Below are positions 1 through 64,000 of a DNA stretch of 64,000 bases, piece by piece (positions within the stretch are counted from its first letter, which is position 1; the number at the start of each line of letters is the position of its first letter). The translations under genes were made by a program, and so were the position numbers. A model generated the notes under the pieces. That model was not told the DNA's origin, searched no databases, and saw nothing but the letters and a program-made list of their open reading frames with translations. The stretch comes from Candidatus Paceibacter sp. GTDB lineage: Bacteria; Patescibacteriota; Patescibacteriia; Magasanikbacterales; UBA922. The stretch covers positions 1,855 through 65,854 of the forward strand of contig DYFM01000005.1 in NCBI GenBank assembly GCA_020725175.1, given 5' to 3'.

Positions 1-1076
1 TCAAGCAAACGTTTCAAATCGCCAAGCAGGCTGGTATTCGAGTAACTATGATAACGGGAGATCATCGACGAACCGCAGTCGCTATTGCTAAAGAACTAGG
101 ACTCAAAACCGATGACCATATGATTCTCGACGGCGCTGAGCTAGAAGAGATGAATGACACGCAACTTGCAGAAGCCGTAAACACCACAACGGTCTTTGCA
201 CGGGTAAATCCGAAGCATAAAATACGTATCGTACGAGCACTTCAGGCAAATGGTGAGGTGGTAGCCATGACCGGAGACGGTGTGAATGACGCCCCAGCTA
301 TCAAGGGTGCGGATATCGGTGTAGCGGTCGGGTCTGGCACAGATGTAGCGCGTGAGACCGCGGACGTAGTGCTACTGGACGATAGTTTTTCAGCGATTGT
401 TGCAGCGGTTGAAGAAGGTCGTCGTATCTACCAAAATGTCAAAAAAGTGGTATTATATCTTTTGGTCGGTTCTTTGGCGGAAGTACTTTTGATTGTTACG
501 AGTATTATTGCTGGCATGCCACTTGCTCTTCTACCGGCTCAAATTTTGTGGATTAATATTGTCAAAGAAACGTTTCCGGCAATTGCGTTTGCCTTTGATC
601 CGGGAAACCCCGGTCTCATGCGAGAACCACCTCGAAAAAAACAACGTTCTTTGTTTGATCCGATTATGAAGACGTTGATTGTAACAGTATCACTCGTAAC
701 AAATATCTTACTCTTTGTCGTCTTTGTATTCTATCTGAGAAATAATGAGACAATTGCTTTGGCGCGAACTATGATGTTTGCCGGTCTCGGTATAGGTTCG
801 TTGTTTTATTTGTATTCCATTCGAGCACAACATGAACCGGTTTGGAGTGTTTCTTTGTGGAACAATTGGTATGTCACTGCCGCTGTCTTGTTTGGTGCGG
901 CAATGATGTTGATTGGAATTTATGTTCCGCCGGTGCAATATGTTCTTCAGACAGTTCCATTGGATATTATCGACTGGATCGTTGTTATAGGTTTTTCGTT
1001 TCTTAATCTTGTATTAATAGAAATAGTAAAGTATGTTACTAGAAAACACAAATCATATGTTCAATCCTCCTCTTAG
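1..1076 (+). CDS. P-type cation-transporting ATPase, C-terminal part; the 5' end lies outside the window
   Basis: The translation contains the MITGDHRRTA and GDGVNDAPAIKGADIGVAVG motifs of the P-type ATPase hinge region, followed by C-terminal transmembrane helices. The ORF runs open to the window edge. Confidence 0.85.
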   Translation, partial: KQTFQIAKQAGIRVTMITGDHRRTAVAIAKELGLKTDDHMILDGAELEEMNDTQLAEAVNTTTVFARVNPKHKIRIVRALQANGEVVAMTGDGVNDAPAIKGADIGVAVGSGTDVARETADVVLLDDSFSAIVAAVEEGRRIYQNVKKVVLYLLVGSLAEVLLIVTSIIAGMPLALLPAQILWINIVKETFPAIAFAFDPGNPGLMREPPRKKQRSLFDPIMKTLIVTVSLVTNILLFVVFVFYLRNNETIALARTMMFAGLGIGSLFYLYSIRAQHEPVWSVSLWNNWYVTAAVLFGAAMMLIGIYVPPVQYVLQTVPLDIIDWIVVIGFSFLNLVLIEIVKYVTRKHKSYVQSSS

Positions 1077-1135
1077 AATGTATATCTCTTGATAGCCATT
1101 AAACGAATTAACAATTTATCTCATTATCTTATACT

Positions 1136-1720
1136 ATGCAACATATCAACACCACCTATCTCAACACGCTCAAAAATAATCTTCATGAGTATCACACCAA
1201 GCGCAGAGACATTATCAATAAATCAGGTGACGCGCAACATCATGCCAAACGAGCGATTTTTGCTATGCACCGAGGCGATATGAAGGAAGCCGATGAACGA
1301 TTGAAATTGGCCGGTGACACATTTATCAAGCTGTATAAAGAAATCAAAAAAGATGCCCGTATGCTGAACGAGGGCTCCTACCGTGCCGGAGTAGAGGAAT
1401 ATGTGGAAGCAATACTTTTTCATCAGTTTTTGACCAAAGGTAAAGTGGATAAAGTTCCAGGACTACCTATTGATACAGAGGTGTATCTCGGAGGGCTTTG
1501 TGATGTGCCGGGAGAATTGTATCGATATGCGATAAAATCCGCCAGTGAAAAGAACTTTGCGATGGTAAGACAGTGTGCGGAAATGGGAGAAGAAATAATC
1601 GGCGCGTTGATTGAGTTTAATCTGACCAGTTACTTGCGGAATAAGTTTGATCAAGCAAAGCAGGCGGTGCATAAGCTTGAGATTGTGGTGTATGAGGTTT
1701 CGTTGCGCAATGAAAAATAA
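1136..1720 (+). CDS. Translin-family protein
   Basis: AKRAIFAMHRGD near the N-terminus and EVYLGGLCDVPGELYRYAI ... KLEIVVYEVSLRN at the C-terminus match the conserved translin pattern (SKEAIFLLHR ... EDYLSGVLILASEL ... KVEEVVYDLSIRG). Confidence 0.55.
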   Translation: MQHINTTYLNTLKNNLHEYHTKRRDIINKSGDAQHHAKRAIFAMHRGDMKEADERLKLAGDTFIKLYKEIKKDARMLNEGSYRAGVEEYVEAILFHQFLTKGKVDKVPGLPIDTEVYLGGLCDVPGELYRYAIKSASEKNFAMVRQCAEMGEEIIGALIEFNLTSYLRNKFDQAKQAVHKLEIVVYEVSLRNEK

Positions 1721-1723
1721 TCA

Positions 1724-2305
1724 ATGGAAGGTATGGAAGTATATATTGATGAATCAGGAATTCATAAATTTTCCGGTTATAGTGTTGTTTGTTTTGTTTA
1801 TGTACAAACTGATGGAGTAAAAGAAGTAGAAAAAGCACTGATAAAAGTTGAAAATTTACTTGGAATTAGAAAGTTTCGTTGGTCCGATTTTGGTTCCAAA
1901 CGAGGATGGGTGGTACGAGAAAGTTTTATTCGTCATATAATACCACTACCGTTTCTTTTCAATATTATATATTTTCAAAACCCTATCGCATTTCATTCTG
2001 CTTTTGAGCATGTTCTACATTCTGTTATTCAGCATGATAGAATAAGGAAAATCATTATTGATGGTAAAAAATCGAGAACGTATTCTCGGCGCATAAAAAA
2101 TGTACTACGTAAACATAACATTTCTGTGAAAAAAGTAGTTATGGCAAATGATGGGGGTACTCCAGGGTTACGATTAGCAGATGCTCTTGCCGGGTTATAT
2201 CGATCACATATGGAGAAACCAACGAGCAAAACAAATGATCTGATAAGTTTAATCACTCGTAACAACAAAAAACCGTCCATTATGGACGGTCAGATTGCCC
2301 GGTAG
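1724..2305 (+). CDS. DUF3800-domain protein
   Basis: N-terminal VYIDESG and C-terminal LRLADALAG motifs are typical of DUF3800. The start lies 4 nt after the translin-like gene. Confidence 0.5.
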   Translation: MEGMEVYIDESGIHKFSGYSVVCFVYVQTDGVKEVEKALIKVENLLGIRKFRWSDFGSKRGWVVRESFIRHIIPLPFLFNIIYFQNPIAFHSAFEHVLHSVIQHDRIRKIIIDGKKSRTYSRRIKNVLRKHNISVKKVVMANDGGTPGLRLADALAGLYRSHMEKPTSKTNDLISLITRNNKKPSIMDGQIAR

Positions 2306-2467
2306 TTTGGAAGTCTTCCAAACTCTCCCCATACGGCGGATTTGTCCCGGGTTCTTGTTCTAGATAAACTATATCATTATTTAAGAAGATTGTCAATCAT
2401 TATGTCTCGATACATGTGCTGTGACTTAGACAATTAGCCAAAACCCTCTATTTCCTAAAATTAGAAA

Positions 2468-2535
2468 CAGAGGGGATTGGAGGACTGACGGTGGTGCTAG
2501 GAAGCGCCGGGAGGGGGTGTGTCAGTCCTTTTCGA
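2468..2535 (+). terminator. GC-rich hairpin (GGACTGAC ... GTCAGTCC) followed by TTTT; a terminator or small structured RNA
   Basis: An 8-bp perfect stem encloses a GC-rich 37-nt loop and is followed by a T-run. It sits inside a 630-bp ORF-free region. Confidence 0.3.
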
Positions 2536-2882
2536 ATGCTGTGGAAGTGATCATGAGGAAAATCCCCATAAAGAAGAAAAGAGGATCTTTCCCTTCCATA
2601 CAGTCCTCAATACCGATGGAAAGGACCCCAAGCCCCACATAAAATAGAAGATTTGCCACATTCTCACCTTTTCGCCTCCAGTCGACAACCAAGTCGTCCC
2701 AACCACGGGATAACTTGTGTCAGCAAGGCGAACTGGAAATAATAGCATAGAGAGAGAGTTGTCAAGGTCTTCAATGTAGGGTAAAATATCTTTGTTCTAC
2801 TCGGCTTTAGACGAGGTTTGGTTGACCTTTAGGTTAAAAGACTCAAAAAAAACGAATGCAGTTTGTGCTCTAAAGGGTACTT

Positions 2883-2905
2883 GCCCCCGCCTTCCACCCA
2901 AGGCG
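2883..2905. repeat. GC-rich hairpin repeat (CCGCC ... CCACCCAAGGCGGACA), copy 1
   Basis: The 16-mer ccacccaaggcggaca recurs identically at 4776-4791, and a related copy lies at 7803-7835. Confidence 0.5.
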
Positions 2906-2934
2906 GACAAGAAAAGTGGGCAGAATGTTGAACT

Positions 2935-4314
2935 ATGTTTATTAAACAAACCCTCAAAAAACTCATTCCCAAAAAAATCCTCAACCTTCGCCATCTTTTT
3001 TTTGCCTGGTATGGGGCAGTGAAATATCGACATCCGTCGGAGGAGCTTTTTGTGATTGGAATTACCGGCACGAGTGGAAAATCAACGACGGTTTTTTTGT
3101 TACGACAATTACTTGAGGCGGCCGGATACACCGTTGGTTCACTTTCTACAATTGATTTTTATATTGCCGGAGAAAACAAACTCAATGATCAAAAAATGAC
3201 CATGCTTGGAAAAACAGCCATTCAGAAATATTTACGCGAGATGGTTGATAAGCAGTGTGACATTGCAATTGTCGAGACAACTTCTGAGGGGCGGGTTCAG
3301 CATCGGCATCGGGTTATCAATTACGACATGATGCTTTTGACAAACTTATATCCGGAACATATAGAATCACATGGAGGATTTGACAATTATAAACAAGCAA
3401 AAGTGGATTTGTTTGAATATACCGGGAATGCAAAACATAAAAAACAGATAAAACATATAAAACCGATAAAACAAATTGAAAACAAAGTTGTGCCAAAGAC
3501 CGCAATTGTAAACGGTGAGAGTGAATATGCGAGAGAATTTTTACAATGTTCCTTTGATAATACATACATCTTTGGTAGAGAAAAACAATACAACAGTATA
3601 GCGATACAACAAAACAACAATACAACTACCGTCTCAAACATTTCAGTTGATAAAACAGGATTGCATTTTGCTATTGATGGACATACTATGAACGCGCCCA
3701 TGTTTGGTGAGCATAACGTGATGAATATTTTGGCGGCTGTGACAGTTGCTAAAACGCTTGGGATTTCGTGGAATGTCATAACCAAGGTTGTTTCTTTGTT
3801 TCAAAATGTTCCCGGGCGTTGTGAATTTATTCGTGAGGCGGAAAAACGAGGATTCCAAGTCATTGTTGATTATGCCTTTGAACCAAAAGCGATTGCGGCA
3901 TTGTATCATGTAGTTGACTTGTTACAGCCCAAACGTATTATCCATATATTTGGTTCTACCGGAGGTGGAAGAGATGTTGAGCGGAGATTTACGGTTGGGT
4001 CATTTGTTGCTCAAAGAGCTGATGTTTGTATCGTTACTGATGAGGACCCATATGATGATGATCCGGTAAGTATTATGAATGATGTAGCTTCAGCAGTCAG
4101 AAAAGAAGGAAAGAAAGATGGAGAAGGTTTATTTGTAGTCTTAGATAGAAAAGAGGCGGTGAGAACAGCTCTACAGTTGGCACGATCTGGGGATTTGGTG
4201 TTATTAACTGGAAAAGGAAGCGAACAAAAAATGTGCGTTGCGGGTGGAAAAATGATTCCTTGGGATGATAGAACAGTAGTACGAGAAGTACTCGCCGATT
4301 TACCAGAAGTATGA
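2935..4314 (+). CDS. Mur ligase family protein (MurE-like UDP-N-acetylmuramoyl-tripeptide synthetase)
   Basis: GITGTSGKSTT P-loop, Mur ligase middle and C-terminal domains. It also carries an in-frame 9-bp repeat insertion at about 3430-3485 encoding KHKKQIKHIKPIKQIENK. Confidence 0.7.
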   Translation: MFIKQTLKKLIPKKILNLRHLFFAWYGAVKYRHPSEELFVIGITGTSGKSTTVFLLRQLLEAAGYTVGSLSTIDFYIAGENKLNDQKMTMLGKTAIQKYLREMVDKQCDIAIVETTSEGRVQHRHRVINYDMMLLTNLYPEHIESHGGFDNYKQAKVDLFEYTGNAKHKKQIKHIKPIKQIENKVVPKTAIVNGESEYAREFLQCSFDNTYIFGREKQYNSIAIQQNNNTTTVSNISVDKTGLHFAIDGHTMNAPMFGEHNVMNILAAVTVAKTLGISWNVITKVVSLFQNVPGRCEFIREAEKRGFQVIVDYAFEPKAIAALYHVVDLLQPKRIIHIFGSTGGGRDVERRFTVGSFVAQRADVCIVTDEDPYDDDPVSIMNDVASAVRKEGKKDGEGLFVVLDRKEAVRTALQLARSGDLVLLTGKGSEQKMCVAGGKMIPWDDRTVVREVLADLPEV

Positions 4315-4327
4315 TATACTTCTTTTC

Positions 4328-4744
4328 ATGAACCAACTAGAGCACTCACAATCAGCCAGACGGTTTTTTCGTTCACGTCTGTTTTTACTTATACTACTAG
4401 GAATCGCTATTCTTATTTCTTTTAATTACGCTCGAGTATATTATCAAGATTATGAGATTCGGAAAGAAATTCGACAGCTTGAAGAAGAAGTGCGAAGTTT
4501 GGAACAAAAAAAGCTGGAATCGCTCAATATTTTGCAGTATGTAACAAGTAATTCTTTTGTGGAAGAAAAAGCGAGAACAGAACTCAATATGAAAAAACCT
4601 GGTGAGCAAGTCGCTATTATTCACACACCGTCCATCGAAATGGGAGAAGCTGTGGTATCACCTGAAGAAGACACCTTGACAGATGTCGCGAATCCGCTAA
4701 AATGGTGGTACTATTTTGTGAAGAAAAAAGGTTCTGAAGAATAA
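4328..4744 (+). CDS. Septum formation initiator (FtsB/DivIC-like)
   Basis: Single N-terminal transmembrane helix followed by a coiled coil (EIRKEIRQLEEEVRSLEQKK). It lies immediately downstream of the Mur ligase. Confidence 0.55.
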   Translation: MNQLEHSQSARRFFRSRLFLLILLGIAILISFNYARVYYQDYEIRKEIRQLEEEVRSLEQKKLESLNILQYVTSNSFVEEKARTELNMKKPGEQVAIIHTPSIEMGEAVVSPEEDTLTDVANPLKWWYYFVKKKGSEE

Positions 4745-4757
4745 ACGGTACATTTGA

Positions 4758-4797
4758 ATCCGCCGACAGTCCCCACCCAAGGCGGACACATGCTGCG
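4758..4797. repeat. GC-rich hairpin repeat (CCGCC ... CCACCCAAGGCGGACA), copy 2
   Basis: Shares the identical 16-mer ccacccaaggcggaca with the copy at 2883-2905. Confidence 0.5.
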
Positions 4798-4919
4798 GGG
4801 AAATTCATTACATGCTAGATATTACAAACAACAATTAATTCAATTAACCTCACTATTCTAATTAACCAATAAATTCATAAACAATAAACTCATTTATCAA
4901 ATAAACTAATATCTCTTTT

Positions 4920-6050
4920 ATGGAACAACATGAACACGAACAACAGCCTGTTCACGAAGAAACTACTCATGAGCAACCAGTAACCTCACAGGAATCACCT
5001 ACAGTAAGAACACAGCGATCCCCGTGGATTCTTTTTGGTGTAGGTATTGCTGCCGGGGTAGTAATCTGTGGTGCAGTCCTATTTACTACTGTGTTTCGAG
5101 GGACTGAACCAGGGTCAGATAGTAAGGTGGCAGGATTTTTTACTAATTTGGGAAACACGTTTAAAGGATCGGTTGCTTCAATCAATGGGAGTTCCGTATC
5201 TTATGCCAAATACGTAAGTGATTTGGCAACCTTGAAAAAATTTGTGGAAAACACTCCAGAAGCCGGGTTCAATTTTTCCGATGAAGAACTTTCTGATCAG
5301 GTACTCAGTCGCCTACTGATCAATGAACTCATGAAGCAAATGGCCGAGGATCTCGGAGTAAGTACCTCAAAAGAAGATATTGAGAAAGCCCGTCAAGACT
5401 TTTTGTCACAATTTGAAACAGAAGAGGCGGCAGCCAAAGAGCTTCAGGAACGATATGGTTGGACCTTGGAAGATTTCATGAATAATGTCGTGAAACCGGC
5501 TGTACTGGAAGGGAAGGTCTCTGAAGCATTTGCGTCGAGCACCAATCCGGAATTTGAAAAATATGGTGGTGTGCAACAAGTACGTGCCCGACACATTTTG
5601 TTCAAAGTAGATGATCCGGAAAAAGAAGCTGCGGTAAAAAAACAAGCTGAGTCTGTATTGCAACAAATCAAAGACGGCGCAGACTTTGCAGAAATGGCCA
5701 AAAAACACGGGAGCGATGGTACCAAAGACACCGGCGGTGATCTAGGATTCTTTGGCCGAGGGGCAATGGTACCGGAATTTGAATTAGCCGCGTTTGCTCT
5801 TGACGCAGGGGAGCTTAGTCAGGAACTGGTAAAAACTCAGTTTGGTTACCATATTATCAAAACCGAAGAAGTGCAACGTGGGTTAAACTTCCAACAGTAT
5901 TTAATTGATCGAGTAAAGAGTTCAAATATTAAAATTGACAAGGGTGTCCACAATCCATTTGAGGAGCTTATGAATCAACCATCTGTTTCTGATGAACCAG
6001 TAGTTGAGGTGGCTCCGGAAGAAACTGCTCCGGTTGAAGAAAACTCATAG
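4920..6050 (+). CDS. Parvulin-type peptidyl-prolyl cis-trans isomerase (PrsA/SurA-like), membrane-anchored
   Basis: PpiC-domain motifs ARHILFKV, GGDLGFFGRGAMVPEFE and GYHIIK. There is an N-terminal transmembrane segment. Confidence 0.7.
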   Translation: MEQHEHEQQPVHEETTHEQPVTSQESPTVRTQRSPWILFGVGIAAGVVICGAVLFTTVFRGTEPGSDSKVAGFFTNLGNTFKGSVASINGSSVSYAKYVSDLATLKKFVENTPEAGFNFSDEELSDQVLSRLLINELMKQMAEDLGVSTSKEDIEKARQDFLSQFETEEAAAKELQERYGWTLEDFMNNVVKPAVLEGKVSEAFASSTNPEFEKYGGVQQVRARHILFKVDDPEKEAAVKKQAESVLQQIKDGADFAEMAKKHGSDGTKDTGGDLGFFGRGAMVPEFELAAFALDAGELSQELVKTQFGYHIIKTEEVQRGLNFQQYLIDRVKSSNIKIDKGVHNPFEELMNQPSVSDEPVVEVAPEETAPVEENS

Positions 6051-6087
6051 TCACGTATCGGTACAGCCAATCATATCGGTTGGCTGA

Positions 6088-6158
6088 GCGGGATTCGTAC
6101 AGTGGCAGTACGCCAGCTTCCCAAGCTGGATGCGCCAGTTCGATTCTGGTATCCCGCT
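6088..6158 (+). tRNA. tRNA-Gly (anticodon CCC)
   Basis: I folded the cloverleaf by hand: acceptor GCGGGAT/ATCCCGC, D-stem GTAC, anticodon stem CCAGC/GCTGG with loop TTCCCAA, T-arm GCCAG TTCGATT CTGGT. Confidence 0.75.
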
Positions 6159-6169
6159 CTACCGACCGA

Positions 6170-6215
6170 TACTAAAAAAGAGAGTGCGAAATTGTACTCT
6201 CTCTTTTTTGTATGA
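6170..6215. terminator. Bidirectional rho-independent terminator between tRNA-Gly and folK
   Basis: aaaaaagagagtgcgaaattgtactctctctttttt: a hairpin flanked by an A-run on one side and a T-run on the other. Confidence 0.55.
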
Positions 6216-6232
6216 AGTGGTAGGGTAAATTA

Positions 6233-6718
6233 TTATTCTGCTGTGTGTAACATAATTCCCTTATCTCTCGGTAAACTTTTTTCTATATCAATCACTCGTT
6301 GGTTGAGAATCGGATGAAGGATGTCTGGTTCAATGTCTTTGAGTGGTGTCATGACAAAGAGTCTTTCGTGCATGCGAGGGTGGGGGATGGTGAGATGCTC
6401 GGTATCAAGCACTAGATCATCGTACAAAAGAACGTCGATATCAATGGTTCGCGGACCATTTTTTATGAGTCGTATACGTTTCATATCAAGCTCAATTGCT
6501 TGAGTGGCTTCCAAGAGTTCATCTGGATAGAGAGTGGTATCAAGTTTTACGACGCAGTTGAGAATCCATGGTTGATTTGTGTATCCAATCGGTTCAGTTT
6601 TGTAGAGTGGAGATACGGTTACAATGGTTCCAAGTTCACCAAGGCGTCGTACTGCGTCACGAATTTGCGATTCTGGCTTTCCTACATTACTACCAAGTCC
6701 TAAATATACTGTAGCCAT
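6233..6718 (-). CDS. folK: 2-amino-4-hydroxy-6-hydroxymethyldihydropteridine pyrophosphokinase (HPPK)
   Basis: VYLGLGSN, DIDVLLYDD and HPRMHERLFV are the HPPK signatures. Confidence 0.85.
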   Translation of the reverse strand: MATVYLGLGSNVGKPESQIRDAVRRLGELGTIVTVSPLYKTEPIGYTNQPWILNCVVKLDTTLYPDELLEATQAIELDMKRIRLIKNGPRTIDIDVLLYDDLVLDTEHLTIPHPRMHERLFVMTPLKDIEPDILHPILNQRVIDIEKSLPRDKGIMLHTAE

Positions 6719-6730
6719 ACAAATTAAAGG

Positions 6731-7543
6731 TTATTCTGATTGGGAATAGTGAATAGCATCTGAAATTTGGAGTGCGCGAGCTGTTTGTCTTACATCATGT
6801 ACACGAACAATTGAGGTACCATTTAGACTGGCAACGACATTGGCAGCGAGTGTTCCTTCCAGTCGATTAGTAACAGGTAGACCAGTAATATGTCCGATAA
6901 ATGATTTTCTTGAAGCGCCGACAAGCAGTGGAAATCCAAGATCGGTAAATTCAGACAACCGTCGTAATAGTTCAAGATTGTGCTGAACGGTTTTCCCAAA
7001 CCCTATTCCTGGATCAAGAATAATGTCTGAAATTCCGTCAGCCGTTGCGGCATCGATTTGACGAAGGAAAAATTCTTTGATTTCGGCTACTACATCGTCA
7101 TATGTAGGACACTCCTGCATGGTTTTCGGATCACCCTTCATGTGCATGATAATAGCGGTTGCCTTGTGTTCAGCTACAATATATCGCATTTTTGGGTCAG
7201 TAAGTCCGGTGATATCATTGATAATACTAGCGCCGTTTTCTAGCGCCACTTTTGCGACAGCTGGTTTAAAGGTGTCTACTGATATCGGAACACGAATTTC
7301 ATCTTTTAGTTCTTGTAGAATAGGGAGAATTCGATCAATTTCTTCTTCTGGCGGGATAATATCAGCTCCCGGACGACTACTTTGTCCACCGAGATCAATA
7401 ATGTCTGCCCCGTCCGCAATCATTACTTCGGTGTGGCGTAGCGCCAATTCAGTATTATGATAATAAATACCGCCATCGGAAAATGAGTCCGGGGTGATGT
7501 TGAGAATACCCATGATAGCAGTTTTGTATGGTGGAAGATGCAT
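6731..7543 (-). CDS. folP: Dihydropteroate synthase
   Basis: The pterin-binding motif GILNITPDSFSDGG and the overall DHPS fold pattern are present. I placed the start at the internal ATG (MHLPPYK...), because the longer ORF runs antisense through tRNA-Thr. Confidence 0.85.
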   Translation of the reverse strand: MHLPPYKTAIMGILNITPDSFSDGGIYYHNTELALRHTEVMIADGADIIDLGGQSSRPGADIIPPEEEIDRILPILQELKDEIRVPISVDTFKPAVAKVALENGASIINDITGLTDPKMRYIVAEHKATAIIMHMKGDPKTMQECPTYDDVVAEIKEFFLRQIDAATADGISDIILDPGIGFGKTVQHNLELLRRLSEFTDLGFPLLVGASRKSFIGHITGLPVTNRLEGTLAANVVASLNGTSIVRVHDVRQTARALQISDAIHYSQSE

Positions 7544-7707
7544 AGAACAGTGTTTACTGCTAATATTGTAATGTAATTTCAATTTTTTGCAAGAGGGGAT
7601 GTGGTCTTTGCTTATCTTGACCTTTTGACTGTTTTTATATATACTTTTTTTGCTTTTTGTTATCGGTATATAAAAGAAAAAGCAATATTCAGTAGTCAAT
7701 TTGCTAC

Positions 7708-7780
7708 GCCGAGATAGCTCAGTTGGTAGAGCGGCACATTCGTAACGTGCAGGTCGTGGGTTCAATCCCCATTCTCGGCT
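7708..7780 (+). tRNA. tRNA-Thr (anticodon CGT)
   Basis: Acceptor GCCGAGA/TCTCGGC, D-arm GCTC AGTTGGTA GAGC, anticodon loop TTCGTAA, T-arm GTGGG TTCAATC CCCAT. Confidence 0.8.
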
Positions 7781-7802
7781 CAATAAAAAAAATGTGGAGT
7801 TC

Positions 7803-7835
7803 TCCGCCCAAGGCGGATCCGCCTCGGGCGGAGAT
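7803..7835. repeat. Tandem GC-rich hairpins (TCCGCC-CAA-GGCGGA and TCCGCC-TCG-GGCGGA)
   Basis: Two adjacent short GC stems related to the CCCAAGGCGGA repeat family. Confidence 0.45.
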
Positions 7836-7857
7836 CCTCCGAGGTGGCTCAATCGGG

Positions 7858-7883
7858 ATAACGTGCAGGTCGTGGGTTCTTTG
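7858..7883 (+). repeat. Partial duplicate of the tRNA-Thr 3' half (taacgtgcaggtcgtgggttc)
   Basis: A 21-nt exact match to the anticodon-stem-to-T-stem segment of tRNA-Thr lies about 80 bp downstream of the gene. There is no acceptor stem. Confidence 0.5.
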
Positions 7884-8017
7884 AAAATACGAATTCGCCT
7901 CGGGTGGAAATCTATATTCTCGACTCAAAGAAGTTATTCACACGTTTAGACTTTCTAAACGTGTTTTTGTTCTAGGAGAAAAAAGGGAAATGTGGTATAC
8001 TTTGTTTTGTAAATCAA

Positions 8018-8085
8018 AAATCATAAATCATAAATCCAAAGTTGTGTTGTTGATTTTAGATTTATGATTTTAGATTTATGATCTC
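8018..8085. promoter_or_regulatory. Long imperfect inverted repeat immediately upstream of ftsE; candidate operator
   Basis: The arms atcataaatcataaatc and gatttatgattttagatttatgat flank a short spacer. The repeat ends 4 nt before the ftsE start codon. Confidence 0.4.
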
Positions 8086-8088
8086 ACA

Positions 8089-8769
8089 ATGATTACTCTC
8101 AATAACGTCTCAAAATATTATACCAAAGATAGTGTAGGGCTTCGTGATGTGCATCTGCATATTGATGCGGGTGAGTTTGTGTCTGTGGTGGGGCAAAGTG
8201 GAACAGGGAAAACTACTTTGGTAAAGCTCCTAATAGCCGAAGAGCGTCCAACTTCAGGTCAAATTATTATTGGTAGTTGGGATGTGACTCATATTCCACA
8301 TCGCGATGTGCCGTTTTTACGTCGTCAAATCGGAGTAATTTTCCAAGATTTTAAACTACTACAAAAAAAGACTGTTGCGGAAAATGTAGCGTTTGCGCTT
8401 CAGGTAGCAGGGGAGCGACCAAAACGTATTCGAGAGGTTGTTCCGCGAGTACTCGACATTGTAGGCTTGAAGCATAAAGCAGACCGTTACCCTGATCAAA
8501 TTTCCGGAGGAGAACAGCAACGAGTGGTTATTGCTCGGTCACTTGTTCATCGTCCAAAAATTTTAGTGGCAGATGAGCCAACCGGAAATCTCGATACAAT
8601 CAATTCACATGAAATTATTGAAATACTTAAAAAAATTAATGAGTTTGGAACAACCATTCTTCTCGTGACACACAATCGAGATATCGTGAACCAGCTTCAA
8701 AAGCGGGTGGTTACCATTCATGATGGTCATATTGTGTCCGATGAAGAAAAAGGGTCGTACCGACTGTGA
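8089..8769 (+). CDS. ftsE: Cell division ABC transporter ATP-binding protein FtsE
   Basis: Walker A GQSGTGKTT, ABC signature LSGGEQQRV, Walker B ILVADEPTGNLD. Confidence 0.85.
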   Translation: MITLNNVSKYYTKDSVGLRDVHLHIDAGEFVSVVGQSGTGKTTLVKLLIAEERPTSGQIIIGSWDVTHIPHRDVPFLRRQIGVIFQDFKLLQKKTVAENVAFALQVAGERPKRIREVVPRVLDIVGLKHKADRYPDQISGGEQQRVVIARSLVHRPKILVADEPTGNLDTINSHEIIEILKKINEFGTTILLVTHNRDIVNQLQKRVVTIHDGHIVSDEEKGSYRL

Positions 8770-8850
8770 CTAAGTATACTACGTCTGCTAAGTGGCTTAG
8801 TCAACTAAGTCAACTCAGAAAACTCAGATAACTCAGAATCAGAAACAGCT

Positions 8851-9759
8851 ATGATCACTTTCTTTCGAGCTATAAAATTTGCTTTTCAAGACATGGGAAG
8901 AAACCTGAGTTTATCCCTCATGACGGTATTTATTTTGGTATTGATGCTTTTATCCATGAATACTCTTCTTATAATACGAACCTTGACTACTGAAGCAACA
9001 TCGTCTATCAAGGATCAGCTTGATATTAGTATCTACTTTAGAGAAGAAACGACCGATGAGCAGGTGGAGGAAGTACGAAAATATTTGGAAACATTTCCCG
9101 AAGTGGTGGAGTTGACAGTCAAAAGTAGAGATGAAGTACTGTCGGAATTTCAAGCAAATTATGAAGGAAATAAGGATGTTCTTGATGCACTTGCTGAACT
9201 TGATGAGAACCCACTTGGGGCAACGATTATTGTAAAAACCAAAGACCCAATTGATTATGAAAAAATCATTGCGTCACTGACGGTCCCTGAGTACAAAAAT
9301 ATCATTGTGGATAAGCCATTTGAAGACAGTAAGACTGCTATTTCTCGTATTGATATTATTACAAAACAGGTGGAGAGATTTACCATTGCTCTCAGTGCAT
9401 TTTTTGCTTTTATTGCTTTTCTCATTATTTTCAACACGATTCGGGTGTCTATTTTTACCCAAAGAGTAGAAATTAACATTAAAAAGTTGGTAGGCGCGAC
9501 AAATTGGTTTATTCGTTCCCCATATGTTATTAGTGCCTTTATTTTCAATCTAGTGAGTGTGGGAATCGCAACTGCAATTGTCTACTACTCTGTAGGTTTT
9601 CTTGATCCCTATACAAGCGTTATTTTTGGTTCAAGCAATATCTTGACAAATTACTACAATTCGCATATACTGATGCTGCTTGGAATTCAGTTTGTGGGTG
9701 TTCTTCTTTTGACTAGTACCACTAGTTGGTTGGCAATGAGAAGACATTTAAGAGTATGA
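8851..9759 (+). CDS. ftsX: Cell division permease FtsX
   Basis: Four transmembrane helices with a large periplasmic loop, plus the conserved KLVGATNWFIRSPYV segment. It is adjacent to ftsE. Confidence 0.8.
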   Translation: MITFFRAIKFAFQDMGRNLSLSLMTVFILVLMLLSMNTLLIIRTLTTEATSSIKDQLDISIYFREETTDEQVEEVRKYLETFPEVVELTVKSRDEVLSEFQANYEGNKDVLDALAELDENPLGATIIVKTKDPIDYEKIIASLTVPEYKNIIVDKPFEDSKTAISRIDIITKQVERFTIALSAFFAFIAFLIIFNTIRVSIFTQRVEINIKKLVGATNWFIRSPYVISAFIFNLVSVGIATAIVYYSVGFLDPYTSVIFGSSNILTNYYNSHILMLLGIQFVGVLLLTSTTSWLAMRRHLRV

Positions 9760-9830
9760 CTAAGTCTTCTGAGGAGGCTGAGTTTCTGAGTAACTGAGTT
9801 GAAATATTCTTAATTTTAGGTAAAAAAAGT

Positions 9831-10193
9831 ATGGGGGGTACGGCCAATTTTAAGAATTTGTTTGTTTATCAGTGTTCATTCAAAAATGCCCTAGAGATAT
9901 ATCGTTTCTCTCAACAGTTGCCTCAATACCTACGATATGATATTGCAGATGACCTGAGAAGAGCAGCTAGATCAGTCCCTTCCAATATTGCTGAAGGATA
10001 TGGAAGGAATAAATCAAATGCTGATATTGTAAACTTTTTACGAACTTCGTTGGGATCGAATGATGAAGTGGTGTTTAATCTAGAGTTTTTAAAAGGATTA
10101 TCCTTGATTAACGAAGAGCAGTATCAACATTTTACAGGTCAAAGCAAACTTATTGGGTCGGGCTTACAAAAATTAATACAGTCACTTTCCTAG
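9831..10193 (+). CDS. Four-helix-bundle protein (TIGR02436 / 23S rRNA intervening-sequence protein family)
   Basis: NIAEGYGR motif and an overall ~120-aa helical pattern. Confidence 0.65.
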   Translation: MGGTANFKNLFVYQCSFKNALEIYRFSQQLPQYLRYDIADDLRRAARSVPSNIAEGYGRNKSNADIVNFLRTSLGSNDEVVFNLEFLKGLSLINEEQYQHFTGQSKLIGSGLQKLIQSLS

Positions 10194-10308
10194 TTTTTAC
10201 ATTTGTTGATTTTGATAGAAGTCAACAAATATGAAAAACTAAGAGAACATAAAGTTCTTAGTGAACTCAGAAGACCTAGTTTACTCAGGTCACTCAGAAA
10301 ACTCAGAC

Positions 10309-10379
10309 TCGGGGATCGTCTAATGGTAGGACTCCAGGTTTTGGTCCTGGCTATCGGGGTTCGAATCCCTGTCCCCGAA
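10309..10379 (+). tRNA. tRNA-Gln (anticodon TTG)
   Basis: Acceptor TCGGGGA/TCCCCGA, anticodon stem CCAGG/CCTGG with loop TTTTGGT, T-arm CGGGG TTCGAAT CCCTG. Confidence 0.7.
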
Positions 10380-10513
10380 CGAGGCTATTTGCTCATCTTT
10401 TTTCAGATTGACAATGGCCTGTAAATATAGTAAACTAATGTCGAAGTTTTTAGTGCGCTAAGTTATCTGAGTAGGCTCAGTCAACTTAGAACTCTTAGAA
10501 AACTCAAAAACAT

Positions 10514-10677
10514 TCGGAAGTAGCTCAGTGGTAGTCCCGACAGTGGTCGGGAGTATATCCTCAAGAGCTATATACGGATGAGAATTACAACATATTCGGA
10601 AGTAGCTCAGTGGTAGTCCCGACAGTGGTCGGGAGTATATCCTCAAGAGCTATATACGGATGAGAATTACAACATAT
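10514..10677 (+). repeat. Two tandem 82-bp units, each beginning with the first ~22 nt of tRNA-Asn
   Basis: catattcggaagtagctcagtggtagtcccgacagtggtcgggagtatatcctcaagagctatatacggatgagaattacaa appears twice with period 82. The third unit is the genuine tRNA gene. Each unit contains the hairpin tcccgac/gtcggga. Confidence 0.75.
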
Positions 10678-11087
10678 TCGGAAGTAGCTCAGTGGTAGAG
10701 CAGTTGGCTGTATATCACGGAATGCGTGTTTTATTACGCATACGACTAGCAGCTCTCGATAGGAATATCGGGATGAAGAACAAGGTGAATTGCTGGAAAC
10801 CCTATCAGGTTATGCTGAGGGTAATCAGCAGCCAAGCCCTATATCTCTACGGAGATCAGTAGGGAAGGTTCAGAGACTATCCTGTAATGGGAGTAGGCTG
10901 GTACATGTATCAGTCGAAGCGCCTTGCACCCCATCGCTTTCGAGCAATCGAAATTTGGCGAGGGTGAAGATATAGTCCACGCTTTCCTGACTATATTGTC
11001 GGGACGATAAACCGTTTCGGTTGTCGCTGGAAACAGGAGATATTACGTGTAACCAATTGGTCGTGGGTTCGAATCCCACCTTCCGAG
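10678..11087 (+). tRNA. tRNA-Asn (anticodon GTT) interrupted by a group I intron; exons 10678-10711 and 11050-11087
   Basis: The exons fold as acceptor TCGGAAG/CTTCCGA with discriminator G, D-arm GCTC AGTGGTA GAGC, anticodon stem GTTGG/CCAAT, and T-arm GTGGG TTCGAAT CCCAC. The anticodon loop becomes CT GTT AA when the exons are joined after U35. U1-A72 with G73 fits Asn identity; Thr-UGU is the alternative if the splice site is two nt upstream. Confidence 0.65.
10712..11049 (+). ncRNA. Group I self-splicing intron in the tRNA-Asn anticodon loop, ~338 nt, no endonuclease ORF
   Basis: The conserved core elements are present: P (aattgctggaaa), Q (aatcagcagc), R (gttcagagacta) and S (aagatatagtcc). 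The 5' exon ends in U and the intron ends in G. Confidence 0.7.
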
Positions 11088-11311
11088 CAAAAAAGGGTGA
11101 GCAGGTTCTAACGAGCCTGTTTTCTTGTATATGGAGCCATTTTTGAGAAGTTCGGAAGTGAGAAAAAAAGCACTAACTATTTTTTGCTTCAAATAAGACA
11201 TACTTAATTTATCTCGGTGACTAGTGTCGGTGGGGTTCGGACTACGTGTACATAATAAACAAAATAAGAGTATCATTACTCTTATTTTGAAAAATCATTG
11301 TTTTGGTTAAT

Positions 11312-12079
11312 TTATGTGACTTTTCTCAGCACTTCCCATCGGTCATTTCCTTGATTTGTGTAAAATCCTATTTTGAGAGTCTCATTAAAAATTCTTTGTA
11401 CAAACTCGTTATACTCATCTGCATTTCTATCAAATCGTGGCATTCCTTGTGGATCTAAATATGTACTCCACAAATCTGCTAATCTTCTAAAAGTATTTAC
11501 ATCAATAAGATGCGCATCACTGCTTATTTGTGCCATATCTATATTTCCATTTCCTCTAACTACATATATTTGCTTTATTGAATTTCTCCCATTTGAAAAA
11601 TGATTATATATATCCGCCAAGGAAAAAGAATATTCAGCGTTGTGGCTATGTAGTACCGCAGAAATTACTTCGTCTCGGTAAACAATGAGTCCGGAGGGCG
11701 TAGTTATTTCAGTTCGTTTCAACGGTGCAGAAATCGGAGCGCTATATTTCTCTCCTTGTATCAGTGGTCCAAGTTTGAGGTTTCCCTCATGATCGGCCAC
11801 TACCGAACAACTAAATTCAGTATCATATGAATCATGCAGGTAACGTAACTCATCAGCAATTCGAGAAAAATCGCTTGTCGGCCCGTATTCTGCAATGTCG
11901 TCGTAGGCCTCATCCATGAAATCTAATGGTCTATCAATGAGAACAGAGCTGGGCAAATTTTCAAAACTGGGGGGGGTTTCCAGAATAGAATGTCTTAATA
12001 GATCGTGTGCATCCACAAGTTGTTCACTTCTTCTATCTCTGGAATCTCCTCCAAATCTCTTTGATTCGGAATATGGCAT
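11312..12079 (-). CDS. Hypothetical protein, no recognisable domain
   Basis: 255-aa ORF flanked by a hairpin terminator at 11265-11290. It is the first gene downstream of the tRNA cluster. Confidence 0.45.
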   Translation of the reverse strand: MPYSESKRFGGDSRDRRSEQLVDAHDLLRHSILETPPSFENLPSSVLIDRPLDFMDEAYDDIAEYGPTSDFSRIADELRYLHDSYDTEFSCSVVADHEGNLKLGPLIQGEKYSAPISAPLKRTEITTPSGLIVYRDEVISAVLHSHNAEYSFSLADIYNHFSNGRNSIKQIYVVRGNGNIDMAQISSDAHLIDVNTFRRLADLWSTYLDPQGMPRFDRNADEYNEFVQRIFNETLKIGFYTNQGNDRWEVLRKVT

Positions 12080-12325
12080 ATGGTTATTTTATGAATTATA
12101 GATTTTGATATGGATAAAATATATCAAATCTTGTTGTTATAGGCAAATTTTTGCACTTGATAAATTTAAGGTAGGTGGATTTACAATCAAAAGATTTTGG
12201 AACTTGTTCCTATATTCGAGCAAACACTCTTCCATACACACTGGTATGGTAAAGACAAAAACATACTCAAAAGAGTATGTTTTTGTTATACTGTACTTGC
12301 TACTTAAACCAGTATTTATTTCTGT

Positions 12326-13197
12326 ATGAATAAAAGAGAATGCAAACAAAAAATACTTGCTGTATATCCAGGGATGGTAAATAGAAGTTTTGAGTACATA
12401 ACAACTGGTAGTGACGATGATGTGGTTATTGTCGGTAAAAAAAATGTTTTTACGTTTCCAAAAAACAAGCCTGGATGTCGTGAAAAATTTGTAACTGAAA
12501 TTAATATACTACCCTTGTTTCAACCTATTGTTAGTCTGTCAATTCCAAAATTAATCTATATTGCCCCGGATATTTCTTTTGGCATGTATAAATATGTGCC
12601 AGGTGTACCATTTACAAAAAAATTGGCCTTGACACTGACTGCAAGACAAAAAACCGCAGCTGCAAAAAAAATTGCCACGTTTCTTTCTGCATTGCATAGC
12701 TTTTCTGCGAACAAAGCCAAGAAGCATGGAGTAACTGATGCATGGTCTGAACGTGACGCACGCTCTTTCTATCTGAAACGAGCAAGGACTGTTTTCAAAA
12801 CACTGAGCTATGATTTTGGTATTGTGCAACGCTTGTTCCGAAAGTACCCGCTCAGCGAAACAACTTACCAAGCTGTTGTTCATCAAGATTTTACCAGCGA
12901 TCATATCTTATTTGACCCAGCAAAAAAGAAGATAATTGTGTTATTGACTTTGGTGATGTACAGATTGCGGATCCGGCAGTTGATATGAGTCGCCTCTGGG
13001 AGTATGGTGAAGATTTTATAGATTTGGTGTTACAATTTTATAAACGAGTAGACATCGATATAAAACAACGAAGTTACCGATGGTGGATATATCACAATAT
13101 AAACTTGATTGAATATGGGTATGAGAAAAAAAAGATTTCTATGATGAAACGAGGTTACAGGAATTTGAAACATATGTATAAAAACCGCTCTCAATAA
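12326..13197 (+). pseudogene. Aminoglycoside/choline-kinase-type phosphotransferase (APH family) broken by a frameshift in an A6 tract
   Basis: Frame 1 carries the Brenner motif HQDFTSDHILFDP. After gcaaaaaag (about 12920-12930) the +1 frame carries VIDFGDVQIADPAVD, the DFG-type motif. Reading A7 instead of A6 would fuse the two ORFs 12326-12988 and 12985-13197. Confidence 0.6.
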
Positions 13198-13228
13198 TGA
13201 AAGCGGTTTTTATGTTTAACATGTATCA

Positions 13229-16200
13229 TCACCCTCCCGTCACATAATACACAATCTCCACCGGCTTCACACTATATTCTCCGGTAATCATCAACGTCAG
13301 AGGTCCTTCGGTAACGTCAGTTGGGATGATATAGGTATCATTTGAGAAACTTCCACTTGTATTAGCATTGAACGAATGAACCACCTCCTCGCCGGTTCGA
13401 TCGGTTCGAATTTGAATTGGTTCGTTTGGCAGATAGCCGCTACCGATAAATTGTATAGCAGTACCAGGTGCCCCGGCGTATGAGCCAAGTTCTGCCCCGA
13501 GATATACTTCTCCGTGGATAAAGTTTGCTGTAGCTGTGCTACCGGTAGAGGCTCCGGTAGCAGACACGGTTCGTTCACCGGACAGAAAACCGGGGACAGT
13601 GGTGTTGAAGATAAGGTTGCCAGATTCATCGGCAGTAGTTGTACCAAGTAGAAGTCCGTCAAACGTCACTATAACATCTTCACCAGCTCCAAAACCCATA
13701 CCGCTAACAGTAAGCGCTTCTCCACCAAAGCCATAGTAGTGTGATAGTTCAATTCCGGAAGTAAGAGGGGCTACTGTGATTGGTACGGAAACAATAGTAG
13801 CACTGAGTTGTCCGGAAAAAGTAAAAATTACTTCTGTCGCTCCATACGGAATCTGTAATTTGGTATCTGCAAAGGTACCAAATTCATTGGTAGAAAGGGT
13901 AGAAAGAGGTGTGTCGTTTAGTGTAACACGGATCTCTTCACTGGCTGCAAAACCGCTACCTTCAAATGTAACATATGATCCGGCTGGAGTATACCATGTG
14001 TTTGGAGTTACTTCAGGAGTAAAACCGGATAGAGTGATTGTTACCTCTGAAAACGCGCCACTGTTTGTTCCTGAAATGATAAACGTAGCTCCACCGGTAG
14101 TCGTAACCGGGATAGTAATAGGCTCAGTATCAATTTCTCCGGCTGTACTTGAAACTGTTTCAGCAAGTATTTCATCATTTAGAGAAATGGAAACAGGTTC
14201 TTCGCCGCTAAATCCGGTACCTGAGAAGGAGATCTGGCTTCCTGGAGCGGTATACCAGGTACTTGGGGTAACTTGTGGAGTAAATGGTGCAAGCGTAAGA
14301 GTCGTGATGCCGGTCGCGTTACTCATGCCTCCGGTTATCTTTACCGGTACGGTTGAGTTTGATAGACCAAGTGGAATGACTACCGGGGTAGGAGAGACGG
14401 TTCCGTCATGTTCTGCATAGGCATTGATTGACGTTTCACCAACTTCAATTGTTACCGGCTCATTTGGAGCAAACCCAACTCCTGAAACATGTACTGGTGT
14501 TCCGGGGAGAGCATAGTATGAATCTAGTTCAATATATGGAGTAAGTGCGGCAATAGTAACCGTAACTTCAGATGTACCACCACTTTCTTGCCCGATAAAG
14601 ACATACGTTTCTGAGCCATCAGATTCGAAGCCGGTTGTAACGGTTAGGTTCTCAAAATGTCCGTCAATATCTGCCTGTGTTGTTTCTAACATGTTTCCAT
14701 CATTCCTCATGATAATGTTTTCACCGGGAGCAAATCCATCTCCGGAAAAAGTGAGGGGGCTTCCGGCTGGAAGATACCATGTCTGTGGCGTAACCATCGG
14801 ATACAAGCTGCCGAGAGAAATTTCTAGTTTACTTTCTAATCCACTCTTCATTCCTGTTGCATGAATTGTAATACGTGATCCGGAAAGGGGAGCGACAAAC
14901 GGCGCATTCTCGATAAGCACGCCTTCCTCATCGGTTTCAACTTCTATCGGTGCTCGATCATTCATACGAATTTCAACAATGTCCTCTGGAGCAAATCCGC
15001 TACCACTTACCGTAAATGGTTCTGCTGGAAGAATGTAATAAGAAGAAGGGGAGAGAGTGGGGTAAAAGGTGCCAATACTTAGTGATACAGTTGCTTTTGC
15101 TTGGCTCTCCTGACCTTCAAACCGCACTAGACGTGTTTCTTGCCAGGTGTAGGGAATAGTTATTGCCCCAGCTTCGGTAAATGCACCATCAACATCAGTT
15201 GTTATAGTAGTTAATAACTCTCCTGTTACATCGTCCATAACTTGCACCTCTTCATCCGTTCCAAATCCAGTTCCGGTAAATGAAACGTCTGTTCCGGGAA
15301 GAATATAATAGTTATTTGGTGAAACCTGGGGTGTAAATGGAGCAATGGTAATGAGTACAGTTGCTTCGGTTTTACTATTTGTTCCGGAAAGAACTATCGT
15401 GCGACTACTGTTTGACCAGGTAAAAGGAATGGTAAATGTTCCGGCAGTGAGAAATGTGCCGGTACTGTCTGAAGTAAATGAAGCGAGAGGTGTAGAATTG
15501 TTTCCTTCTGTTACCACAATCGTTTCACTATTCCCAAACCCGCTACCGGAAAAAGAAATGGTATGTCCAGCAATGTTGTGATAGCTTGATGGTTCAACGA
15601 GAGAATTGAACGAACCAATCGTGAGCGCAACCTCAGCTTGACCACCACTCGTTTGTCCAATGAGGGTAAATGTGCGAATGCTGTTTAGCCAATCATATGG
15701 AATGACAATTGCGCCGGCATCAAAAAAATTACCGTCTGAATCTGAGCTGAACGTTGCAATAGGTTCGGTGGGGTTACTGGTTTCGTACACGTCAATTGTT
15801 TCGTGGATTGCATACCCTCCACCGGAAAACATGAGCGTTTCTTCCGGAAGAAGATAGTGGGTAGAAGGAGTAACATTTGGAGTAAAGGTACCAATTGTAA
15901 TGTCTACCGAAGCCTCGGCATTACTCGTATTTCCTCGTAACGTAAACGTTTGCGATCCGGTCAGGCTGAGCGGAATAGGTATCGTACCGGCATCTGTAAA
16001 CGATCCATTTGCATCAGCCTGAATAGAGGCGAGTGGAGAGCCATCGTCTCCTTTGTAGACCTGTATTTCTTCATGGGTCGCAAATCCACTGCCGGAAAAA
16101 CTGAGTGATTGAGTAGGAAGCACATAATACGTGGACGGAGAAATACTCGGGAAAAAACCACCAACGTAAAAATAGTCAATGGTTGTTGCGGCAGAGGATT

Positions 16201-16765
16201 GCCCGGTAGCGGTGAGCTCATATGTACCAAATGCAATTGTGGGAACAGTAGCCGACGCGTCTTGAAATGAACCGTCTGCGTTGGCGGTGGTAATTCCTAT
16301 TTCTTTGCCTTGGATAGTAAACGAAATTGTTTCGTCTGGGGCAAAACCGTTTCCGTCAATTGAAAGTAGGCTGCCGGGAGTGTTATTTCCGGATACTGTG
16401 ATTGTTGGTGTGAACGGAACTATGTAATAGCTATTGCTTTGCAGCTCTTGTGTTTCAGACCCTTTGGCAAAGATGGGTAATGGGCCCTGTGGTGTATTAT
16501 CCGGAATATTAATTTGAACATTGAAAAAGCTATCCTCTCCGGCAGTTACGGTCGCAACTTCACCACTTTCCGGAGTAAACAAATACAGTGTTATCGTCTC
16601 TCCCGGTATCCAACCACCTCCTTGTACTTCAACCTCCGTGGCTGGGCCGCTAAAAGAGCTTAAGGTAAGATATGCGGCTGCTTGTATATATTGAAAAGGG
16701 ATAATTAGCATAAGACCGGCTACAGTTATAGCGGTTATGCGAAAGAAGAAAAGCCGTGTTCTCAT
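13229..16765 (-). CDS. Large secreted tandem-repeat protein (1178 aa; about 13 Ig-like/IPT-TIG-like repeats of roughly 85-90 aa)
   Basis: Signal peptide MRTRLFFFRITAITVAGLMLIIPFQYIQA, then repeated blocks such as PSTYY.LP...SFSGSGF...E.I.V. The region is noticeably richer in GC than its surroundings. Confidence 0.7.
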   Translation of the reverse strand: MRTRLFFFRITAITVAGLMLIIPFQYIQAAAYLTLSSFSGPATEVEVQGGGWIPGETITLYLFTPESGEVATVTAGEDSFFNVQINIPDNTPQGPLPIFAKGSETQELQSNSYYIVPFTPTITVSGNNTPGSLLSIDGNGFAPDETISFTIQGKEIGITTANADGSFQDASATVPTIAFGTYELTATGQSSAATTIDYFYVGGFFPSISPSTYYVLPTQSLSFSGSGFATHEEIQVYKGDDGSPLASIQADANGSFTDAGTIPIPLSLTGSQTFTLRGNTSNAEASVDITIGTFTPNVTPSTHYLLPEETLMFSGGGYAIHETIDVYETSNPTEPIATFSSDSDGNFFDAGAIVIPYDWLNSIRTFTLIGQTSGGQAEVALTIGSFNSLVEPSSYHNIAGHTISFSGSGFGNSETIVVTEGNNSTPLASFTSDSTGTFLTAGTFTIPFTWSNSSRTIVLSGTNSKTEATVLITIAPFTPQVSPNNYYILPGTDVSFTGTGFGTDEEVQVMDDVTGELLTTITTDVDGAFTEAGAITIPYTWQETRLVRFEGQESQAKATVSLSIGTFYPTLSPSSYYILPAEPFTVSGSGFAPEDIVEIRMNDRAPIEVETDEEGVLIENAPFVAPLSGSRITIHATGMKSGLESKLEISLGSLYPMVTPQTWYLPAGSPLTFSGDGFAPGENIIMRNDGNMLETTQADIDGHFENLTVTTGFESDGSETYVFIGQESGGTSEVTVTIAALTPYIELDSYYALPGTPVHVSGVGFAPNEPVTIEVGETSINAYAEHDGTVSPTPVVIPLGLSNSTVPVKITGGMSNATGITTLTLAPFTPQVTPSTWYTAPGSQISFSGTGFSGEEPVSISLNDEILAETVSSTAGEIDTEPITIPVTTTGGATFIISGTNSGAFSEVTITLSGFTPEVTPNTWYTPAGSYVTFEGSGFAASEEIRVTLNDTPLSTLSTNEFGTFADTKLQIPYGATEVIFTFSGQLSATIVSVPITVAPLTSGIELSHYYGFGGEALTVSGMGFGAGEDVIVTFDGLLLGTTTADESGNLIFNTTVPGFLSGERTVSATGASTGSTATANFIHGEVYLGAELGSYAGAPGTAIQFIGSGYLPNEPIQIRTDRTGEEVVHSFNANTSGSFSNDTYIIPTDVTEGPLTLMITGEYSVKPVEIVYYVTGG

Positions 16766-17057
16766 AGATTTTGTAATAAAAAAGAATACAGATGAGCTAT
16801 CCCGGTTTGGATGCTGCTATTTCTATTGTCCATATTTATGTAGCAATTGTCAAATTTTTTACTCTATGTGTATTTTTTTCAATATACTTGTTAATTTTTG
16901 CTTTTAGCCTATTACAGCCTGTTACTCTGTCCCAAGAAGGCAAATAAGACATGAAAGAAATGTGAATTTAAAGAAACCTTCTCATCTATACTTATTATTG
17001 CAGGGTTACAATAAAAAAAGATACCTGTGAAGTATCAATTAAAGACAAAAACTATTG

Positions 17058-17555
17058 TTATGCGCGTATCGAAAGTATACTAAATTTTTTTTCACTATCG
17101 CGAATGACAATACTACCGGTATCATGCGCTTTTTTCCCTAGTAGTGCCGCACCAATAGGCGAGGTATGAGAGATTATTCCTTGAGACGGATTTGTTTCTG
17201 AGGAGCCAAGAATTGTGAATGTTTTTTCTTCTCCATCGAGAAGAATGGTGACAGTACTGCCGACTTGTACTGTATCAGTTTGGGATAGAGTAATAATTTC
17301 CGCTCGCTTCAACTGTTCTTCAAGAACAAGAATACGACTGTTGATTCCCCGCAATCTTCCTTTGGCGAGTTGATATTCAACATTTTCTGAAAAATCACCT
17401 AGCTCTGCTAATCGAGATACTTCCAGTGTGGCAGGCTGTCTACGTTTGTATAAACTTTTTAGTTCATGTTCAAGTTCATCGTATTTCTCTTGTGTCATGA
17501 GCGGGTCCTGCCTTTGAGTCATGTATTTTCCAGGTTTTCGTTTGGGTAGTTGCAT
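17058..17555 (-). CDS. greA: Transcription elongation factor GreA, copy 1
   Basis: N-terminal coiled coil with ELGDFSENVEYQLAKGRL, and a C-terminal FKBP-like domain. The true start may be an internal ATG (MTQEKYDEL). Confidence 0.8.
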   Translation of the reverse strand: MQLPKRKPGKYMTQRQDPLMTQEKYDELEHELKSLYKRRQPATLEVSRLAELGDFSENVEYQLAKGRLRGINSRILVLEEQLKRAEIITLSQTDTVQVGSTVTILLDGEEKTFTILGSSETNPSQGIISHTSPIGAALLGKKAHDTGSIVIRDSEKKFSILSIRA

Positions 17556-17589
17556 ACATTGTATTAGTAGGGATCAAACGAATGAGGCG

Positions 17590-17630
17590 GATTACAACGA
17601 ATTCGTTATAATCCGTTCAATTCGATCAAT
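17590..17630. repeat. Palindromic element cggattacaacgaa/ttcgttataatccg; member of the AACGGAT-core family
   Basis: 14-bp near-perfect inverted repeat centred on AACGAATTCGTT. Confidence 0.45.
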
Positions 17631-17643
17631 CCGTGGTCTATTA

Positions 17644-18096
17644 TTATCGTACTTCAATTGTATCAACCACAGCATCTAGTAATTCCTTCATCTTTCGATC
17701 ATTCATTTGATAAAAAAGTTTTACCACGAATGATCCGGAAGCACCGGTGAGTGTTTTGATATCTTTGGGGATATTTCGGTCGGCATAGTCTTGTGTCTGC
17801 CCATCTTCTACACCAAATGGTAAGTCTTGTGCGTCAGAAGTTGAAACAATTTCGATACGTGAATTATCTCCTGTTATCAAAAGTATGTCTGTTTCTGGTT
17901 CACGTTCCACAACATACCCATCAGGATATTGAAATGTCATTGCGTCTGATGTGTATGAATGTTTCAATTTGTATATCTCAGCCTGGGTTGGTTCTGGGGC
18001 AGATTCATTGGAACTATCATTTCTAAACACAAAAAATGTAATGCTCGCAAGAATAATAATTCCCGATACAACCGGCAAAAAGATTTTTTTGTTCAT
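17644..18096 (-). CDS. Hypothetical secreted or membrane-anchored protein
   Basis: N-terminal transmembrane/signal segment MNKKIFLPVVSGIIILASITFFVF. Confidence 0.45.
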   Translation of the reverse strand: MNKKIFLPVVSGIIILASITFFVFRNDSSNESAPEPTQAEIYKLKHSYTSDAMTFQYPDGYVVEREPETDILLITGDNSRIEIVSTSDAQDLPFGVEDGQTQDYADRNIPKDIKTLTGASGSFVVKLFYQMNDRKMKELLDAVVDTIEVR

Positions 18097-18249
18097 ATCA
18101 AAATATTTGTTGAGAAGTAATAGATAAAAAATGCAGTAACCACACTTCCGCGGTAATCACTCATCAATCAGGACTACTCAGTAAACAAAACCAACTTAAC
18201 TTACTCCAAAAACTTAGCTTACCCAGAGAACTCAGAAAACCCAGTCAAC

Positions 18250-19125
18250 TTAGACTCTCTCCACCCAATGCACATCAACACCAACATCAAGTTCCAAAAA
18301 TACTTTCTTGTTGGTTGCTTGTTCCAGTTCTTTTCTCGCCATTTGACCAATTTCCTTGATTTTACTTCCGCGAGCACCGATAATCATGCGCTTGTATCGC
18401 TCTTCGTTGGTCAAAATCCGAGCAGAAATGACAAAGAGATCTGGTTTTTCCTCAACACTGTCTACCTCAACAGAAATAGAGTAGGGTACTTCCTTATCAA
18501 AAATTGAGAAGGTTTTTTCTCGAATTATTTCAGAAATCCAAAAGTGATGATCTACGTTCGTTAGCTGATCCTCCGGGTAGAGTGGCTCACCTTCAGGAAG
18601 AAGTTCAATAACTTTATCACGCAGTGGCTGTACATGACTGGCTCGAAGCGCAGAAACCGGAAGAACAGCATCAAAATCGTTGCCCCAAAATTCATAATCG
18701 GCTTGAAACGCGCGTTCACTACGAGATAAATCACTTTTGTTAATGACGAGTATTTTAGGTTTTTCCACATGACGAATCATACCATATACTGCTCGTTCTT
18801 CTTGACCTATTTCTCTGGTAGGATCTACGACATATACAATGACATCAATATCTTGCAGTGCCTCGTGAACTTTATTTGTTAGTTTGGCGGTAAGCGGATT
18901 TTTTCTATCTTTAAATACCCCTGGGGTATCCACAAAAATCGCTTGCCCGTGAGGAGTGTTCATGACTCCGTGTATGATATGGCGGGTCATTTGCGCACGA
19001 AAACTAGTGGCAGCAATTTTAGTGCCAACGAGTGTGTTCAATAGGGTAGATTTGCCCACGTTTGACCGACCGACGAGGACGACAAAGCCGGACTTTGGTT
19101 GGGGGGTTGTTTGTTCTTTCTTCAT
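18250..19125 (-). CDS. era: GTPase Era
   Basis: G1 motif GRSNVGKST, G3 DTPG, G4 NKSD, and a C-terminal KH domain. Confidence 0.9.
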   Translation of the reverse strand: MKKEQTTPQPKSGFVVLVGRSNVGKSTLLNTLVGTKIAATSFRAQMTRHIIHGVMNTPHGQAIFVDTPGVFKDRKNPLTAKLTNKVHEALQDIDVIVYVVDPTREIGQEERAVYGMIRHVEKPKILVINKSDLSRSERAFQADYEFWGNDFDAVLPVSALRASHVQPLRDKVIELLPEGEPLYPEDQLTNVDHHFWISEIIREKTFSIFDKEVPYSISVEVDSVEEKPDLFVISARILTNEERYKRMIIGARGSKIKEIGQMARKELEQATNKKVFLELDVGVDVHWVERV

Positions 19126-19130
19126 AGGTT

Positions 19131-19302
19131 TTACGGATTACGGATAATACGGAGCTACGGATATTGCTTATCAAAAGTGTGTATGAAAATAGGGTGTGTA
19201 TTTAGTATAAAGTAACTAGCTTATTTTACATAATTTATTTTTGAACTTAATCTTACAATTTCCATCAAACATCCGTAGCTCCGTATTATCCGTAATCCGT
19301 AA
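19131..19302. mobile_element. 172-bp element bounded by 32-bp perfect inverted repeats (ttacggattacggataatacggagctacggat); MITE-like or a divergent-promoter operator
   Basis: The left arm at 19131-19162 is the exact reverse complement of the right arm at 19271-19302. An AT-rich ~108 bp core separates them. It lies between the era and rplI starts. Confidence 0.5.
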
Positions 19303-19377
19303 CGTCATATTCAAATGTGGATATTATTATACCTAACTATTGCCAAAAAATCAACCTCGGGGTATACTGAATGGTAT

Positions 19378-19821
19378 ATGAAAGTAATTCTTCTCAAAGA
19401 CGTCCCCGGAACCGGTAAACGGGGAGAAATAAAAGAAGTGGCTGATGGGTATGCTCACAATTTTTTGATTAAGAAAAAATTGGCTGAACCAGCATCAAAG
19501 CAGTCCGTTCGTTCTGTGCAAGAAAAAGAAGCTAAGAAGCTACGAGATAACCAAAAAAATCGCCAACGCACCGAACAAATGGTCTCACGTCTTGATGGTG
19601 CGGAAATTGAAGTATCAGAAAAAACCAATGATGAAGGAAGATTGTACGCAGCCATAACGGCGCAAAAGCTATCGAGCTATATTCAAAAAAAATGTGGGAT
19701 TACTGTAGACCCAAAGCAAATCATTATTGAAGATCCAATCAAAGAAATTGGTGATCACCGAGTGCGCATCGACCTCGGTTACGGACTCGAGGCCGAACTA
19801 TCCGTCATTGTCTCCGATTAA
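19378..19821 (+). CDS. rplI: 50S ribosomal protein L9
   Basis: MKVILLKDVPGTGKRGEIKEVADGYAHNFLIKKKLA is the L9 N-terminus. The track ORF starts 63 nt earlier, but this internal ATG is the plausible start. Confidence 0.85.
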   Translation: MKVILLKDVPGTGKRGEIKEVADGYAHNFLIKKKLAEPASKQSVRSVQEKEAKKLRDNQKNRQRTEQMVSRLDGAEIEVSEKTNDEGRLYAAITAQKLSSYIQKKCGITVDPKQIIIEDPIKEIGDHRVRIDLGYGLEAELSVIVSD

Positions 19822-19823
19822 CC

Positions 19824-19852
19824 CTTTCATCCACTGAAAGGGTTTTTTATTT
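19824..19852 (+). terminator. Rho-independent terminator after rplI
   Basis: ccctttcatccactgaaagggttttttatttt: stem plus T-run. Confidence 0.6.
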
Positions 19853-20047
19853 TATTGTGATGTGCTATACTGATGGGGTTTTAAAAGTGTATCAACTATT
19901 TTGATAAACAGTTATTTCAGATGGACGCTAATTTTCTGAATGTAACAGAATTGTTACAAAATTACGTTTTGATTCGTTTTATTTATCCGATCTGTATTCC
20001 ATCAAAAGTTAGTAACTAACTCTTACTTGTAATTTATTTGTACAACT

Positions 20048-21709
20048 ATGTCAAAAAAGAAGAATCGAAAGTTCATCTTTGTGGTAGGAGGAGTATTGAG
20101 CGGGGTAGGAAAAGGGGTTACCAGTGCGTCGATCGGTGCAATATTAAAGAGAAAAGGGTTTTCCGTGACAGCACTCAAAGCCGATCCATACATCAATGTT
20201 GATGCCGGTACGATGAATCCAACAGAACACGGAGAAGTATTTGTAACGGACGACAAAGATGAGTGTGATCAAGATATGGGAAATTACGAACGTTTTTTGG
20301 ATACAGACCTAACCTCTGCGAATTACATGACTACTGGTCGAGTATATTTGGAAGTTATTGAGAAGGAACGAGCCATGAAATACAAGGGAAAGTGTGTTCA
20401 GGTTGTTCCGCATATTCCAGAGGAAATTATTCGGCGAATTACTCGAGCGGCTGAGTTGAATGATTCAGATATTACGATTATTGAGATCGGTGGTACGGTC
20501 GGAGAATATGAAAATATCCTTTTTTTGGAGGCTGTTCGGGAAATGAAGTTGACTCGGCCTCTCGATATAGCAGTAGTCCTCGTAAGTTATTTGCCAGTGC
20601 CGGCTCATATTGGTGAAATGAAAACAAAACCAACCCAGCATGCACAACGATCATTGAATCAAACCGGATTACATGCGGATCTTATTGTCGCTCGAGGCCG
20701 ACTTGAACTTGATTCTGTCCGAAGAGAAAAATTGGCAAACTTGTGTGGTATTAAAAAAGAAAATGCTATTTCCGCGCCAGATGTTTCTTCAATTTACGAA
20801 ATTCCATTGAAACTTGAGGAGCAGGATATGGGAAACAAGTTATTAAAAGCAGTAAATCTCAAACCTCGCAAAAGCAACATGTCAGATTGGGAATCATTTA
20901 TTTCCAAAGTACGAAACGGAAAACGAGAAATCAACATTGCTGTTGTTGGAAAATATTTTGGCACGGGAAATTTTACACTGGCTGATTCATACATTTCTGT
21001 TATTGAAGCGGTAAAGCATGGGGCATGGCATCATGATGTAAAACCGAAGTTGGATTGGATTGACTCAGAAGAGTTTGAGAAAAATTTAACTGCTACCAAA
21101 AAATTAGCTGAATATGATGGAGTGATTGTTCCCGGTGGATTTGGTACCCGTGGGGTGGAGGGAATCATAAGAGCCATTCAGTTTGCTCGCGAAAACAAGA
21201 TTCCATATCTCGGCCTGTGTTACGGTATGCAACTTGCAACAATTGAATTTGTCCGTAATGTGCTTGGGAAGAAGAAAGCCAATACTGTAGAAATGGATCC
21301 AAAAACTCCGGAACCGGTCATTCACATTAATCCAAATCAAGCGGAAAACGTCAAGAATAATCGATACGGTGGTACTATGCGTCTTGGAGCCTACCCCGCA
21401 ATTATTCGAAAAGGAACAAAAGTGTACAAGGCATACAATGAAGACATGATATCCGAGCGTCATCGTCACCGCTATGAATTTAACAATGACTATCGAGAAG
21501 CAATTGATGCTGCCGGCTTGAAAGTCGTGGGTATAAATCCGGAATCAGATTTAGTTGAAATTGTTGAGCTTGAAGACCATCCATTTTTTGTTGGTACGCA
21601 GTTTCATCCGGAATTTAAATCTCGACCAATGCGACCTCATCCGTTGTTTCGAGAGTTTATGAGGGCGGCTATTACTCGAAATAAAGAAATAGAGAAACTA
21701 GCCGTGTAA
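20048..21709 (+). CDS. pyrG: CTP synthase
   Basis: N-terminal synthetase domain (FVVGGVLSGVGKG) and a C-terminal glutamine amidotransferase domain (GLCYGMQ, HPEF). Confidence 0.9.
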   Translation: MSKKKNRKFIFVVGGVLSGVGKGVTSASIGAILKRKGFSVTALKADPYINVDAGTMNPTEHGEVFVTDDKDECDQDMGNYERFLDTDLTSANYMTTGRVYLEVIEKERAMKYKGKCVQVVPHIPEEIIRRITRAAELNDSDITIIEIGGTVGEYENILFLEAVREMKLTRPLDIAVVLVSYLPVPAHIGEMKTKPTQHAQRSLNQTGLHADLIVARGRLELDSVRREKLANLCGIKKENAISAPDVSSIYEIPLKLEEQDMGNKLLKAVNLKPRKSNMSDWESFISKVRNGKREINIAVVGKYFGTGNFTLADSYISVIEAVKHGAWHHDVKPKLDWIDSEEFEKNLTATKKLAEYDGVIVPGGFGTRGVEGIIRAIQFARENKIPYLGLCYGMQLATIEFVRNVLGKKKANTVEMDPKTPEPVIHINPNQAENVKNNRYGGTMRLGAYPAIIRKGTKVYKAYNEDMISERHRHRYEFNNDYREAIDAAGLKVVGINPESDLVEIVELEDHPFFVGTQFHPEFKSRPMRPHPLFREFMRAAITRNKEIEKLAV

Positions 21710-21744
21710 CTCACGCCTTTGGCTGAATATATTCAAAAGACCAC

Positions 21745-21775
21745 CTAACGGTGGTCTTTTATAATAATTCTAGCA
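21745..21775. terminator. Bidirectional terminator between pyrG and cysS
   Basis: aaaagaccacctaacggtggtctttta: a perfect hairpin flanked by A and T runs. Confidence 0.6.
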
Positions 21776-21821
21776 TTTTCATGTCCGTACTCAGGGGTAA
21801 AACTATGAGTTACTTTTTTCA

Positions 21822-23189
21822 TTACGGCCTCACCACCCGCTGCCCATCCGTACCATCCTCAACCGAAAAACCGAGCTTTTGAATTTCGTCTCGCAATCGG
21901 TCACTTTCTTCCCAATTTTTTTGTGATCGAGCGGTAGCACGTAGATCAATCAATTGTTGAACTTCAAGCGGAATCTCAGTTGGACCTTCTTGTTCATGAA
22001 GATTCAAATTTAGCCCAAGCACTTTATCAAACCGCACAATCATGTCACGATTCATTTTTTTCTCTTTGAGCGCTGTCCAAACTATCGCTAGTGCTTCCGG
22101 TGTATTCAGATCATCATTGATCGCTGACTCAAATTCATGGACGACATGAAAATCTACCGGATCAGTCGTATCCAGTGCATCAACTTGAGCACGAAGACGC
22201 TTTAGACCTTGTTCTGCCGCCTCAAGTGCTTCCCAAGAAAAACTGAGCTGTTTTCGGTAATGAGCCTGAAGCAAGAAGTATCGGTAGGCGAGAGGAGAGA
22301 ATCCGCGATCTTTTATAGTTTGCAGTGTGATAAAGTTCTCTCCGGATTTTGCCATTTTATCTGCTCCAACATTCAAGAATTCATTGTGCAACCAATAAGA
22401 TACCCATGGTTTTTCAGATACAATTCCTTCGGCTTGGGCGATTTCATTGGTATGGTGTACCGGAATATGATCAATGCCGCCACTATGAATGTCAAAATGT
22501 TGTCCGAGATACTTCATACTCATAGCCGAACATTCAATGTGCCAACCCGGAAACCCCATTCTCCCAAATGCTTCCCACTCCATTTGTCGTTGCTCGCCGG
22601 GCTTACTAAATTTCCAGAGGGCAAAGTCATTCGGGTGTTTTTTTTCTCCCATCTCCACTCGTGCTCCAGCCTTGAGGTCTTGTTTTTCAAGCATGGCCAG
22701 TTTGCCGTAATCTGCAATCTTGGCTGTATCAAAATATATTCCATCACTGGTTTCATAGGTGAGACCGCGATGAATCAATTCTTCCACTTGAGAAATTTGT
22801 TCACTGATATGATCAGTCGCTTTCGGAAGTTCGTTTGGGGGAAGAATGTTCAAATCTTTTAAGTCAGATAAAAAAGCCTTTGTGTAGTGCTCAGCTATCT
22901 CCCAGGCGGTCTTACCTTCGCGCTTGGAACCTTTTTCCATTTTATCTTCACCGGCGTCAGCGTCATCAGTCAAGTGTCCAACGTCGGTAATATTCATTAC
23001 AAAGTTGACGTCATATTCATTGTATTTCAAAATACGATGCACTATGTCGGCGAAAACAAAGTTTCGCAGGTTTCCGAGGTGTACATAATGATACACAGTG
23101 GGACCGCAATTGTAATAACCCACTTGTTTCCCACTTATGGGGCGAAAGTCTTCTTTGGTTTTGGTAAGGGTATTGTACAATTTCAACAT
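21822..23189 (-). CDS. cysS: Cysteine--tRNA ligase
   Basis: HIGH-type motif (CGPTVYHYVHLGN), KMSKS variant KMAKSG, and a Zn-binding Cys. Confidence 0.9.
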   Translation of the reverse strand: MLKLYNTLTKTKEDFRPISGKQVGYYNCGPTVYHYVHLGNLRNFVFADIVHRILKYNEYDVNFVMNITDVGHLTDDADAGEDKMEKGSKREGKTAWEIAEHYTKAFLSDLKDLNILPPNELPKATDHISEQISQVEELIHRGLTYETSDGIYFDTAKIADYGKLAMLEKQDLKAGARVEMGEKKHPNDFALWKFSKPGEQRQMEWEAFGRMGFPGWHIECSAMSMKYLGQHFDIHSGGIDHIPVHHTNEIAQAEGIVSEKPWVSYWLHNEFLNVGADKMAKSGENFITLQTIKDRGFSPLAYRYFLLQAHYRKQLSFSWEALEAAEQGLKRLRAQVDALDTTDPVDFHVVHEFESAINDDLNTPEALAIVWTALKEKKMNRDMIVRFDKVLGLNLNLHEQEGPTEIPLEVQQLIDLRATARSQKNWEESDRLRDEIQKLGFSVEDGTDGQRVVRP

Positions 23190-23344
23190 AAGAAAAAAGA
23201 TATTTCTTTCAGTATATCGAACTTCATATTTTCTGTAAAGAGAGCTATTTTGTTAAAGAGACCTGGGAGTAATTATTGACAGAAGCGGTGTGTCTGTGGC
23301 CCAATAAAGTAGAGTATGTGAATAGATGTATATTGAAACTGTTT

Positions 23345-23851
23345 ATGAATGTTGTTATTGGAGCTATTATTTTACTGTTTGTCATCGTCTTGGTAGGTGG
23401 AACGTTTTACTGGACGAAAAAAAAGACCGACAACACAGAACTACAGAAAGAAAGTAAACAGGGTTTTCTTCTTATTATTTTGATTGTTATCCTTGGTTTT
23501 TTCATGTTGTATGCCTATGCATGTACTGACCTACCTGAAGATGTTCCGACCACCACCATGGATGAACAACCCGGAAATCAAAACAACGGTTCTTTAGGGT
23601 CTGATCAAATTATTACTCCTGAACCGGAAGCAACTACCAATGATGTATCCTTTCCTGAGCAAATACTGTTATGCAATCAAGCAACCGAAGAATGTTATGA
23701 CGCGGCAGCTCGATTTTCCGGTGAGGAAACTCTTACAGCAATCATTTTTTCCGAAGATGTACTGTTTGACTATAATTCATTTCGTTGCGAGTCAAAAGGG
23801 AACTGTTTTATTCAATCTCAAACAGGGGAGAGTTGGCGAATGGTGTTTTGA
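23345..23851 (+). CDS. Hypothetical membrane protein
   Basis: Two N-terminal transmembrane helices, then a Cys-containing extracellular domain. I placed the start at the internal ATG (MNVVIGAII). Confidence 0.4.
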   Translation: MNVVIGAIILLFVIVLVGGTFYWTKKKTDNTELQKESKQGFLLIILIVILGFFMLYAYACTDLPEDVPTTTMDEQPGNQNNGSLGSDQIITPEPEATTNDVSFPEQILLCNQATEECYDAAARFSGEETLTAIIFSEDVLFDYNSFRCESKGNCFIQSQTGESWRMVF

Positions 23852-23899
23852 CTCATCCACACTACCAAAAATTACTACTTCCTGATATGATGTGCTCAT

Positions 23900-24445
23900 A
23901 TGACATATCTTCCACAGGCCTTTTCCTTGGTATACACAAAAAAAACCCAGTATTTCGTTATAACACTTGTATTGAGTGTATTTATTTTTTTGTTTGCCCT
24001 ATATCTTCCACAAAAAGATTTTGTTGCCGCTATTCTTGCTGAAAATACTTTTTCTTTTTTAACAAAGCTTCGTTTGATTGTTGGTGCAAGTGGAAGCTTC
24101 ATCACAAATTTTTCTTTATTTTCACAGCTTTCTATTATCATCATCTCTTTGTTGTTTGGAATCAACGGTGCGTTTTTGGTTTATTACTTAATAAGAAAAG
24201 TTGCCGCTGACGTGGCTTCCGGATTGAGTTTGTTTGGAATTATCGGTGGATTGTTTGGTGTAGGGTGTTCGGCATGTGGGTCTGTGTTACTTTCATCGTT
24301 TATCGGAGTTGCCGGAACAGTGCAAATACTCGGAGTACTTCCGTTTCATGGAAAAGAGTTTTCTATATTTGGAATTGGTTTGATTATGTTTTCTATTTTG
24401 TATATTGCAAAAAAAATCGCAAGACCGCCGACATGTTCTATCTAG
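23900..24445 (+). CDS. Hypothetical multi-pass membrane protein with a GCSACG motif
   Basis: Four to five predicted transmembrane helices and a CxxC-like motif in a hydrophobic context. Confidence 0.4.
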   Translation: MTYLPQAFSLVYTKKTQYFVITLVLSVFIFLFALYLPQKDFVAAILAENTFSFLTKLRLIVGASGSFITNFSLFSQLSIIIISLLFGINGAFLVYYLIRKVAADVASGLSLFGIIGGLFGVGCSACGSVLLSSFIGVAGTVQILGVLPFHGKEFSIFGIGLIMFSILYIAKKIARPPTCSI

Positions 24446-24500
24446 CCAAACATCCATGTATACAAAAATACCTGCCTTTGACGGCAGATATTTTTTTGTC

Positions 24501-24884
24501 TTACATTTCTTCTCTACCGGGGGTTGAAACACCTCCCCAAGTTGCCAGAGCAGCAACGATGATACCAAGAATGATATCGTTCCATAGTGCGGCTGACACA
24601 AAGGAGTATCCTAAGATGAATGGCGCAAAAATAAGCCAAATACCAATAACCACATTTACCCAGCTTGGCCACGCTACTTTGATTCCTTCACGAGTGGTAC
24701 GAGAAATGGCGAGTACTGCCACCACAATACCAACGATAATATCATTCCATACTGCTGCCGTAACGGCTGAATACCCCAAAATAAACGGAGCAAAAATCAA
24801 CCAAATACCGGCTAGTACATCGAGACCGTTTGCGGTTCGCACAGAGGTTTGTTGTTGTTGAAAAGTCATTGCCATACGTTTCAC
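24501..24884 (-). CDS. SPW-repeat membrane protein
   Basis: Two internal copies of GIWLIFAPFILGYS...A.WNDII.GI.VA.LA. Confidence 0.55.
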   Translation of the reverse strand: MKRMAMTFQQQQTSVRTANGLDVLAGIWLIFAPFILGYSAVTAAVWNDIIVGIVVAVLAISRTTREGIKVAWPSWVNVVIGIWLIFAPFILGYSFVSAALWNDIILGIIVAALATWGGVSTPGREEM

Positions 24885-25021
24885 CTCCCTTCTTGGTGAG
24901 ATCTATATTCCTATTTTTAGTATACGCTTCTCAAGTAAACAGTCAAATAACCTGTCCTAATTTTCGTTTATTTTGACGAAAAAAAAACGCTATGTTATGA
25001 TATATTTATAACAATCTTTCT

Positions 25022-26965
25022 ATGACCAGCCAATTCACAGCCCAGAAAAAAAATTGTACCCACGACTATACCATTGAACTAAAAACTTTGTTGCACCGTT
25101 CAAAGGATCTCTACGAAGAACTTCTTGTGAATCTCCAAAACAATGATTCGGTATTTCTTGAGGTATTTAATAAAGTGACTATAGCAATTGGAAATACCGC
25201 TAACCTGGCGGAACTCATGATGGAAGTTCATCCTGATGTGTCGGTACGAGAATCGGCTGAGCATGTTGCTCAAGAAATAGATTCTTTGACTACTTCACTT
25301 TCTCTCAATCAAGATATATACAAACGTTTTGTTCGGGTGAACACCGATGAGCATGATGATGAAACCCAACGCATGATAGAAAAAACAATTCGCGATTTTC
25401 ACCGTTCCGGAGTTGATAAAGATGAGTCGCTTAGAAAAAAATTACAGAAACTATCGGAACAAATTACCAAAGTTGGACAGGAATATAGTCGACATATTCG
25501 TGATGATGTAAAAACAGTAGAATTACCAGATCGTGAGGGGTTACAAGGGCTACCCCAAGATTATATTGCTCGACACCAGCCGAACCAACAGGGGAACATC
25601 ATTATTACTACTGATTATCCGGATTTTACTCCAGTCATGAAGTATGCACATGACGCAACACTACGAAGGGAATTGCTTCTCCTTTTCTCAAACAGAGCTT
25701 ATCCAAAAAATATACCTGTTTTACAACAGTTACTTCACCTGCGTCATGAATATGCGACACTTCTGGGATATCAATCCTGGGTAGAATATATTACTGAAGA
25801 CAAAATGGTTAACAGTGGTGTGCGAGTAAAAGAATTTATTGCTACATTACATGAAGTTGCGAAAGAACGATGTGCTAAGGATTATCACCAACTTTTATTA
25901 GAAAAGCAAAAGGTTGAGCCTACTGCAACAGAAGTGTATGAATGGGAAATCAGCTATCTTCTTGAAAAAGTACGCGCAACAGAATGTGCCTTTGATTCAC
26001 AAACAGTACGTCAATATTTTGAATATGAGCGTGTAACAGAAGGGTTGTTGTCACTGACGAGTACCATGTTTGGTATCACCTATAGACAGAATGATTCCGT
26101 ACCGGTCTGGCACGAATCTGTTATTGTTTATGATGTATATGAGGATGAGCAGTGTATTGGCAGAATATATCTCGATATGCATCCACGGGAAGGAAAATAC
26201 AAACATGCCGCGCAGTTTTCTATTGCGAACGGAATAACGGGGGTGCAACTTCCCGAAGGTGTGTTGGTCTGCAATTTTCCCAATCCACACACCAGCAGTG
26301 AACCGGCACTCCTCGATATTCGAGAAGTAGAAACGTATTTTCATGAGTTTGGGCATTTACTCCACTTCATTCTTTCCGGCAAACAACGCTGGTATCGTCT
26401 TTCCGGACTGAGTATGGAATGGGATTTTGTGGAAGCACCATCGCAACTCTTTGAAGAGTGGGTATGGGAATATGATGTACTAAAACAATTTGCTAAACAT
26501 ATAGAAACCGGTGAAGTAATTCCTGAATCACTGGTTCAGGCGCTCCAAGCATCTGATAAACTAGGAAAAGGTCTTTTTATTGCCAGACAACTAGTCTTTA
26601 CTGCTTTTTCGTATGAACTGTACCGCACGAATCCTGAAGGATTAGATCCGGGACACTTGCTGCAAGAGCTCCAGTCAAAATATTACCCTGTCTCCATGAC
26701 TCCTGATACACATGCGGAAGCAAACTTTGGTCATTTGGTGGGTTATTCTGCGATTTATTATACCTACATGTGGTCACTCGTCATTGCCAAAGATTTGAAG
26801 TCACGATTTGATTCCCGTCACGGTCTTCTTGACGTGGAAGTGGCGATGCAATACAGAAAAACAGTATTGGAACAGGCCGGTTCAAAAGATGCTTCAGAAA
26901 TGATTGAAGCGTTTTTAGGGAGAAAATATTCCTTTAAAGCGTTTCAGCAGTGGTTGACTGAATAA
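25022..26965 (+). CDS. M3-family zinc metallopeptidase (oligoendopeptidase / thimet-like)
   Basis: HEFGHLLH zinc-binding motif with a downstream E ligand, and a ~650-aa length typical of M3. Confidence 0.75.
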   Translation: MTSQFTAQKKNCTHDYTIELKTLLHRSKDLYEELLVNLQNNDSVFLEVFNKVTIAIGNTANLAELMMEVHPDVSVRESAEHVAQEIDSLTTSLSLNQDIYKRFVRVNTDEHDDETQRMIEKTIRDFHRSGVDKDESLRKKLQKLSEQITKVGQEYSRHIRDDVKTVELPDREGLQGLPQDYIARHQPNQQGNIIITTDYPDFTPVMKYAHDATLRRELLLLFSNRAYPKNIPVLQQLLHLRHEYATLLGYQSWVEYITEDKMVNSGVRVKEFIATLHEVAKERCAKDYHQLLLEKQKVEPTATEVYEWEISYLLEKVRATECAFDSQTVRQYFEYERVTEGLLSLTSTMFGITYRQNDSVPVWHESVIVYDVYEDEQCIGRIYLDMHPREGKYKHAAQFSIANGITGVQLPEGVLVCNFPNPHTSSEPALLDIREVETYFHEFGHLLHFILSGKQRWYRLSGLSMEWDFVEAPSQLFEEWVWEYDVLKQFAKHIETGEVIPESLVQALQASDKLGKGLFIARQLVFTAFSYELYRTNPEGLDPGHLLQELQSKYYPVSMTPDTHAEANFGHLVGYSAIYYTYMWSLVIAKDLKSRFDSRHGLLDVEVAMQYRKTVLEQAGSKDASEMIEAFLGRKYSFKAFQQWLTE

Positions 26966-26991
26966 TTTTACAACTCAATGTTAATAACTGT

Positions 26992-27387
26992 ATGTCAGAA
27001 CAAACAATCGGAAAAAGAATGGTAAAAGTATTATTCTTTACTCTTGTGAGCATACTGTCATTGATAGGATTAGCTACCATTATTTTAGGTATTTGGTTTT
27101 TTACGACTGATCCACTGCATATGTTTGATAAACGTACAGATGTGTCTCCGGTATCTTCAGATACAGCTACTACAACATTTGATCATCCGTATCTTTCACC
27201 GGAACAGGAGGAACAATTACAACAATATGGATTTGATATACAAAAACTACCCACAAACATAACGCCTGAGCTTCAAGCATGTGCTATTGAGAAATTAGGT
27301 GCTTCAAGAGTTGAAGCGTTGCGAGCCGGGGCTAAACCAACTGCAACCGACTTTTTTCGCGCACGAGGCTGTTTAGAGTTAAAATAA
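26992..27387 (+). CDS. Hypothetical membrane-anchored protein
   Basis: Single N-terminal transmembrane helix. Confidence 0.4.
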   Translation: MSEQTIGKRMVKVLFFTLVSILSLIGLATIILGIWFFTTDPLHMFDKRTDVSPVSSDTATTTFDHPYLSPEQEEQLQQYGFDIQKLPTNITPELQACAIEKLGASRVEALRAGAKPTATDFFRARGCLELK

Positions 27388-27437
27388 CACCTTGTTGAAT
27401 TTGGAGAGGGTGTTATACTAGCTCTATAACATAGCGT

Positions 27438-27866
27438 ATGAAATATTTTCTTCTATTCACTACCATACTATTTGTATTTATTCTCACAAATCCGGTCTAT
27501 ACACAAACAACGACACCGGCAACCTCGACTCCGCAGCCTGCCGTTTCAGAATTGGGAATCGAAGTGGGGGATTTGTTTGGCCTTCAAGCAATACAAAACA
27601 ATATTAATCTCGGAAGTAACGATCCCAGGCTTATCGCAACAAGTCTTATCAATTTATTGCTCGGGTTTTTAGGAATAATCACGGTAATAATGATTCTCTG
27701 GTCCGGAGTGCTTTGGCTATTTTCTTTTGGGAATGAAGAACGAACCACAAGAGCCAAGCGAACTCTCTTGAATACCATCATTGGTCTTATTATTATTCTT
27801 AGTGCCAATAGTATTGTAGTCTTTGTATTAAATTCCCTTACCAATGGAACTGCGCCGAATTTATAA
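27438..27866 (+). CDS. Hypothetical secreted protein with two C-terminal hydrophobic helices (possible VirB2/TrbC-like pilin)
   Basis: Signal peptide, a Thr/Pro-rich linker, then two transmembrane helices separated by a short basic loop (GNEERTTRAKR). Confidence 0.35.
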   Translation: MKYFLLFTTILFVFILTNPVYTQTTTPATSTPQPAVSELGIEVGDLFGLQAIQNNINLGSNDPRLIATSLINLLLGFLGIITVIMILWSGVLWLFSFGNEERTTRAKRTLLNTIIGLIIILSANSIVVFVLNSLTNGTAPNL

Positions 27867-27964
27867 GCCTTTTCAATGTCTTCAATATATGCTATGATGG
27901 TGGGCGTAACTCACAACACCATCACACGAGGCAGTATAAACTTCGGTGAGTAAGTTTTTTTTGT

Positions 27965-28318
27965 ATGCAAGATATTCAAGAAATTTTTAATAAAATTCAG
28001 GCGACTAGAAAACAGATAAAAGATATAAAAAAAATGATGAAAGACGCACTTGACGGAACGCAAGAGTATACAGAAATCAACGAGCAGATGAAAATATTGC
28101 GTGAAAAAAAGAAACGAGTAGAACAAGTAATAAAAGAAACCATGAGTTCAGAGCTAACAAAACTTGAAGATTTGCAAATTGATCTAGCGAGCGATCTCGA
28201 GATGATGAATGACATTTCTCTTACCAAGGCTATGAATGGTGAAACAATTACTCTAAAAGATGAGTATGACAATGAATACGAGCCGATTTTTGCAGTGAAG
28301 TTTAAAAAGGTGAATTAA
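27965..28318 (+). CDS. Hypothetical coiled-coil protein
   Basis: Charged heptad-like sequence with no recognised motif. Confidence 0.35.
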   Translation: MQDIQEIFNKIQATRKQIKDIKKMMKDALDGTQEYTEINEQMKILREKKKRVEQVIKETMSSELTKLEDLQIDLASDLEMMNDISLTKAMNGETITLKDEYDNEYEPIFAVKFKKVN

Positions 28319-28388
28319 AGTTATCCACATATTGAATGAAATAGTAAGAGGAGTATAATCGACTCAGTAATTCTTAAGCGCCTTTTAT

Positions 28389-28619
28389 ATGAGCGTTACT
28401 GTATACTCTACGCCATCTTGCCCATATTGTGTGATGGTGAAAAATTATCTAACGGAAAAGAATATTCCGTTTGAGGACCACAATGTTGGTGCCGACCGAG
28501 CCAAAGCCGAGGAGATGGTTCAAAAGTCCGGTCAAATGGGTGTTCCGGTGGTTGATATCAACGGCACCATCATCGTAGGATTTGACCAAGCTCGTATCAA
28601 TCAAGCCCTCGGAATCTAA
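28389..28619 (+). CDS. Glutaredoxin-like protein (NrdH/Grx family)
   Basis: CPYC active site, 76 aa, and a GVP...V motif. Confidence 0.75.
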   Translation: MSVTVYSTPSCPYCVMVKNYLTEKNIPFEDHNVGADRAKAEEMVQKSGQMGVPVVDINGTIIVGFDQARINQALGI

Positions 28620-28781
28620 CGGAAGTACAAGTTTACAGAACAAAAGTACCATCTAGCGGTACTTTTCTGTTTTTACAAAATATGATACACTCATGTAGTT
28701 CATTGATTCCTAGGAATTATTTCGCCCCTCCAATGAGAAACGTACAATCAACCAATAAACTATTAAACTAATAAACCAATT

Positions 28782-29378
28782 ATGTCCAAAGAAGTCATTT
28801 TCGATATAGAAACCATCGGTGATATAAAAGATCTGAGCACTATGAAAATCACAGTCGTTTCTATTTACGACTATGAAACCAACGCATACTATTCATTTGA
28901 CGAACATGAGTTACATGGTCTTTGGCCATACATGGAAAAAGCGGAACGAATTATTGGGTACAACAGTGAACACTTTGATTTGCCTATTCTCAATCGCTAT
29001 TACGCCGGTGATCTGACGAAGTTTCCGCACTTGGATTTATTGGTCGTCATTAAAGAAATGGCCGGTAAACGCTACAAACTGGATGATATAGCAAAAGCAA
29101 CACTTCAAATAAGTAAAAGTGCCGATGGATTACAAGCAATGAAATGGTATGAGGAGGGGAGAATTGATGAGATTAAAAAATACTGTGAACAAGATGTAAA
29201 AGTTACCAAAGAAGTGTATGAGTTTGGATTAAAAAATAAAATGCTTTATTATCCAACCCTCACCGGCGATCTTATGCCAATTGCCGTTAATTTTGATATG
29301 CCGGTTCAACCGGTGGGAGTATCTGGAGGAGAAGTGGGGAATGATGGAAAAAGTTTTAACTTGACTTTGCCCTTCTAA
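28782..29378 (+). CDS. DEDDy-type 3'-5' exonuclease domain protein
   Basis: Exo I FDIET, Exo II HFDLPIL, Exo III YCEQDVK. Confidence 0.55.
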   Translation: MSKEVIFDIETIGDIKDLSTMKITVVSIYDYETNAYYSFDEHELHGLWPYMEKAERIIGYNSEHFDLPILNRYYAGDLTKFPHLDLLVVIKEMAGKRYKLDDIAKATLQISKSADGLQAMKWYEEGRIDEIKKYCEQDVKVTKEVYEFGLKNKMLYYPTLTGDLMPIAVNFDMPVQPVGVSGGEVGNDGKSFNLTLPF

Positions 29379-29554
29379 GCATTGATTATACAGATTTTAG
29401 ACGGATTACGCAGAGATGTCTAAACATTGATTACACAGATTAAAAAAGATTGCACAGAGGTGTAATCTTTTTTGTCTGAATTTAGTTATAAGTAGGTTTA
29501 AGACCGATCAGTGTAATCATCCTGTAATCCCTCTAAAATCTGTATAATCAATGC
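29379..29554. mobile_element. 176-bp MITE-like element with 23-bp perfect terminal inverted repeats (gcattgattatacagattttaga), flanked by TAA on both sides
   Basis: The left TIR at 29379-29401 is the exact reverse complement of the right TIR at 29532-29554. Internal sub-repeats (gattacgcagag, gattacacagat, gattgcacagag) are present. It fills the convergent gap between two genes and abuts both stop codons. Confidence 0.55.
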
Positions 29555-30246
29555 TAAAAGATTTCAAAATGCACTTCCTTTGCATCCACTCCATTTTTTA
29601 GAAGAATCTCTCGAACATCTTTCACCATAGCAGCGCTGCCACAAAGGTAAAAACTATGGGAAACCAAATGGTGAAGAATATGTTCTGTTACACGACCGCG
29701 TAGTCCAGACCAGCCTCCATCCGGTTTTGGTTGAGAGAGAGTAATTTGATAGTCAAATAGAGGATGTTGTTGTTTTAAGACTTCTAATCTATCTGCCCAA
29801 AACACATCTTCTTCATTTCGAACTCCAAAAAGTAGTCGGATTTCTTTGCCGGTTTTTTTTACTTCCAGTTCTTCTCGTATCATTCCCATAATCGGAGCCA
29901 GTCCGGCTCCGGTAGCGACAAAATAGTAGGCCTGTACATCATTTGTGCAAACAAACCGCCCCCGTGGACCACGAAATTCAGCTGTTTCTCCTACAGTTAG
30001 ATTTTGAAAATAATTTGATGCTTTTCCATCCGGAAGACACTTTACACACAATTCCAAGTGCTCATCTTGTGAGGTGGACGCAAGTGAATATGACCGGATA
30101 ATAGGTTCATCACCGGGTACAAAAAATTGAATAAACTGCCCGGCTTCAAAAGTGAAATCAGTAGGCTTAGTGAAATGAAGTTCTAGGGTATTATTGGCAA
30201 TTTTTTCTTTTGAGATGAGCGTTGTGGTGTAGCGTTCGTTGGACAT
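29554..30246 (-). CDS. FAD/NAD(P)-binding oxidoreductase (ferredoxin-NADP reductase-like)
   Basis: RSYSLAS FAD-binding motif, a GTGLAP-like NAD motif (ATGAGLAP), and a ~230-aa length. Confidence 0.7.
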   Translation of the reverse strand: MSNERYTTTLISKEKIANNTLELHFTKPTDFTFEAGQFIQFFVPGDEPIIRSYSLASTSQDEHLELCVKCLPDGKASNYFQNLTVGETAEFRGPRGRFVCTNDVQAYYFVATGAGLAPIMGMIREELEVKKTGKEIRLLFGVRNEEDVFWADRLEVLKQQHPLFDYQITLSQPKPDGGWSGLRGRVTEHILHHLVSHSFYLCGSAAMVKDVREILLKNGVDAKEVHFEIF

Positions 30247-30295
30247 ACTGAGAGGAAATATTATTCTTTTAATTTTATGTGTGGGTGAATAGACC

Positions 30296-30352
30296 TCGGA
30301 TATAACAGATGAAACGGATCAGTTCTAATCCGTTTCATCTGTTATATCCGTG
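30296..30352. repeat. Perfect 23-bp-arm palindrome (cggatataacagatgaaacggat ... atccgtttcatctgttatatccg); AACGGAT-core family
   Basis: Inverted repeat with a 9-nt loop, upstream of the Rrf2 regulator promoter. Confidence 0.55.
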
Positions 30353-30380
30353 TTGCTATTATTTATATAAGTGTAATGAT

Positions 30381-30410
30381 TGACAATTCGCTAAATTTCC
30401 TATATCATAC
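30381..30410 (+). promoter_or_regulatory. Sigma-70-like promoter for the Rrf2-suf operon
   Basis: TTGACA, a 17-bp spacer, then TATCAT, about 30 bp upstream of the Rrf2 start. Confidence 0.45.
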
Positions 30411-30439
30411 TCCGCAAGTATGATTTTTTCAAGCTGTGT

Positions 30440-30829
30440 ATGATCAAAATCAGCAAACAAGTCGATTATGGTATTCAATTTTTGCAAGAATTAGCTAAAA
30501 AAGAAGCTAATTCACCGCTTAGTATAGCAGATTTTTCCAAAAAGTCCAGTATTTCTTTTCTTTTTCTACAAAAAATAGCCAAAAAACTGAAAGATGCCAA
30601 CATGGTTACTGCTACCAAAGGTGCCAATGGTGGATATATATTAAAACGACCACTGTCAACCATCAATATGAAAGAACTTATTGAAACCATTGATGGCTCA
30701 TTTGGAGTTGTTGATTGCCAAAAAAAAGGAAAGGCTTGCCCAAAAGAAAAGAAATGTGGAGTAAAGCCATTGTTTGAAGGAGTGAATGAACAAGTCTTGT
30801 CAGTGTTGTCTTCGACCTATCTAATGTAA
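30440..30829 (+). CDS. Rrf2-family transcriptional regulator (IscR/SufR-like) with a Cys cluster
   Basis: N-terminal winged helix (SKQVDYGIQFL) and C-terminal CxxxxxxCxxxxxC. It is the first gene of the suf operon. Confidence 0.75.
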   Translation: MIKISKQVDYGIQFLQELAKKEANSPLSIADFSKKSSISFLFLQKIAKKLKDANMVTATKGANGGYILKRPLSTINMKELIETIDGSFGVVDCQKKGKACPKEKKCGVKPLFEGVNEQVLSVLSSTYLM

Positions 30830-30897
30830 ATAATTGTTATTCGTCAGTTCAAATCCGCTTTATCTGTTTTATTCGCAGATCAATCAAGTTCAACGTT

Positions 30898-32307
30898 ATG
30901 CCTAAAAAAAAGTCACAACTTCATTTTGACGTAAACCGAACACTCTACGAACAAGCCAACGAAGATCGATCGCGATACAGAGCGACTCCGGGGCTTACAG
31001 AAGATGTGGTACGAGAAATTTCATCTCAAAAAAATGAGCCGAATTGGATGTTGGAAAAACGACTGAAGGCACTTGCGTTATTTCAAGAAAAACCGATACC
31101 CACGTGGGGACCAAGCCTAGCAAACCTCAATTTGGATGAGATTGTATATTTTGTTCGCCCTGATACCGAAGAAGCCAGAAAATGGGAAGATGTGCCGGAT
31201 GATATCAAAAAAACCTTTGAGCGTTTGGGAATTCCTGAAGCTGAGCGAACCGCTCTTGCTGGTGTCGGCGCACAATATGATTCTGATGTAGTCTATCATA
31301 GTATCAAAGAAGATCTTCAAAAAAAGGGAGTAATTTTTGAAAACATGGATGTGGCGGTAAAGGAATATCCTGAACTGGTACAAAAGTACTTTATGACACA
31401 GTGCGTACCAATTCATGATCATAAATTTGTTATGCTTCACGCAGCCGTGTGGTCAGGCGGGACATTTATTTATATACCAAAAGGTGTCAAAGTAGAACTT
31501 CCGCTCCAAGCATATTTTCGAATGAATGCTGAAAGTGGGGGGCAATTTGAGCATACACTCATTATTGCGGATGAAGACGCGGAGGTTTCTTACATTGAGG
31601 GCTGCTCTGCACCACGCTATACCACAAATTCACTTCATGCCGGTTGTGTAGAAATTTTTGTTCATAAAAATGCAACAGTGCGATATTACTCTATTGAAAA
31701 TTGGTCCAAAAATACCTACAACTTAAATACCAAGCGTGCCCTCGTCGATGCCGGTGGAAGAATTGAGTGGGTGAGTGGTAATATGGGTTCTGGAACTACT
31801 ATGCTGTATCCGGCATCAATTTTGCGTGGTGAAGGAGCTTCAGCAGATAATCTCGGCATTGCAGTAGCCGGTCCGGGACAGCATCAGGATATTGGAGCGA
31901 AAACGTTTCATGTGGCACCAAGAACCAAATCAGTTACTCGTTCTCGGTCAATTTCGTTTGGGGGAGGTATTGCCAGTTTTCGAGGAATAGTAAAAGTAAG
32001 TAGAAACGCGGTTGAAAGTGATTGTTCGGTCTCGTGTGATGCTTTACTCCTTGATGGAAAGTCCAGCGCCTACACATATCCCGGAATGGAAATAAATACC
32101 AATGATGTGACAGCAGCTCACGAAGCGAAGACGGGGAAAATTGACGAGGAAGTATTGTTTTATTTGATGAGTAGAGGACTGTCGCAAGAACAGGCGACAC
32201 AATTGGTCGTTGGGGGATTTGTCGAACCGATTGTGAAAGCACTACCGCTTGAATACGCACTCGAGCTGAATCGATTGGTGGAGATGGAGATTGAGGGGTC
32301 TGTCTAG
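30898..32307 (+). CDS. sufB: Fe-S cluster assembly protein SufB
   Basis: SufB/SufD beta-helix family and 469-aa length. Confidence 0.8.
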   Translation: MPKKKSQLHFDVNRTLYEQANEDRSRYRATPGLTEDVVREISSQKNEPNWMLEKRLKALALFQEKPIPTWGPSLANLNLDEIVYFVRPDTEEARKWEDVPDDIKKTFERLGIPEAERTALAGVGAQYDSDVVYHSIKEDLQKKGVIFENMDVAVKEYPELVQKYFMTQCVPIHDHKFVMLHAAVWSGGTFIYIPKGVKVELPLQAYFRMNAESGGQFEHTLIIADEDAEVSYIEGCSAPRYTTNSLHAGCVEIFVHKNATVRYYSIENWSKNTYNLNTKRALVDAGGRIEWVSGNMGSGTTMLYPASILRGEGASADNLGIAVAGPGQHQDIGAKTFHVAPRTKSVTRSRSISFGGGIASFRGIVKVSRNAVESDCSVSCDALLLDGKSSAYTYPGMEINTNDVTAAHEAKTGKIDEEVLFYLMSRGLSQEQATQLVVGGFVEPIVKALPLEYALELNRLVEMEIEGSV

Positions 32308-32391
32308 CTAAACATTGTCATCCTGAATGTAGCCGAAGCGATGTGAAGGATTTGTCAAAAATAAAAAGAAAATAATTGATAGAGCTTCGGA

Positions 32392-32455
32392 TTTAACGGA
32401 TTGGACGAATTAGAACGGATCAGTTAATATCCGTTTCATCCGTTAAATCCGAAGG
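32392..32455. repeat. Palindromic element cttcggatttaacggat ... atccgttaaatccgaag; AACGGAT-core family
   Basis: Long imperfect inverted repeat between sufB and sufS. Confidence 0.5.
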
Positions 32456-32524
32456 TCTATTCAACCCTTAAAAATGTAGAAGCCCGCCGTGATTCTCTCG
32501 AATGGCGGCGGGCAGTGCTCACCC

Positions 32525-32611
32525 TCACCTGTTTTTCCCCCAAAACAGGAAGAGGGCGAGCAGTACTTGGAATCCACCGAGGATTCCAAGTACGATAAAG
32601 ACGGCTTCCAT
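32525..32611 (-). CDS. Candidate small hydrophobic peptide (28 aa: MEAVFIVLGILGGFQVLLALFLFWGKNR)
   Basis: Perfect Shine-Dalgarno sequence AGGAGGTAAAAATG, a single predicted transmembrane helix, and a GC-rich hairpin (gcccgccg ... cggcgggc) with a T-run immediately downstream. It sits in a GC-rich islet antisense to the spurious N-terminal extension of the sufS ORF. Coordinates are +/-2 nt. Confidence 0.3.
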   Translation of the reverse strand: MEAVFIVLGILGGFQVLLALFLFWGKNR

Positions 32612-32665
32612 TTTTACCTCCTTTCCACCCGTAGCCGTCATTGGGTGGCTAGACTAGTATATCAT

Positions 32666-33895
32666 ATGCTTTTAAATCTAAAAGAATGTAAGATTTGCTT
32701 TCCAATATTCCAAAAACACCCCAATCTAGTCTATCTAGATTCAGCTTCCAGTACCCAAACACCACAAACTGTTCTTGATGCAGTGAACGATTACTATATA
32801 AACTACCGAGCAAATATTCATCGAGGATTATATGATTTGAGTGGTACTGCAACACAGAAATATGAGGAAGCCAGAAAAACAGTAGGAAAGTTTATCAGCG
32901 CAAGTTCGAAAGAAATTGTCTTCACATCCGGAACAACTCATGGTCTAAATCTACTCGCCTCAGGAGTACAAAATACTCTTCAGCCGGGTGATAATATTGT
33001 GTTGACTGAAATGGAACATCATGCGAATTTAATTCCGTGGCAAAAAATTGCAAAGAAGAAGGGGATGGAGCTACGATTTATACCAATGAACAGGGAACAG
33101 AGGACAGGGAACAGTTACGAATTGGGTGTTTCTGACATTGAAAATTTGATTGATGAAAAGACGAAAATCGTATCTTTTACTCTGGTATCAAATACGCTCG
33201 GAACAATTAATCCGGCGGAAGAAATTATTGCTCGAGCAAAAAAAATTGGTGCAATCACAATTGTCGACGCAGCACAGGCAATGGCGCACATGCCGATTGA
33301 TGTAAAGATATTAGACTGCGATTTTATGGTATTTTCCGGACATAAAATGTATGGTCCAACCGGAATTGGTGTTTTATACGGAAAAAAAGAAAGGTTGGAA
33401 GCACTTGAACCATTTTTTTATGGCGGAGACATGGTCCGTTCTGTATCGTATGAAGATGCAACTTGGGCAGATGTACCGGAAAAATTTGAAGGGGGTACGC
33501 CAAATATTGCGGGTGCGATTGGACTTGGTGCTGCGGTTGAATTTATTCAGTCTACTGGGTTTGATAAAATACAGAATCACGAAACACAATTAACTAATAA
33601 ACTAATAAACCAATTAAATAGTATACCTGATGCTCGGATAATTGGATTGAATTCAGAGGAAAAAAGAATTGGAGTAGTCTCATTTTTACTAAAAGACATT
33701 CATCCTCACGATGTGGCGGAAATATTGAATCGCGACCAGGTATGTGTCCGTACTGGGCATCACTGCACTATGCCACTTATGAAGAAACTTGGTTTACCAG
33801 GAACAGTACGTGCTTCAGTTGGGATTTACAATACGGAAGATGATATTGATAAACTTTTTGCGTCTTTAGCGAGAGTTATGGCTGTTTTTAAATAG
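32666..33895 (+). CDS. sufS: Cysteine desulfurase SufS (class V aminotransferase)
   Basis: YLDSASSTQ start region, PLP-binding SGHK, and the active-site Cys motif RTGHHC. I placed the start at the internal ATG (MLLNLKE). The exact coordinate is +/-1 nt because my manual count disagrees by one with the ORF track in this region. Confidence 0.8.
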   Translation: MLLNLKECKICFPIFQKHPNLVYLDSASSTQTPQTVLDAVNDYYINYRANIHRGLYDLSGTATQKYEEARKTVGKFISASSKEIVFTSGTTHGLNLLASGVQNTLQPGDNIVLTEMEHHANLIPWQKIAKKKGMELRFIPMNREQRTGNSYELGVSDIENLIDEKTKIVSFTLVSNTLGTINPAEEIIARAKKIGAITIVDAAQAMAHMPIDVKILDCDFMVFSGHKMYGPTGIGVLYGKKERLEALEPFFYGGDMVRSVSYEDATWADVPEKFEGGTPNIAGAIGLGAAVEFIQSTGFDKIQNHETQLTNKLINQLNSIPDARIIGLNSEEKRIGVVSFLLKDIHPHDVAEILNRDQVCVRTGHHCTMPLMKKLGLPGTVRASVGIYNTEDDIDKLFASLARVMAVFK

Positions 33896-33897
33896 AC

Positions 33898-33968
33898 CGC
33901 GGATTTAACGGATGGAACGAATTAAAACGGATCCGTTCCAATCGGTCTAATCTGTTAAATCTGCGGTC
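33898..33968. repeat. Palindromic element gaccgcggatttaacggat ... atctgttaaatctgcggtc; AACGGAT-core family
   Basis: Long inverted repeat between sufS and sufU. Confidence 0.5.
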
Positions 33969-33983
33969 TATTAAGCATAATCT

Positions 33984-34376
33984 ATGAAGCAAACCGACCC
34001 AATCTACAAAGAAATGATCCTATATCTATATAAAAATCCACTAAACAAAAAACAGTTGGCCGATTTTGATTGTTCACATAAAGAATACAATCCCAGCTGT
34101 GGAGACGAAATAGAAATCATGATCAAATTTGATGAGTCCGGTAAAATTATCGATATTGGACACCAAGGTGAAGGCTGTGCTGTTTCACAAGCAGCGGTTT
34201 CTTTGTTGACAGAAGAAGTAAAGGGTAAAAGCAAAGAAGAGGTGATGAGTTTGACTGAAGAGGAAATGATTAACATGCTGGAAATTCCTATTTCTCACAC
34301 GAGATCAAAATGTGCATTACTGGGTTTGAAAACTATTCTATTTTGTTTTGATAGACCTTCGAATAAGACGAATTAA
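33984..34376 (+). CDS. sufU: SufU/IscU-like zinc-dependent sulfur-transfer scaffold
   Basis: NPSCGDE, GEGCAVSQA and KCA give three conserved Cys in the NifU-N-like fold. Confidence 0.7.
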   Translation: MKQTDPIYKEMILYLYKNPLNKKQLADFDCSHKEYNPSCGDEIEIMIKFDESGKIIDIGHQGEGCAVSQAAVSLLTEEVKGKSKEEVMSLTEEEMINMLEIPISHTRSKCALLGLKTILFCFDRPSNKTN

Positions 34377-34430
34377 ACGGATATTAACAGATCCCTTCTA
34401 ATCAGTTGCACTCGTTAAATCCGAAGATCT
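34365..34430. repeat. Imperfect palindromic element (gacgaattaaacggat ... cgttaaatccgaagatc); AACGGAT-core family
   Basis: Located between sufU and sufC. It shares the ttaaacggat and atccg words with the other copies. Confidence 0.4.
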
Positions 34431-34443
34431 ATCAACATTTTAT

Positions 34444-35172
34444 ATGCTACAAACAAAAAATCTCCATGTATCAGTAGAAGAAAAAGAAATTCTTCAAAAC
34501 ATCAATCTCTCCATTAAGCCCGGTGAACTTCATGTAATTCTCGGCCCAAACGGATCTGGAAAATCTACACTTGCCAATAGTCTTATGGGACATCCATCAT
34601 ATAACGTCACAGATGGTAAAATAGAGATTGATGGTATTGATATCACACATGAACAAGTGAATAAGCGAGCCAAGGCTGGACTATTTCTTTCGTTACAAAA
34701 CACACCGGAAATTCAAGGTGTTACTGTTTCAAATTTTTTACGAACAGTGATCAGTAGCAAAACAGGTGAGAAGCTTCATCCGGTAAAATTTTATAAGACC
34801 CTACAAGAAAAAATGAAGGAGCTTCAAATAAATCCTGAGTTTGCAAAACGGTACATTAATGTCGGATTTTCCGGTGGAGAAAAGAAACGGCTAGAGATTC
34901 TTCAACTGTTGCTCCTTAACCCAAAATATGCTATTCTCGATGAAACAGATTCTGGGCTTGATGTTGATGCACAAAAAATAGTAGCTGAAGGAATAACAAC
35001 ATTTCATGGAGCAGGAAACGCGGTATTACTTATCACTCATCATCATAAACTGTTAGATTATCTGAATCCTGATATGGTACACATTATGAAAGAAGGCAAA
35101 ATCATGAAAACCGGCACCGCTGAACTAGCTAAAACAATCTTACAACAAGGTTTTTCCAATCTAACCATATGA
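34444..35172 (+). CDS. sufC: Fe-S cluster assembly ATPase SufC
   Basis: Walker A GPNGSGKST, ABC signature FSGGEKKR, Walker B ILDETDSGLD. Confidence 0.9.
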   Translation: MLQTKNLHVSVEEKEILQNINLSIKPGELHVILGPNGSGKSTLANSLMGHPSYNVTDGKIEIDGIDITHEQVNKRAKAGLFLSLQNTPEIQGVTVSNFLRTVISSKTGEKLHPVKFYKTLQEKMKELQINPEFAKRYINVGFSGGEKKRLEILQLLLLNPKYAILDETDSGLDVDAQKIVAEGITTFHGAGNAVLLITHHHKLLDYLNPDMVHIMKEGKIMKTGTAELAKTILQQGFSNLTI

Positions 35173-35456
35173 TCACAAAAGAACGAATTATTGAGGAACT
35201 TGAAACCATTATCGATCCGGAAATTGGTCTTGATTTGTGGACACTTGGACTCATTTACAACATCAATATCGAAAGTGAAGAAAAAGTCATTATTACTCTC
35301 ACATACACAACCCCCCTGTGCCCATATGGTCCAGCTATCAATACTGAGGTCACTGATGCCATGCGGTCACTCGGCTTTAAGGCAGTAGAAATTGATCTGA
35401 CGTTTGATCCGCCTTGGAAACCACCGGAGAATCTGCGAGAGATGATGGGGGTGTAA
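35169..35456 (+). CDS. DUF59/MIP18-family Fe-S assembly factor (SufT-like)
   Basis: DPEIG.....LGLIY and TLTYTTPLCP are the DUF59 signature. It overlaps the sufC stop by 4 nt. Confidence 0.65.
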   Translation: MITKERIIEELETIIDPEIGLDLWTLGLIYNINIESEEKVIITLTYTTPLCPYGPAINTEVTDAMRSLGFKAVEIDLTFDPPWKPPENLREMMGV

Positions 35457-35461
35457 TACTT

Positions 35462-35872
35462 ATGAGTACAAAATGCAGTACACCCGCATTTCGTATTTCA
35501 CGTGTAGACAGAATTATGAAAGTTCAAAAAAAAGTTCGCGTCTGCTCCTCGCGTTCCTGCACGGTATTTGGGAGTAAAAGAATCATGCAGAGTATTACAG
35601 ATGCTACTGGCTTGAAACCAGGAGAAAAAGATGATACAATGGATCTTGATTGGTGTGGTTGTTTGGGGTACTGTGCCAAGTCTCCAAATGTTCAGATCAA
35701 TGATGATCAGTATATTTTTACTGCTAAACCAGATACTATTATGCAAGATATTCAACAAGGAGGCGTCAACATGGTCGGAAAAGAACTTGATATCGAACGA
35801 GTATATCAAGATTTATTTAAAGATGATATATTGGAGCAACCATTACCAACAGTTGATATTTCAGAGGAGTAA
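35462..35872 (+). CDS. Thioredoxin-like [2Fe-2S] ferredoxin (NuoE-like)
   Basis: The four Cys in CSSRSC ... CGCLGYC fit the CxxxxC ... CxGxC pattern of the thioredoxin-like [2Fe-2S] ferredoxin fold. I placed the start at the internal ATG (MSTKC). Confidence 0.5.
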   Translation: MSTKCSTPAFRISRVDRIMKVQKKVRVCSSRSCTVFGSKRIMQSITDATGLKPGEKDDTMDLDWCGCLGYCAKSPNVQINDDQYIFTAKPDTIMQDIQQGGVNMVGKELDIERVYQDLFKDDILEQPLPTVDISEE

Positions 35873-35945
35873 TACACAGTGTAGCGCAAATAGTTAGGAC
35901 TGCACGTTAATTTAACCTACCGCAGTGTTACAATTGTAATGTTCT

Positions 35946-36266
35946 ATGCTAGATACAGCAAATAACAACACCCCACACAACGACGTGATACTTCCAAACG
36001 ATTTACCGGATGATATCTCCCAAAACGTTCGCAAAGAAGGAAAGATTCGACGTATTGTTGTAGACAGACAAGCCTGTATTGGAGCTAGATCTTGTGTATT
36101 GGTAGCCGAAAAAGTGTTTCAAATGGATGACCAGAATCTCGCGTACGTCACTACTGATGTTGACAGTACCGATGAAGATACGATCAAAATGGCCGCTGAA
36201 GTGTGTCCGGTACTAGCAATTCATTTGTACGACAAAGAGGGGAATAAGCTGTTTCCGGAAGAATAA
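35946..36266 (+). CDS. Single-cluster ferredoxin ([3Fe-4S]/[4Fe-4S])
   Basis: CIGARSC ... CP Cys pattern and a ~100-aa length. Confidence 0.55.
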   Translation: MLDTANNNTPHNDVILPNDLPDDISQNVRKEGKIRRIVVDRQACIGARSCVLVAEKVFQMDDQNLAYVTTDVDSTDEDTIKMAAEVCPVLAIHLYDKEGNKLFPEE

Positions 36267-36275
36267 TATATGGTA

Positions 36276-36305
36276 ACAAATCTAACACGACCGCTTATTC
36301 GGTCG
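36276..36305 (+). terminator. Rho-independent terminator after the ferredoxin gene
   Basis: acacgaccgcttattcggtcgtgtttttt. Confidence 0.65.
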
Positions 36306-36371
36306 TGTTTTTTGTTTAATGGGAAGTGGGCGGGCGGGTACTCGGCAACGTGCTTTTCCCCGCCCCCCTGC

Positions 36372-36464
36372 CTAGATCGACTGGTGGCACTGCCACCAGT
36401 CGACCAGGCATAGGATCACCGCCAACACTGCGTTGACGGTGATCACCCACAGGAGGATAACCAT
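36372..36464 (-). CDS. Candidate small hydrophobic peptide (30 aa: MVILLWVITVNAVLAVILCLVDWWQCHQSI)
   Basis: Perfect Shine-Dalgarno sequence AGGAGGTGAAAAATG. The SD and start codon sit inside a hairpin (cacaggagg ... cctcctgtg). The gene lies in a 170-bp GC-rich islet that contains a 27-bp perfect palindrome (tcgactggtggcactgccaccagtcga). The overlapping 61-aa track ORF has no ribosome-binding site. Confidence 0.3.
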   Translation of the reverse strand: MVILLWVITVNAVLAVILCLVDWWQCHQSI

Positions 36465-36535
36465 TTTTCACCTCCTGTGCCAAAAGTATAACAATAAACA
36501 CAGCTCATTGTAAGCTGTGTTTATTTAGTAGGTGT

Positions 36536-39178
36536 TTATTTCTTATTTATCTCAATTTTATTTTTCTTAATTCCAACGGTCACCGTATCGCCTTCAGCAA
36601 TAGTTCCTTCCACAATTTGGAGTGCCAGCGCATCAAGGAGCTCATGCTGAATAACCCGTTTCAATGGCCGTGCACCTAGGTTTGGATCATAGCCTTTTTT
36701 AGAAAGCCATTCCTTTGCCTTGTCCGTAACTTCAAGTACAATACGTTTTTCATGCATACGGCGATAGACTTGCTCCAGTTGGGTATCGACAATTTGACGA
36801 ATTTGTTTTTCTGTCAGCGGATGAAATACAATAATTTCATCAATTCGATTCAAAAATTCCGGTTTAAAATTTTCTCGAAGAGCTTCCATTACCCGAGAAC
36901 TGATTTTTTCTTCTCGTTTTGCTTTGGTGATAGTATCACTTTTTTCTGCAAATCCAAATTCACCCTTTCGTCCGAGTTGCATGATCATGTCACTCGCAAT
37001 ATTACTGGTCATGATAATAACCGTATTTTTGAAATTTACTTTTCTTCCTTTTGCGTCAGTCAAATGTCCATCTTCGAGAATCTGCAACATGATATTGAAT
37101 ACATCCGGATGGGCTTTTTCCACTTCATCAAACAAAACAACTGAATATGGTTTGCGGCGAATAACTTCAGTAAGCTGTCCACCCTCCTCATAGCCAACAT
37201 ATCCCGGTGGAGAACCAATAATTTTACTGGCCGTATGTTTTTCCATGTATTCAGACATATCCACCCGAACCAAAGCATTTTCATCGTTGAACATGAATTC
37301 AGCCAGAGTTTTAGCAAGTTCAGTTTTCCCTACACCAGTCGGGCCAAGAAAGATAAATGAACCAATCGGTCGTTTTTCCTCAGAAATACCGGCTCGTGAA
37401 CGGCGAATAGCATTTGCTACCGCTTTGATTGCTTCTTCTTGCCCAATAACTCGTTTGGCAAGTACACATTCTAAATGGGCAAGCTTACGTGTCTCATCCT
37501 CAAGCATTTTTTGAACCGGAATTCCAGTCCAACGCGCAACTACTCGCGCAATATCTTCTTCTGTCACTTCTTCCTTGAGAATCGCACGCTTACCTTGGAG
37601 TTCAGACAGTTTCTTTTCGTCCTGAGCAATTTGACGTTCCAATTCCGGAATGCGAGCATAGCGAATTTCAGCAACTTTTTGCAGATCTCCTTTTCGTTCT
37701 TCTATGTCAGCCTGCTGTTTCAGCTTGTCAATTTCTTTTTTTGCTTCCCGAATCTTGGTAATAATTTCTTTCTCGTGTTTCCAATGTACTTCTAGTTCGT
37801 TGCTTTGTTCTTTCAGATCTGCCAGTTCTTTGGAAAGCTTAGATTTCCGTTCCTCCGCCTCCGGATCATTTTCTTTTTTGAGCGCTCTTAGTTCAATCTC
37901 GGTTTTCATGATTCTTCGTTTCAGATGATCTAGGTCATCCGGCATAGATTCTATCTCCATTCGAATCGCAGAGGTTGCTTCATCAATAAGATCGATTGCT
38001 TTGTCAGGAAGAAATCGGTCGGTAATATAACGACTCGCCAATTTTACCGCAGAAACCACTGCTGAGTCAGTAATACGTACCCCGTGGTGTACTTCATATT
38101 TTTCTTTAATTCCACGAAGTATTGCGACAGCATCATCTTCACTTGGTTCTTTCACCATGACTGGCTGAAAACGGCGTTCAAAAGCCGCGTCTTTTTCAAT
38201 ATACTTCTGATATTCTTTGATGGTTGTCGCGCCAATAGTACGAAGTTCTCCACGGGCAAGTGCCGGCTTCAACATGTTTGACGCGTCTACCGCACCTTCA
38301 GAACTTCCAGCACCAATAATAGTATGAAGTTCGTCAATAAAAAGAATGATTTTTCCTTTGGAATTGGTTACTTCTTTCAATACAGCTTTTAGTCGTTCTT
38401 CAAACTCACCACGAAATTTTGTTCCGGCCACCAGTGCACCTATATCCAATCCTACCAATTCTTTTCCCTGTAAACTTTCCGGCACATCACCTTTGACAAT
38501 TCGTTGTGCCAACCCTTCTACAATGGCTGTTTTTCCAACACCTGGTTCACCAATAAGAACTGGATTATTCTTAGTTCTTCGGGTCAACACTTGCATAACC
38601 CGCCGAATTTCATCGTCTCGTCCGATCACTGGATCAAGTTTTTCCTTGCGAGCCATTTCAGTAAAATTTTGACCATACTTTTCAAGCGATTGATAGGTTG
38701 ATTCCGGAGTAGGGGAACTGACTTTTTGTGAACCACGAACTCCTGCCAATACTTTTAACACCATATCATAATCTATTCCTTCAGAAAGGAGCATGTCGCT
38801 AATGGGGTTTTTATTACTGAGAAAGGCCAGGAGAAGATGTTCAACACTTATATAGTCATCACCCATTTTTTTCGATTCTTGTTGAGCGTTTTTTAAAATA
38901 TACATGGCCCCTTGTCCCATAAGAACTTGCCCCATAGCGCCCGGACTCATACCAAACTGTCGAGGGAGCACATTCATCAGTGATTCAACGTCACCTTTAA
39001 GCTGATCAAGGTTTACGTTTAATTTTTGAAAAACTGCAATAACCACACCATCCTGTTGCTCCAATAGAGCGGCAAACAAGTGTGGCGGCTCTATCTGTGG
39101 CTGTCCATGATCGTTGGCGATTTCTTGAGCCCGCTGAATTGCTTCTTGTGATTTTTGGGTAAAATTTTGTGGATTCAT
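36536..39178 (-). CDS. clpB: ATP-dependent chaperone ClpB
   Basis: Clp N-domain, two AAA+ modules (GEPGVGKT and GPTGVGKT) and a long middle coiled coil; 880 aa. Confidence 0.9.
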
Positions 39179-39237
39179 AATGTGTATTTAAAAGACAAAA
39201 TTGACTATTTTCTCAATCAAACTGTCCGAAGAGGATT

Positions 39238-39262
39238 ATCACTCTAATATAGAGAGTGCTAA
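39238..39262. promoter_or_regulatory. CIRCE-like inverted repeat (HrcA operator) upstream of clpB
   Basis: On the clpB strand it reads TTAGCACTC-TCTATATTA-GAGTGAT, compared with the consensus TTAGCACTC-N9-GAGTGCTAA. One half is perfect and the other matches 7 of 9. It is 60-85 bp upstream of the clpB start. Confidence 0.5.
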
Positions 39263-39348
39263 TACTATACCATACTGGAAATTGTTGTCAATATATGTTA
39301 AAGTTACGTATACTATAACAAATTTTTCAGTTACTGTGGAAAAAAATT

Positions 39349-39909
39349 ATGAAACATCGGGTTTTTGTTTCATTTCCAATACCAGAAGAAATCCAGGAGG
39401 AGCTCGCACTGTTCCAGCTTCAACTAAAGAAAAAAATCGGGGATAGAGAAATAAAATGGGTAAAAAAGCACCAATTTCACATTACCGGAGTATTTATCGG
39501 CAATATTCTCGACGTACAAGTCCATACTATTGAATCTGTCTTGCTAGATATAGGACAAACGTTTACGCCACTCTTCTTCCGTGCCAATTCTATTACATAT
39601 TTTCCTCACAGAAGTAAGCCGAAACTCCTCGTGATAGACATGAAGGATATGAATGGAGTGGGTGAAAAAATGGTAAAAACAATAAAAAAACAATTACGGA
39701 TAAACAATTTTTCTATGAACGACACAGCTTGGCGACCACACGTGACGCTCGGAAGAGTAAAACAAGAACTAGAAATACTCCCAGCACCTAAACTTCTTTT
39801 AGAGACTAAACTCGAGTGGCCAGTCAATACCATTGAACTTGTGAAAAGTACGCTCACTCCCTGTGGCCCTGTATATGAAGCACTTTTTATCGGTAAACTA
39901 AATCAATAA
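39349..39909 (+). CDS. thpR: RNA 2',3'-cyclic phosphodiesterase (2H phosphoesterase, LigT/ThpR)
   Basis: Two H-x-T/S-x motifs (HITGVF and HVTLGRV) and a ~185-aa length. Confidence 0.7.
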   Translation: MKHRVFVSFPIPEEIQEELALFQLQLKKKIGDREIKWVKKHQFHITGVFIGNILDVQVHTIESVLLDIGQTFTPLFFRANSITYFPHRSKPKLLVIDMKDMNGVGEKMVKTIKKQLRINNFSMNDTAWRPHVTLGRVKQELEILPAPKLLLETKLEWPVNTIELVKSTLTPCGPVYEALFIGKLNQ

Positions 39910-39926
39910 GTTTATTTGTACCGACT

Positions 39927-40754
39927 ATGCCAATATCACGGTGTGAAACAGTTTTAGGTGTTCGGGTTGACTCTGCTTCTGCAGCTGATTTTTTACATAT
40001 AGTTGAAAATCATATTTCCAGTGCTCACAGGAGTAATCCTTGTGTTATCTTTACTCCAAATCCGGAAATGCTAGTTGCCAGTACAAAAGATACTTATTTT
40101 CAAGACGTACTAAATGAAGCCTCAATTAATCTCTGCGACGGATTCGGAACTGTATTGCTATATAAGGTATTATACCCGCGCAAGAAAAAAATTCAAAGAG
40201 TTACCGGAACAGACTTCATGCTTTCAATTTGTCAAATGGCCGCGTCCCTAGGTAAAACAGTGTACTTTCTAGGCAGTGGCCAGCAAGCTGTGCTGCAGCA
40301 AACTGTGGCCTACTTCAAAAAACACGTGCCAGGTCTTGCTATTGCTGGCTCACATCCAGGAATTTCAATTAGTATTGTAGAAAAAAAAGTTTATGGCTTG
40401 AGACGACGTGTGCTTGAAATGAACGAAACCGCGCACGATGAAATGATTCATGATATAATACTCAGAGCTCCGGATATATTGTTTGTCGCATTTGGACACG
40501 AAAAACAGGAAAAGTGGGTTATTGAAACTATCAAACATTTACCAAGCGTACAGGTAGTCATGGGAGTAGGCGGTGCCTTTGATTTTTACAGCGGAACAAT
40601 ACGACGAGCGCCACGGTTGCTCCAGTTACTCGGGCTCGAATGGTTTTGGAGAGGTATCCTCCAACCAGCTCGTTTCCGAAGAATCTTTACAGCAACTGTA
40701 CTATTTTCATTCCTAATGATTAAAGAACGATATACCAGTACTAAACATACTTAG
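39927..40754 (+). CDS. WecB/TagA/CpsF-family glycosyltransferase
   Basis: Family pattern VLGV.VD ... FTPNPE ... DG.G. Confidence 0.7.
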   Translation: MPISRCETVLGVRVDSASAADFLHIVENHISSAHRSNPCVIFTPNPEMLVASTKDTYFQDVLNEASINLCDGFGTVLLYKVLYPRKKKIQRVTGTDFMLSICQMAASLGKTVYFLGSGQQAVLQQTVAYFKKHVPGLAIAGSHPGISISIVEKKVYGLRRRVLEMNETAHDEMIHDIILRAPDILFVAFGHEKQEKWVIETIKHLPSVQVVMGVGGAFDFYSGTIRRAPRLLQLLGLEWFWRGILQPARFRRIFTATVLFSFLMIKERYTSTKHT

Positions 40755-40764
40755 TAAAACATAT

Positions 40765-41526
40765 ATGCTCACAAATACCATGAAACAACACGTGACAAAG
40801 CTGCAACAGAAGAAGTATCGATACGAATTTCAAGAATTTATTATTGAAGGAAAAAAAGCAATAGATGAAGCATTCCAAAACACAGCAAAATTGACTACAA
40901 TTTTTATTCAAGAAGAAAAATCAGAATCTGAAGAATTTGATCAGGTTATTCAACGTGCAAAAAAAGAGCATATACCAGTCTACTTTGTTAGTAAAAAAGA
41001 TATTAAAGATATTAAAACCACATCAACGTATCCTGGCATATCGGCAATCGTTACTTTTCAGCCGCAAACATTGGCAACTATCACACAAAACACACCGATA
41101 ATTGTACTTGACAGTATCAATGACCCCGGGAACCTGGGTACTATTATTCGCACTGCGGATTGGTTTGGATTTACTACTATTCTTTTGTCAGAAAATTGTG
41201 TCGACCCGTACAATGAAAAAGTGGTACGATCGACCATGGGCTCTATATTTCACATGAACCTTATTCAGAGTACAAATATTGTTCAGGATGTCGCCCTGTT
41301 AAAACAAAAGAAATACAAAGCCTATGGCTTCACTATGAAGGGTAAAAACATCAAAGGCTTGAAAAAAAGTAAGAAATCTGTTTATATATTTGGCAGTGAA
41401 TCGCACGGAATTCAGGAGGACCTACTTCCTCTCTGTAATGGATTATATTCAATTCCTGGTAAAGGAAAAGCTGAATCATTGAACGTGGCTGTATCGGCGG
41501 CGGTTGTAATGTATAAAGTAGTGTAG
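40765..41526 (+). CDS. TrmH/SpoU-family RNA 2'-O-methyltransferase
   Basis: SpoU motifs LDSINDPGNLGTIIRTADWFG and GSESHG, plus an N-terminal substrate-binding domain. Confidence 0.75.
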   Translation: MLTNTMKQHVTKLQQKKYRYEFQEFIIEGKKAIDEAFQNTAKLTTIFIQEEKSESEEFDQVIQRAKKEHIPVYFVSKKDIKDIKTTSTYPGISAIVTFQPQTLATITQNTPIIVLDSINDPGNLGTIIRTADWFGFTTILLSENCVDPYNEKVVRSTMGSIFHMNLIQSTNIVQDVALLKQKKYKAYGFTMKGKNIKGLKKSKKSVYIFGSESHGIQEDLLPLCNGLYSIPGKGKAESLNVAVSAAVVMYKVV

Positions 41527-41559
41527 TTATTCATTATTTATTCAGAATCGTAATGTTAT

Positions 41560-43038
41560 ATGATAAAGACCAGAATCGCCCCAAGTCCAACCGGTTTTCT
41601 ACACGTCGGCAATCTTCGCACGGCCTTATTTTGCTACTTATACGCCAAAAAGAACCAAGGTCAATTTTTTATTAGAGTTGAAGACACTGATCGAGAGCGT
41701 TTGGTAGAAGGAGCAATTGAAAATATGCTTCAGTCATTGCATTGGGTAGGTATTATTCCGGATGAAGGGGTTGATTATGACGGACAAAAAGTTATTCAAA
41801 AAGGGGATAAAGGACCTTATGTCCAATCGGAGAGATTGGATATATATCAAACTTATATCAACCAGCTTATTCAGCAAAAAGACGCTTACCATTGTTTTTG
41901 TAGTCGAGAGCGTTTGGAAGAATTACGTAAAGTCCAGGAGTTGAATAAGCAGCCGGTTGGTTACGATGGTCATTGTCGATCTCTTGCTTCGGAATTTGTG
42001 GAGGAGCAGTTAAATAATAAAACACCATTTGTTATTCGCATGAAAATGCCCAAAGAAGGTACAACCACTTTTACAGATTTGGTTCGTGGAGATGTTACTT
42101 TTGAAAACAAACTTGTCGATGATCAGGTACTAATGAAAACAGACGGATTTCCCACATATCATTTTGCGGTGGTGGTTGATGATCATCTTATGGGAACCAG
42201 CCATGTTATGCGTGGAGAAGAGTGGATTTCTTCGACACCTAAACACATCACTCTTTATAAAATGTTTGGCTGGGAGGCTCCACAGTTTGCTCACTTATCA
42301 CTTTTGGTAAATGAAGAAAAGAAAAAACTGAGCAAGCGACACGGTGATGTATTTGTGAATGATTTTAAGGAAAAAGGCTACCTACCGGAAGCTTTGTTGA
42401 ATTTTATCGCTTTTCTGGGCTGGAATCCAGGTACTGATCAGGAAATTTTCTCTCTCGATGAACTTATCGCCAATTTTGATTTTTCAAAAGTTTCCAAAGC
42501 ACCGGCAGTTTTCAACCGAGAAAAATTAAACTGGTTCAACAAGCAATACTTGACCGTGATGAGTGACGATACATTGGTGGATAGGGCCTTACCATTTTTT
42601 ATAAATTCCGGACTATTATCTTCTCCTAAACAATACCCAAAACAATGGCTTTCTCGAGTAGTTTCACTGGAAAAAACTCGTTCAGCTACATTGGTGGAAT
42701 TGGTGGAACATGTTTCGTTCATCTTTGCCGATTCACTTGTCTACGATTCGGAGTTGCTAGTATGGAAAAAAAGTACTGCTGAAGATGCTAAAGAAAAACT
42801 AGTACAACTATCAAATCTTTTGACTACTTTTTCTGATCAAGAATGGAACAAGGGAGATCTTGAAACTAAAGTTCTCACCTGGATTAAAGAAAATGAATTT
42901 GGAGTTGGAGATGTTTTATGGCCCACTCGAGTTGCCCTATCCGGACAAAAAAATTCCCCCGGACCCTTTGAGATTATGGATGTATTGGGGAAGGAAAAAA
43001 CTCTATCTCGCCTGAACCAAGCCATTTCCTTGCTATAA
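41560..43038 (+). CDS. gltX: Glutamate--tRNA ligase
   Basis: RIAPSPTGFLHVGN (HIGH) and KLSKR (KMSKS) motifs; 492 aa. Confidence 0.9.
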   Translation: MIKTRIAPSPTGFLHVGNLRTALFCYLYAKKNQGQFFIRVEDTDRERLVEGAIENMLQSLHWVGIIPDEGVDYDGQKVIQKGDKGPYVQSERLDIYQTYINQLIQQKDAYHCFCSRERLEELRKVQELNKQPVGYDGHCRSLASEFVEEQLNNKTPFVIRMKMPKEGTTTFTDLVRGDVTFENKLVDDQVLMKTDGFPTYHFAVVVDDHLMGTSHVMRGEEWISSTPKHITLYKMFGWEAPQFAHLSLLVNEEKKKLSKRHGDVFVNDFKEKGYLPEALLNFIAFLGWNPGTDQEIFSLDELIANFDFSKVSKAPAVFNREKLNWFNKQYLTVMSDDTLVDRALPFFINSGLLSSPKQYPKQWLSRVVSLEKTRSATLVELVEHVSFIFADSLVYDSELLVWKKSTAEDAKEKLVQLSNLLTTFSDQEWNKGDLETKVLTWIKENEFGVGDVLWPTRVALSGQKNSPGPFEIMDVLGKEKTLSRLNQAISLL

Positions 43039-43043
43039 TATGT

Positions 43044-43295
43044 ATGTTGGTTAGAAGAAAACATGACCTTCTTTCAAAAGAAAAACGTGAAGTAGTCATT
43101 GAAAAAATTATTAGCTATTTTCATACCGAAAGAAACGAAACTATCGGTATTATAGCAGCCGGAGAATTTTTAGACATGCTACTACAAATGATTGCGGAAG
43201 ATATTTACAACCTCGCCATTGAGGATGCGAAAGTAACAGTAAAACAATCCTTTGAAAATCTGGAAGTAAACTTGGGTCTTTTGCTAAATAAGTAA
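43044..43295 (+). CDS. Hypothetical small protein (DUF2164-like)
   Basis: 83 aa, starting 6 nt after the gltX stop. Confidence 0.35.
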   Translation: MLVRRKHDLLSKEKREVVIEKIISYFHTERNETIGIIAAGEFLDMLLQMIAEDIYNLAIEDAKVTVKQSFENLEVNLGLLLNK

Positions 43296-43371
43296 GCATC
43301 ACTCTCCCTATTTTATCAACACCAAACAACCTTTCTCAAACCCTCGACATATGCTATACTAAACATAGCAT

Positions 43372-44616
43372 ATGAAACGTTTCTTCGTAATACTTCTCAT
43401 TATTAGCATCGGCGCCGCGAGTCAGCCGTTTTTTGCGTATACCACGACACCCGCTACCGGAGGTACACAAGAGGAAATTAACTCGCTTAATAAAGAAATA
43501 GAAGCTAAAAAAGCCAAGATAAAGCAAATTGAAGAGACTATTTCTGCTTACAAAAAGAAGATTGAAGAAAAACGCACAGAAGCAGTTTCTATTTCCAACC
43601 AACTTGCCATTCTTGATAATCGAATAGCTCAGGTAGAACTTGATATTGAAGCAACTACCGCTACTCTTGAGGCAATTGAACTTGAGATCAAGCAACTACA
43701 GCTTTCTATCAACGAAAAACAACAGATTGTAGATAAACAAAAAGACATGCTCGGCGAGTTAGTTCGACTCCTTCACTACCAACAATCAAAGAAAACCATT
43801 GAAGTGTTGGCAGCATACGACAGTTTTTCAGAATTTTATACCACAGTTCAACACCTAGAAAATCTGGAGCGCAATCTAGGAAAACAAGCAAAAATGATTC
43901 GCCTTGCCAAAGAAGAATTGGAAACAAAACGAACCGAACAAGAAAAACGTCGTGAGTCATACAAAGAACTAACAGCTAAGCTTGAAAAGCAAAAAGAAGA
44001 CCTTGATCACCGAATTGACGGAAAAGAAGTGCTTCTAGCTGCCGCCCAATCATCCGAGTTGGAATATAAGACTGTTGTTAATAGTCTTAAAAAGCAATAC
44101 CAGGCAGTTGAAGGGGAAATTTCCACTATTGAGCGGCAAGTACGACAAAAACTTGAATCAGAAAAGAAAATCACCAAAGAACCGGAATCCCCAACCGGTG
44201 AGGTCATTCTTTCCTGGCCGGTAAATAGCCGGTATGTTACCGCCTATTTTTACGATCCATCTTACCCATATCGAAACGTCTTTGAACATAATGCCATCGA
44301 TATCGCAGTTGGGCAGGGGACAACGGTACGTGCGGCAGCCAGTGGCTATGTAGCTAGAGCCAAACGTTGTACTACCGCATCATGCTATGCCTATGTTATG
44401 ATTGTGCATTCTGGTGGCATTTCTACTGTTTATGGTCATTTGAGTCGAATTGATGTAGCTGAAGATCAGTTTGTAACTCGCGGTGATGTGATCGGTCTTT
44501 CCGGTGCCAGACCGGGTACTATTGGTGCCGGCCCTTTCACTACCGGTCCACATCTTCATTTTGAAACTCGTAAAAATGGTATTCCGGTGAATCCGTTGAA
44601 TTATTTAGAAAAATAG
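43372..44616 (+). CDS. M23-family peptidoglycan metalloendopeptidase with an N-terminal coiled coil (EnvC-like)
   Basis: Signal peptide, long coiled coil, and a C-terminal M23 domain (HLHFETRKNG, H.H). Confidence 0.8.
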   Translation: MKRFFVILLIISIGAASQPFFAYTTTPATGGTQEEINSLNKEIEAKKAKIKQIEETISAYKKKIEEKRTEAVSISNQLAILDNRIAQVELDIEATTATLEAIELEIKQLQLSINEKQQIVDKQKDMLGELVRLLHYQQSKKTIEVLAAYDSFSEFYTTVQHLENLERNLGKQAKMIRLAKEELETKRTEQEKRRESYKELTAKLEKQKEDLDHRIDGKEVLLAAAQSSELEYKTVVNSLKKQYQAVEGEISTIERQVRQKLESEKKITKEPESPTGEVILSWPVNSRYVTAYFYDPSYPYRNVFEHNAIDIAVGQGTTVRAAASGYVARAKRCTTASCYAYVMIVHSGGISTVYGHLSRIDVAEDQFVTRGDVIGLSGARPGTIGAGPFTTGPHLHFETRKNGIPVNPLNYLEK

Positions 44617-44664
44617 TAGCTCTCACAAACAACAGACTATTATTAGTCATGTTGAACAAGTAAA

Positions 44665-44742
44665 CAGACCGCGAATGAAACGGATTAAACAAAATGCAAC
44701 GAATTCGTTTTTATCTATCTAATCTGTTTCATTCGCGGTCTA
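44665..44742. repeat. Palindromic element agaccgcgaatgaaacggat ... atctgtttcattcgcggtct; AACGGAT-core family
   Basis: A 20-bp near-perfect inverted repeat around a ~38-bp core that contains AACGAATTCGTT. Confidence 0.5.
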
Positions 44743-44781
44743 TTTTGCTTCATAGCTATATAACTAAAAAATTATCTAAAA

Positions 44782-44806
44782 CTACACCAATTTGTGTAGT
44801 TTTTTC
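44782..44806 (+). terminator. Rho-independent terminator after the M23 peptidase gene
   Basis: ctacaccaatttgtgtagttttttc. Confidence 0.55.
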
Positions 44807-44824
44807 TTTGTGGATAACCCACCT

Positions 44825-44853
44825 TTGACAAGAGAACAAATGTTCTCTATACT
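44825..44853 (+). promoter_or_regulatory. Near-consensus sigma-70 promoter (TTGACA-17-TATACT) with an embedded LexA/Cheo-type SOS box
   Basis: The 17-bp spacer is the palindrome AGAGAACAAATGTTCTCT, which contains GAAC-N4-GTTC. It is about 160 bp upstream of the LexA-like gene. Confidence 0.55.
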
Positions 44854-44896
44854 ACAGACATCTTCTACCGCGGGAGGAGGAGAGAGGAGTATGTCT

Positions 44897-44982
44897 GAAC
44901 TTACGAATTGAGTACGAACATACGAAGTAAAATTATCGTTTTGTTCGTAGTTCGTACGTTCGTATTTACTGTTCGTAAGTTC
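44897..44982. repeat. Long imperfect palindrome rich in TACGAA/TTCGTA words in the lexA leader
   Basis: The outer arms gaacttacgaa (44897-44907) and ttcgtaagttc (44972-44982) are exact reverse complements, and the inner arms pair as tacgaac.tacgaa. Confidence 0.5.
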
Positions 44983-45014
44983 GAATACATATTGAATTTT
45001 AAACTAAATATAAT

Positions 45015-45593
45015 ATGACAGCTGACCTATATAACCAGCGTAAAGAAGAGTTGGTCCAATATTACAAAAAATACAAACAACTCCCAACCTACGATGAATT
45101 GGTTGAGTTGTTTCATCTGCGTTCCAAAGGATCACTACACAAATACATTCAAAAATTTATTGATGATGAACTGATTGGAAAAAGTGATACTGGCAAACTT
45201 ATTCCAACAACAAAATTGTACGGACTGAGGGTACTTGGCTCTGTACAAGCCGGGTTCCCAACCGCCGCCGAAGAAGAAGATGTAGATACCATGAGTCTTG
45301 ATGAGTACCTTATTGGCAATCCGCAAGCTAGTTTCATGCTTACTGTTTCCGGAGACTCGATGATTGACGCCGGAATCATGGAAGGAGACATGGTGATTGT
45401 GGATCGAGGGAGAGTGCCAAAAAGTGGTGATATCGTTGTTGCCGAAGTCGATCATGACTGGACTCTCAAATACTTTATCAAACGTGGTAGCACTCTGTTT
45501 CTAAGAGCTGCCAATAAAAAATACCCAGACATTCATCCACAAGAAGAACTCAAAATTGGAGGGGTAGTCACAAGCGTCATTCGCAAATACTAA
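45015..45593 (+). CDS. lexA: LexA-like repressor (winged-helix N-domain plus S24 peptidase domain)
   Basis: VSGDSM (catalytic Ser) and a downstream Lys in IKRG, a GD.VVAEV beta-strand pattern, and an N-terminal DNA-binding-like domain. 192 aa is LexA-sized rather than UmuD-sized. Confidence 0.7.
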   Translation: MTADLYNQRKEELVQYYKKYKQLPTYDELVELFHLRSKGSLHKYIQKFIDDELIGKSDTGKLIPTTKLYGLRVLGSVQAGFPTAAEEEDVDTMSLDEYLIGNPQASFMLTVSGDSMIDAGIMEGDMVIVDRGRVPKSGDIVVAEVDHDWTLKYFIKRGSTLFLRAANKKYPDIHPQEELKIGGVVTSVIRKY

Positions 45594-45688
45594 CCAACTT
45601 CTTAGAAAAAAAAGAAATCTACCTATTTTTTATAGCTCATTTTTTCGACCTCAAATAACAAAATAAACCATCTCTAACACCTACACAT

Positions 45689-47014
45689 ATGAAACACACC
45701 ACCCACAATCACCGCATGATTTTACATGTTGACGCTGATGCTTTTTTTGCTAGCTGTACCCAAGCCACTCATGTAACGTATCAAGGCAAGCCCTTGGTAA
45801 CCGGTCGAGATAGGGGGATGGTAATAGCGGTAAGTTATGAAGCAAAAGCTCGTGGAGTGCGACGCGGTATGTTGATCAGTGAGGCAAAAAAAATCTGTCC
45901 AGAGCTTATTGCGGTAGAAAGTGATTACGAAACGTACAGCCTTTTTTCCAGACGTTTGTTTGCTATTTTACGTCGATACACCTCGGAGGTAGAGGAGTAT
46001 AGTGTTGATGAAGCATTTCTAGATATTACTGGACTACGCAAACCACTCAAAATGAGTTATGAAAAAATAGCAAAAGATATTCAAAAAACTATCAAACAAG
46101 AACTCAACATCACTGTCTCGGTTGGTCTTGCACCTACCAAAGTACTGGCAAAAGTGGCCTCAAACAAAAACAAACCATACGGATTTGTGAAAATCAGCAA
46201 CTTTTCTATTGAAAAATATCTAAAAAGTTTACCAGTACATGAAATTTGGGGAGTAGGTAATAATACCGCCAGTTATATGAACAAACTGGGAATTTTTACC
46301 GCCCTTGACTTTGTTCGCATATCACCTGAATCTGTCATATATAATTTCACCAAACCACACCAAGAAATTTGGCGTGAGTTGCAAGGAGAGTTGGTCTATC
46401 CGGTTATTACCGAAGAAAAAACCAGTTACGCCTCTATATCAAAAACTCGCACTTTTAGCCCAGCAAGTAGCAATAAAACCACTGTATACGCCGAACTCAT
46501 TCGCAATTTAGAAGGGGCTTGTAGTAAAGCACGCTTCCATGGTCTAGTTGCCAAACGCATTACTATCTTCTTAAAAACACAACAATTTACCACTGTCGCT
46601 CTTGAAGCTTGCCTGACTCGCGCTTCTGCCTATCCAAAAGATATTACTGCTATTGCACACCAGCTGTTCGACTCACTTTACAAGAATACGGTACAGTACC
46701 GAGCTACCGGTATTGTACTATCGGATTTACAAGAAAATACCTCTATCCAACAATCTCTTTTTGAATCTCCGGTGGAGTTGCAACGTCTTCAGCATGTATA
46801 CGATGCAGTTGACAATCTTACCAGAAAATTTGGCTCAAAAACCATTCATCTGGCTGCCAGCATGAAACCAAAAGCCACACCATTATCACCTGTAAAGACT
46901 GTTCGTGAAATGAAAGAAGAAAAAGAACTAGCTTTTTCTGAATGGCTAAAAAATGGCGGTATTTTAGGCAATAAACACTTGAACATTCCGCAATTATTTG
47001 GTACGATGGGGTAG
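45689..47014 (+). CDS. Y-family translesion DNA polymerase (DinB/UmuC-like)
   Basis: ILHVDADAFFASC, SVDEAFLDITG, and thumb/little-finger domains; 441 aa. Confidence 0.8.
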   Translation: MKHTTHNHRMILHVDADAFFASCTQATHVTYQGKPLVTGRDRGMVIAVSYEAKARGVRRGMLISEAKKICPELIAVESDYETYSLFSRRLFAILRRYTSEVEEYSVDEAFLDITGLRKPLKMSYEKIAKDIQKTIKQELNITVSVGLAPTKVLAKVASNKNKPYGFVKISNFSIEKYLKSLPVHEIWGVGNNTASYMNKLGIFTALDFVRISPESVIYNFTKPHQEIWRELQGELVYPVITEEKTSYASISKTRTFSPASSNKTTVYAELIRNLEGACSKARFHGLVAKRITIFLKTQQFTTVALEACLTRASAYPKDITAIAHQLFDSLYKNTVQYRATGIVLSDLQENTSIQQSLFESPVELQRLQHVYDAVDNLTRKFGSKTIHLAASMKPKATPLSPVKTVREMKEEKELAFSEWLKNGGILGNKHLNIPQLFGTMG

Positions 47015-47035
47015 TAAAAAGATATTTTATATCCT

Positions 47036-47572
47036 ATGAACCCCTTTTCCAATAATATCATCTTCTACGATTCAGAATTTACGTTTCTCGATCCACGAAA
47101 AGGGGAGTTGCTTTCTATAGGACTGGTGAAGTACACCGGTGAAGAACTGTATGTGGAGTTTGAATATGAAGGAGAGATGGATCCGTGGGTAGTGGAACAT
47201 GTAATTCCACACCTCCATGGGCCAAGATACTCAAAATCAATAGCCAAAGAGCTGATCAGAGATTTCATTGGACCGTCAAAAAATGAAAAAGAAAAACCAT
47301 TTCTTGTTTCATACGTGAATCAATTCGATTCAGTTTTTTGGTACGACTTGTTTGATTCACCAACAGACCATCCGGTATTTCGTACGCCGATAGATTTTGC
47401 ATCCATCTTGTTTGGGTATGGGTATCATCCAAACAGTCTAGGACGTCACGATTTTTGGAAACAGTATGGGATAGAAGGGTTACAGTATGAGGATCGGGAT
47501 CACAATGCTCTTGAAGATGCAAAAATTCTACGAGAGGTATATATACAATTTTACAAAGAACAAGACACATAA
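47036..47572 (+). CDS. DnaQ-like DEDDh 3'-5' exonuclease
   Basis: Exo I YDSEFT, Exo II in the NQFDSVFW region, Exo III HNALEDA. Confidence 0.6.
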   Translation: MNPFSNNIIFYDSEFTFLDPRKGELLSIGLVKYTGEELYVEFEYEGEMDPWVVEHVIPHLHGPRYSKSIAKELIRDFIGPSKNEKEKPFLVSYVNQFDSVFWYDLFDSPTDHPVFRTPIDFASILFGYGYHPNSLGRHDFWKQYGIEGLQYEDRDHNALEDAKILREVYIQFYKEQDT

Positions 47573-47858
47573 ACCCAAACATAAACCATAGGTGTAAAAC
47601 CCATCTTATTACATCCAAAAAAAATTGGTTATATGTCGTACAATATAATTATAGTATATTGTATACGGTATAGACATTACAGGTACAAATGTAAATTGAT
47701 ACATAAGAATCTTATCGCAATCTAGCTAGTTAGAAGTAGATGAAATTGGATACAAAAAACATTTAAAGAAAGCGGAAAATATACTGTAAGCAATCATGTA
47801 TCAACAAATCACTAATTCTATAAAAATAACCCACTCTGTACATTCGCTTTACATATAT

Positions 47859-47888
47859 TGTGCGAATATAAATGTTATATTATAGTGG
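47859..47888. promoter_or_regulatory. Candidate dif-like recombination site upstream of the Xer-like recombinase
   Basis: GTGCGAATATAAATGTTATATTATAGTG resembles the Xer arm / 6-bp spacer / arm layout of E. coli dif (GGTGCGCATAATGTATATTATGTTAAAT). A flanking palindrome acattcgc/gcgaatat is also present. Confidence 0.3.
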
Positions 47889-47958
47889 ATAGTATTGATC
47901 AGTTAACCAGAAACTTCTTATACCCTCCTCTCTCTAATTTCTCTTAAAGTACTCTAAT

Positions 47959-48921
47959 ATGATGCACAATTCGGACAAGCCGATTATAAAACACATTCCG
48001 AACTTTCTAGATTACTGTGAGGTTGAAAAAGGTTTGCGGGATAACACACAAAAAAATTACTCTCGATACCTCAATGTATTCGAAAAATGGCTCACTCACA
48101 CAGGAGAAACTACTAAACTCCCCCACCAACTCACAGCAGAAGATGTATGGAACTATCGCTTGTTTTTAGCAAGAAGATATCAAACAAAAAAAAAGAAAAC
48201 ACTTTCAAAAAAGTCACAAAATTATTACCTAATTGCCTTAAGATCACTACTTGATTATTTTACCGATCGGGACATTAATTCATTACCTGCGAGTAAAATC
48301 AAGTTAGCGAAAGATACTCATTCTAACAGTGTAAAATTTTTAACTCTGGAACAGGTTGAACGTTTGCTGAGGGTGCCAAAAGTTGCTACAAAAGTAGGAC
48401 TACGTGATAGAGCTATCATGGAAACATTATTTTCTACAGGGCTACGAGTATCAGAATTGGTATCGTTAAATCGTGAACAAATACACTTTAGAGATCCTGA
48501 TGGACTTGAACTAACAATCCAAGGAAAAGGCGGGTCTATTAGAACTGTCTACTTCTCTCCTAGAGCATTGTACTGGGTCAAAAAGTATCTGGAGACAAGA
48601 CAAAATGATATGGAACCAGCCCTATTTATAAATTATCAAACAAAAAATGAGGAGGAACGACGTCTTAATCAGCGTTCCGTACAGTCAAATATCAAAAAAT
48701 ATTCAAGATTGGCAGGAATACCAATTTCGGTAACACCTCATGTACTAAGACATTCTTACGCAACCGACCTACTTGTTCAGGGAGTAGATTTACGTACTGT
48801 ACAAGAATTTTTAGGGCATAAAAATGTTGCAACCACCCAAATATATACCCACATAACAAGTAAACGACTTAAGGAAATTCACAGTAAGTTTCATGGCGGA
48901 AATAAATTAGACAAAAAATAA
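47959..48921 (+). CDS. Tyrosine site-specific recombinase (Xer/integrase family)
   Basis: The C-terminal catalytic region carries R ... HVLRHSYATDLL ... GH ... TTQIYTH, giving the R-H-R-Y active-site residues. An N-terminal SAM-like domain is also present. Confidence 0.8.
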   Translation: MMHNSDKPIIKHIPNFLDYCEVEKGLRDNTQKNYSRYLNVFEKWLTHTGETTKLPHQLTAEDVWNYRLFLARRYQTKKKKTLSKKSQNYYLIALRSLLDYFTDRDINSLPASKIKLAKDTHSNSVKFLTLEQVERLLRVPKVATKVGLRDRAIMETLFSTGLRVSELVSLNREQIHFRDPDGLELTIQGKGGSIRTVYFSPRALYWVKKYLETRQNDMEPALFINYQTKNEEERRLNQRSVQSNIKKYSRLAGIPISVTPHVLRHSYATDLLVQGVDLRTVQEFLGHKNVATTQIYTHITSKRLKEIHSKFHGGNKLDKK

Positions 48922-48932
48922 ACAAGTAAAGT

Positions 48933-49514
48933 ATGTACGTAAGACCAACTGTCGAAGAGTTAGTCAATATAATTCATTCCGGGGGGAATGAATTTAGGGT
49001 AGACAAACAGCAAGTTACAGATATTCACTTTCTTATACAAGAAAACTATCTTTGTCTGAGTAAAGTATTTTTTGGCGAAAAGATTCAATACGAAAAAACT
49101 GTTGAAGAGTTGTATAAAACAAAAAAAGAACACTTTGATCTTTCAGGTGGAAGTGTGGGCCACATGGCTCTCAAAAAATTGGCTAAAAATTTTTTTTCTG
49201 CTAGCTATCCTACATTTATTATAAATGTAGAGGATGAGTTTATGGGCTATCGACCTGACATACTTATAGAGGATAGTTGCGAAAAGTCAATCTACTTAGT
49301 CGAGTGTGGCAATACAGAATCTGATAAGTTTTTTAAATATTTCACGAGCGACAAGGTAAAAAGAATGTACATACTCCCCTATCCTGAAGATTTAAGTACA
49401 AAAATATTTATGTTTACTTTTACACCTACAGAGAATACGCAAGATTTTTTGTTATATCTTGAATCCGAAAGAAGAAGTAAAATAAAAAGTATAGTAAACC
49501 AGAGAACAACATAG
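48933..49514 (+). CDS. Hypothetical protein, possible PD-(D/E)xK-like nuclease fold
   Basis: GYRPDILIEDSCEKSIYLVECG resembles a D ... E.K nuclease core. The match is weak. Confidence 0.3.
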   Translation: MYVRPTVEELVNIIHSGGNEFRVDKQQVTDIHFLIQENYLCLSKVFFGEKIQYEKTVEELYKTKKEHFDLSGGSVGHMALKKLAKNFFSASYPTFIINVEDEFMGYRPDILIEDSCEKSIYLVECGNTESDKFFKYFTSDKVKRMYILPYPEDLSTKIFMFTFTPTENTQDFLLYLESERRSKIKSIVNQRTT

Positions 49515-49521
49515 ATTACTT

Positions 49522-50619
49522 TTATCGCCAATATATTTTTCCCGGAAAACGCAAATCAACATATTGTAACGCAGATCGATTAACCTTACCTTGTAACAAA
49601 GATTTGAATTCATCAAACTGTTCCTCAGGAGCCCGGTCAAGACGAACGAGTATTTCCCATCCCTCCCCTGTTTTTAGACGTGCATCGCCAAGGACATTCT
49701 CGATATACGTATACAAGACAGAAACATCTGTATAAGAAGATAAAAGTGTGATCCAAGAAATGATTGCTCGGGTGTATTGCGGCTCTAAAATAATGCTATT
49801 TACACCAGCTTCTTTCTTTCGTTGGTCGTAAATAACTGGATATAAACCCAGCTCCTGAGTAAGCTTATTCACGGGCGGAATATGTGTTCGAGACACCTCT
49901 TTTTCTTCAGTAATTTCTTTAGCTACACGTGCTAACATGCCATCTGGTAATGTGGTGGTCACCATGACAGTGCTTGTAACAGTTTCTTTATGAATGTACC
50001 ATTCATCATCGGTTACCCGACGAAGAGGCTCTATCACCTTCCCATCACTATCAACAAAAAAGTACTGTTTTTCATTATCATATATAGCAATCGGCACTTT
50101 TTCTTCAACTAAAATAGTGAGTGTGTTAGGGAAAACAGTATTTACAACCACTTCCTCGAGGGGATATCGAGCTAAAAGAATATCTTGCACCTCCTCTGTA
50201 TCAAGTAAAAAAAAGTTACTTCCAGGAAAAACATAATAATGCTTTTTTGCTAAAATTCCATTGACCGTATCTTCTACTTCAGAAGATACTATTCGCTGAA
50301 ATCCACTTACCTGCAACTGCTTTACTTGAAAAAAAGGATGGAATAAAAGAAGACCAACACTTCCACCAATCAATAAACAAATGACAATAAGAAGGATGGG
50401 TCGTTTAACTTTTTCTAGAGATGTTTGTTCTGAGACACCATGAAACGGATTTTGTTTTCTCTGTCGCCAAGCAAAATCACGCCGTGTAGCAAACGACGGA
50501 TTTGGGTCAAGCATTTCAGAACGAACTTTATTGAAACGTTTTCCCCAAATACGTTTCATTTTGTATGGATTTAATGACATGAAATAAAATCTACAAATAC
50601 TGTTCATCAAAAGTGACAA
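49522..50619 (-). CDS. Cell division protein FtsQ/DivIB-like (TM plus POTRA)
   Basis: Single transmembrane helix (ILLIVICLLIGGSVGLLLF) followed by a POTRA-like beta/alpha domain. The true start is probably an internal ATG (MSLNPYK or MKRIW). Confidence 0.55.
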   Translation of the reverse strand: MSLLMNSICRFYFMSLNPYKMKRIWGKRFNKVRSEMLDPNPSFATRRDFAWRQRKQNPFHGVSEQTSLEKVKRPILLIVICLLIGGSVGLLLFHPFFQVKQLQVSGFQRIVSSEVEDTVNGILAKKHYYVFPGSNFFLLDTEEVQDILLARYPLEEVVVNTVFPNTLTILVEEKVPIAIYDNEKQYFFVDSDGKVIEPLRRVTDDEWYIHKETVTSTVMVTTTLPDGMLARVAKEITEEKEVSRTHIPPVNKLTQELGLYPVIYDQRKKEAGVNSIILEPQYTRAIISWITLLSSYTDVSVLYTYIENVLGDARLKTGEGWEILVRLDRAPEEQFDEFKSLLQGKVNRSALQYVDLRFPGKIYWR

Positions 50620-50731
50620 GTATGAAAGGTAATCAAGACAAGAGATACCGCAAACTTCCCATGCTAATACCCTATCCCCGACTGGGCAAAGTTGGAAAAC
50701 TTAATGATACATCACCGAACAATATTGCCTA

Positions 50732-51760
50732 CTAAAATCCTCTTTTGATTCGACGAATAGTCTCTATTCCTCGAGTTATCCAATATCGAGGTGAAATAGA
50801 AAGATCATGGCACGGTAATAGATCAAATTGTCTTCCCCCAAAGCCCTTCTTAAAATGAGTAATACCGTAAAACGGATGGTCTTTTTCTGCATTTCGTGGT
50901 GCTACACCCCAAAAGTTATAGGTACGTATGCCCCGACGTTTCGCTTCTTGAATTACTCGCCACTGAATGAGGTAAGAAGAAGGAAGGCGTTTATCGAGAT
51001 AATAGGACGCACTGTGTCGATAACACGCCATAGTGCCATAAAACATAATAATTGCAGCTGCGTCAATTTGCCCATTCGGTAAATACGAAAGAAATATCTC
51101 AGCCTCACCCTTATCAGCAAAAACAGAAAATTCCTGCTCCACAAATTGTCTTGAAAACCGATGAAAATGATGTTTTTTTGCGGTTACGTCAAGCATATCA
51201 TTAAGAATTTGAAGTGCCTCCTTGTCTTTTCTTATCTCTACTTTTACTCCTTCTTTTTCACATCGACGAATAAGATTGCGATGGTTTTTATCCATTTGCT
51301 TAAATATTTCTTCTTCATTTCTATCACTGGAAATATCCAGTAACCAGGTATTTTCTGCTAGTACATGAATGGGTGAGGAACGAAAGCCAACAGAATTGTA
51401 AAGTTTTTGATGAAAAGGGGTTTCAGCGACGAAAGGACTTACTCTGACAAAATGAAACTTCTGCTTTTGTGCAAAATACTTAAGATGATTAAAAAAAACT
51501 AAGAATTTTTCCTCAGTGGGCTCAGGGATAATAGGACCATATGGTAGATATAAAAAATTTCCCCGTTTGGCATGTGTAGAGACCACCAACGATCCACCAA
51601 TTAAAACTCCGTTTTTGTATAAACCAAATATCCAACCTCTCTCCCCCATTTTTTTATAAAAGTCAATATATGCGGCAGATTGAACAAACAACGTATACGG
51701 TTGTAGTAAATTAAACTGTTCCCACTCTTCAGAATGTAGTACTTCTCTTACTTCGTACAT
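50732..51760 (-). CDS. FemAB-family peptidoglycan interpeptide-bridge aminoacyltransferase
   Basis: FemAB-type tandem GNAT-fold pattern, ~340 aa. Confidence 0.65.
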   Translation of the reverse strand: MYEVREVLHSEEWEQFNLLQPYTLFVQSAAYIDFYKKMGERGWIFGLYKNGVLIGGSLVVSTHAKRGNFLYLPYGPIIPEPTEEKFLVFFNHLKYFAQKQKFHFVRVSPFVAETPFHQKLYNSVGFRSSPIHVLAENTWLLDISSDRNEEEIFKQMDKNHRNLIRRCEKEGVKVEIRKDKEALQILNDMLDVTAKKHHFHRFSRQFVEQEFSVFADKGEAEIFLSYLPNGQIDAAAIIMFYGTMACYRHSASYYLDKRLPSSYLIQWRVIQEAKRRGIRTYNFWGVAPRNAEKDHPFYGITHFKKGFGGRQFDLLPCHDLSISPRYWITRGIETIRRIKRGF

Positions 51761-51761
51761 A

Positions 51762-53063
51762 CTATGTAACGTCTAACAAATATTGATTGATATGAAAACA
51801 TATGCTCTCAGCATCTACTTCAGAAATATTTCGATGCGTGGGTAACAATAAAACACGAGAGGAAATGTTTAATGCACTTGAACATTTTTCCTGTTCATAT
51901 TGAGCGACTTGTAGTGATACGTCTTTTGGTGCGACAGGACTGCCTGACCAAGCCGTGGAAAGTTGGATACCAAACTGTAATAAATGTGTCCTTAACGAAA
52001 AAGGTTTGTCGACAACAATAGGAAACTGAAGAAAAACGGATACTTCTAAAAGATCTTGATCAAATGGTAGTTGAATTTCTTTTGGTAATTGAGAGACATA
52101 TATTTGAGAGATTTTTTTTCTGTGGACATTGTTCGCGTCAATATCAAGAAGCTGCGGAAAGACGACTGTCGCTAATGCGTTTGGGAATGCTGTTGGATAT
52201 TCCGGTTGCCTCTCCCCTATTTTTTCACGTGATGAAATGATAGAAGGAATTAGGTGTAGTTTTTTGGCAATTGCTAGAAAAAATTTTCCAATTGAATGCT
52301 GAAAATACCAAGGTTTTGCTAGGAAAAATAAAAGGAATGAAATCAAGTACTGAACAACGACTCGAATGCTCATTTGCGGTAAAGCTTCTTGTGCCTGTCT
52401 CAGTTGATTTCCATACTGAAAATTATTTGTTATAGCTACACCGCCTCTACCACACGAAACCACCTTTTCTGACCCAAAACTAAAAATTGATATGTCCCCC
52501 CATGACCCCAGTGCTCTCCCTTTAAATGACCCACCGATAGTATGTGCCACGTCCTCAATAAGAACCAAATTATACTTATTTGCAATCTCTCGTAATTTTT
52601 CAATTTGTTCCGGAACTCCAAAAGTATGCTGAACAATGATAGCTTTGATATTCTGTTTTTTACTTGAAGAAAAAAACGTATCCAAAACATCAAGATCCAT
52701 TTGAAGAGTACTAGTAATATCCACATACACTGGCTTTGCTCCGAGTTGTGTCACTGCATTTGCCACAACAATACAAGTGTAACCTGGAATAAGAACCACA
52801 TCTCCCTCTCCAATCCTCGCGGCTTTCAAGGCAGCCTGAAGTGCACTTCTCCCACTATCAAAGGTAACAGCATACTGTGCTTGAAACCGACGTTCAAACC
52901 ATTGTTCTACTTTTTTCACTTCATTCCCACGTTGAAGCAGTGACCATTTCCAAGGAAAAAATAAAAAAGCTGCGGCAATTCGCACATCCTTCTGATTCAA
53001 GTTTGGCGCTAAACCCGTAAAGATCGGCATACGGAAAAAATAGTTTCTTATTCTGAAGAACAT
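51762..53063 (-). CDS. DegT/DnrJ/EryC1/StrS-family PLP-dependent aminotransferase
   Basis: The DSGRSAL...A motif and a conserved Lys region (SFGSEKVVS). Confidence 0.65.
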   Translation of the reverse strand: MFFRIRNYFFRMPIFTGLAPNLNQKDVRIAAAFLFFPWKWSLLQRGNEVKKVEQWFERRFQAQYAVTFDSGRSALQAALKAARIGEGDVVLIPGYTCIVVANAVTQLGAKPVYVDITSTLQMDLDVLDTFFSSSKKQNIKAIIVQHTFGVPEQIEKLREIANKYNLVLIEDVAHTIGGSFKGRALGSWGDISIFSFGSEKVVSCGRGGVAITNNFQYGNQLRQAQEALPQMSIRVVVQYLISFLLFFLAKPWYFQHSIGKFFLAIAKKLHLIPSIISSREKIGERQPEYPTAFPNALATVVFPQLLDIDANNVHRKKISQIYVSQLPKEIQLPFDQDLLEVSVFLQFPIVVDKPFSLRTHLLQFGIQLSTAWSGSPVAPKDVSLQVAQYEQEKCSSALNISSRVLLLPTHRNISEVDAESICFHINQYLLDVT

Positions 53064-54676
53064 TCTTCTTTCGTATGGTTCAAGATATATTGATAAACCA
53101 TAGGGGAAATTCTATTTTCTAGTAAAACAACACAGTCATCCTTTATTATTCGCTTTACATACTCGAGCAACGCTTCCGGCTCTGTGATAAGTCTAACGGT
53201 TGTATTGAATTTTTCTCCTACCCCTCGTTTAAGAGGTTTGTAGCTATCCTGACTAATCACCACCAACTCATCAGTCAAAAAAGCAATTTCTTCACCAATT
53301 CTCTCGTGCAGTTCATCGCTTTTTTCACCTAATTCAGCCATACCTCTGGTTATAACAATTCTTTTTTTTGATGAAGAAAAGTTTGTAAGGTATACTAGTG
53401 CCGCCTTAAAACCGACCGGGTTTGAATTATAACTATCATCCACAAAGATACATTTCTCAGATGTACGAATAATGAGTGAACGATTATTTCTCAATGTTGC
53501 ATATCGAGGTAGGCGCTCTTCTCTTGTCATTCCAAGATATTCTGCCACCAACACACAAGGCGCTAAATTGACTAAATTATGCTCCCCTTTAATCGGCAAT
53601 TCGAGCGTCACTTCTCGACCAAAAAATCTTCCTGTTGCACGAATACCGTTGTTTGTAGATTTGGCATCTGTAATAAGACACGTTGGTGAATACTCTTCAT
53701 CCAGTCCAAATGTTTGAACTTGACATCGCAGCTGAGGTAAAAACTCTCGACAATACGGATTATCACTATTCACAACCGCAAGCCCATCTTCCGGTAATGA
53801 TCGTAACAATTCATATTTTGCTTGTTGAATGTTTTCAATTGAACCAAACAAGGAAAGATGTTGTTCAATAATAGCAGTGAGTATACCAATTTTTGGCTTT
53901 ACCATATCGCAAATGAGTTTAATCTCACCCATTTTATACGCACCCATTTCAACGATGAAAATATCTTTATCATCAAATGATGTGCGTAAAATAAAACGAG
54001 CAACTCCAATCTCTGTATTCGTATTCCCCGGAGTAGTAATCACAGAGAATTTTCCGGATAGAATATGTGTAAGAAACTCCTTCACACTGGTTTTCCCATA
54101 ACTACCAGTAATTCCGATGACTACCAAACGTGGGTAGCGTTTTATTTTTCTTTTAGCTAAAAAAATATAAAGAAATTTTACAACTTTTGTTGGTAACCAA
54201 AACAGTGAAACGACAAACGAAATAATGTAAAATCGCAAGGCCATAAAGAAAACAAGATATGACCAATCTTGCGTCAAAAGTATTACGACCGCCTCAAAAA
54301 GAAGTGAGATACCAAACACTAGTACCGCCTTTGACGTAAGATCCGGTTTACGAATCAAATGTTGTCGAAATCGAAAAACATTGAAAACTAAATCAGACAC
54401 AAGAATAAACAACACGAAAAACTGCAGAGAATAAAACGTATTGTTTGGCCAAAAAAACGCGATCATCGCCAAGAGCAGTCGGACGGTGATTGGGTGACGC
54501 AAAAAATACTGTCTCCCCTGCTCTGTGGAAAGATAGTCACGAAATTTATCCCAACGATATTCTTTTAACTGCCAAACATAACAAAATTCACTATAGTCAA
54601 CAACCGCGCTAATAGACCACAGGGCAGCAATGATAATATTTAGTGGAATAATAAGAGTTGCAAGTTGATCAAGCAT
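53048..54676 (-). CDS. MurF-like Mur ligase fused to an N-terminal ~170-aa multi-pass membrane domain
   Basis: Four or five N-terminal transmembrane helices, then the GITGSYGKTS P-loop and the Mur ligase middle and C-terminal domains. Confidence 0.65.
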   Translation of the reverse strand: MLDQLATLIIPLNIIIAALWSISAVVDYSEFCYVWQLKEYRWDKFRDYLSTEQGRQYFLRHPITVRLLLAMIAFFWPNNTFYSLQFFVLFILVSDLVFNVFRFRQHLIRKPDLTSKAVLVFGISLLFEAVVILLTQDWSYLVFFMALRFYIISFVVSLFWLPTKVVKFLYIFLAKRKIKRYPRLVVIGITGSYGKTSVKEFLTHILSGKFSVITTPGNTNTEIGVARFILRTSFDDKDIFIVEMGAYKMGEIKLICDMVKPKIGILTAIIEQHLSLFGSIENIQQAKYELLRSLPEDGLAVVNSDNPYCREFLPQLRCQVQTFGLDEEYSPTCLITDAKSTNNGIRATGRFFGREVTLELPIKGEHNLVNLAPCVLVAEYLGMTREERLPRYATLRNNRSLIIRTSEKCIFVDDSYNSNPVGFKAALVYLTNFSSSKKRIVITRGMAELGEKSDELHERIGEEIAFLTDELVVISQDSYKPLKRGVGEKFNTTVRLITEPEALLEYVKRIIKDDCVVLLENRISPMVYQYILNHTKEECSSE

Positions 54677-54682
54677 AGTGTT

Positions 54683-55402
54683 CTATGTAGAAAAAGCTAT
54701 TATTTTTTCTACCAGTAATTCTTTATGAGTGAGATGAAGCCCATGTTTTCCGTTTTTTACAACAATACAAGTACAGTGTGGTATTTTTTTTGCAATTCTC
54801 TTTCCTTGATTAAGTGGTACATAAGAATCAAGTTCTCCCCACATGACCAAGGTTGGTGTTTGTATGGTTGTTAAGAGGTGGGACATGTCTTCCTTGGTAA
54901 TTTTTTGAAAAATTTGTCGCTGAATACCAGATGTCTTATTATAGTCCGGTGAATCTGCCACTTTGTAGAGGACCTTTTTTCCTATTGATTCAAATGAGTG
55001 AATAAACGGTAAACGAAACACTTGTTTTCCTATTTTAGCAAGAATCAGAAAAAAATACCATCGTAAACCATTTCTTTTTCGATAAATCGGACTCCCACTA
55101 AGAACTAATTTTTCCACAGCACCATGGTTGTGGGCCACGAGGTATGTTGCAACCACTCCGCCAAACGAATGTCCAAGTAGTATTACATTTTTATATTGGT
55201 TAGTAGAAAGTTTTTTCTCTACAAACTCTGCGTACTCCTTCACCCCCCAAACAGAATTCGGGCAGGGCTCATCCCCAAAACACGGTAAATCAATTACTGA
55301 AACATCAGCAAAAAAATCTTTTGCGTAGGAAACAAAATCAGCCCATGTTTCATGACTACCGCCCCAGCCGGGAAGAATGATGAGGGTAGATTGGCTATTC
55401 AT
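54683..55402 (-). CDS. Alpha/beta-hydrolase fold protein
   Basis: GHSFGG nucleophile elbow; ~240 aa. Confidence 0.65.
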   Translation of the reverse strand: MNSQSTLIILPGWGGSHETWADFVSYAKDFFADVSVIDLPCFGDEPCPNSVWGVKEYAEFVEKKLSTNQYKNVILLGHSFGGVVATYLVAHNHGAVEKLVLSGSPIYRKRNGLRWYFFLILAKIGKQVFRLPFIHSFESIGKKVLYKVADSPDYNKTSGIQRQIFQKITKEDMSHLLTTIQTPTLVMWGELDSYVPLNQGKRIAKKIPHCTCIVVKNGKHGLHLTHKELLVEKIIAFST

Positions 55403-56003
55403 ATATCATTTCAATTTTAGTTCCCAAAAAAAGCCCTGTGCCTTCATAGACGGTACCAAGTACATTTTTGTAAGTAAAATGAATCTTGTTACAAAATTTT
55501 TCATCACCGAACTGTGTACTTATCTCATCTGACGTTAAGTAAGGGGATAAAGGGTGTAAATATTTTCTAAACTTCTCACCATTATAAAATTCAGTTGTTC
55601 CACTTATTGTTTGCTTTTTTATATCTATTACTACAACTTCATTTGGTTCTAAAGATGATTTTTTAGGTAAAAAGTTAAAAAATTGATTTTCATTAACCAC
55701 AAGATCAGTAAATCGTAAATCTTGCACAAAATTACTACTTATATTTTTTATACAAAAATTTGATTTTGAATCAAATTCAAATTTTAAAACAGGTTTAATT
55801 GTTAGTTGAAAAGAACTGTTTTGAATTTCTCTAAGTCTATAGGTTTCTATTGTATAACTTATTACTGCAAAAAGTGTAGCAACTAAAATATAATCACCTA
55901 TTTTATAATAATCTTTAATGTAAAATAAAGACAATATTGTAAAAGCAATGACAATTAGTATTATAACTAGATGAGGTAGAATTTCTTTATGATTTTTTTT
56001 CAT
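55395..56003 (-). CDS. Hypothetical membrane protein
   Basis: Two N-terminal transmembrane helices. Confidence 0.4.
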   Translation of the reverse strand: MKKNHKEILPHLVIILIVIAFTILSLFYIKDYYKIGDYILVATLFAVISYTIETYRLREIQNSSFQLTIKPVLKFEFDSKSNFCIKNISSNFVQDLRFTDLVVNENQFFNFLPKKSSLEPNEVVVIDIKKQTISGTTEFYNGEKFRKYLHPLSPYLTSDEISTQFGDEKFCNKIHFTYKNVLGTVYEGTGLFLGTKIEMIYE

Positions 56004-57274
56004 AAAAAGTTTTCTTTCCCGCCCATATACCCCCGCAACACTTCCGGAATTACTATAGTTCCGTCTTCACATTGATTATTTTCAAAAATAGCAATTGGGA
56101 AACGACTCAACACTACCGCAGTTCCGTTCAACGTATGAACAAATTCTGTTGATCCGTCCTCTTTTCTATATCGTATGTTCAACCGTCGAGCCTGATAATC
56201 GGTACAGTTACTGGTACTTGTAATTTCTCCGTATGCACCCTGCGCACCATCTTCAGACTTCATCGTCATCCATGCTTCAACATCATATTTTCTGTATGCA
56301 GGTCCACCAAGATCTCCGGACGGAATATCGATCACTCGATACGGAAATCCCAACCCATCACAAATTTCTTTTTCAATTTTTAAAAGTTCTTCATGCATCT
56401 TTTCACTATCTTCCGGCTTACAGAAAATAAACATTTCCAGTTTTGTAAATTGGTGAACACGGTACATTCCTTTTGATGTTCTTCCATAGGCGCCGGCTTC
56501 AGTGCGGAAACAATGTGATAATGCAACGTATTTTTTTGGTCCAGTACTTAAATCAAGTATCTCATTGGCGTGATAACCGCCAACAGTAATCTCAGCAGTA
56601 CCAATAAGACTTAAATCTGTATTTTGAATTGAGTAGACTTGAGTTTCTTCTCCCCGAGGGTTAAAACCAACCCCCTCAAGAATATCAGTTTTAGCAACGT
56701 CAGGTGTTTCGATCAATTCATAACCATGCTTTGTTACAACATCAATCCCATATTGAACTAGTGCCAAATTTAGGCGTACAAGATCGTTTTTTGAAAAGAA
56801 ATACTTACTTCCTGCCACTTTCGCTCCTCGTTCGAAATCAATCAAATTCAAATTGGTCATAAGTTCCTCATGGTCTTTTGGCTGAAATGGGAAATGTTCC
56901 GGTTCACGGTTTTTAAAAAGAACCCTGTAATTATCTTCTCCACCCACAGGACTGTCCGGATGTGTAAGGTTTGGGATTTGCATGAGGATGGATTTGTATT
57001 CTGCATCAGAAGCTTTTAAACGTTCTTCTTGATTTTTTAATTTCTCATTAACAAGCTTAATTCTTTGGATCTCTTCAGGTGAAGGTTTAGATTTCGAAGT
57101 TCGATTTTTTTCCGCTCGAAACTCTTCAATATTAGTTTGCCATTTTCTTCGTGCCACATCTAGTTCAATAAGTCGATCAACATCAACAGTAACATGACGA
57201 TGTTGACAGTTTTGTTTTATGAGTTCTGTGTTTTCTCGGATGAATTTTATGTCGAGCATACGTTTATTGAACAT
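56000..57274 (-). CDS. serS: Serine--tRNA ligase
   Basis: N-terminal coiled coil, class II motifs, and the FRTEAGAYGRTSKGMYRVHQF ... GSALAVGRT-like core. Confidence 0.9.
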   Translation of the reverse strand: MFNKRMLDIKFIRENTELIKQNCQHRHVTVDVDRLIELDVARRKWQTNIEEFRAEKNRTSKSKPSPEEIQRIKLVNEKLKNQEERLKASDAEYKSILMQIPNLTHPDSPVGGEDNYRVLFKNREPEHFPFQPKDHEELMTNLNLIDFERGAKVAGSKYFFSKNDLVRLNLALVQYGIDVVTKHGYELIETPDVAKTDILEGVGFNPRGEETQVYSIQNTDLSLIGTAEITVGGYHANEILDLSTGPKKYVALSHCFRTEAGAYGRTSKGMYRVHQFTKLEMFIFCKPEDSEKMHEELLKIEKEICDGLGFPYRVIDIPSGDLGGPAYRKYDVEAWMTMKSEDGAQGAYGEITSTSNCTDYQARRLNIRYRKEDGSTEFVHTLNGTAVVLSRFPIAIFENNQCEDGTIVIPEVLRGYMGGKENFL

Positions 57275-57881
57275 CTAAAATAAAGAAGTTAGACATACAT
57301 TCCCCGGGACCTAGTGAATATGGATAATTTGGATCCCAGAGAATAGTCATTGTCACGGGTTTAGAAACTGACGATAACTTGATTCTACTCATCAATTCTT
57401 CACTTGGCTTAAACACAGGAGAGATTGGCATTATGGTTGGAAGGGTTATTTTTTCCCCAATCTTCATTTGTTCTGGAGAAGAAGTAATCGTAAAAACATC
57501 GCACTCAACCTGCCCTTCATTGCCAAAATAACGATCTCTCTTTTCGGTTTCGTAAAAACCAACAACTGTCGTGACACCAACGCGTTTTCCTGCGTTATTT
57601 TCAAAAACACAGTTTACCAAACCACAAGAATCACCAACAAGAGAAAAATCTTCCATATCGGAAAGTTTTTTTTGATTATCCTGATTTACTTTTTCACTCA
57701 AGAGAAGGTTTTGATTTTGTTGACGTAATTCACTTTCTGAAATAAATGATTTATTGTATAACATTTTATATTTTTCAACCTCATTTGTTTGTTTATAACC
57801 AAAATGTAGGCTAACAAACAAACCTAGAAGTGAGGCGATAGTAATTGAGATCATTATTACGTAAATATATTTGTTTTTCAT
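57264..57881 (-). CDS. Hypothetical membrane-anchored protein
   Basis: N-terminal transmembrane helix. The ORF overlaps serS by 11 nt. Confidence 0.4.
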   Translation of the reverse strand: MKNKYIYVIMISITIASLLGLFVSLHFGYKQTNEVEKYKMLYNKSFISESELRQQNQNLLLSEKVNQDNQKKLSDMEDFSLVGDSCGLVNCVFENNAGKRVGVTTVVGFYETEKRDRYFGNEGQVECDVFTITSSPEQMKIGEKITLPTIMPISPVFKPSEELMSRIKLSSVSKPVTMTILWDPNYPYSLGPGECMSNFFILDVQ

Positions 57882-57887
57882 AAAGAA

Positions 57888-58922
57888 TTATTTGAAAAAA
57901 TATTTAATTTCAGGTAACCAAATTTTATACATCTCTGCGTTTGTTCCCATCAAATCATACTTTAACACCTCATCCAACTCAAACCAGCGAGATTCCAAAA
58001 CCTCTTCATCATTAAACACACCATCACCAGAAACAACCTCACAGAGATACGCAATTAAGTAAACTTGATAATGAACATTTTTTTCAGGTAAAAAAACTTC
58101 TTCTGTACCAATATGAGAAAGTTGTTTCACCACTCTCACATCATACCCGGCTTCTTCTTTTACCTCCCGTACAACACACTCTTCAATTCCTTCCCCCATT
58201 TCAACCCCACCACCCGGAAACTCCCATTTTTTATGATACTTTGGTTGATGTGGATCGTTACGAAGATTCATAAGAATTTTACCGTCTTTTATAATGAGTG
58301 CAACCGGTACAATAAAGTGTTTTCCATCATATTGATTTTTGAGATAATACTTTACACGGACCAATGCCTTTCCTCGATGACTCAAGCCATTTTTTTCATC
58401 TACCGTCATTTCAGCATACGACTTTTCCGCTACATCAACATAAAAAATTGGGTCATATCCAAAACCTCCCACAGAAGTTTTTATTGGTTCTTCAAGCACT
58501 CTTCCTCGAGTTTCTCCGTATCCGATAAAAGATTCTTTTCGCATTGGGTCATACACTGCCAAGACAGCCTTAAAGGTGGCGGCTCTTTCTAACTCAATTT
58601 TTCCTGACAACTTTTCAAATACCATGTTCCAACGTTCCTCAGAAGTAGAGGCAATGCGTGCACTATGTACCCCTGGCCAACCCTGGAGAGCATCAATAAA
58701 TATTCCACCATCGTCAGACAAGGTAACAAGTCCGGTTTTATCAGCGTAGTACTTTGCTTTGTGTATCGCATTTGCTTCTAGTGTATCATATGGTTCATCC
58801 GGCTCTGGAATTCTCTCCGGTAGATCTTCCAACGTCAAAAGATTCAGATTGGGGGTGGTCTGAAGTGCGTACTTTAACTCGACAATTTTACCGGGATTAC
58901 TTGTTCCTAGGAGAATATCCAT
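57888..58922 (-). CDS. RdgB/Ham1 non-canonical NTP pyrophosphatase fused to a NUDIX hydrolase
   Basis: The N-terminal half carries TSNPGK, GFGYDPIF and SHRGKA (Ham1). The C-terminal half carries the NUDIX box GGGVEMGEGIEECVVREVKEEAGYDV. Confidence 0.75.
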   Translation of the reverse strand: MDILLGTSNPGKIVELKYALQTTPNLNLLTLEDLPERIPEPDEPYDTLEANAIHKAKYYADKTGLVTLSDDGGIFIDALQGWPGVHSARIASTSEERWNMVFEKLSGKIELERAATFKAVLAVYDPMRKESFIGYGETRGRVLEEPIKTSVGGFGYDPIFYVDVAEKSYAEMTVDEKNGLSHRGKALVRVKYYLKNQYDGKHFIVPVALIIKDGKILMNLRNDPHQPKYHKKWEFPGGGVEMGEGIEECVVREVKEEAGYDVRVVKQLSHIGTEEVFLPEKNVHYQVYLIAYLCEVVSGDGVFNDEEVLESRWFELDEVLKYDLMGTNAEMYKIWLPEIKYFFK

Positions 58923-58948
58923 AGTGTTTTCAGGCAGGAAGGGTTGAG

Positions 58949-59347
58949 CTACATTAGTTTAATAAGGCTTGATTTATATGTTTTATATTGTTTTAATCGA
59001 ACAATTTTTGTGTTCAGTTTAAACTCTCTTATTTTTTCTTTCATCAGATCCACAAAGAAGGTTTGGTCATACCCTAGTGCGATAACATCAGGTTTCACTT
59101 TTTTTAAAACCGCATACACATCTGTTTTGCTTCCCAACAATACTTGATCTACATACCGTATAGCTGAAACAATTTTCTTTCGATCCTGCTCACTATGAAT
59201 TGGTTTTTGATGTTTTACTCGCTCAACCGTTTCATCTCTCGCAATAACTACCACTAGTCTATCTCCCAATTTTCGAGCTTGTTTGATCAGCGCCAGATGA
59301 CCAGCGTGAAAAAAGTCAAAGGTACCGAAAATGAGGATGGTTTTCAT
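58949..59347 (-). CDS. Cytidylyltransferase-like nucleotidyltransferase (HxGH class; TagD/RibL-like)
   Basis: FGTFDFFHAGH motif and 132-aa length. Confidence 0.6.
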   Translation of the reverse strand: MKTILIFGTFDFFHAGHLALIKQARKLGDRLVVVIARDETVERVKHQKPIHSEQDRKKIVSAIRYVDQVLLGSKTDVYAVLKKVKPDVIALGYDQTFFVDLMKEKIREFKLNTKIVRLKQYKTYKSSLIKLM

Positions 59348-59349
59348 AA

Positions 59350-60816
59350 TTATTCATCGGTGGTGTGAAGTGGTTTCATTAGCGGAAACAATTGACATTC
59401 ACGAATCGGCTTATTGACCATAAATGCAAACAGACGCTCACCGAATCCAAAACCACAGGTCGGCGGCATTCCATGCTCTAACATTTCAACAAATTCCCAG
59501 TCCGGCATCATTGCTTCTTCATCACCTTTTTCAATAAGTTTTTGCTGCAACTCAAATCGTTCACGCTGGTCAATCGGATCATTTAATTCAGAGAAACCAT
59601 TTCCAATCTCGCTCCCAGCAATAATAATTTGAAATCGTTCCGTTAAGCCTGGCCGATCGGTATTTTCTTTGGATAGCGGGGAAACTAATTTTGGATGATT
59701 CACCAAAAATGCCGGACCTGCGATATTTTTTCGACAGTATTTCCAGAGTGTGTCAGTGAGTCGTTCCCGATTTGCACCTTCATACTTTACTCCCAACTCG
59801 TCAAGTTTTTTTGTCATGTCTTCTTCTGAAGCGGTGAGGATATCAATTCCGGTTTGTTTTTTTACTTCATCTTGATAGTCGATCTCAGGCCACTCATCAG
59901 CCAAGTCATAAGTAAATTGTTTGGAGGTAAATTTGGTAGTACCAAATACTTCTAAGCCAATTGTTCGATATAGTTCTTGAACCAACTTCATACCATCTTT
60001 ATAATTTGCGTAGGCCCAATAAAATTCCATATTAGTAAACTCCTGCAGATGATCAGGGCTAGAGCCTTCATTACGAAATACTTTGCCAATTTCAAAAGTT
60101 TTCTCAAATCCAGCCGCCATTAAGCGTTTCTGCCAAAGCTCTCCAACAGAAATACGCAAAAATACATCCAAATCAAAGTCATTGTGATGAGTTGCAAACG
60201 GAGCAGCTTCTGCGCCACCGGTCGTAGTTTCTAAGTACGGAGTTTCAACCTCAAAAAAACCTTTTGCCTTCATGAAGGTTCTTGTCACATCCCAAAATTT
60301 TGATTTTTTATAAAATAGTTCCCGGAGTTCTGAATTCAGTAGTAAGTCAAGGTAGCGTTTTCTATATCGCAACTCTTCATCCTGAATCCCGTGAAACTTA
60401 TCCGGCAGTGGCAAGAGTGCCTTTGTTAACAATTGCCAAGATTCCACCAATACTGATTCCTCACCTTTATGTGTCAGAAACCTACTTCCTTGAACAGAAA
60501 TTATGTCTCCGACATCAATTTTTTTGACAAACAACTTGTACTGCTCGTCTCCAAGTTGATCCTTTTTGAAGGCAAGTTGTATTTTTCCACTATCATCCTG
60601 TAAGTGAGAAAACGTCAGATTTCCCATTTCTCGCTTACTCATCAAGCGACCAGAAATTTTAACGTTCGTGTCTTCTTGACTTTGCAACGCCTCTCTTACA
60701 GTTTCTTCACGAACAGCTCGAGCAGGGTACGGGTTCATTCCCATATCTCGCAATTCCTGCATTTTTCGAAGTCGCACCTCACGTTCATCATTAATATTGA
60801 GTGGTTGGTTGGTCAT
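59350..60816 (-). CDS. lysS: Lysine--tRNA ligase (class II)
   Basis: N-terminal OB anticodon-binding domain, class II motifs 1-3, and the GGAEAAPF and GFGFGERL segments. Confidence 0.9.
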   Translation of the reverse strand: MTNQPLNINDEREVRLRKMQELRDMGMNPYPARAVREETVREALQSQEDTNVKISGRLMSKREMGNLTFSHLQDDSGKIQLAFKKDQLGDEQYKLFVKKIDVGDIISVQGSRFLTHKGEESVLVESWQLLTKALLPLPDKFHGIQDEELRYRKRYLDLLLNSELRELFYKKSKFWDVTRTFMKAKGFFEVETPYLETTTGGAEAAPFATHHNDFDLDVFLRISVGELWQKRLMAAGFEKTFEIGKVFRNEGSSPDHLQEFTNMEFYWAYANYKDGMKLVQELYRTIGLEVFGTTKFTSKQFTYDLADEWPEIDYQDEVKKQTGIDILTASEEDMTKKLDELGVKYEGANRERLTDTLWKYCRKNIAGPAFLVNHPKLVSPLSKENTDRPGLTERFQIIIAGSEIGNGFSELNDPIDQRERFELQQKLIEKGDEEAMMPDWEFVEMLEHGMPPTCGFGFGERLFAFMVNKPIRECQLFPLMKPLHTTDE

Positions 60817-60918
60817 ATTTTTAGCTTAAATATCAATAATAAGTGTACCAAATGTTTTATAAAAAAGCAAATCCCAGCTGTGGTTGGCTGGGAAGTGTGA
60901 TAGTAGTTATTTTTTAGC

Positions 60919-61386
60919 TTATTTTACTTCAATTATCTTATACACCTGCACCCCAGCCGGTACAGTGACTTGCACAGAATCCCCTTTTTTCTTACCCAAA
61001 AACGCCTCGCCAAGTGGAGATTCGTTGGAAATTTTTCCGGAAAGTGGATCTGCTTCTTGTTGACCGACTATAGTATACTCTTTTTTCTTTCCATTAAATT
61101 CTACTATGATAGAGGAACCAACCTGCACCACACCGGCTCTGGTAATTTCCTCTGAGATAAGCACAGCATTCTGCAAAATTGCTTCGATTTCGTGCAATCT
61201 ACTTTGAACCCACGCCATTTCTTCTCGGGCTGATTGATATTCGGCATTTTCTGACAGATCTCCCATTTGACGAGCTTCATCAATACGCTTGGCAAGTTCA
61301 GGTGCTTTTTCTTCACGTAAGTGCTTCAATTCTCCCTCAAGTTCTTGTTTTTTCTCTACGGTAATATATTGGATTGCATCCGTCAT
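60919..61386 (-). CDS. greA: Transcription elongation factor GreA, copy 2
   Basis: ITVEKKQELEGELKHL ... GDLSENAEYQSAREE ... SPLGEAFLGKK. I placed the start at the internal ATG (MTDAIQY). Confidence 0.7.
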   Translation of the reverse strand: MTDAIQYITVEKKQELEGELKHLREEKAPELAKRIDEARQMGDLSENAEYQSAREEMAWVQSRLHEIEAILQNAVLISEEITRAGVVQVGSSIIVEFNGKKKEYTIVGQQEADPLSGKISNESPLGEAFLGKKKGDSVQVTVPAGVQVYKIIEVK

Positions 61387-61558
61387 ACGGTTTAACAAAA
61401 AAATAAATCCGCTGCCTGCGGGTTCTATACAGTATAGCAGACCTATGTCTACGGTCAAGTTTGATTATCCACAGAAAGTTACGCATAGACCATAACTCAC
61501 TCTTCGTATCTCAACACTACAAAAACATGATCATGAATATCGGTTTAATCAATGAAGT

Positions 61559-63571
61559 TCATCTATTTTGCCACCACCAGCGATAGAGGTCGTAAGCCAC
61601 TGGGACAGCAAGACGACTTCCTTCCTCTCCTTCCTCAATAAGAACGGTAATTGCAATTTCTGGATTGTCGTATGGTGCAAACGACGTAAACCAGGCATGA
61701 TTGTCTTTATTGACATTCCACTGTGCGGTACCGGTTTTACCGGCAGCAGCAAATGGAAGTGATGCAAGTTGGCGACAAGAACCAGTTGTAACACAATCTC
61801 GCATTCCCAACCGAATCGTTTCTAAATGATTCTTAGATACGGGAAGCTGCAACACTTCCTCTGTCGGGATATCCTGTTCTTCTTTTGTTTCCGGATCAAT
61901 AATACTTTTGACCACATGAGGCTTGTATAGCGATCCACCATTGGCAATCGCGGCAGTCATCATGTTGATCTGAAGCGGAGTAACCAACAAATCCCCCTGT
62001 CCAATGGATAAATTATACGTGTCCCCAATATACCAAGATTCACCTTTCTTTTCTTGCTTCCATGATTTTGATGGAATAAAGCCATTCGTCTCGCCCGGCA
62101 AGTCAATCCCTATCCGTTTTGAAAAACCGAAACGAGTCAAATAAGAGTGTATTTTATCAACACCAAGACCTTCAAAATCTCCATACCCTCCTCCGATATA
62201 GTAATAAAACGTATTGACAGACTGAGCAATAGATTTTCGAACATTGGTCACTCCATGTCCACCGGCTTGCCAGTCGGGAAAAAACCAAGGTCCAATGCCG
62301 AGACCACCTCTACTCAGAAAAGTTGTCTGTGGGGTAATAATTCCCTCTTCAAGAGCCGCAGCTGCTATAGCCGGTTTGATAACTGAACCGGACGGAAAAG
62401 CACCGCCAATCGCTCGATTGAATAATGGTCGTCCCGGATTTTCCAGATACGACGCATAGGTTTCTTTATCAATTCTTCCGGAGAAATCATTGTTATCAAA
62501 CGCTGGCAAACTAACGAGCGCCAATATTTCTCCAGTCTGCGGATTACTTACTACCGCTGAACCACTCACTTTTTCATGTTTTTTTAAAATTGAATTCATG
62601 AGTGATTCCAACTTTGCTTGCAAACGAGCATCAACTGCCAAACGCACATGCTCACCCGGCTGAGGAGCCTCTTCTGAAAGAACTGTTTGTTCTCGACCAT
62701 ACGTATCTACCTCAATTTGTCTTTTTCCATAGACACCTCGCATGTATGACTCATACATCTTTTCTACACCTGTTTTCCCAATTGAATCGGATGTTAAATA
62801 TCCTTTTGGCTTAAACTCGACCAACTCTTCCGGGCTCAACTTCCCTTCGTATCCCAACACATGAGACAAAGATAATACCGGAGTAGTAGACGTCGTACCA
62901 CTTTCGCTATCTTCAAACGCAACAGTATTGAGATACAGCCGCTTACTTCCCCGAACAATGTGAAGCCCAGGTAAATCTGATCCGGCGATTTGAATTGCAA
63001 GCGCGGTATCGTAATCAACATCCTCCTTTATAATAATAGAGTTTAAACTATATGCCCCATATTTATTGAGAGTAGTTCGGATATCTTCTGCCGGTTCTCC
63101 AGTAATGAGTGCCAAACGATCAATAACCGCTTCTCGATGAGGATTTGGCTCACCATTTCGTTTGGCCGGGGGTAATTCTTGAGGAATAAGCGCAAGAGAA
63201 AAATTGGGAATGTTGTTGGTCAACTGAATACCATTTCGATCATAAATAATGCCACGTTCTGAGGGAATCGCAATCGTATTTTGTCGATTTCGTTCAGCTC
63301 GCGCTAGGTAACTACCTCCTTCAATGAGTTGCAAATATCCTACACGTAGCACGATTATTCCAAATAAAATCAACAAGAGAATAAAAAAGAATTGCCCAAT
63401 ATACTGATGAATACTTTTACCAACATGAGAAATACCGGTAGGAGTTGCTACCTGTTTTCCAGTGTTTACATCAAATACAAATACCTCCTCAGCCCACGAT
63501 GAACGAGAGTGATGAGAGACCTTTAGGGCTGACGGATCATCCTGATAGATTAAAAATGGGTCCTTCGACAT
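61559..63571 (-). CDS. mrdA: Penicillin-binding protein 2 (peptidoglycan D,D-transpeptidase)
   Basis: N-terminal transmembrane anchor, dimerisation domain, and transpeptidase motifs (the active-site Ser region SVIKP, SGN-like, KTGT). Confidence 0.85.
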   Translation of the reverse strand: MSKDPFLIYQDDPSALKVSHHSRSSWAEEVFVFDVNTGKQVATPTGISHVGKSIHQYIGQFFFILLLILFGIIVLRVGYLQLIEGGSYLARAERNRQNTIAIPSERGIIYDRNGIQLTNNIPNFSLALIPQELPPAKRNGEPNPHREAVIDRLALITGEPAEDIRTTLNKYGAYSLNSIIIKEDVDYDTALAIQIAGSDLPGLHIVRGSKRLYLNTVAFEDSESGTTSTTPVLSLSHVLGYEGKLSPEELVEFKPKGYLTSDSIGKTGVEKMYESYMRGVYGKRQIEVDTYGREQTVLSEEAPQPGEHVRLAVDARLQAKLESLMNSILKKHEKVSGSAVVSNPQTGEILALVSLPAFDNNDFSGRIDKETYASYLENPGRPLFNRAIGGAFPSGSVIKPAIAAAALEEGIITPQTTFLSRGGLGIGPWFFPDWQAGGHGVTNVRKSIAQSVNTFYYYIGGGYGDFEGLGVDKIHSYLTRFGFSKRIGIDLPGETNGFIPSKSWKQEKKGESWYIGDTYNLSIGQGDLLVTPLQINMMTAAIANGGSLYKPHVVKSIIDPETKEEQDIPTEEVLQLPVSKNHLETIRLGMRDCVTTGSCRQLASLPFAAAGKTGTAQWNVNKDNHAWFTSFAPYDNPEIAITVLIEEGEEGSRLAVPVAYDLYRWWWQNR

Positions 63572-63574
63572 AGG

Positions 63575-63988
63575 TTATGCAAAATATGTACCTGGGCGTT
63601 TCGTTTTTTTTCGTTCCCATAGCTGCCAAAGAGCGTACAGTATCAATACAAATACCATTGTTAGACTCAACTCCCATCCCACCGACTGTAATACCGCTAT
63701 TTTTGATATGGAAACTTCCGCATTAGTAAGATCCGTTACAAACAAAAGTATCATATAAAGTAATCGGTAGATAAAGACAGCAAAAAAGGTTATCCCAAGC
63801 GCCGCGTAGATGGATTGATTAGTGAAAACTGTTTCTGATAACCAAAAAGTAAGCAGTACCGTAATCGTCCCGGAAAACAAAACAATACCAAAAGGAGTAA
63901 TGGTAAACAGTTCAATGAGAAAATAACTTCCAAACGCAACCCAAACAATAGCTCCACTTCCCCGTATGAGCGTGAGAATAATGCACAT
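63575..63988 (-). CDS. MreD-like rod-shape membrane protein
   Basis: 137 aa with four or five transmembrane helices, immediately upstream of PBP2 (the usual mreD-mrdA order). It lies near the window edge. Confidence 0.35.
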   Translation of the reverse strand: MCIILTLIRGSGAIVWVAFGSYFLIELFTITPFGIVLFSGTITVLLTFWLSETVFTNQSIYAALGITFFAVFIYRLLYMILLFVTDLTNAEVSISKIAVLQSVGWELSLTMVFVLILYALWQLWERKKTKRPGTYFA

Positions 63989-64000
63989 ACCAAGAATAAC

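Follow-up and report, generated by a model that had tools for sequence, protein, structure and literature searches.

A probable mosaic block in a variable slot between tRNA-Asn and GreA of a Magasanikbacteria genome, with a gene for a protein of 13 Ig-like domains

We analysed positions 11088-17057 of a 64-kb stretch of Magasanikbacteria DNA (CPR/Patescibacteria), the whole of which is called the window here. This block lies between the 3' end of tRNA-Asn and GreA. An earlier sequence-only reading had described an accessory block directly after tRNA-Asn, composed of an orphan hypothetical gene, a broken APH kinase and a gene with about 13 near-identical repeats of about 260 bp, encoding Ig-like modules behind a signal peptide, with a base composition unlike that of its flanks. 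It suggested horizontal origin or rapid repeat-driven evolution. The block does directly follow tRNA-Asn(GTT), which ends at 11087, and its content is indeed non-housekeeping and is absent from relatives that keep both flanks. The features of the locus are as follows.

10512..10675, plus strand: two exact 82-nt units directly upstream of the real tRNA-Asn (Tandem Repeats Finder, TRF: 2.3 copies, 100% identity)
10678..10711, plus strand: 5' exon of tRNA-Asn(GTT), ending after anticodon U35
10712..11049, plus strand: group I intron of 338 nt at site 35/36 of tRNA-Asn (Rfam RF00028 at 10722-10999, 76.2 bits)
11050..11087, plus strand: 3' exon of tRNA-Asn, followed by a terminator-like hairpin at 11099-11122
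11312..12079, minus strand: gene for a 255-aa member of a rare CPR family of JAMM/MPN fold, with its own terminator-like hairpin at 11260-11289
12255..12286, no strand: inverted repeat of two perfectly matching 14-nt arms around a 4-nt loop, within the divergent spacer (246 nt) that separates the JAMM-like and APH genes
12326..13197, plus strand: APH(2'')-like phosphotransferase pseudogene, split into ORFs 12326-12988 and 12985-13197
13178..13213, no strand: hairpin with a 16-bp stem between the converging ends of the APH and big genes, likely a two-way terminator
13229-16765, minus strand: 1178-aa ORF (the big gene), signal peptide plus 13 repeats
13229..16675, minus strand: mature part of the big protein, 13 contiguous Ig-like repeats (aa 31-1178) and the stop codon, with no linkers and no other domain
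16676..16765, minus strand: Sec-type signal peptide (MRTR, hydrophobic core, IQA|AA), assigned by inspection and not by a predictor
16825..16853, minus strand: promoter-like TTGACA-17-GACAAT, about 60 nt upstream of the big-gene ATG, a consensus match only
17058..17555, minus strand: GreA with Pfam GreA_GreB domains, the conserved right flank of the variable interval

The tRNA gene at the left edge is interrupted. ARAGORN misses it in default mode and calls it as i(35,338) when introns are allowed. The spliced exons form a canonical cloverleaf, with a U before the 5' splice site and a G at the intron end. The intron is too small for a homing endonuclease gene, and homologous introns occupy the same tRNA-Asn site in five related loci (L007, L056, L060, L075 and L135). 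Group I introns at 35/36 of Patescibacteria tRNA-Asn are a type already published (Nakagawa et al. 2026, PMC13011429), and in vitro self-splicing was demonstrated for other members of the type in that paper. The present intron shares with the published ones the tRNA, the insertion site, the lack of a homing endonuclease gene and the fact that standard tRNA finders miss it. It differs in that the tRNA gene is preceded, here as well as in L075 and L135, by a duplicate of the 21 nt at its 5' end and by a conserved hairpin; a term search of the text of PMC13011429 gave no mention of duplicated, tandem or pseudogene copies. Each 82-nt unit consists of a leader, the first 21 nt of tRNA-Asn and the hairpin TCCCGAC-AGTG-GTCGGGA, and the 5' 22-mer of tRNA-Asn occurs in three exact copies. 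The design of the unit recurs in L075 and L135/L136. The RNA fold of the unit is stable in the window (z=-4.1), and only the short hairpin is common to L075. The copy number of the unit is that of this assembly, as the Logan contigs end inside the repeat.

The first transcription unit of the block would be a rare JAMM/MPN-type gene encoding a predicted (iso)peptidase, which is probably zinc-dependent. Its 255-aa product is not an orphan, as had been thought, because five further homologous clusters and 13 representatives were found. Scans with Pfam, NCBIfam, PHROG and PADLOC gave no match for this protein, and no curated JAB/MPN model matched at E<=0.1. The protein shows the MPN fold, and E88, H144, H146, S153 and D156 are invariant across 16 sequences of the family. 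Compared with the E...HxHx7Sx2D motif, the His-to-Ser spacing is 6 residues and not 7 in all but one sequence. Most members have one residue fewer between the second His and the Ser than the JAMM/MPN+ metalloproteases (AMSH/Sst2, Rpn11, archaeal JAMM1, CBASS Cap3 and BilC). The protein further differs from these enzymes in lacking a Pfam JAB match, in carrying an extra N-terminal helical region and in having no ubiquitin-like or CD-NTase partner gene near its own gene. The perfect inverted repeat in the divergent spacer is possibly an operator. In L046, an APH gene lies beside a homologue of the JAMM-like gene; this APH shares only 28% identity over 82 aa with that of the window and was rejected as its counterpart, and we take the pairing of kinase and JAMM genes as no more than a weak lead. 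A 1089-aa neighbour in L046 was also considered as a homologue of the big protein and rejected, because the two are not homologous.

The kinase gene is broken, as the sequence-only reading had recognised, and frame analysis placed the break at 12938-12939, where a Gly codon has lost 1 nt. The frameshift falls between the catalytic loop (HQDFTSDH) and the IDFGD motif, both of which are present. The gene matches Pfam APH (1.6e-7), NCBIfam APH(2'') (3.7e-15) and APH(2'')-Id in the PDB (3e-16), and its best matches among the APH(2'') aminoglycoside phosphotransferases are APH(2'')-Ie/IVa and APH(2'')-Id. The rebuilt protein aligns with an intact 288-aa homologue (P0084) without gaps over 284 aa at 57% identity, and P0084 has a Gly at the break. 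The split is also present in independent Logan assemblies. In two samples, contig breaks fall at about 12170-12192 and 10863-10869. In contrast to the APH(2'') enzymes, the gene in the window is frameshifted and far below the resistance-gene cut-offs: its best score is 56 bits against a resistance-family cut-off of 600, and its ORF is not intact. The second unit is best described as an APH(2'')-like kinase gene which has probably long resided in this neighbourhood and has now been inactivated by the 1-nt deletion.

The third unit is the largest. It would be a monocistronic gene for a secreted protein of 123 kDa, with its own promoter-like site and a strong terminator. The protein (123.5 kDa, pI 4.05, no Cys, 14% T, 11% G, 10% S) contains 13 repeats of 87-92 aa each with a period of 258-276 nt, and segmentation with a repeat HMM recovered 13 of 13. 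The proposed count and length of the repeats were thus correct, and so was the placement of Ig-like modules behind a signal peptide, although the signal was judged by inspection. The AF2 model of repeats 3-4, the structure prediction that had been proposed as a check, has a pLDDT of 96.4 and consists of two 7-strand Ig-like β-sandwiches. A Foldseek search of the PDB gave 570 matches at E<=1e-3, and among the top matches listed nearly all are tandem Ig-like proteins. NCBIfam NF058592 ('PGS family Ig-like domain-containing protein', GxPGS_dom) matched six stretches with 117.5 bits against a cut-off of 45 (E 2e-34), whereas Pfam IPT/TIG (PF01833) matched only one of the 13 repeats and marginally (21.8 bits against 20.9, E 1.9e-4). 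The big protein shares the 7-strand Ig-like sandwich with NF058592 and TIG, and has repeats above the NF058592 cut-off. However, this is a domain-level label only, and most of its repeats are too diverged for either model. Full-length members of the family have the same layout, that is, a basic start, a hydrophobic core, an AxA-type small-residue site and then the first repeat with Y/F-x-T-L-x-S-F-S-G. The C-terminus, ...VEIVYYVTGG, is the end of the last domain, and YYVTGG is conserved in the family.

The repeats are not near-identical. Identity among them averages 28% at the amino acid level (16-48%) and 43% at the nucleotide level (31-55%), and neither Tandem Repeats Finder nor blastn self-comparison found DNA-level repeats in the big gene. 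Each repeat is closer to the same-numbered repeat in homologues (36-57% identity) than to the best other repeat within the protein (31-47%). The best match was the same-numbered repeat for all 13 repeats against P0004 and for 12 of 13 against P0003. This positional orthology with 13-repeat homologues indicates that the repeat array is old and stable. All 47 full-length family proteins consist of a signal peptide and 9-13 repeats and nothing else, and the 1178-aa sequence is identical on seven contigs, including Logan assemblies of two sequencing runs. The family comprises 47 clusters in the Magasanik-, Taylor- and Saccharibacteria lineages, where it is rare and patchy, as could also result from old transfers between CPR lineages. 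The big protein comes from an old CPR-specific family with 9-13 Ig-like domains.

These results bear on the proposal of rapid repeat-driven evolution, in which the big gene would encode a contingency-type adhesin with fast expansion, contraction and homogenisation of its repeats. The tandem architecture with its regular period and the range of repeat numbers across the family would be expected of such a gene. Nevertheless, low nucleotide identity, the lack of self-similarity, positional orthology and identity of the sequence in independent assemblies from several runs all contradict it, and repeat number shifts only across deep divergences. We consider it very improbable.

The base composition of the big gene does differ from that of its flanks, as had been noticed, and in raw terms nothing else in the window is as extreme (GC 0.453 against 0.395; tetranucleotide distance z=+3.6). 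The difference is, however, explained by amino acid content. It resides in the second codon position (GC2 0.504, z+3.6; GC3 0.346, z+0.5), where the many Thr, Ser, Gly, Pro and Ala residues of the protein raise GC. From the protein sequence one would expect a GC of 0.442, and the observed value is 0.454; the TETRA correlation, an order-corrected tetranucleotide signature, is normal at 0.61. Across the three genes of the block the GC3 z values are +0.5, 0.0 and -1.0. The deviation of synonymous codon usage of the big gene is the largest in the window (z=-3.1), although it is small per codon, since the gene is also the longest in the window. As a methodological point, high GC and a repeat period can mimic a foreign, fast-evolving adhesin; here, these signals come from amino acid composition and ancient duplication.

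We compared the locus with those of relatives, the closest available of which show about 49% identity in the big protein and about 76% in Era and are too distant for dating recent gain or loss. Synteny anchored on Era in 38 genomes kept PyrG-L9-Era, while the genes downstream of Era all differ; because everything downstream varies, this anchor is uninformative on the block. The informative anchor is GreA, in metagenomes. In about 16 of 80 related loci, GreA and tRNA-Asn are less than 10 kb apart. Both flanks are kept in L056 and L060, where GreA lies on one side and tRNA-Asn (with intron), tRNA-Gln, FtsX, FtsE, tRNA-Thr and SurA on the other, and the interval of 3.5-4.0 kb between them holds unrelated genes (GT2, VTT/DedA, methyltransferase and DUF302). 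In other relatives, the distance from GreA to tRNA-Asn ranges from 0.4 kb (L106) to 9.5 kb. The three units also have separate histories: L135 has an intact APH gene 1.1 kb downstream of its intron-containing tRNA-Asn; in L006, L007 and L138, big-protein homologues are encoded on the opposite strand, at 6-8 kb from tRNA-Asn; and homologues of the JAMM-like gene are found in unrelated contexts. Apart from this, the locus is an ordinary one, a plastic region beside a tRNA gene with one decaying gene.

Comparison with sister genomes, which the sequence-only reading had recommended, thus confirmed that content differs between kept flanks but did not reveal a single co-inherited island, and the horizontal origin it had suggested is unsupported. 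If the whole block had arrived recently as one tRNA-targeted genomic island, with the adhesin, the kinase and the hypothetical gene as its joint cargo, its position against the 3' end of tRNA-Asn, its absence from relatives with both flanks and its extreme raw composition would be accounted for. A serine-recombinase remnant abuts tRNA-Asn in L068, which indicates that mobile elements use this site in some relatives. In contrast to tRNA-linked islands, no integrase, recombinase or transposase was found in the three genes of the block or their neighbours. The 3'-end 25-mer of tRNA-Asn occurs once in the 64-kb window, with up to three mismatches allowed, and a general repeat search gave no other candidate att repeat. 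GC3, TETRA and amino-acid-expected GC are normal, with synonymous usage slightly off. PHROGs and PADLOC scans of the block genes gave nothing significant, so phage or known-defence origin is unsupported. Furthermore, the three transcription units have mixed orientations, APH and big-protein homologues lie near tRNA-Asn independently in other genomes, and the links of the cargo to the site are independent and partly ancestral. We regard a recent island as unlikely. On balance it is probable that 11088-17057 represents the local content of a rearrangement-prone slot, a mosaic of three transcription units with separate histories.

What the big protein does can be approached from its architecture. 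It would be exported by Sec and its signal peptide cut after the AxA site, and the mature chain is predicted to be 13 back-to-back Ig-like β-sandwich domains. As there are no linkers between the domains, the chain may form an extended rod of about 45-50 nm. The domain positions are conserved one by one, which suggests a distinct place for every domain within a larger assembly. We consider a structural cell-envelope protein the most likely, as part of an S-layer-type sheet or a surface fibre; it may have a part in attachment as well. The Foldseek matches include the Haloferax S-layer structure 7ptp, and for Patescibacteria there are predictions of S-layer candidates with multiple Ig-like domains (bioRxiv 10.1101/2024.05.28.596244). 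Like these tandem-Ig S-layer proteins (Haloferax volcanii csg, 7ptp, and the Patescibacteria candidates), the big protein has a signal peptide, is large, acidic, without Cys and Thr/Ser-rich, is all Ig-like with position-specific domains, and is encoded by a monocistronic gene. It differs in that no anchoring segment was recognised and its family is rare and patchy, and the likeness is one of properties.

CPR bacteria are thought to be episymbionts, and a fibrillar host-cell adhesin has to be weighed against the structural role. Such a protein would keep its N-terminal hydrophobic segment uncleaved as an anchor and use the C-terminal domain as a tip. Stalks of tandem Ig-like domains are a typical feature of bacterial adhesins; Bap (C region), SasG and invasin/intimin (InvE), which are likewise secreted tandem β-sandwich chains, are among the Foldseek matches. 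Moreover, repeat 13 is the best conserved in the family (scores 291-293), and the C-terminus YYVTGG is conserved. On the other hand, inspection, Pfam and NCBIfam revealed no LPXTG, SLH or C-terminal transmembrane anchor, and there is no distinct adhesive or tip domain, as the repeat HMM tiles 31-1178 fully, and does the same in 46 relatives. The AxA-type sites found family-wide just before repeat 1 point to cleavage. Unlike in fibrillar adhesins, the repeats are strongly diverged and their number is constant among the available assemblies, and divergent, position-specific domains suit a fixed assembly better than a spacer stalk. An adhesin of this kind is possible, although we doubt it. Targeting by diversity-generating retroelements (DGR) is common for Ig-like surface proteins in CPR, and an Avd-like '23S rRNA IVP' gene lies 3 kb away (9831-10193). 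However, no template/variable repeat pair for the block was found in the 64-kb window and no reverse transcriptase gene within 10 kb, and we rejected a DGR target as very improbable.

Very few surface proteins have been characterised from CPR/Patescibacteria, tiny uncultured bacteria that probably live attached to other cells. We tentatively propose, as a conjecture that goes further than the structural role itself, that a subset of CPR have, in the 9-13-domain family, the envelope or attachment structure that has long been sought: a secreted chain with no anchor and a fixed partner for each position, which would self-assemble into an S-layer or a host-contact fibre. Its proximity to tRNA-Asn might then reflect an ancient neighbourhood of envelope genes, reshuffled lineage by lineage. 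In summary, a conserved, CPR-restricted family is defined here, whose members are predicted to be secreted and all Ig-like, with position-specific domains and a high-confidence domain model. Work on the envelope or on attachment thereby gains a concrete candidate.

The closest relatives of the window are Candidatus Magasanikbacteria (CPR/Patescibacteria). Downstream of tRNA-Asn lie three separate units, each with a terminator-like hairpin, followed by GreA:

10678-10711 and 11050-11087, plus strand: exons of tRNA-Asn(GTT), from ARAGORN with introns allowed
11312-12079, minus strand: 255-aa ORF (JAMM-like gene)
12326-12988 and 12985-13197, plus strand: split APH-like gene
13229-16765, minus strand: 1178-aa ORF
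17058-17555, minus strand: GreA

The sequence-only reading had placed this block directly after tRNA-Asn, and the 3' exon indeed ends at 11087. A promoter-like site was found for the 1178-aa gene. The JAMM-like gene and APH are divergent, and the spacer separating them contains a perfect 14-nt inverted repeat at 12255-12286 (ACAAAAACATACTC / GAGTATGTTTTTGT), which could be an operator shared by both. Contigs of independent Logan assemblies from different runs end at the same two points, ~12170-12192 (L003/L053; L-numbers denote loci or contigs of other genomes or metagenomes) and ~10863-10869 (L053/L054), both flanking the JAMM-like gene; these ends may mark junctions that differ between strains, or coverage may simply be low there.

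Residue autocorrelation of the 1178-aa protein peaks at 87, and 13 repeats of 86-92 aa each cover residues 31-1178 without linkers, in agreement with the roughly 13 tandem repeats proposed earlier. They had also been called near-identical, which they are not: pairwise identity is 16-48% (mean 28%) for amino acids and 31-55% (mean 43%) for codon-aligned nucleotides, Tandem Repeats Finder found no repeats in the gene, and a blastn self-comparison gave no internal matches. Among 5.8 billion protein clusters, 47 full-length relatives (32-49% identity) were found in Magasanik-, Taylor- and Saccharibacteria lineages, and their architecture is a signal peptide and then nothing but 9-13 such repeats. 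Window repeats pair best with the same-numbered repeat of two 13-repeat homologues, P0004 (13/13) and P0003 (12/13), and the positional match of the terminal repeats persists in 10-repeat Saccharibacteria proteins. Same-numbered repeats are 36-57% identical across homologues; the best other repeat inside the protein reaches 31-47%. In all, 7 contigs carry the identical 1178-aa sequence, among them Logan assemblies from 2 sequencing runs. This positional matching and sequence identity indicate that the array is ancient and stable, contrary to the suggested rapid repeat-driven evolution. Later duplication is suggested for the central repeats 3-6 only.

Repeats 3-4 were modelled with AlphaFold2 from an alignment of 35 orthologous pairs, which gave a 7-strand sandwich per repeat (pLDDT 96.4, pTM 0.82). 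The top PDB hits listed by Foldseek are almost all generic proteins with Ig-like domains in tandem, at ≤18% identity, including PECAM, the Bap C region, complement C3, α2-macroglobulin MG domains, invasin and a Haloferax S-layer protein. NCBIfam NF058592 ('PGS family Ig-like domain') matches above cut-off and Pfam TIG marginally. Thus, the assignment to Ig-like modules was correct. By inspection, so was the signal peptide: basic residues at the N-terminal start are followed by a hydrophobic core, and IQA|AA stands immediately before repeat 1, a layout that full-length family members share. After cleavage the chain would be acidic (pI 4.05) and cysteine-free and end in a conserved YYVTGG; no recognisable anchor or tip domain was found in it. 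Architecture, fold, family, conservation pattern and transcription-unit layout are observed directly; beyond these, we infer that the protein is exported by Sec with signal peptide cleavage, takes the shape of a rod about 45-50 nm long and has an envelope role. Because its diverged domains show position-specific conservation, its architecture is fixed and its chemistry is S-layer-like, we lean towards a structural assembly, either a sheet or a fibre, rather than an adhesin on a spacer stalk, but only tentatively, as no anchor was recognised. Genes with a zf_Tbcl_2 domain (PF23477) repeatedly lie within a few kb of homologues of the 1178-aa protein (loci L004, L006, L007, L138 and L071). SPW (PF03779) immediately follows two of them (L007, L138), and the GreA-to-tRNA-Asn slot of L071 holds one zf_Tbcl_2 gene.

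The claim that base composition differs visibly holds for raw values only. GC of the 1178-aa gene is 0.453 (z +1.9), the top of 59 ORFs, and its raw tetranucleotide frequencies are the window's strongest outlier (z +3.6). The GC excess lies at codon position 2 (0.504, z +3.6), whereas positions 1 and 3 are ordinary (GC3 0.346, z +0.5) and the order-corrected TETRA signature correlates normally (0.61). Predicted from the protein sequence with synonymous usage pooled over the window, GC would be 0.442, and the residual is inside the spread of housekeeping genes. The raw signal therefore arises because the protein is rich in Thr (14%), Gly (11%) and Ser (10%). Synonymous usage deviates slightly (z -3.1) in this longest gene, where the test has most power. 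The sole strong synonymous-site outlier of the window is a 202-aa ORF within a minus-strand gene run, with GC 0.25, GC3 0.14 (z about -4) and GC far below the amino-acid-based prediction (z -5.8); a foreign origin is more plausible for this ORF than for the block. Another ORF has high GC3 (0.456, z +3.0) and GC above prediction (z +4.1). These and other features of the window are:

1136-1720, plus strand: ORF with high GC3
2288-2361, minus strand: DUF3800-II RNA (Rfam RF02961, 54.5 bits)
9831-10193, plus strand: '23S rRNA intervening sequence protein' gene, between FtsX and tRNA-Gln; four-helix, Avd-like
30288-30360, 32376-32465, 33888-33972, 34348-34436 and 44661-44745: palindromic intergenic repeat family, roughly 75-90 nt, 73-86% alike, REP- or MITE-like
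55395-56003, minus strand: 202-aa ORF

No reverse transcriptase gene lies within 10 kb of 9831-10193, and no TR/VR repeat was found within the window.

The APH kinase is broken, as had been noted. Its frame 0 reads ...HQDFTSDHILFDPAKKKII and the overlapping second ORF CVIDFGDVQIADP...; at 12938-12939 just 'GT' stands at the site of a Gly codon in P0084, an intact 288-aa Magasanikbacteria homologue, leaving the gene 1 nt short. The rebuilt protein aligns with P0084 ungapped over 284 aa (57% identity), and independent Logan assemblies have the same split. The 255-aa 'orphan' is rare but real, with 5 homologous clusters at ~50% identity and 13 representatives among 1.84 billion proteins; E88, H144, H146, S153 and D156 are invariant. 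Its homologues have accessory-looking contexts, one beside a distant APH, NUDIX and AbiEii, and another among Bro-N, SocA/Panacea and PemK genes. At L046 8981-10759, in a distant CPR genome, a homologue likewise adjoins an APH-family kinase, with Era within 4 kb; this kinase is only remotely related to the one in the window pair at 11312-13197 (28% identity across 82 aa). That kinase and JAMM-like gene form a functional pair is a possible, unsupported reading.

Default ARAGORN missed tRNA-Asn in the window. With introns allowed, it reported tRNA-Asn(gtt) i(35,338); spliced together, the exons form a normal cloverleaf. The 338-nt group I intron (Rfam RF00028, 76 bits) splits the tRNA after anticodon nucleotide U35 (position 35/36). 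Such an intron at the same tRNA site in the same phylum was already published in 2026 (PMC13011429). In the related loci L007, L083, L095, L104 and L135, ARAGORN with introns allowed miscalled the gene as intron-bearing tRNA-Thr(tgt) or tRNA-Ser. An upstream element was observed in 3 of the 11 intron-bearing tRNA-Asn loci examined, and a term search of PMC13011429 turned up nothing on duplicated or tandem copies:

10512-10711 region of the window, directly upstream of the intron-bearing tRNA-Asn: two exact 82-nt units in the assembled sequence
L075 17781-17896, minus strand: single copy of the fragment/hairpin design, Magasanikbacteria-like genome
L135 6369-6463 (= L136), plus strand: single copy of the same design, Magasanikbacteria-like genome

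Each 82-nt unit contains a leader, the first 21 nt of the tRNA and a hairpin TCCCGAC-N4-GTCGGGA. The 5' fragment matches its own genome's tRNA exactly in the window and L075 and at 18/21 nt in L135, and the L075 hairpin carries a compensatory change (GAC/GTC to GAT/ATC). A promoter-like site precedes the L135 fragment, which would therefore sit in the precursor's leader.

Neighbourhoods were compared from two anchors, Era in 38 species genomes and GreA in metagenomes. PyrG-L9-Era is kept, and beyond Era nothing is conserved; the GreA anchor was decisive. L056 and L060 share the window's frame (MurE, DivIC, SurA, tRNA-Thr, FtsE, FtsX, tRNA-Gln, intron-bearing tRNA-Asn, interval, GreA), and their intervals of 3.5-4.0 kb hold unrelated genes (GT2, VTT/DedA, methyltransferase, DUF302, membrane proteins). 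Elsewhere the GreA-to-tRNA-Asn gap is 0.4, 1.1, 1.2, 3.3, 5.9, 6.2, 6.9, 8.8 or 9.5 kb with differing cargo. Homologues of the 1178-aa and JAMM-like proteins are absent from all 118 anchored loci. The far side of the slot in L056 and L135 is a block homologous to window 27965-32307, so here the slot grew to about 17 kb; it also contains Era-L9-PyrG-CysS. This supports the reading of the block as non-housekeeping, accessory and variable.

A horizontal origin was not supported in the same way. Import as one island would agree with the other content between both flanks in L056 and L060, and with the relative L068, where a serine-recombinase remnant (15280-16434; Recombinase and Zn-ribbon domains, but no detected resolvase domain) overlaps the end of a tRNA-Asn that lacks an intron, so mobile elements have used this tRNA in a relative. 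However, no integrase was found in or near the block and no tRNA 3' end repeat was found, GC3 and TETRA are normal, and the genes recur individually near tRNA-Asn in other genomes. L135 has an intact APH 1.1 kb downstream of its intron-bearing tRNA-Asn; in L006, L007 and L138, tRNA-Asn lies 6-8 kb downstream of the 1178-aa homologue on the opposite strand, which makes 4 of 7 contexts with the window counted. A single imported island is therefore not supported. The simplest reading is a neighbourhood that has long been plastic, shaped by differential loss, by translocation and by decay of genes.

Follow-up and report, generated by a model that had tools for sequence, protein, structure and literature searches.

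The palindromic elements that punctuate the suf operon of this Magasanikbacteria (CPR) genome are, in our judgement, probably copies, now decaying, of a mobile palindromic repeat that is non-autonomous and belongs to the REP/REPIN or MITE type. The assignment to Magasanikbacteria follows the best matches of the PyrG and SufS proteins. The window (the whole 64-kb stretch of DNA analysed here) contains six imperfect palindromes of 73-88 nt and one half copy, and five of the seven copies fall within the 4.2-kb Rrf2-sufBSUC stretch. All six palindromes listed in the initial annotation were recovered, with nhmmer extents slightly wider than those first given, and an inverted-repeat finder placed all six among the eight longest palindromes of the window.

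Copies in the window and the suf operon

The copies are as follows.

17571-17644, full copy with decayed left end, between greA (17058-17555, minus strand) and a hypothetical gene (17644-18096, minus strand); found by nhmmer, independent model E 1.5e-9
30285-30362, full copy, short form with three boxes per arm, in the divergent gap between an FNR-like gene (29554-30246, minus strand) and the Rrf2 promoter; independent model E 1.7e-8
30844-30888, half copy consisting of the right arm, between Rrf2 (30440-30829) and sufB (30898-32307); window-derived nhmmer model E 2e-5
32376-32463, full copy in the sufB/sufS gap; independent model E 1.7e-11, RNA fold -41.6 kcal/mol
33888-33975, full copy at the sufS/sufU junction; independent model E 1.1e-15
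34348-34435, full copy showing the strongest decay, at the sufU/sufC junction; independent model E 4e-5, RNA fold -20.6 kcal/mol
44660-44747, full copy between an M23 peptidase gene (ends 44616) and a LexA-like S24 gene (45015-45593); independent model E 8.7e-9, RNA fold -37.3 kcal/mol

The independent model is an HMM built from 14 copies of other phyla (Acidobacteriota and Bacteroidota) with no window sequence, and it detected six of six full copies with E-values between 1e-15 and 4e-5; the best match in 20 shuffled windows was 9.3 bits. The half copy, which had been overlooked in the initial annotation, is not significant with this model (E 0.5). The word AACGGAT occurs 21 times in the window against 10.0 +/- 3.1 in shuffled sequence, a count reached by none of 100 shuffles, and the aligned window copies have a mean column identity of 72%.

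Three related Magasanikbacteria (L116-L118) have a syntenic suf operon in which the junctions measure 4-13 nt or the genes overlap, and no family element was found in 57 kb of their sequence. The sufB/sufS gap is 358 nt in the window versus 10-13 nt in these relatives. Because the same operon occurs there with abutting genes and without the element, the copies are lineage-specific insertions into the junctions of a formerly tightly packed suf operon. At the sufS/sufU junction, the sufS stop codon is the outer TAG (33893-33895) of the copy, and the C-terminus of SufS is of normal length relative to the relatives. The sufU frame enters the 34348-34435 copy for 24 nt, gaining eight residues (DRPSNKTN), and stops at 34374-34376. 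Outside the operon, the GGTCTA end of the 17571-17644 copy lies 3 nt from the TAA stop of the hypothetical gene. The suf copies are closest to one another (72-80% identity versus 59-68% to most other copies). A copy orthologous to that at 17571-17644 is present in a sister species (L122), where it is 63% identical and has an intact AAATAGACCGCGAAT end; inserted copies evidently drift quickly. The suggestion of a small mobile palindrome that expanded locally has thus gained support from the element-free relatives, from the mutual similarity of the suf copies and from the dispersal across phyla described below.

The initial annotation had also raised the adjacent Rrf2-family regulator as a binding partner, in which case the palindromes would be operators placed at several sites along the suf operon. 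The only point in favour of this reading is proximity: one copy is found 78 nt ahead of the Rrf2 start codon, and the operon carries four others further downstream. However, the same element flanks unrelated genes (greA and the M23 peptidase gene in the window, others in many other phyla), relatives retain Rrf2 and suf without elements, and a distinct palindrome, conserved in these relatives, occupies the promoter. This palindrome and the neighbouring inverted repeats that lie outside the family are as follows.

30404-30424, non-family palindrome ATCATACT-N5-AGTATGAT, a conserved site upstream of Rrf2 that relatives share with the window (intergenic in L117 and L118)
19131-19302, separate inverted repeat whose 35-nt arms (97% complementary) are made up of TACGGAT words and flank the divergent era/rplI promoter region
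29378-29555, separate inverted repeat with 32-nt arms, 97% complementary, and a 114-nt interior

The 30404-30424 palindrome overlaps the -10 of the best promoter-like site (30380-30408) and is the better candidate Rrf2 operator. Since this separate, conserved and operator-like palindrome exists, the idea that the elements are Rrf2 sites is unsupported, and we consider it extremely improbable. The two larger inverted repeats had been linked to the family by related words in their arms. They do share CGGAT-type words with it, but membership was not borne out by the models: the arms of 19131-19302 reached E of about 1 with the independent model, and 29378-29555 gave no significant score with either the window-derived or the independent model. 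At the position of 19131-19302 the sister species carries an inverted repeat too, one with a different arm sequence. Each arm of 29378-29555 starts immediately at the stop codon of one of the two convergent genes (TAA for an exonuclease gene, TAG for the FNR-like gene); the interior of this repeat, read by eye, is an A-tract, a hairpin and a T-tract.

Arm structure, dispersal and RNA folding

Each arm consists of a terminal (A)TAGACC followed by 3-4 RCGGAT boxes with a spacing of 9-10 nt, and the opposite arm is its mirror, ending in GGTCTA(T), such that the arms face each other as TAG...CTA 'double feet'. Single arms hold direct RCGGAT boxes without an internal complement, and only the two-arm element (73-100 nt) is palindromic; arms from Hymenobacter additionally carry a GC hairpin. 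In a position logo, the TAG tag is 93-99% conserved per position. The position before TAG is A in 85% and G in 4% of cases, the value for A being partly inflated by the AATAG search pattern, and GTAGACC was read in rare copies (L094). Box sequence and spacing are nearly identical across phyla. Across copies, conservation falls on the sequence of the boxes and termini and on their spacing, not on arm-to-arm pairing.

All copies are bracketed by TA (TA-GACC...GGTC-TA), a palindromic dinucleotide that may belong to the repeat itself, and no direct repeats longer than TA were seen flanking them. In several lineages the palindrome continues outward (GGAATAGACC...GGTCTATTCC), which speaks against a simple TA duplication. 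An empty site was sought in the sister-species contig (L122), where the only shared junction is already occupied and divergence at the other gap is too great. The family has the general features of a MITE: inverted repeats at the termini, a small size, no coding sequence and multiple dispersed copies.

A scan with a 23-nt pattern detected the family in more than 111 stretches from Bacteroidota, Chloroflexota, Acidobacteriota, Ignavibacteriota and others, and nhmmer, which draws on sequence beyond this pattern, confirmed 85 of the 111 stretches listed. Carriers include the isolates Hymenobacter bucti, Arcicella aurantiaca DSM 22214 and Flavobacterium sp. D4, as well as megabase contigs of Chloroflexia, Blastocatellia and Ignavibacteriota, and a metagenome scan added 13 further stretches. 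Absence of the elements elsewhere, or a core unconserved on alignment, had been named at the outset as grounds for rejecting the family, and neither applies: the window has copies in three distinct locations, the sister species has one at an orthologous site, and the confirmed stretches of other phyla contain more. From these searches, the family is evidently dispersed almost unchanged in at least five phyla. This near-identity could reflect a conserved host partner instead of mobility. A viral scan gave three matches, all due to chance, and plasmid blastn searches gave zero and one matches, the single one beside cas genes. No description of this family was found in the literature by sequence strings and keywords, neither of the two REP catalogues consulted contains it, and the sample accessions had no match in the literature.

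Another proposal was that the elements are mRNA-processing or stability hairpins. On this reading the host would keep them in the suf transcript as barriers to 3'-exonucleases or as RNase III sites that set the levels of SufB, SufS, SufU and SufC; some REPs inside operons have been proposed to act in a similar way. RNA folds of the sense strand are highly stable (-20.6 to -42.5 kcal/mol, z -3.7 to -11.4), the extreme z belonging to the 30285-30362 copy, whose arms are 96% complementary (-39.4 kcal/mol). The five clustered copies also lie inside one transcription unit with a single strong promoter-like site (30380-30408) and a single terminator-like site (36284-36309). The elements have no T-tracts, so transcription should read through them, and REP roles of this sort have been hypothesized (PMC3733652). 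The folds therefore make the proposal physically plausible, but evolutionary support for it did not emerge. Among 14 gapless copies, 85.0% of cells pair versus 83.1% in shuffles, pairs changed on both sides number 10 versus a shuffled value of 9.4 (10 is reached in 252 of 500 shuffles), and the unpaired share of spacer columns is 36-57%. Any asymmetry between strands in G-U versus A-C pairs is absent (46 G-U sense, 51 antisense), and transversion mismatches occur at 15% of arm positions. The spacers of the orthologous sister-species copy are non-complementary, the sufU/sufC copy is already badly decayed, and in the three related genomes this operon works with no element at all. Rfam gave no match at the gathering threshold, nor at E up to 5. 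Given no covariation, no G-U strand bias and orthologues only 63% alike, the conserved features point to DNA-level boxes rather than a selected RNA hairpin, which we regard as unlikely.

Stop codons and gene ends

Family-wide, the outer TAG closes an open frame of at least 100 codons in 58 of 167 arms (35%), compared with 4.6% for other TAGs (odds ratio 11, p 8e-34). Solo arms facing gene 3' ends outnumber the others 50 to 25, and the elements lie between co-directional genes in 34 cases, convergent genes in 15 and divergent genes in 8. Singletons, dimers with tags outside, dimers with tags inside and clusters were all found. The Hymenobacter arms follow the stop codon and precede the terminator of the gene itself, either single or flanking convergent pairs, and paired arms enclose locus-specific sequence with terminators. 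These locus-specific interiors imply that a simple cut-and-paste MITE is insufficient, unless single arms insert or the interior turns over.

The same observations could be read as evidence that each arm is a functional 3'-end module for a conserved host factor, with TAG acting as the stop, the phased ACGGAU/ACGGAT boxes binding a protein of termination, mRNA decay or chromosome organization, and mobility being secondary. The stop-codon share, the two-to-one orientation towards gene 3' ends, the placement of the Hymenobacter arms and the near-identity of the boxes in sequence and spacing across phyla all agree with this. Nevertheless, coincidence with stops is expected from selection alone at tiny junctions, where an in-frame TAG is harmless and other frames read into the element, and use of the tag as the upstream gene's stop codon has already been reported for GTAG REPs (PMC3733652). 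Moreover, copies are also found in divergent promoter gaps and in tags-inside arrangements, they decay fast at orthologous sites, close relatives have none and no co-occurring protein was found. We hold a host 3'-end module to be very unlikely.

For the mobile repeat that we favour, the phased boxes may be repeated binding sites of the mobilizing protein, which could be a Y1/HUH transposase of the REP-associated kind, working on folded single strands, or a TA-targeting DDE transposase of the IS630 type. The terminal TAG would allow in-frame insertions at the extreme 3' end of a gene to survive, which would explain the copies located exactly at stop codons, and the suf cluster may have arisen by local spread.

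Relation to known repeats, candidate movers and significance

The elements resemble GTAG-tagged REPs and REPINs (RAYT = TnpA-REP, Y1/HUH) in being short extragenic palindromic repeats with a terminal xTAG tag. Like REPs, they occur singly, as head-head or tail-tail dimers and in clusters, lie for the most part downstream of ORFs and provide stop codons through their TAG. Their outer words, (A)TAG-ACC-RCGGAT...ATCCGY-GGT-CTA, resemble those of the E. coli REP, GTAG-GCC-GGAT...ATCC-GGC-CTAC, a likeness that serves as a lead. Again as for REPs, the preferred locations are inside operons and between co-directional and convergent genes (PMC3733652), and 'double foot' long REPs have been described for TnpA-Y1 subclass 2.4 (PMC6006769). 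In contrast to REPs, the tag here is mostly ATAG rather than GTAG, in part through the bias of the search pattern, the arm is a series of 3-4 direct RCGGAT boxes in a unit of 75-100 nt rather than a self-complementary stem-loop of 20-40 nt, and the sequence is near-constant across phyla whereas REPs are usually species- or genus-specific.

A second likeness is to MITEs derived from the TA-targeting IS630/Tc1-mariner group (such as Correia/NEMIS, Neisseria), which are non-coding, 80-300 nt long and of high copy number, have long terminal inverted repeats and insert where genes meet, in some cases changing the ends of those genes. The termini of Correia are TATAG(C/T)GGATTAAC, and these elements form RNase III-sensitive hairpins in transcripts. 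Unlike in IS630-type MITEs, a TA duplication here is indistinguishable from the repeat's own TA. No autonomous partner with these ends was found in the fetched loci, and subterminal arrays of 9-10-nt phased boxes are not known as an IS630 feature. Rickettsia palindromic elements (RPEs) are likewise palindromic repeats of small genomes that join reading frames, as with the SufU extension and the SufS stop here. RPEs typically insert in-frame inside genes, whereas the insertions described here are at junctions, and there is no sequence relation between the two. RPEs are CGTC-tagged (PMC3733652).

Regular-expression and jackhmmer searches of all 2780 ORFs of the fetched loci yielded one Y1 transposase (L085), flanked by a different repeat, whose homologues are all RAYTs of Acidobacteria. 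A RAYT and its own REPs vary together. In approximately 0.9 Mb of flanks no RAYT bordered by the arms of this family was found; by our estimate about 2 of 150 elements would be expected to adjoin a RAYT even if one exists. All-against-all clustering detected no protein family recurring beside elements, a Pfam scan of 112 ORFs beside solo arms gave no relevant transposase, and the 64-kb window has no mobilizing gene. Several other candidates were rejected. Inverted end pairs 0.9-2.9 kb apart in the fetched loci, considered as an autonomous IS, enclose ordinary housekeeping genes; an apparent Tn3 transposase match was a chance match inside coding sequence; and the ends or contexts of integron attC, Xer/dif sites, CsrA sponges and Tn7/Mu-type ends do not appear to fit.

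More tentatively, it is possible that the elements belong to an uncatalogued REP-like superfamily, defined by phased RCGGAT arrays ending in TAG, that horizontal transfer has carried into at least five phyla and into a CPR genome of roughly 1 Mb without a visible transposase among them. The mover would then be a new RAYT/TIRYT subclass or a host function, and the TAG an adaptation for settling on stop codons. Small palindromic repeats are usually lineage-specific; the near-identical ends and boxes in Bacteroidota, Chloroflexota, Acidobacteriota, Ignavibacteriota and CPR suggest that a tiny non-coding element has moved between phyla repeatedly or, alternatively, that it has a very conserved partner protein.

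For annotation, the family accounts for unusually long gaps in compact operons, repeat-derived stop codons and short C-terminal extensions, and possible false calls of 'regulatory hairpins'. An essential operon has been remodelled, in that suf genes which overlapped, and whose translation was presumably coupled, now have 80-nt hairpins between them; any effect of such long hairpins in the polycistronic RNA on suf expression would be a by-product. For CPR biology, the finding means that even very small, transposase-poor genomes can be colonized by such repeats.

The palindromic elements in the window and the suf operon

The six long imperfect palindromes that the initial annotation had built around an AACGGAT/ATCCGTT core are real. 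The sequence carries them where they had been placed and on a common plan, an inverted-repeat finder puts them within the top eight palindromes of the 64-kb window by length, and the AACGGAT word occurs 21 times in the window versus 10.0 +/- 3.1 in shuffles. The core is conserved between copies, with a mean column identity of 72% across the six aligned sequences. The window consensus arm reads (A)ATAGACC-N-CGGAT followed by nnAACGRAT units at 9-10-nt steps, and the second arm is its mirror image, ending in ATCCG-N-GGTCTAT(T). The original inventory was sound for the six palindromes and had overlooked one half copy.

Family copies (profile search) and neighbouring genes (Pfam) in the window
17058-17555, minus strand, greA
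17571-17644, family copy
29554-30246, minus strand, FNR-like reductase
30285-30362, family copy
30440-30829, Rrf2
30844-30888, half copy, right arm
30898-32307, sufB
32376-32463, family copy
ATG at 32666, stop at 33895, sufS
33888-33975, family copy
33984-34376, sufU
34348-34435, family copy
34444-35172, sufC
35169-35456, sufT
downstream of sufT, two ferredoxins
36536-39178, minus strand, clpB
ends at 44616, M23 peptidase
44660-44747, family copy
45015-45593, LexA-like S24 protein

These coordinates place five of the seven copies within 4.2 kb around Rrf2-sufBSUC, a clustering with a p of ~0.004 or less by a rough binomial estimate that allows for window choice. All named homologues of PyrG (72-77% identity) and SufS (55-68%) are from Candidatus Magasanikbacteria or Patescibacteria, and the window therefore belongs to a CPR bacterium. 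Exact protein matches to the region came solely from metagenome assemblies and a 79.9-kb NCBI contig.

Gene order is common to the window and three other Magasanikbacteria (SufS 65-66% identical), in which it runs FNR-like, Rrf2, an extra cysteine desulfurase, sufB, sufS, sufU, sufC, sufT, ferredoxins and clpB onward. The suf genes of these relatives abut or overlap, with gaps of 4-13 nt, versus 68-358 nt at the same junctions in the window, and no element was detected in 57 kb of the three, even at E up to 1. By this comparison, the window elements are insertions. The stop codon of sufS is the TAG of the element itself, and SufS has a normal length; the SufU frame enters the next copy by 24 nt, ends in ...FDRPSNKTN and is ~8 residues longer than in the relatives.

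At the greA junction of a sister species (contig L122; PyrG 92% identical), the copy is present in orthologous position and its AAATAGACCGCGAAT end is intact, so this copy is older than the species split. The two orthologues are 63% identical, a likeness no higher than that between paralogues, and their spacers are non-complementary. Mutual likeness of the suf copies is 72-80%, versus 59-68% to most other copies, which fits a later, local spread. Together with the element-free junctions of the relatives, this supports the earlier proposal of a mobile palindrome that expanded locally.

Two suf gaps hold further features. In the related contigs L117 (6988-8214) and L118 (7395-8579), a second class-V aminotransferase (cysteine desulfurase-like) gene lies between Rrf2 and sufB; the window gap (30830-30897) is only 68 nt and contains the half element, suggesting that the gene may have been lost by repeat-associated deletion. 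The sufB/sufS gap contains an antisense mini-gene (32525-32611, minus strand) with AGGAGG 7 nt ahead of its ATG and a product of 28 hydrophobic residues (MEAVFIVLGILGGFQVLLALFLFWGKNR), followed on the minus strand by a GC hairpin and T-run (32482-32513). This cassette, by eye of higher G+C than its surroundings and missing in the relatives (gap 10-13 nt), resembles a type-I toxin gene or one for a small membrane peptide. A second repeat family, with no literature match, is represented in the same gap by a solo arm (TGTCATCCTGAATGTAGCCGAAGCGATGTGAAGGATTTGTCA, 32316-32358); the era/rplI inverted-repeat arms of the sister species (L122, ~3100-3290) are of the same sequence type.

Distribution of the family across phyla

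A scan of one genome per species with the pattern AATAGACC-N1-2-CRRAT-NN-AACRGAT, which five window arms and no shuffled sequence matched, returned >111 stretches, with ~17 chance matches expected from the information content of the pattern. Among the matches listed, a window-derived profile confirmed 85 of 111, well past the 23-nt pattern, and about a dozen are likely due to chance (SAR86, Aenigmarchaeota, C. difficile and others). Among the carriers are the isolates Hymenobacter bucti, H. polaris, Arcicella aurantiaca DSM 22214 and Flavobacterium sp. D4, together with a Chloroflexia chromosome of 11.3 Mb, Blastocatellia and Ignavibacteriota contigs of 3.3 and 1.6 Mb, respectively, several Caldilineaceae MAGs and one MAG each from Brevinematales, KSB1 and Calditrichota. 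Metagenome contigs, scanned next, yielded 13 further stretches with a G+C of 0.34-0.67. The elements are thus present in many genomes, more widely than could be seen from the window.

The strongest evidence of membership is the reverse test, with a profile built independently of the window from 14 gapless 83-nt copies of Acidobacteriota and Bacteroidota only. This profile recovers six of six window copies (E 1e-15 to 4e-5) and gave no other significant match in the window; the top score in 20 shuffled windows was 9.3 bits. The half copy and the inverted repeats at 19131 and 29378 fell below significance.

Hymenobacter arms are 75 nt long and often solo, consisting of TAGACC, three boxes, GCGCAGATACGCC, a GC hairpin and TGACTA; the others enclose terminator-bearing sequence, different at each locus, between convergent genes, the same architecture as that of 29378-29555 in the window. 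On a metagenome contig (L123, 5676-6053), at least six arms of two sub-types, with ACGAAT and ACGGAT boxes, are packed into 380 nt, resembling the REP clusters of the literature. Some MAG labels are probably mistaken: a near-identical accB-accC junction, element included, occurs in 'uncultured Clostridia' and Blastocatellia bins (L050, 6072-6154; L097, 4569-4651), and 'Janthinobacterium lividum' bins have genes and Hymenobacter-type arms in common with Hymenobacter genomes (loci L014, L087 and L088).

Other repeats were also observed in the window. Kinship had been suggested for the element at 19131-19302, whose 35-nt arms (97% complementary) do consist of TACGGAT words and lack a significant family score. 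They flank a 102-nt divergent era/rplI promoter region, one end lying 5 nt short of the era start codon and the other 12 nt from the beginning of the rplI ORF, and this segment could be invertible or regulatory. In the sister species the corresponding position (L122, 3066-3375) is also occupied by an inverted repeat, but its arms differ in sequence, so the repeat is kept while its sequence changes. At 29378-29555, 32-nt arms (97% complementary) begin right at the stops of convergent genes (exonuclease TAA, FNR-like TAG); the interior looks like a bidirectional terminator, and the equivalent gap in L117 is 54 nt. A 27-28-nt inverted repeat with ATCATAAATC words (8010-8082; 86-89% complementary) lies upstream of an ORF at 8089-8769. 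Rfam matches comprise a full-length group I intron (RF00028, 76 bits, 10722-10999, plus strand) downstream of tRNA-Gln (10309-10380), with no host gene called there by ARAGORN, and a DUF3800-II RNA (RF02961, 54.5 bits, 2288-2361, minus strand) overlapping the 3' end of a DUF3800 protein gene (1724-2305) on the opposite strand.

Box arrays, base pairing and stop codons

A position logo of 203 arm ends shows TAGACC conserved at >93% and RCGGAT boxes starting 7, 16, 25 and about 35 nt past the T of TAG, with weakly constrained spacers between them. Over the full palindrome in 14 gapless copies, 85.0% of cells are paired versus 83.1% with partners shuffled among sequences. Covariation in these copies was at the shuffled level (two-sided changes in 10 pairs versus 9.4, with 252 of 500 shuffles reaching 10), and spacer columns are unpaired in 36-57% of copies. 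Among 18 elements with an inferable transcribed strand, G-U-compatible mismatches had no sense excess (46 sense versus 51 antisense) and transversion mismatches occupied 15% of arm positions. The palindromy thus arises because both arms obey one sequence consensus rather than from maintained pairing, and these patterns point to recognition of the repeated boxes at the DNA level.

The initial annotation had also offered RNA hairpins and an Rrf2-binding site as readings. The hairpins are physically sound (folds of -20.6 to -42.5 kcal/mol), and the elements should be transcribed, since the unit has no terminator-like site other than that at 36284-36309; a sign of selection for a hairpin role is what the evolution of the elements lacks. 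The Rrf2 reading fails, as relatives keep Rrf2 and suf without elements and the elements adjoin unrelated genes elsewhere. Further evidence against it is a separate palindrome, ATCATACT-N5-AGTATGAT (30404-30424), which is kept upstream of Rrf2 in L117 and L118 and overlaps the -10 of the best promoter-like site (TTGACA-17-TATCAT, 30380-30408).

In the fetched loci, the outer TAG closes a same-strand open frame of at least 100 codons in 58 of 167 arms (35%), versus 4.6% of all other TAGs and 2.9% of other AATAGs (odds ratio 11, p 8e-34). The upstream stop falls within the element in only six arms. Solo-arm TAGs face the 3' end of a co-oriented gene in 50 cases and away in 25, and the element usually fills the whole gap, with the Shine-Dalgarno of the downstream gene just past its far end. 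We infer that selection explains the coincidence: where junctions are tiny, insertion into the last codons of a gene would be tolerated when TAG is in frame, other frames running into the element. This trait is not new, as TAG has been reported as the stop of the upstream gene for GTAG-tagged REPs, which occur as singletons, head-head or tail-tail dimers and clusters in co-directional and convergent gene gaps (PMC3733652); all of these arrangements are also found in this family.

Candidate mobilizers and plausible relatives of the family

A single Y1/HUH transposase (L085; PF01797, E 5e-6) was present in ~0.9 Mb of flanking sequence, and the repeat on either side of it is not the one studied here. 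No recurring protein family was found near elements in the fetched loci, the 112 ORFs beside solo arms were ordinary genes only, no transposase occurred among the ~40 largest window ORFs scanned, and phage and plasmid collections were essentially negative for the family. An autonomous element formed by paired ends was rejected for the fetched loci, as pairs 1-3 kb apart flank housekeeping genes.

Because TA flanks every copy, the bracket may be an IS630-type TA duplication; the outward continuation of the palindrome in several lineages (GGAATAGACC...GGTCTATTCC) counts against this, and a search of the sister-species contig L122 yielded no empty site. The most plausible relatives are the REPs of TnpA-Y1 subclasses 2.4 and 2.6, the former, a subclass scattered over phyla, having 'double foot' long REPs (GTRG...CYAC) and the latter, from Bacteroidetes, 'atypical secondary structures' (Quentin et al., PMC6006769). 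The family sequence is absent from the text and readable supplements of PMC3733652 and PMC6006769. The family is best placed with the REP/MITE elements. In its workings it resembles a REP dimer with TAG feet; it differs in having no stem-loop unit, a tag that is mostly ATAG rather than GTAG, and no RAYT bracketed by its arms in the flanks scanned. Two features of it are unusual: the phased box arrays, and a sequence that stays nearly identical from phylum to phylum, a CPR genome among the carriers.

Follow-up and report, generated by a model that had tools for sequence, protein, structure and literature searches.

Correia elements (CREE or NEMIS) of Neisseria, the prototype of the bacterial MITE, are ~100-200 bp long, carry terminal inverted repeats of ~26-32 nt on either side of a non-coding, AT-rich core, duplicate a TA and are present in well over 100 copies per genome. 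They often lie between a promoter and the start of a gene; the co-transcribed repeats form double-stranded RNA and are cleaved by RNase III, and a -10-like hexamer in the repeat can make promoters at the junction (PMC10969869, PMC2649163). The REPIN or BIME of the proteobacterial REP/RAYT systems is built differently, from a dispersed unit of 20-40 nt, itself an imperfect palindrome, that occurs as singlets and as inverted hairpin doublets with a variable spacer; these repeats are intergenic or intercistronic and turn over rapidly between close relatives. Rickettsia palindromic elements (RPE), which are 100-150 bp in length, are found in frame in protein genes as well as between genes. In eukaryotes, the Foldback (FB) transposons have inverted arms made of short tandem sub-repeats around an unrelated, non-coding interior.

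Here we describe a 172-bp inverted-repeat element between era and rplI in a 64-kb stretch of DNA (the whole stretch analysed, hereafter the window). We read it as a non-coding foldback repeat, a REPIN/BIME- or Correia/MITE-like inverted doublet of a dispersed 32-nt module that was recently gained in the era leader, and give this reading a probability of roughly one half.

Anatomy of the element and its position relative to the era and rplI promoters

The features of the locus are as follows (window coordinates).

19131..19162, no strand: left arm, a complete copy of the 32-nt module, TTACGGATTACGGATAATACGGAGCTACGGAT; 3' half of the stem in era-sense RNA
19163..19270, no strand: core, AT-rich, 108 nt; its first and last 3 nt lengthen the stem to 35 bp
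19271..19302, no strand: right arm, reverse-complementary to the left arm at every position; makes up the 5' half of the stem in era-sense RNA
18250..19125, minus strand: era GTPase gene (Pfam), with a 5' leader of ~194-200 nt that is mostly the 172-bp element
19126..19130, minus strand: spacer of 5 nt (AACCT in the era sense) from the base of the stem to the era ATG (19125-19123)
19326..19354, minus strand: putative era promoter, TTGATT-17-TATAAT, 10/12 match, 23 nt upstream of the element in the era sense
19340..19368, plus strand: putative promoter of rplI, TTGCCA-17-TATACT, which overlaps that of era
19378..19821, plus strand: rplI (ribosomal protein L9; Pfam), divergent neighbour of era, true start at 19378 (MKVILL...)

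The outer 32 nt of the element (19131-19162 and 19271-19302) are exact reverse complements. By reading of the sequence and repeat search, the inverted arms can be followed over 35 nt (19131-19165 and 19268-19302, 97% complementary, separated by a gap of 102 nt). By analytic estimate, perfect inverted repeats of 32 nt within 200 nt would number ~3e-12 in 64 kb by chance, and matches to the arm with up to three mismatches occur at these two sites alone in the 64 kb, with none in 100 shuffles. Each arm has the form TTACGGAT-TACGGAT-AA-TACGGAG-C-TACGGAT, with four TACGGA words at spacings of 7, 9 and 8 nt; over both arms, eight TACGGAT/ATCCGTA words form symmetric arrays. The GC content is 24.5% in the core between the 35-nt arms (19166-19267) against 44% in the arms. 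The perfect 32-bp repeats with four TACGGA words per arm and the AT-rich core of 108 nt, all of which the original prediction had named, were confirmed by sequence and repeat search, and the divergent era and rplI neighbours by Pfam and coordinates. The core has no ORF of at least 40 aa and its sequence has no match in any other sequence examined. A small toxin ORF in the core was considered and rejected; the core ORFs are of 32-38 aa and are not hydrophobic.

The element is not an assembly artefact, since independent Logan assemblies reach the arms from the correct era and rplI flanks. Contigs of these assemblies (k = 31, other sequencing runs) stop exactly 30 nt (k-1) into each arm; the era flank is found on L002 (SRR5011275) and the rplI flank on L004 (SRR5011275) and L005 (SRR13164376). 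In practical terms, k = 31 assemblies are interrupted at precisely the era-rplI locus by the perfect 32-nt repeat, and gene callers are led astray there: a 168-aa model of rplI begins at 19315, at a spurious in-frame ATG just outside the element. The closest Era matches with a source name are from Candidatus Magasanikbacteria or other Patescibacteria, which makes the source a Magasanikbacteria-like member of the Patescibacteria.

Between 19100 and 19400 the two overlapping sites at 19326-19368 are the sole strong sigma-70-like sites (10/12), and their assignment to era and rplI is based on consensus matches and conservation. An era promoter of the form TTGATT/TTGAAA-17-TAnnnT occurs exactly once per rplI-era spacer in 8 related loci, at an identical distance of 26 nt from the first codon of rplI in the window and in the relatives L006, L007 and L009. 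In L006 the promoter block TTGCCAAAAAATCAACC, the ATATCCACA motif included, is kept near letter for letter. The -10 of the putative rplI promoter ends 9 nt from the rplI ATG (19378) and the rplI mRNA would therefore be leaderless or nearly so; the element lies 38 nt upstream of its -35. As the conserved promoters lie to the right of the element, it is neither between nor over the divergent promoters. Their position at 19326-19368 places the element inside the predicted era transcript, where it fills the 5' leader. No Shine-Dalgarno sequence precedes the era ATG and, on reading the sequence, no alternative in-frame era start was found before the conserved KSGF motif.

Weaker promoter-like sites are present as well. 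One spans the junction of the element (TTGAAT-18-GATAAT, 19314..19285, 9/12), with its GATAAT -10 in the right arm and TTGAAT in the flank; those in the core are weak (8/12) and occur on both strands. A replication origin, which inverted word arrays around an AT-rich segment and the nearby ATATCCACA motif could resemble, was rejected because there is no change of GC skew at 19 kb and the element is absent in relatives.

The era leader in related genomes

The divergent arrangement of pyrG-rplI and era is the same in all seven related loci fetched. Their leaders (measured from the -10 to the ATG) are listed with the identity of Era to that of the window and the z-score of the predicted fold.

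Window: leader 200 nt, z -9.9; 172-bp element
L006: Era 93%, leader 222 nt, z -6.7; unrelated 169-bp inverted-repeat element
L018: Era 79%, leader 104 nt, z -9.0; 25-bp perfect hairpin, TGTCATTCCCGCAAAAGCGGGAATC
L009: Era ~79%, leader 104 nt, z -4.5; 24-bp hairpin of ATAAGC words
L015: Era 78%, leader 64 nt, z ~0; without significant structure
L007: Era 77%, leader 63 nt, z ~0; without significant structure
L008: Era 82%, leader 28 nt, z ~0; without significant structure
L014: Era 79%, leader 27 nt, z ~0; without significant structure

The 172-bp element is absent from every one of these relatives with rplI-era synteny (7/7), and three of the seven have unrelated hairpins in the leader. The L006 element (L006 2507-2675) starts 22 nt past the same -10, has arms of the type TGTCATCCTGAACGCAGCCGAGGCGAAGTGAAGGATC and shows no sequence similarity to the window element; when the era-rplI spacers of six loci are aligned, the promoter block of the window and L006 aligns and nothing else does. 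The original prediction had proposed comparison of the locus in relatives as the way to tell an insertion from a conserved regulatory RNA or DNA structure. The locus is not conserved and shows no compensatory changes, and the conservation at the orthologous position expected of an operator or a cis-regulatory leader was seen in none of the relatives. Once their hairpin elements are subtracted, the four long leaders (104-222 nt) measure 28-53 nt, the basal length, as in the leaders without structure. Most simply read, the hairpins would be additions to a short basal leader that were acquired separately or swapped for one another, and the window element would postdate the divergence of its lineage from that of L006.

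The same set of leaders can be read in terms of selection. A long hairpin of any sequence may be advantageous in the era leader and may have been repeatedly recruited and replaced there, with the TACGGAT element as the current occupant; it could serve as a 5' stabiliser against exonucleases, in RNase III-gated control of translation or as a thermosensor. Four of the eight era leaders have an exceptional hairpin (z -4.5 to -9.9), the four sequences are mutually unrelated and all four hairpins lie between the conserved promoter and the ATG, a layout that repeats in the window upstream of ftsE (7993-8089) and in L011 (see below). In addition, the 3-bp extension of the stem past the perfect 32 bp includes one G-U pair that forms in the era-sense RNA only, although this is a single position and has no evidential weight. 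However, four relatives do well with short, unstructured leaders, and long intergenic hairpins are common, which puts four of eight weakly above background for lineages that are not independent of each other; the arms, being identical, offer no compensatory variation to analyse. We regard selection for a structured leader as rather unlikely.

Conservation also bears on the operator that the original prediction had offered as an alternative to a mobile element. In such an arrangement the eight TACGGAT/ATCCGTA words would be bound by a regulator, with looping or occlusion of the control region between era and rplI as the result. The symmetric arrays of one heptamer repeated eight times suit this idea, and words of the ACGGAT type recur in six further palindromes of the window, of which four are in Rrf2-suf operon spacers. 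Against it, the element is downstream of the era promoter and 38 nt upstream of the rplI -35, with the two promoter-like sites both on its right. Although the promoters are conserved, the element is missing or replaced in every relative, and copies of its arm are found within mnmA and after a terminator (see below), where they would make no sense for an era/rplI operator. Control of the divergent promoters by the element is the weakest of the rival explanations, because the element is outside the promoter block and is not conserved, and we consider it most improbable.

A dispersed 32-nt module and the search for further copies

Each arm of the element equals exactly one complete 32-nt module with sharp boundaries. 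Copies of this module, with 26-29/32 identity, the same irregular 7/9/8 spacing of the words and sharp ends, are present in four other places. The copies in L009, L011 and L012 came from scanning the GTDB species-representative genomes, a collection outside which the source genome falls, with the outer 20-mer of the arm; the scan gave four hits, in three other MAGs, and the hit in L010 is probably a chance match.

L012, 5705-5736: solo module, just after an intrinsic terminator
L009, 4259-4289: module in frame in a hypervariable loop of mnmA, encoding LRITDNTDLRIT
L023 (MnmA P0122): module at the orthologous place in mnmA, 29/32 nt identical to the L009 copy
L011 (MAG labelled Saccharibacteria): imperfect inverted pair of modules, 33 nt, 85%, in a tight hairpin

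L012 and L009 are two contigs of one MAG, and both carry CTACGGATTACGGATAATACGGATTTACGGAT, which is 29/32 identical to the window arm; the homology stops sharply at both ends. This MAG is labelled Gammaproteobacteria. It is nevertheless a relative of the source, since the proteins of its pyrG-rplI-era locus (on L009) are 74%, 47% and 79% identical to those of the window and the named matches of L009 MnmA are almost all from Magasanikbacteria. MnmA P0122 of L023 is 70% identical to L009 MnmA, and the codons that flank the module have diverged freely. In L011 a TGGTATACT extended -10 precedes the hairpin by 5 nt, and the ATG of a gene for a 105-aa zinc-ribbon protein follows it at 4 nt, the same order of promoter, hairpin and ATG as at era. 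As judged from these sequences, the recurring unit is the 32-nt module, of which the window element is a wide inverted doublet and the L011 hairpin a tight one.

A second complete 172-bp element was not found in the 79.6-kb source contig (DYGQ01000007.1 of MAG GCA_020724605.1; the 64-kb window plus the remaining 15 kb). Scanning of metagenomes with the inner 19-mer gave one chance match in an unrelated coding sequence; neither a degenerate 22-mer scan of viral contigs nor blastn against plasmids and phages gave a match, and comparison of three open-frame translations of the element with 5.8 billion proteins, which would pick up copies hidden in spurious ORFs, gave no candidate. The search for copies suggested by the original prediction was thus successful for the arm module, in related MAGs, and not for the whole element. 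The flanks (AGGTT and CGTCA) have no direct repeat in common, and a TA at the element ends is indistinguishable from the palindrome itself (T-TA-CGGATT...AATCCG-TA-A). By Pfam, no transposase or RAYT (Y1 transposase) is encoded among the 57 window ORFs scanned, and the window has no insertion sequence or transposase gene with terminal repeats like those of the element that could be its parent. The full set of 63 window ORFs consists of these 57, of era, rplI, pyrG, cysS and greA, which were identified otherwise, and of a 1178-aa protein, which was scanned and has no domain match. A retron, an attC site and a TIGR array were rejected as candidates; genes for a reverse transcriptase, an integrase and a Nop-domain protein are all absent nearby.

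The element shares with MITEs its terminal inverted repeats, a short non-coding body (<~600 bp) and presence/absence polymorphism at orthologous sites, and with REP/REPIN sequences a short unit dispersed as singlets and inverted doublets. The suggestion of a second MITE family therefore stands only in part: the polymorphism and the dispersed arms speak for it, but no second whole copy was found in the sequence searched, no unambiguous target-site duplication is visible and no transposase was found in the window, so that the element is at most a candidate MITE. A REPIN/BIME-like doublet would fit the element at least as well as a MITE.

A composite that was never mobile would also account for several of these observations. 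A solo module near the era start may have been followed by an inverted copy ~140 nt away, through a template switch during replication or through fold-back repair. Solo copies of the module do exist (L012, L009 and L023), the whole element is single-copy in all sequence searched, its identical arms fit a single recent event and no target-site duplication is visible. Duplication in situ leaves the origin of the 108-nt AT-rich core unexplained, however; the leaders of relatives are 27-64 nt and the core resembles none of them. The same design is found in the window element at 29378-29555 (see below), and L006 has a 169-bp element at the same site; both point to a common mechanism that acts on units as a whole. 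We consider an origin in situ unlikely.

The architecture would also suit an inverton, with inverted repeats of ~30 bp that enclose 100-200 bp and lie upstream of genes. An invertase would act on the arms, and a promoter in the core would drive era or, when inverted, be directed towards rplI. The weak promoter-like sites on both core strands would agree with this, as would the perfect arms, which are expected if recombination homogenises them, and the window encodes one tyrosine recombinase (47959-48921). This sole recombinase, however, is XerC/D-like and 29 kb distant from the element, the core promoter matches reach just 8/12 while era and rplI have conserved promoters outside the element, and the arms are a dispersed module found also solo and within coding sequence. 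Among the assemblies seen, none has the core in the opposite orientation. An invertible switch is a very unlikely explanation.

The era element has parallels elsewhere in the window, which is rich in long hairpins made of short periodic words, with many in intergenic spacers. The element at 29378-29555, between convergent genes, has the same architecture (32-nt arms at 97%, core of 114 nt). The original prediction had placed it in the same size class with a different sequence; the design is indeed shared, and the local alignment score of the two elements is at the null level (20.0 versus 19.8 +/- 2.9), that is, there is no similarity. The layout of promoter, hairpin and ATG is repeated upstream of ftsE (window 7993-8089). 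By comparison of sequences, the clade has a larger set of hairpin repeats that evolve fast, and the era element is one of them.

Other hairpins in the window were recorded as side observations. A palindrome family with six members (17571-17644, 30287-30361, 32378-32462, 33890-33972, 34348-34435 and 44662-44745) begins with AATAGACC, continues with ACGGAT/ACGAAT words every 9-10 nt and ends with GGTCTATT. Four of the six are in spacers of the Rrf2-sufB-sufS-sufU-sufC operon, and the member that separates a 150-aa gene from greA has a counterpart at the orthologous place in L006, strongly diverged in sequence. The ftsE hairpin consists of AAATCAT heptamers (8010-8082), with a TGGTATACT promoter on one side and the ftsE ATG on the other.

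Predicted leader RNA and comparison with known systems

The era-sense leader (197 nt) is predicted to form an uninterrupted stem of 35 bp with a free energy of -65.8 kcal/mol; the z-score of the fold is -9.5 with dinucleotide shuffles and -9.9 with a second shuffle set of our own. The opposite strand is predicted to fold equally well. No Rfam family reaches its gathering score (E-value and gathering thresholds were both applied); the models that do match, far below, are generic long-hairpin miRNAs. A perfect duplex of 35 bp is of sufficient length for RNase III to act on. By Pfam, no RNase III gene (rnc) is present among the 57 window ORFs.

A possible course of events can be proposed from these predictions. 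The element would be co-transcribed with era from the upstream promoter, and the leader RNA would fold into the 35-bp stem and become an RNase III substrate. Until it is cleaved or bypassed, the stem would be expected to hinder binding of the 30S subunit at the era ATG, since it comes within 5 nt of this codon and no Shine-Dalgarno sequence is present. Transcription may instead begin at the weaker site across the junction (19314..19285) or within the core. The modulation of era expression would then be a side effect of insertion, as with Correia elements, rather than the work of an evolved operator. The RNA stem would probably affect the processing or translation of era mRNA. As a separate observation, many genes in this Patescibacteria clade start translation without a Shine-Dalgarno sequence.

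A bolder proposal is that long hairpins made of short-word repeats are exchangeable leader cassettes through which RNase III gates mRNA stability or translation (four at era, one at ftsE and one in L011), and that pairing between the era leader and mnmA mRNA links genes for ribosome assembly and tRNA modification. The pairing idea stems from the conservation of the module at the nucleotide level in mnmA across MnmA proteins that are only 70% identical. We hold this combined proposal to be very doubtful. It was observed besides that the era leader RNA holds the module in both sense and antisense.

If the element is a foldback repeat gained in the era leader, it belongs to a previously undescribed family of small repeats in Patescibacteria; in the library of papers searched there was nothing on the element sequence or on MITEs in Patescibacteria and, as noted, there is no Rfam match, which is why we would call the family undescribed. 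It would also follow that very small, streamlined genomes tolerate fast turnover of hairpins in the leader of an essential ribosome-assembly gene. The era element by itself reveals no new mechanism; its value is as a concrete example, open to experiment, of a Correia/RNase III-type arrangement in bacteria other than Proteobacteria.

Among the known systems, the likeness to Foldback transposons is one of architecture alone, since these belong to another domain of life and are of kilobase scale. Like RPE, the module is found both in frame in protein genes (mnmA of L009 and L023) and between genes, but it has no sequence relation to them, and here the 32-nt module alone, rather than a whole palindrome, is in the coding sequence. 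The comparison with REPIN/BIME is closer. The window element is an inverted hairpin doublet of a dispersed intergenic unit, found also as singlets, with rapid turnover between close relatives. Unlike a REP unit, however, the module is no imperfect palindrome and is not self-complementary (its self-fold is only -1.9 kcal/mol), its spacer in the window element is long (108 nt), no RAYT was found in the window and one module copy is in frame in a gene. From Correia elements the era element differs in being unrelated in sequence and known from a single complete copy, where these have well over 100 per genome; its TA is ambiguous, and its arms are composed of tandem words of 7-9 nt and are equal to a module also found solo. 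In its size, in its terminal inverted repeats around a non-coding AT-rich core, in its place between promoter and gene start and in the GATAAT in each arm, it nevertheless resembles a Correia element.

Start codons of era and rplI

The public gene model of rplI (168 aa) places the ATG at 19315, directly beside the era element, the 172-bp foldback repeat of the era leader. The conserved N-terminus of L9, MKVILL, begins at 19378, and because this start lies only 9 nt past the -10 sequence TATACT, the rplI mRNA is probably leaderless. Era has 291 aa in the window and in L006 (the related rplI-era locus with 93% Era identity) and 282 aa in relatives, where it starts with MKSGF; the N-terminus of the two longer proteins extends 9 residues beyond that of the relatives (window 19096-19125). 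Since the ancestral ATG is lost in the window/L006 lineage (CCA AAG TCC), the era start codon is, as read from the sequence, shifted upstream in this lineage and adjoins the site of the elements. Just 3' of the era -10, at about the predicted transcription start, ATATCCACA is conserved in both loci (window 19312-19320 and L006 2483-2491) and matches the DnaA-box consensus TTATCCACA at 8/9 positions; this may be coincidental.

Hairpins, palindromes and short-period arrays

Further repeats lie in the window, in related rplI-era loci (L006; L009 and L018, with Era about 79% and 79% identical to that of the window) and on L012, which belongs to the same MAG as L009.

Foldback and palindromic repeats
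Window 7993-8091: ftsE leader region; 27-28-bp hairpin at 8010-8082, AAATCAT heptamer repeats
Window 29378-29555: second foldback element; 32-nt arms at 97%, 114-nt core, GATTACRCAGA words internally
Window 32316-32352; L006 2507-2675; L018 1415-1478; L009 1034-1123: repeat arms of the GTCATCCTGA...AGGATC and GTCATTCCCGC...GGGAATC types
Window 17571-17644, 30287-30361, 32378-32462, 33890-33972, 34348-34435, 44662-44745: palindrome family
L006 4112-4195; L012 551-629: palindrome family, copies outside the window

The ftsE hairpin starts 8 nt past the extended -10 TGGTATACT and ends 6 nt upstream of the ATG at 8089. This order of promoter, hairpin and ATG is common to ftsE, era and the MAG locus L011, where two imperfect inverted TACGGAT modules form the hairpin. 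The second foldback element does not resemble the era element in sequence. It occupies exactly the interval that separates two convergent genes, overlapping the stop codon of each.

The GTCATCCTGA/GTCATTCCCGC-type arms look like another widespread repeat family. They occur as a solo arm immediately before the 32378 palindrome in the window and, within era leaders, as a complete inverted-repeat element in L006 and a perfect 25-bp hairpin in L018; the 33-nt inverted repeat of L009 is related to them. Members of the palindrome family run from AATAGACC through three to four ACGGAT/ACGAAT/ACAGAT words, spaced by 9-10 nt, to a central sequence, for example GGATCC or GAATTC, and then through the mirror image to GGTCTATT. 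Four copies occupy spacers of the Rrf2-sufB-sufS-sufU-sufC operon, and L006 retains the palindrome that separates the 150-aa gene from greA at the orthologous place, with a strongly diverged sequence.

The spacer 3' of era (window 18097-18249, L006 3583-3660) holds no palindrome and consists of degenerate 8-10-nt words (CTGAGT, CTAAGT, TTGAGT); comparable short-period arrays in other spacers are built of AACTCAGAA, CTGAGTTA, AATAAACT and GTTCGTA.

The TACGGAT module within mnmA

The 32-nt module that forms each arm of the era element also lies within a coding sequence.

TACGGAT module in mnmA
L009 4259-4289: in frame
L023 (locus of an MnmA homologue) about 519-550: in frame

It is translated in a hypervariable loop of MnmA as LRITDNTDLRIT or LRITDNPDLRIL. 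Between the lineages 29/32 nucleotides of the module are identical, although the MnmA proteins are only 70% identical and the adjoining codons have diverged. In other homologues this loop holds word-like inserts of different sequence, e.g. ISNFKFQNKLKNL.

RNA motifs, a possible replication terminus and the label of a relative

Other features of the window
2288-2361, minus strand: DUF3800-II RNA motif (Rfam 54.5 bits)
9831-10193: gene for 23S-rRNA-intervening-sequence protein
10309-10379: tRNA
10512-10698: perfect tandem repeat following the tRNA (82-nt unit, 2.3 copies)
10722-10999: group I intron (Rfam 76 bits), directly after the tandem repeat
47959-48921: XerC/D-like tyrosine recombinase gene

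The 82-nt unit includes a tRNA-like 5' part (GGAAGTAGCTCAGTGGTAG). A DUF3800 protein is encoded at 1724-2305, and its gene overlaps the DUF3800-II motif at the 3' end. Near 36 kb the GC skew changes sign, positive before and negative after, and the genes, mostly on the plus strand up to 49.5 kb, all lie on the minus strand beyond it; the interval of about 36000-49500, which also holds the XerC/D-like recombinase gene, is a possible replication terminus region.

The MAG ERP019367_co2_52 (L009 and L012) is labelled 'uncultured Gammaproteobacteria', a label that looks wrong from its proteins: the products of pyrG, rplI and era are 74%, 47% and 79% identical to those of the window, and nearly all named matches to its MnmA come from Magasanikbacteria.
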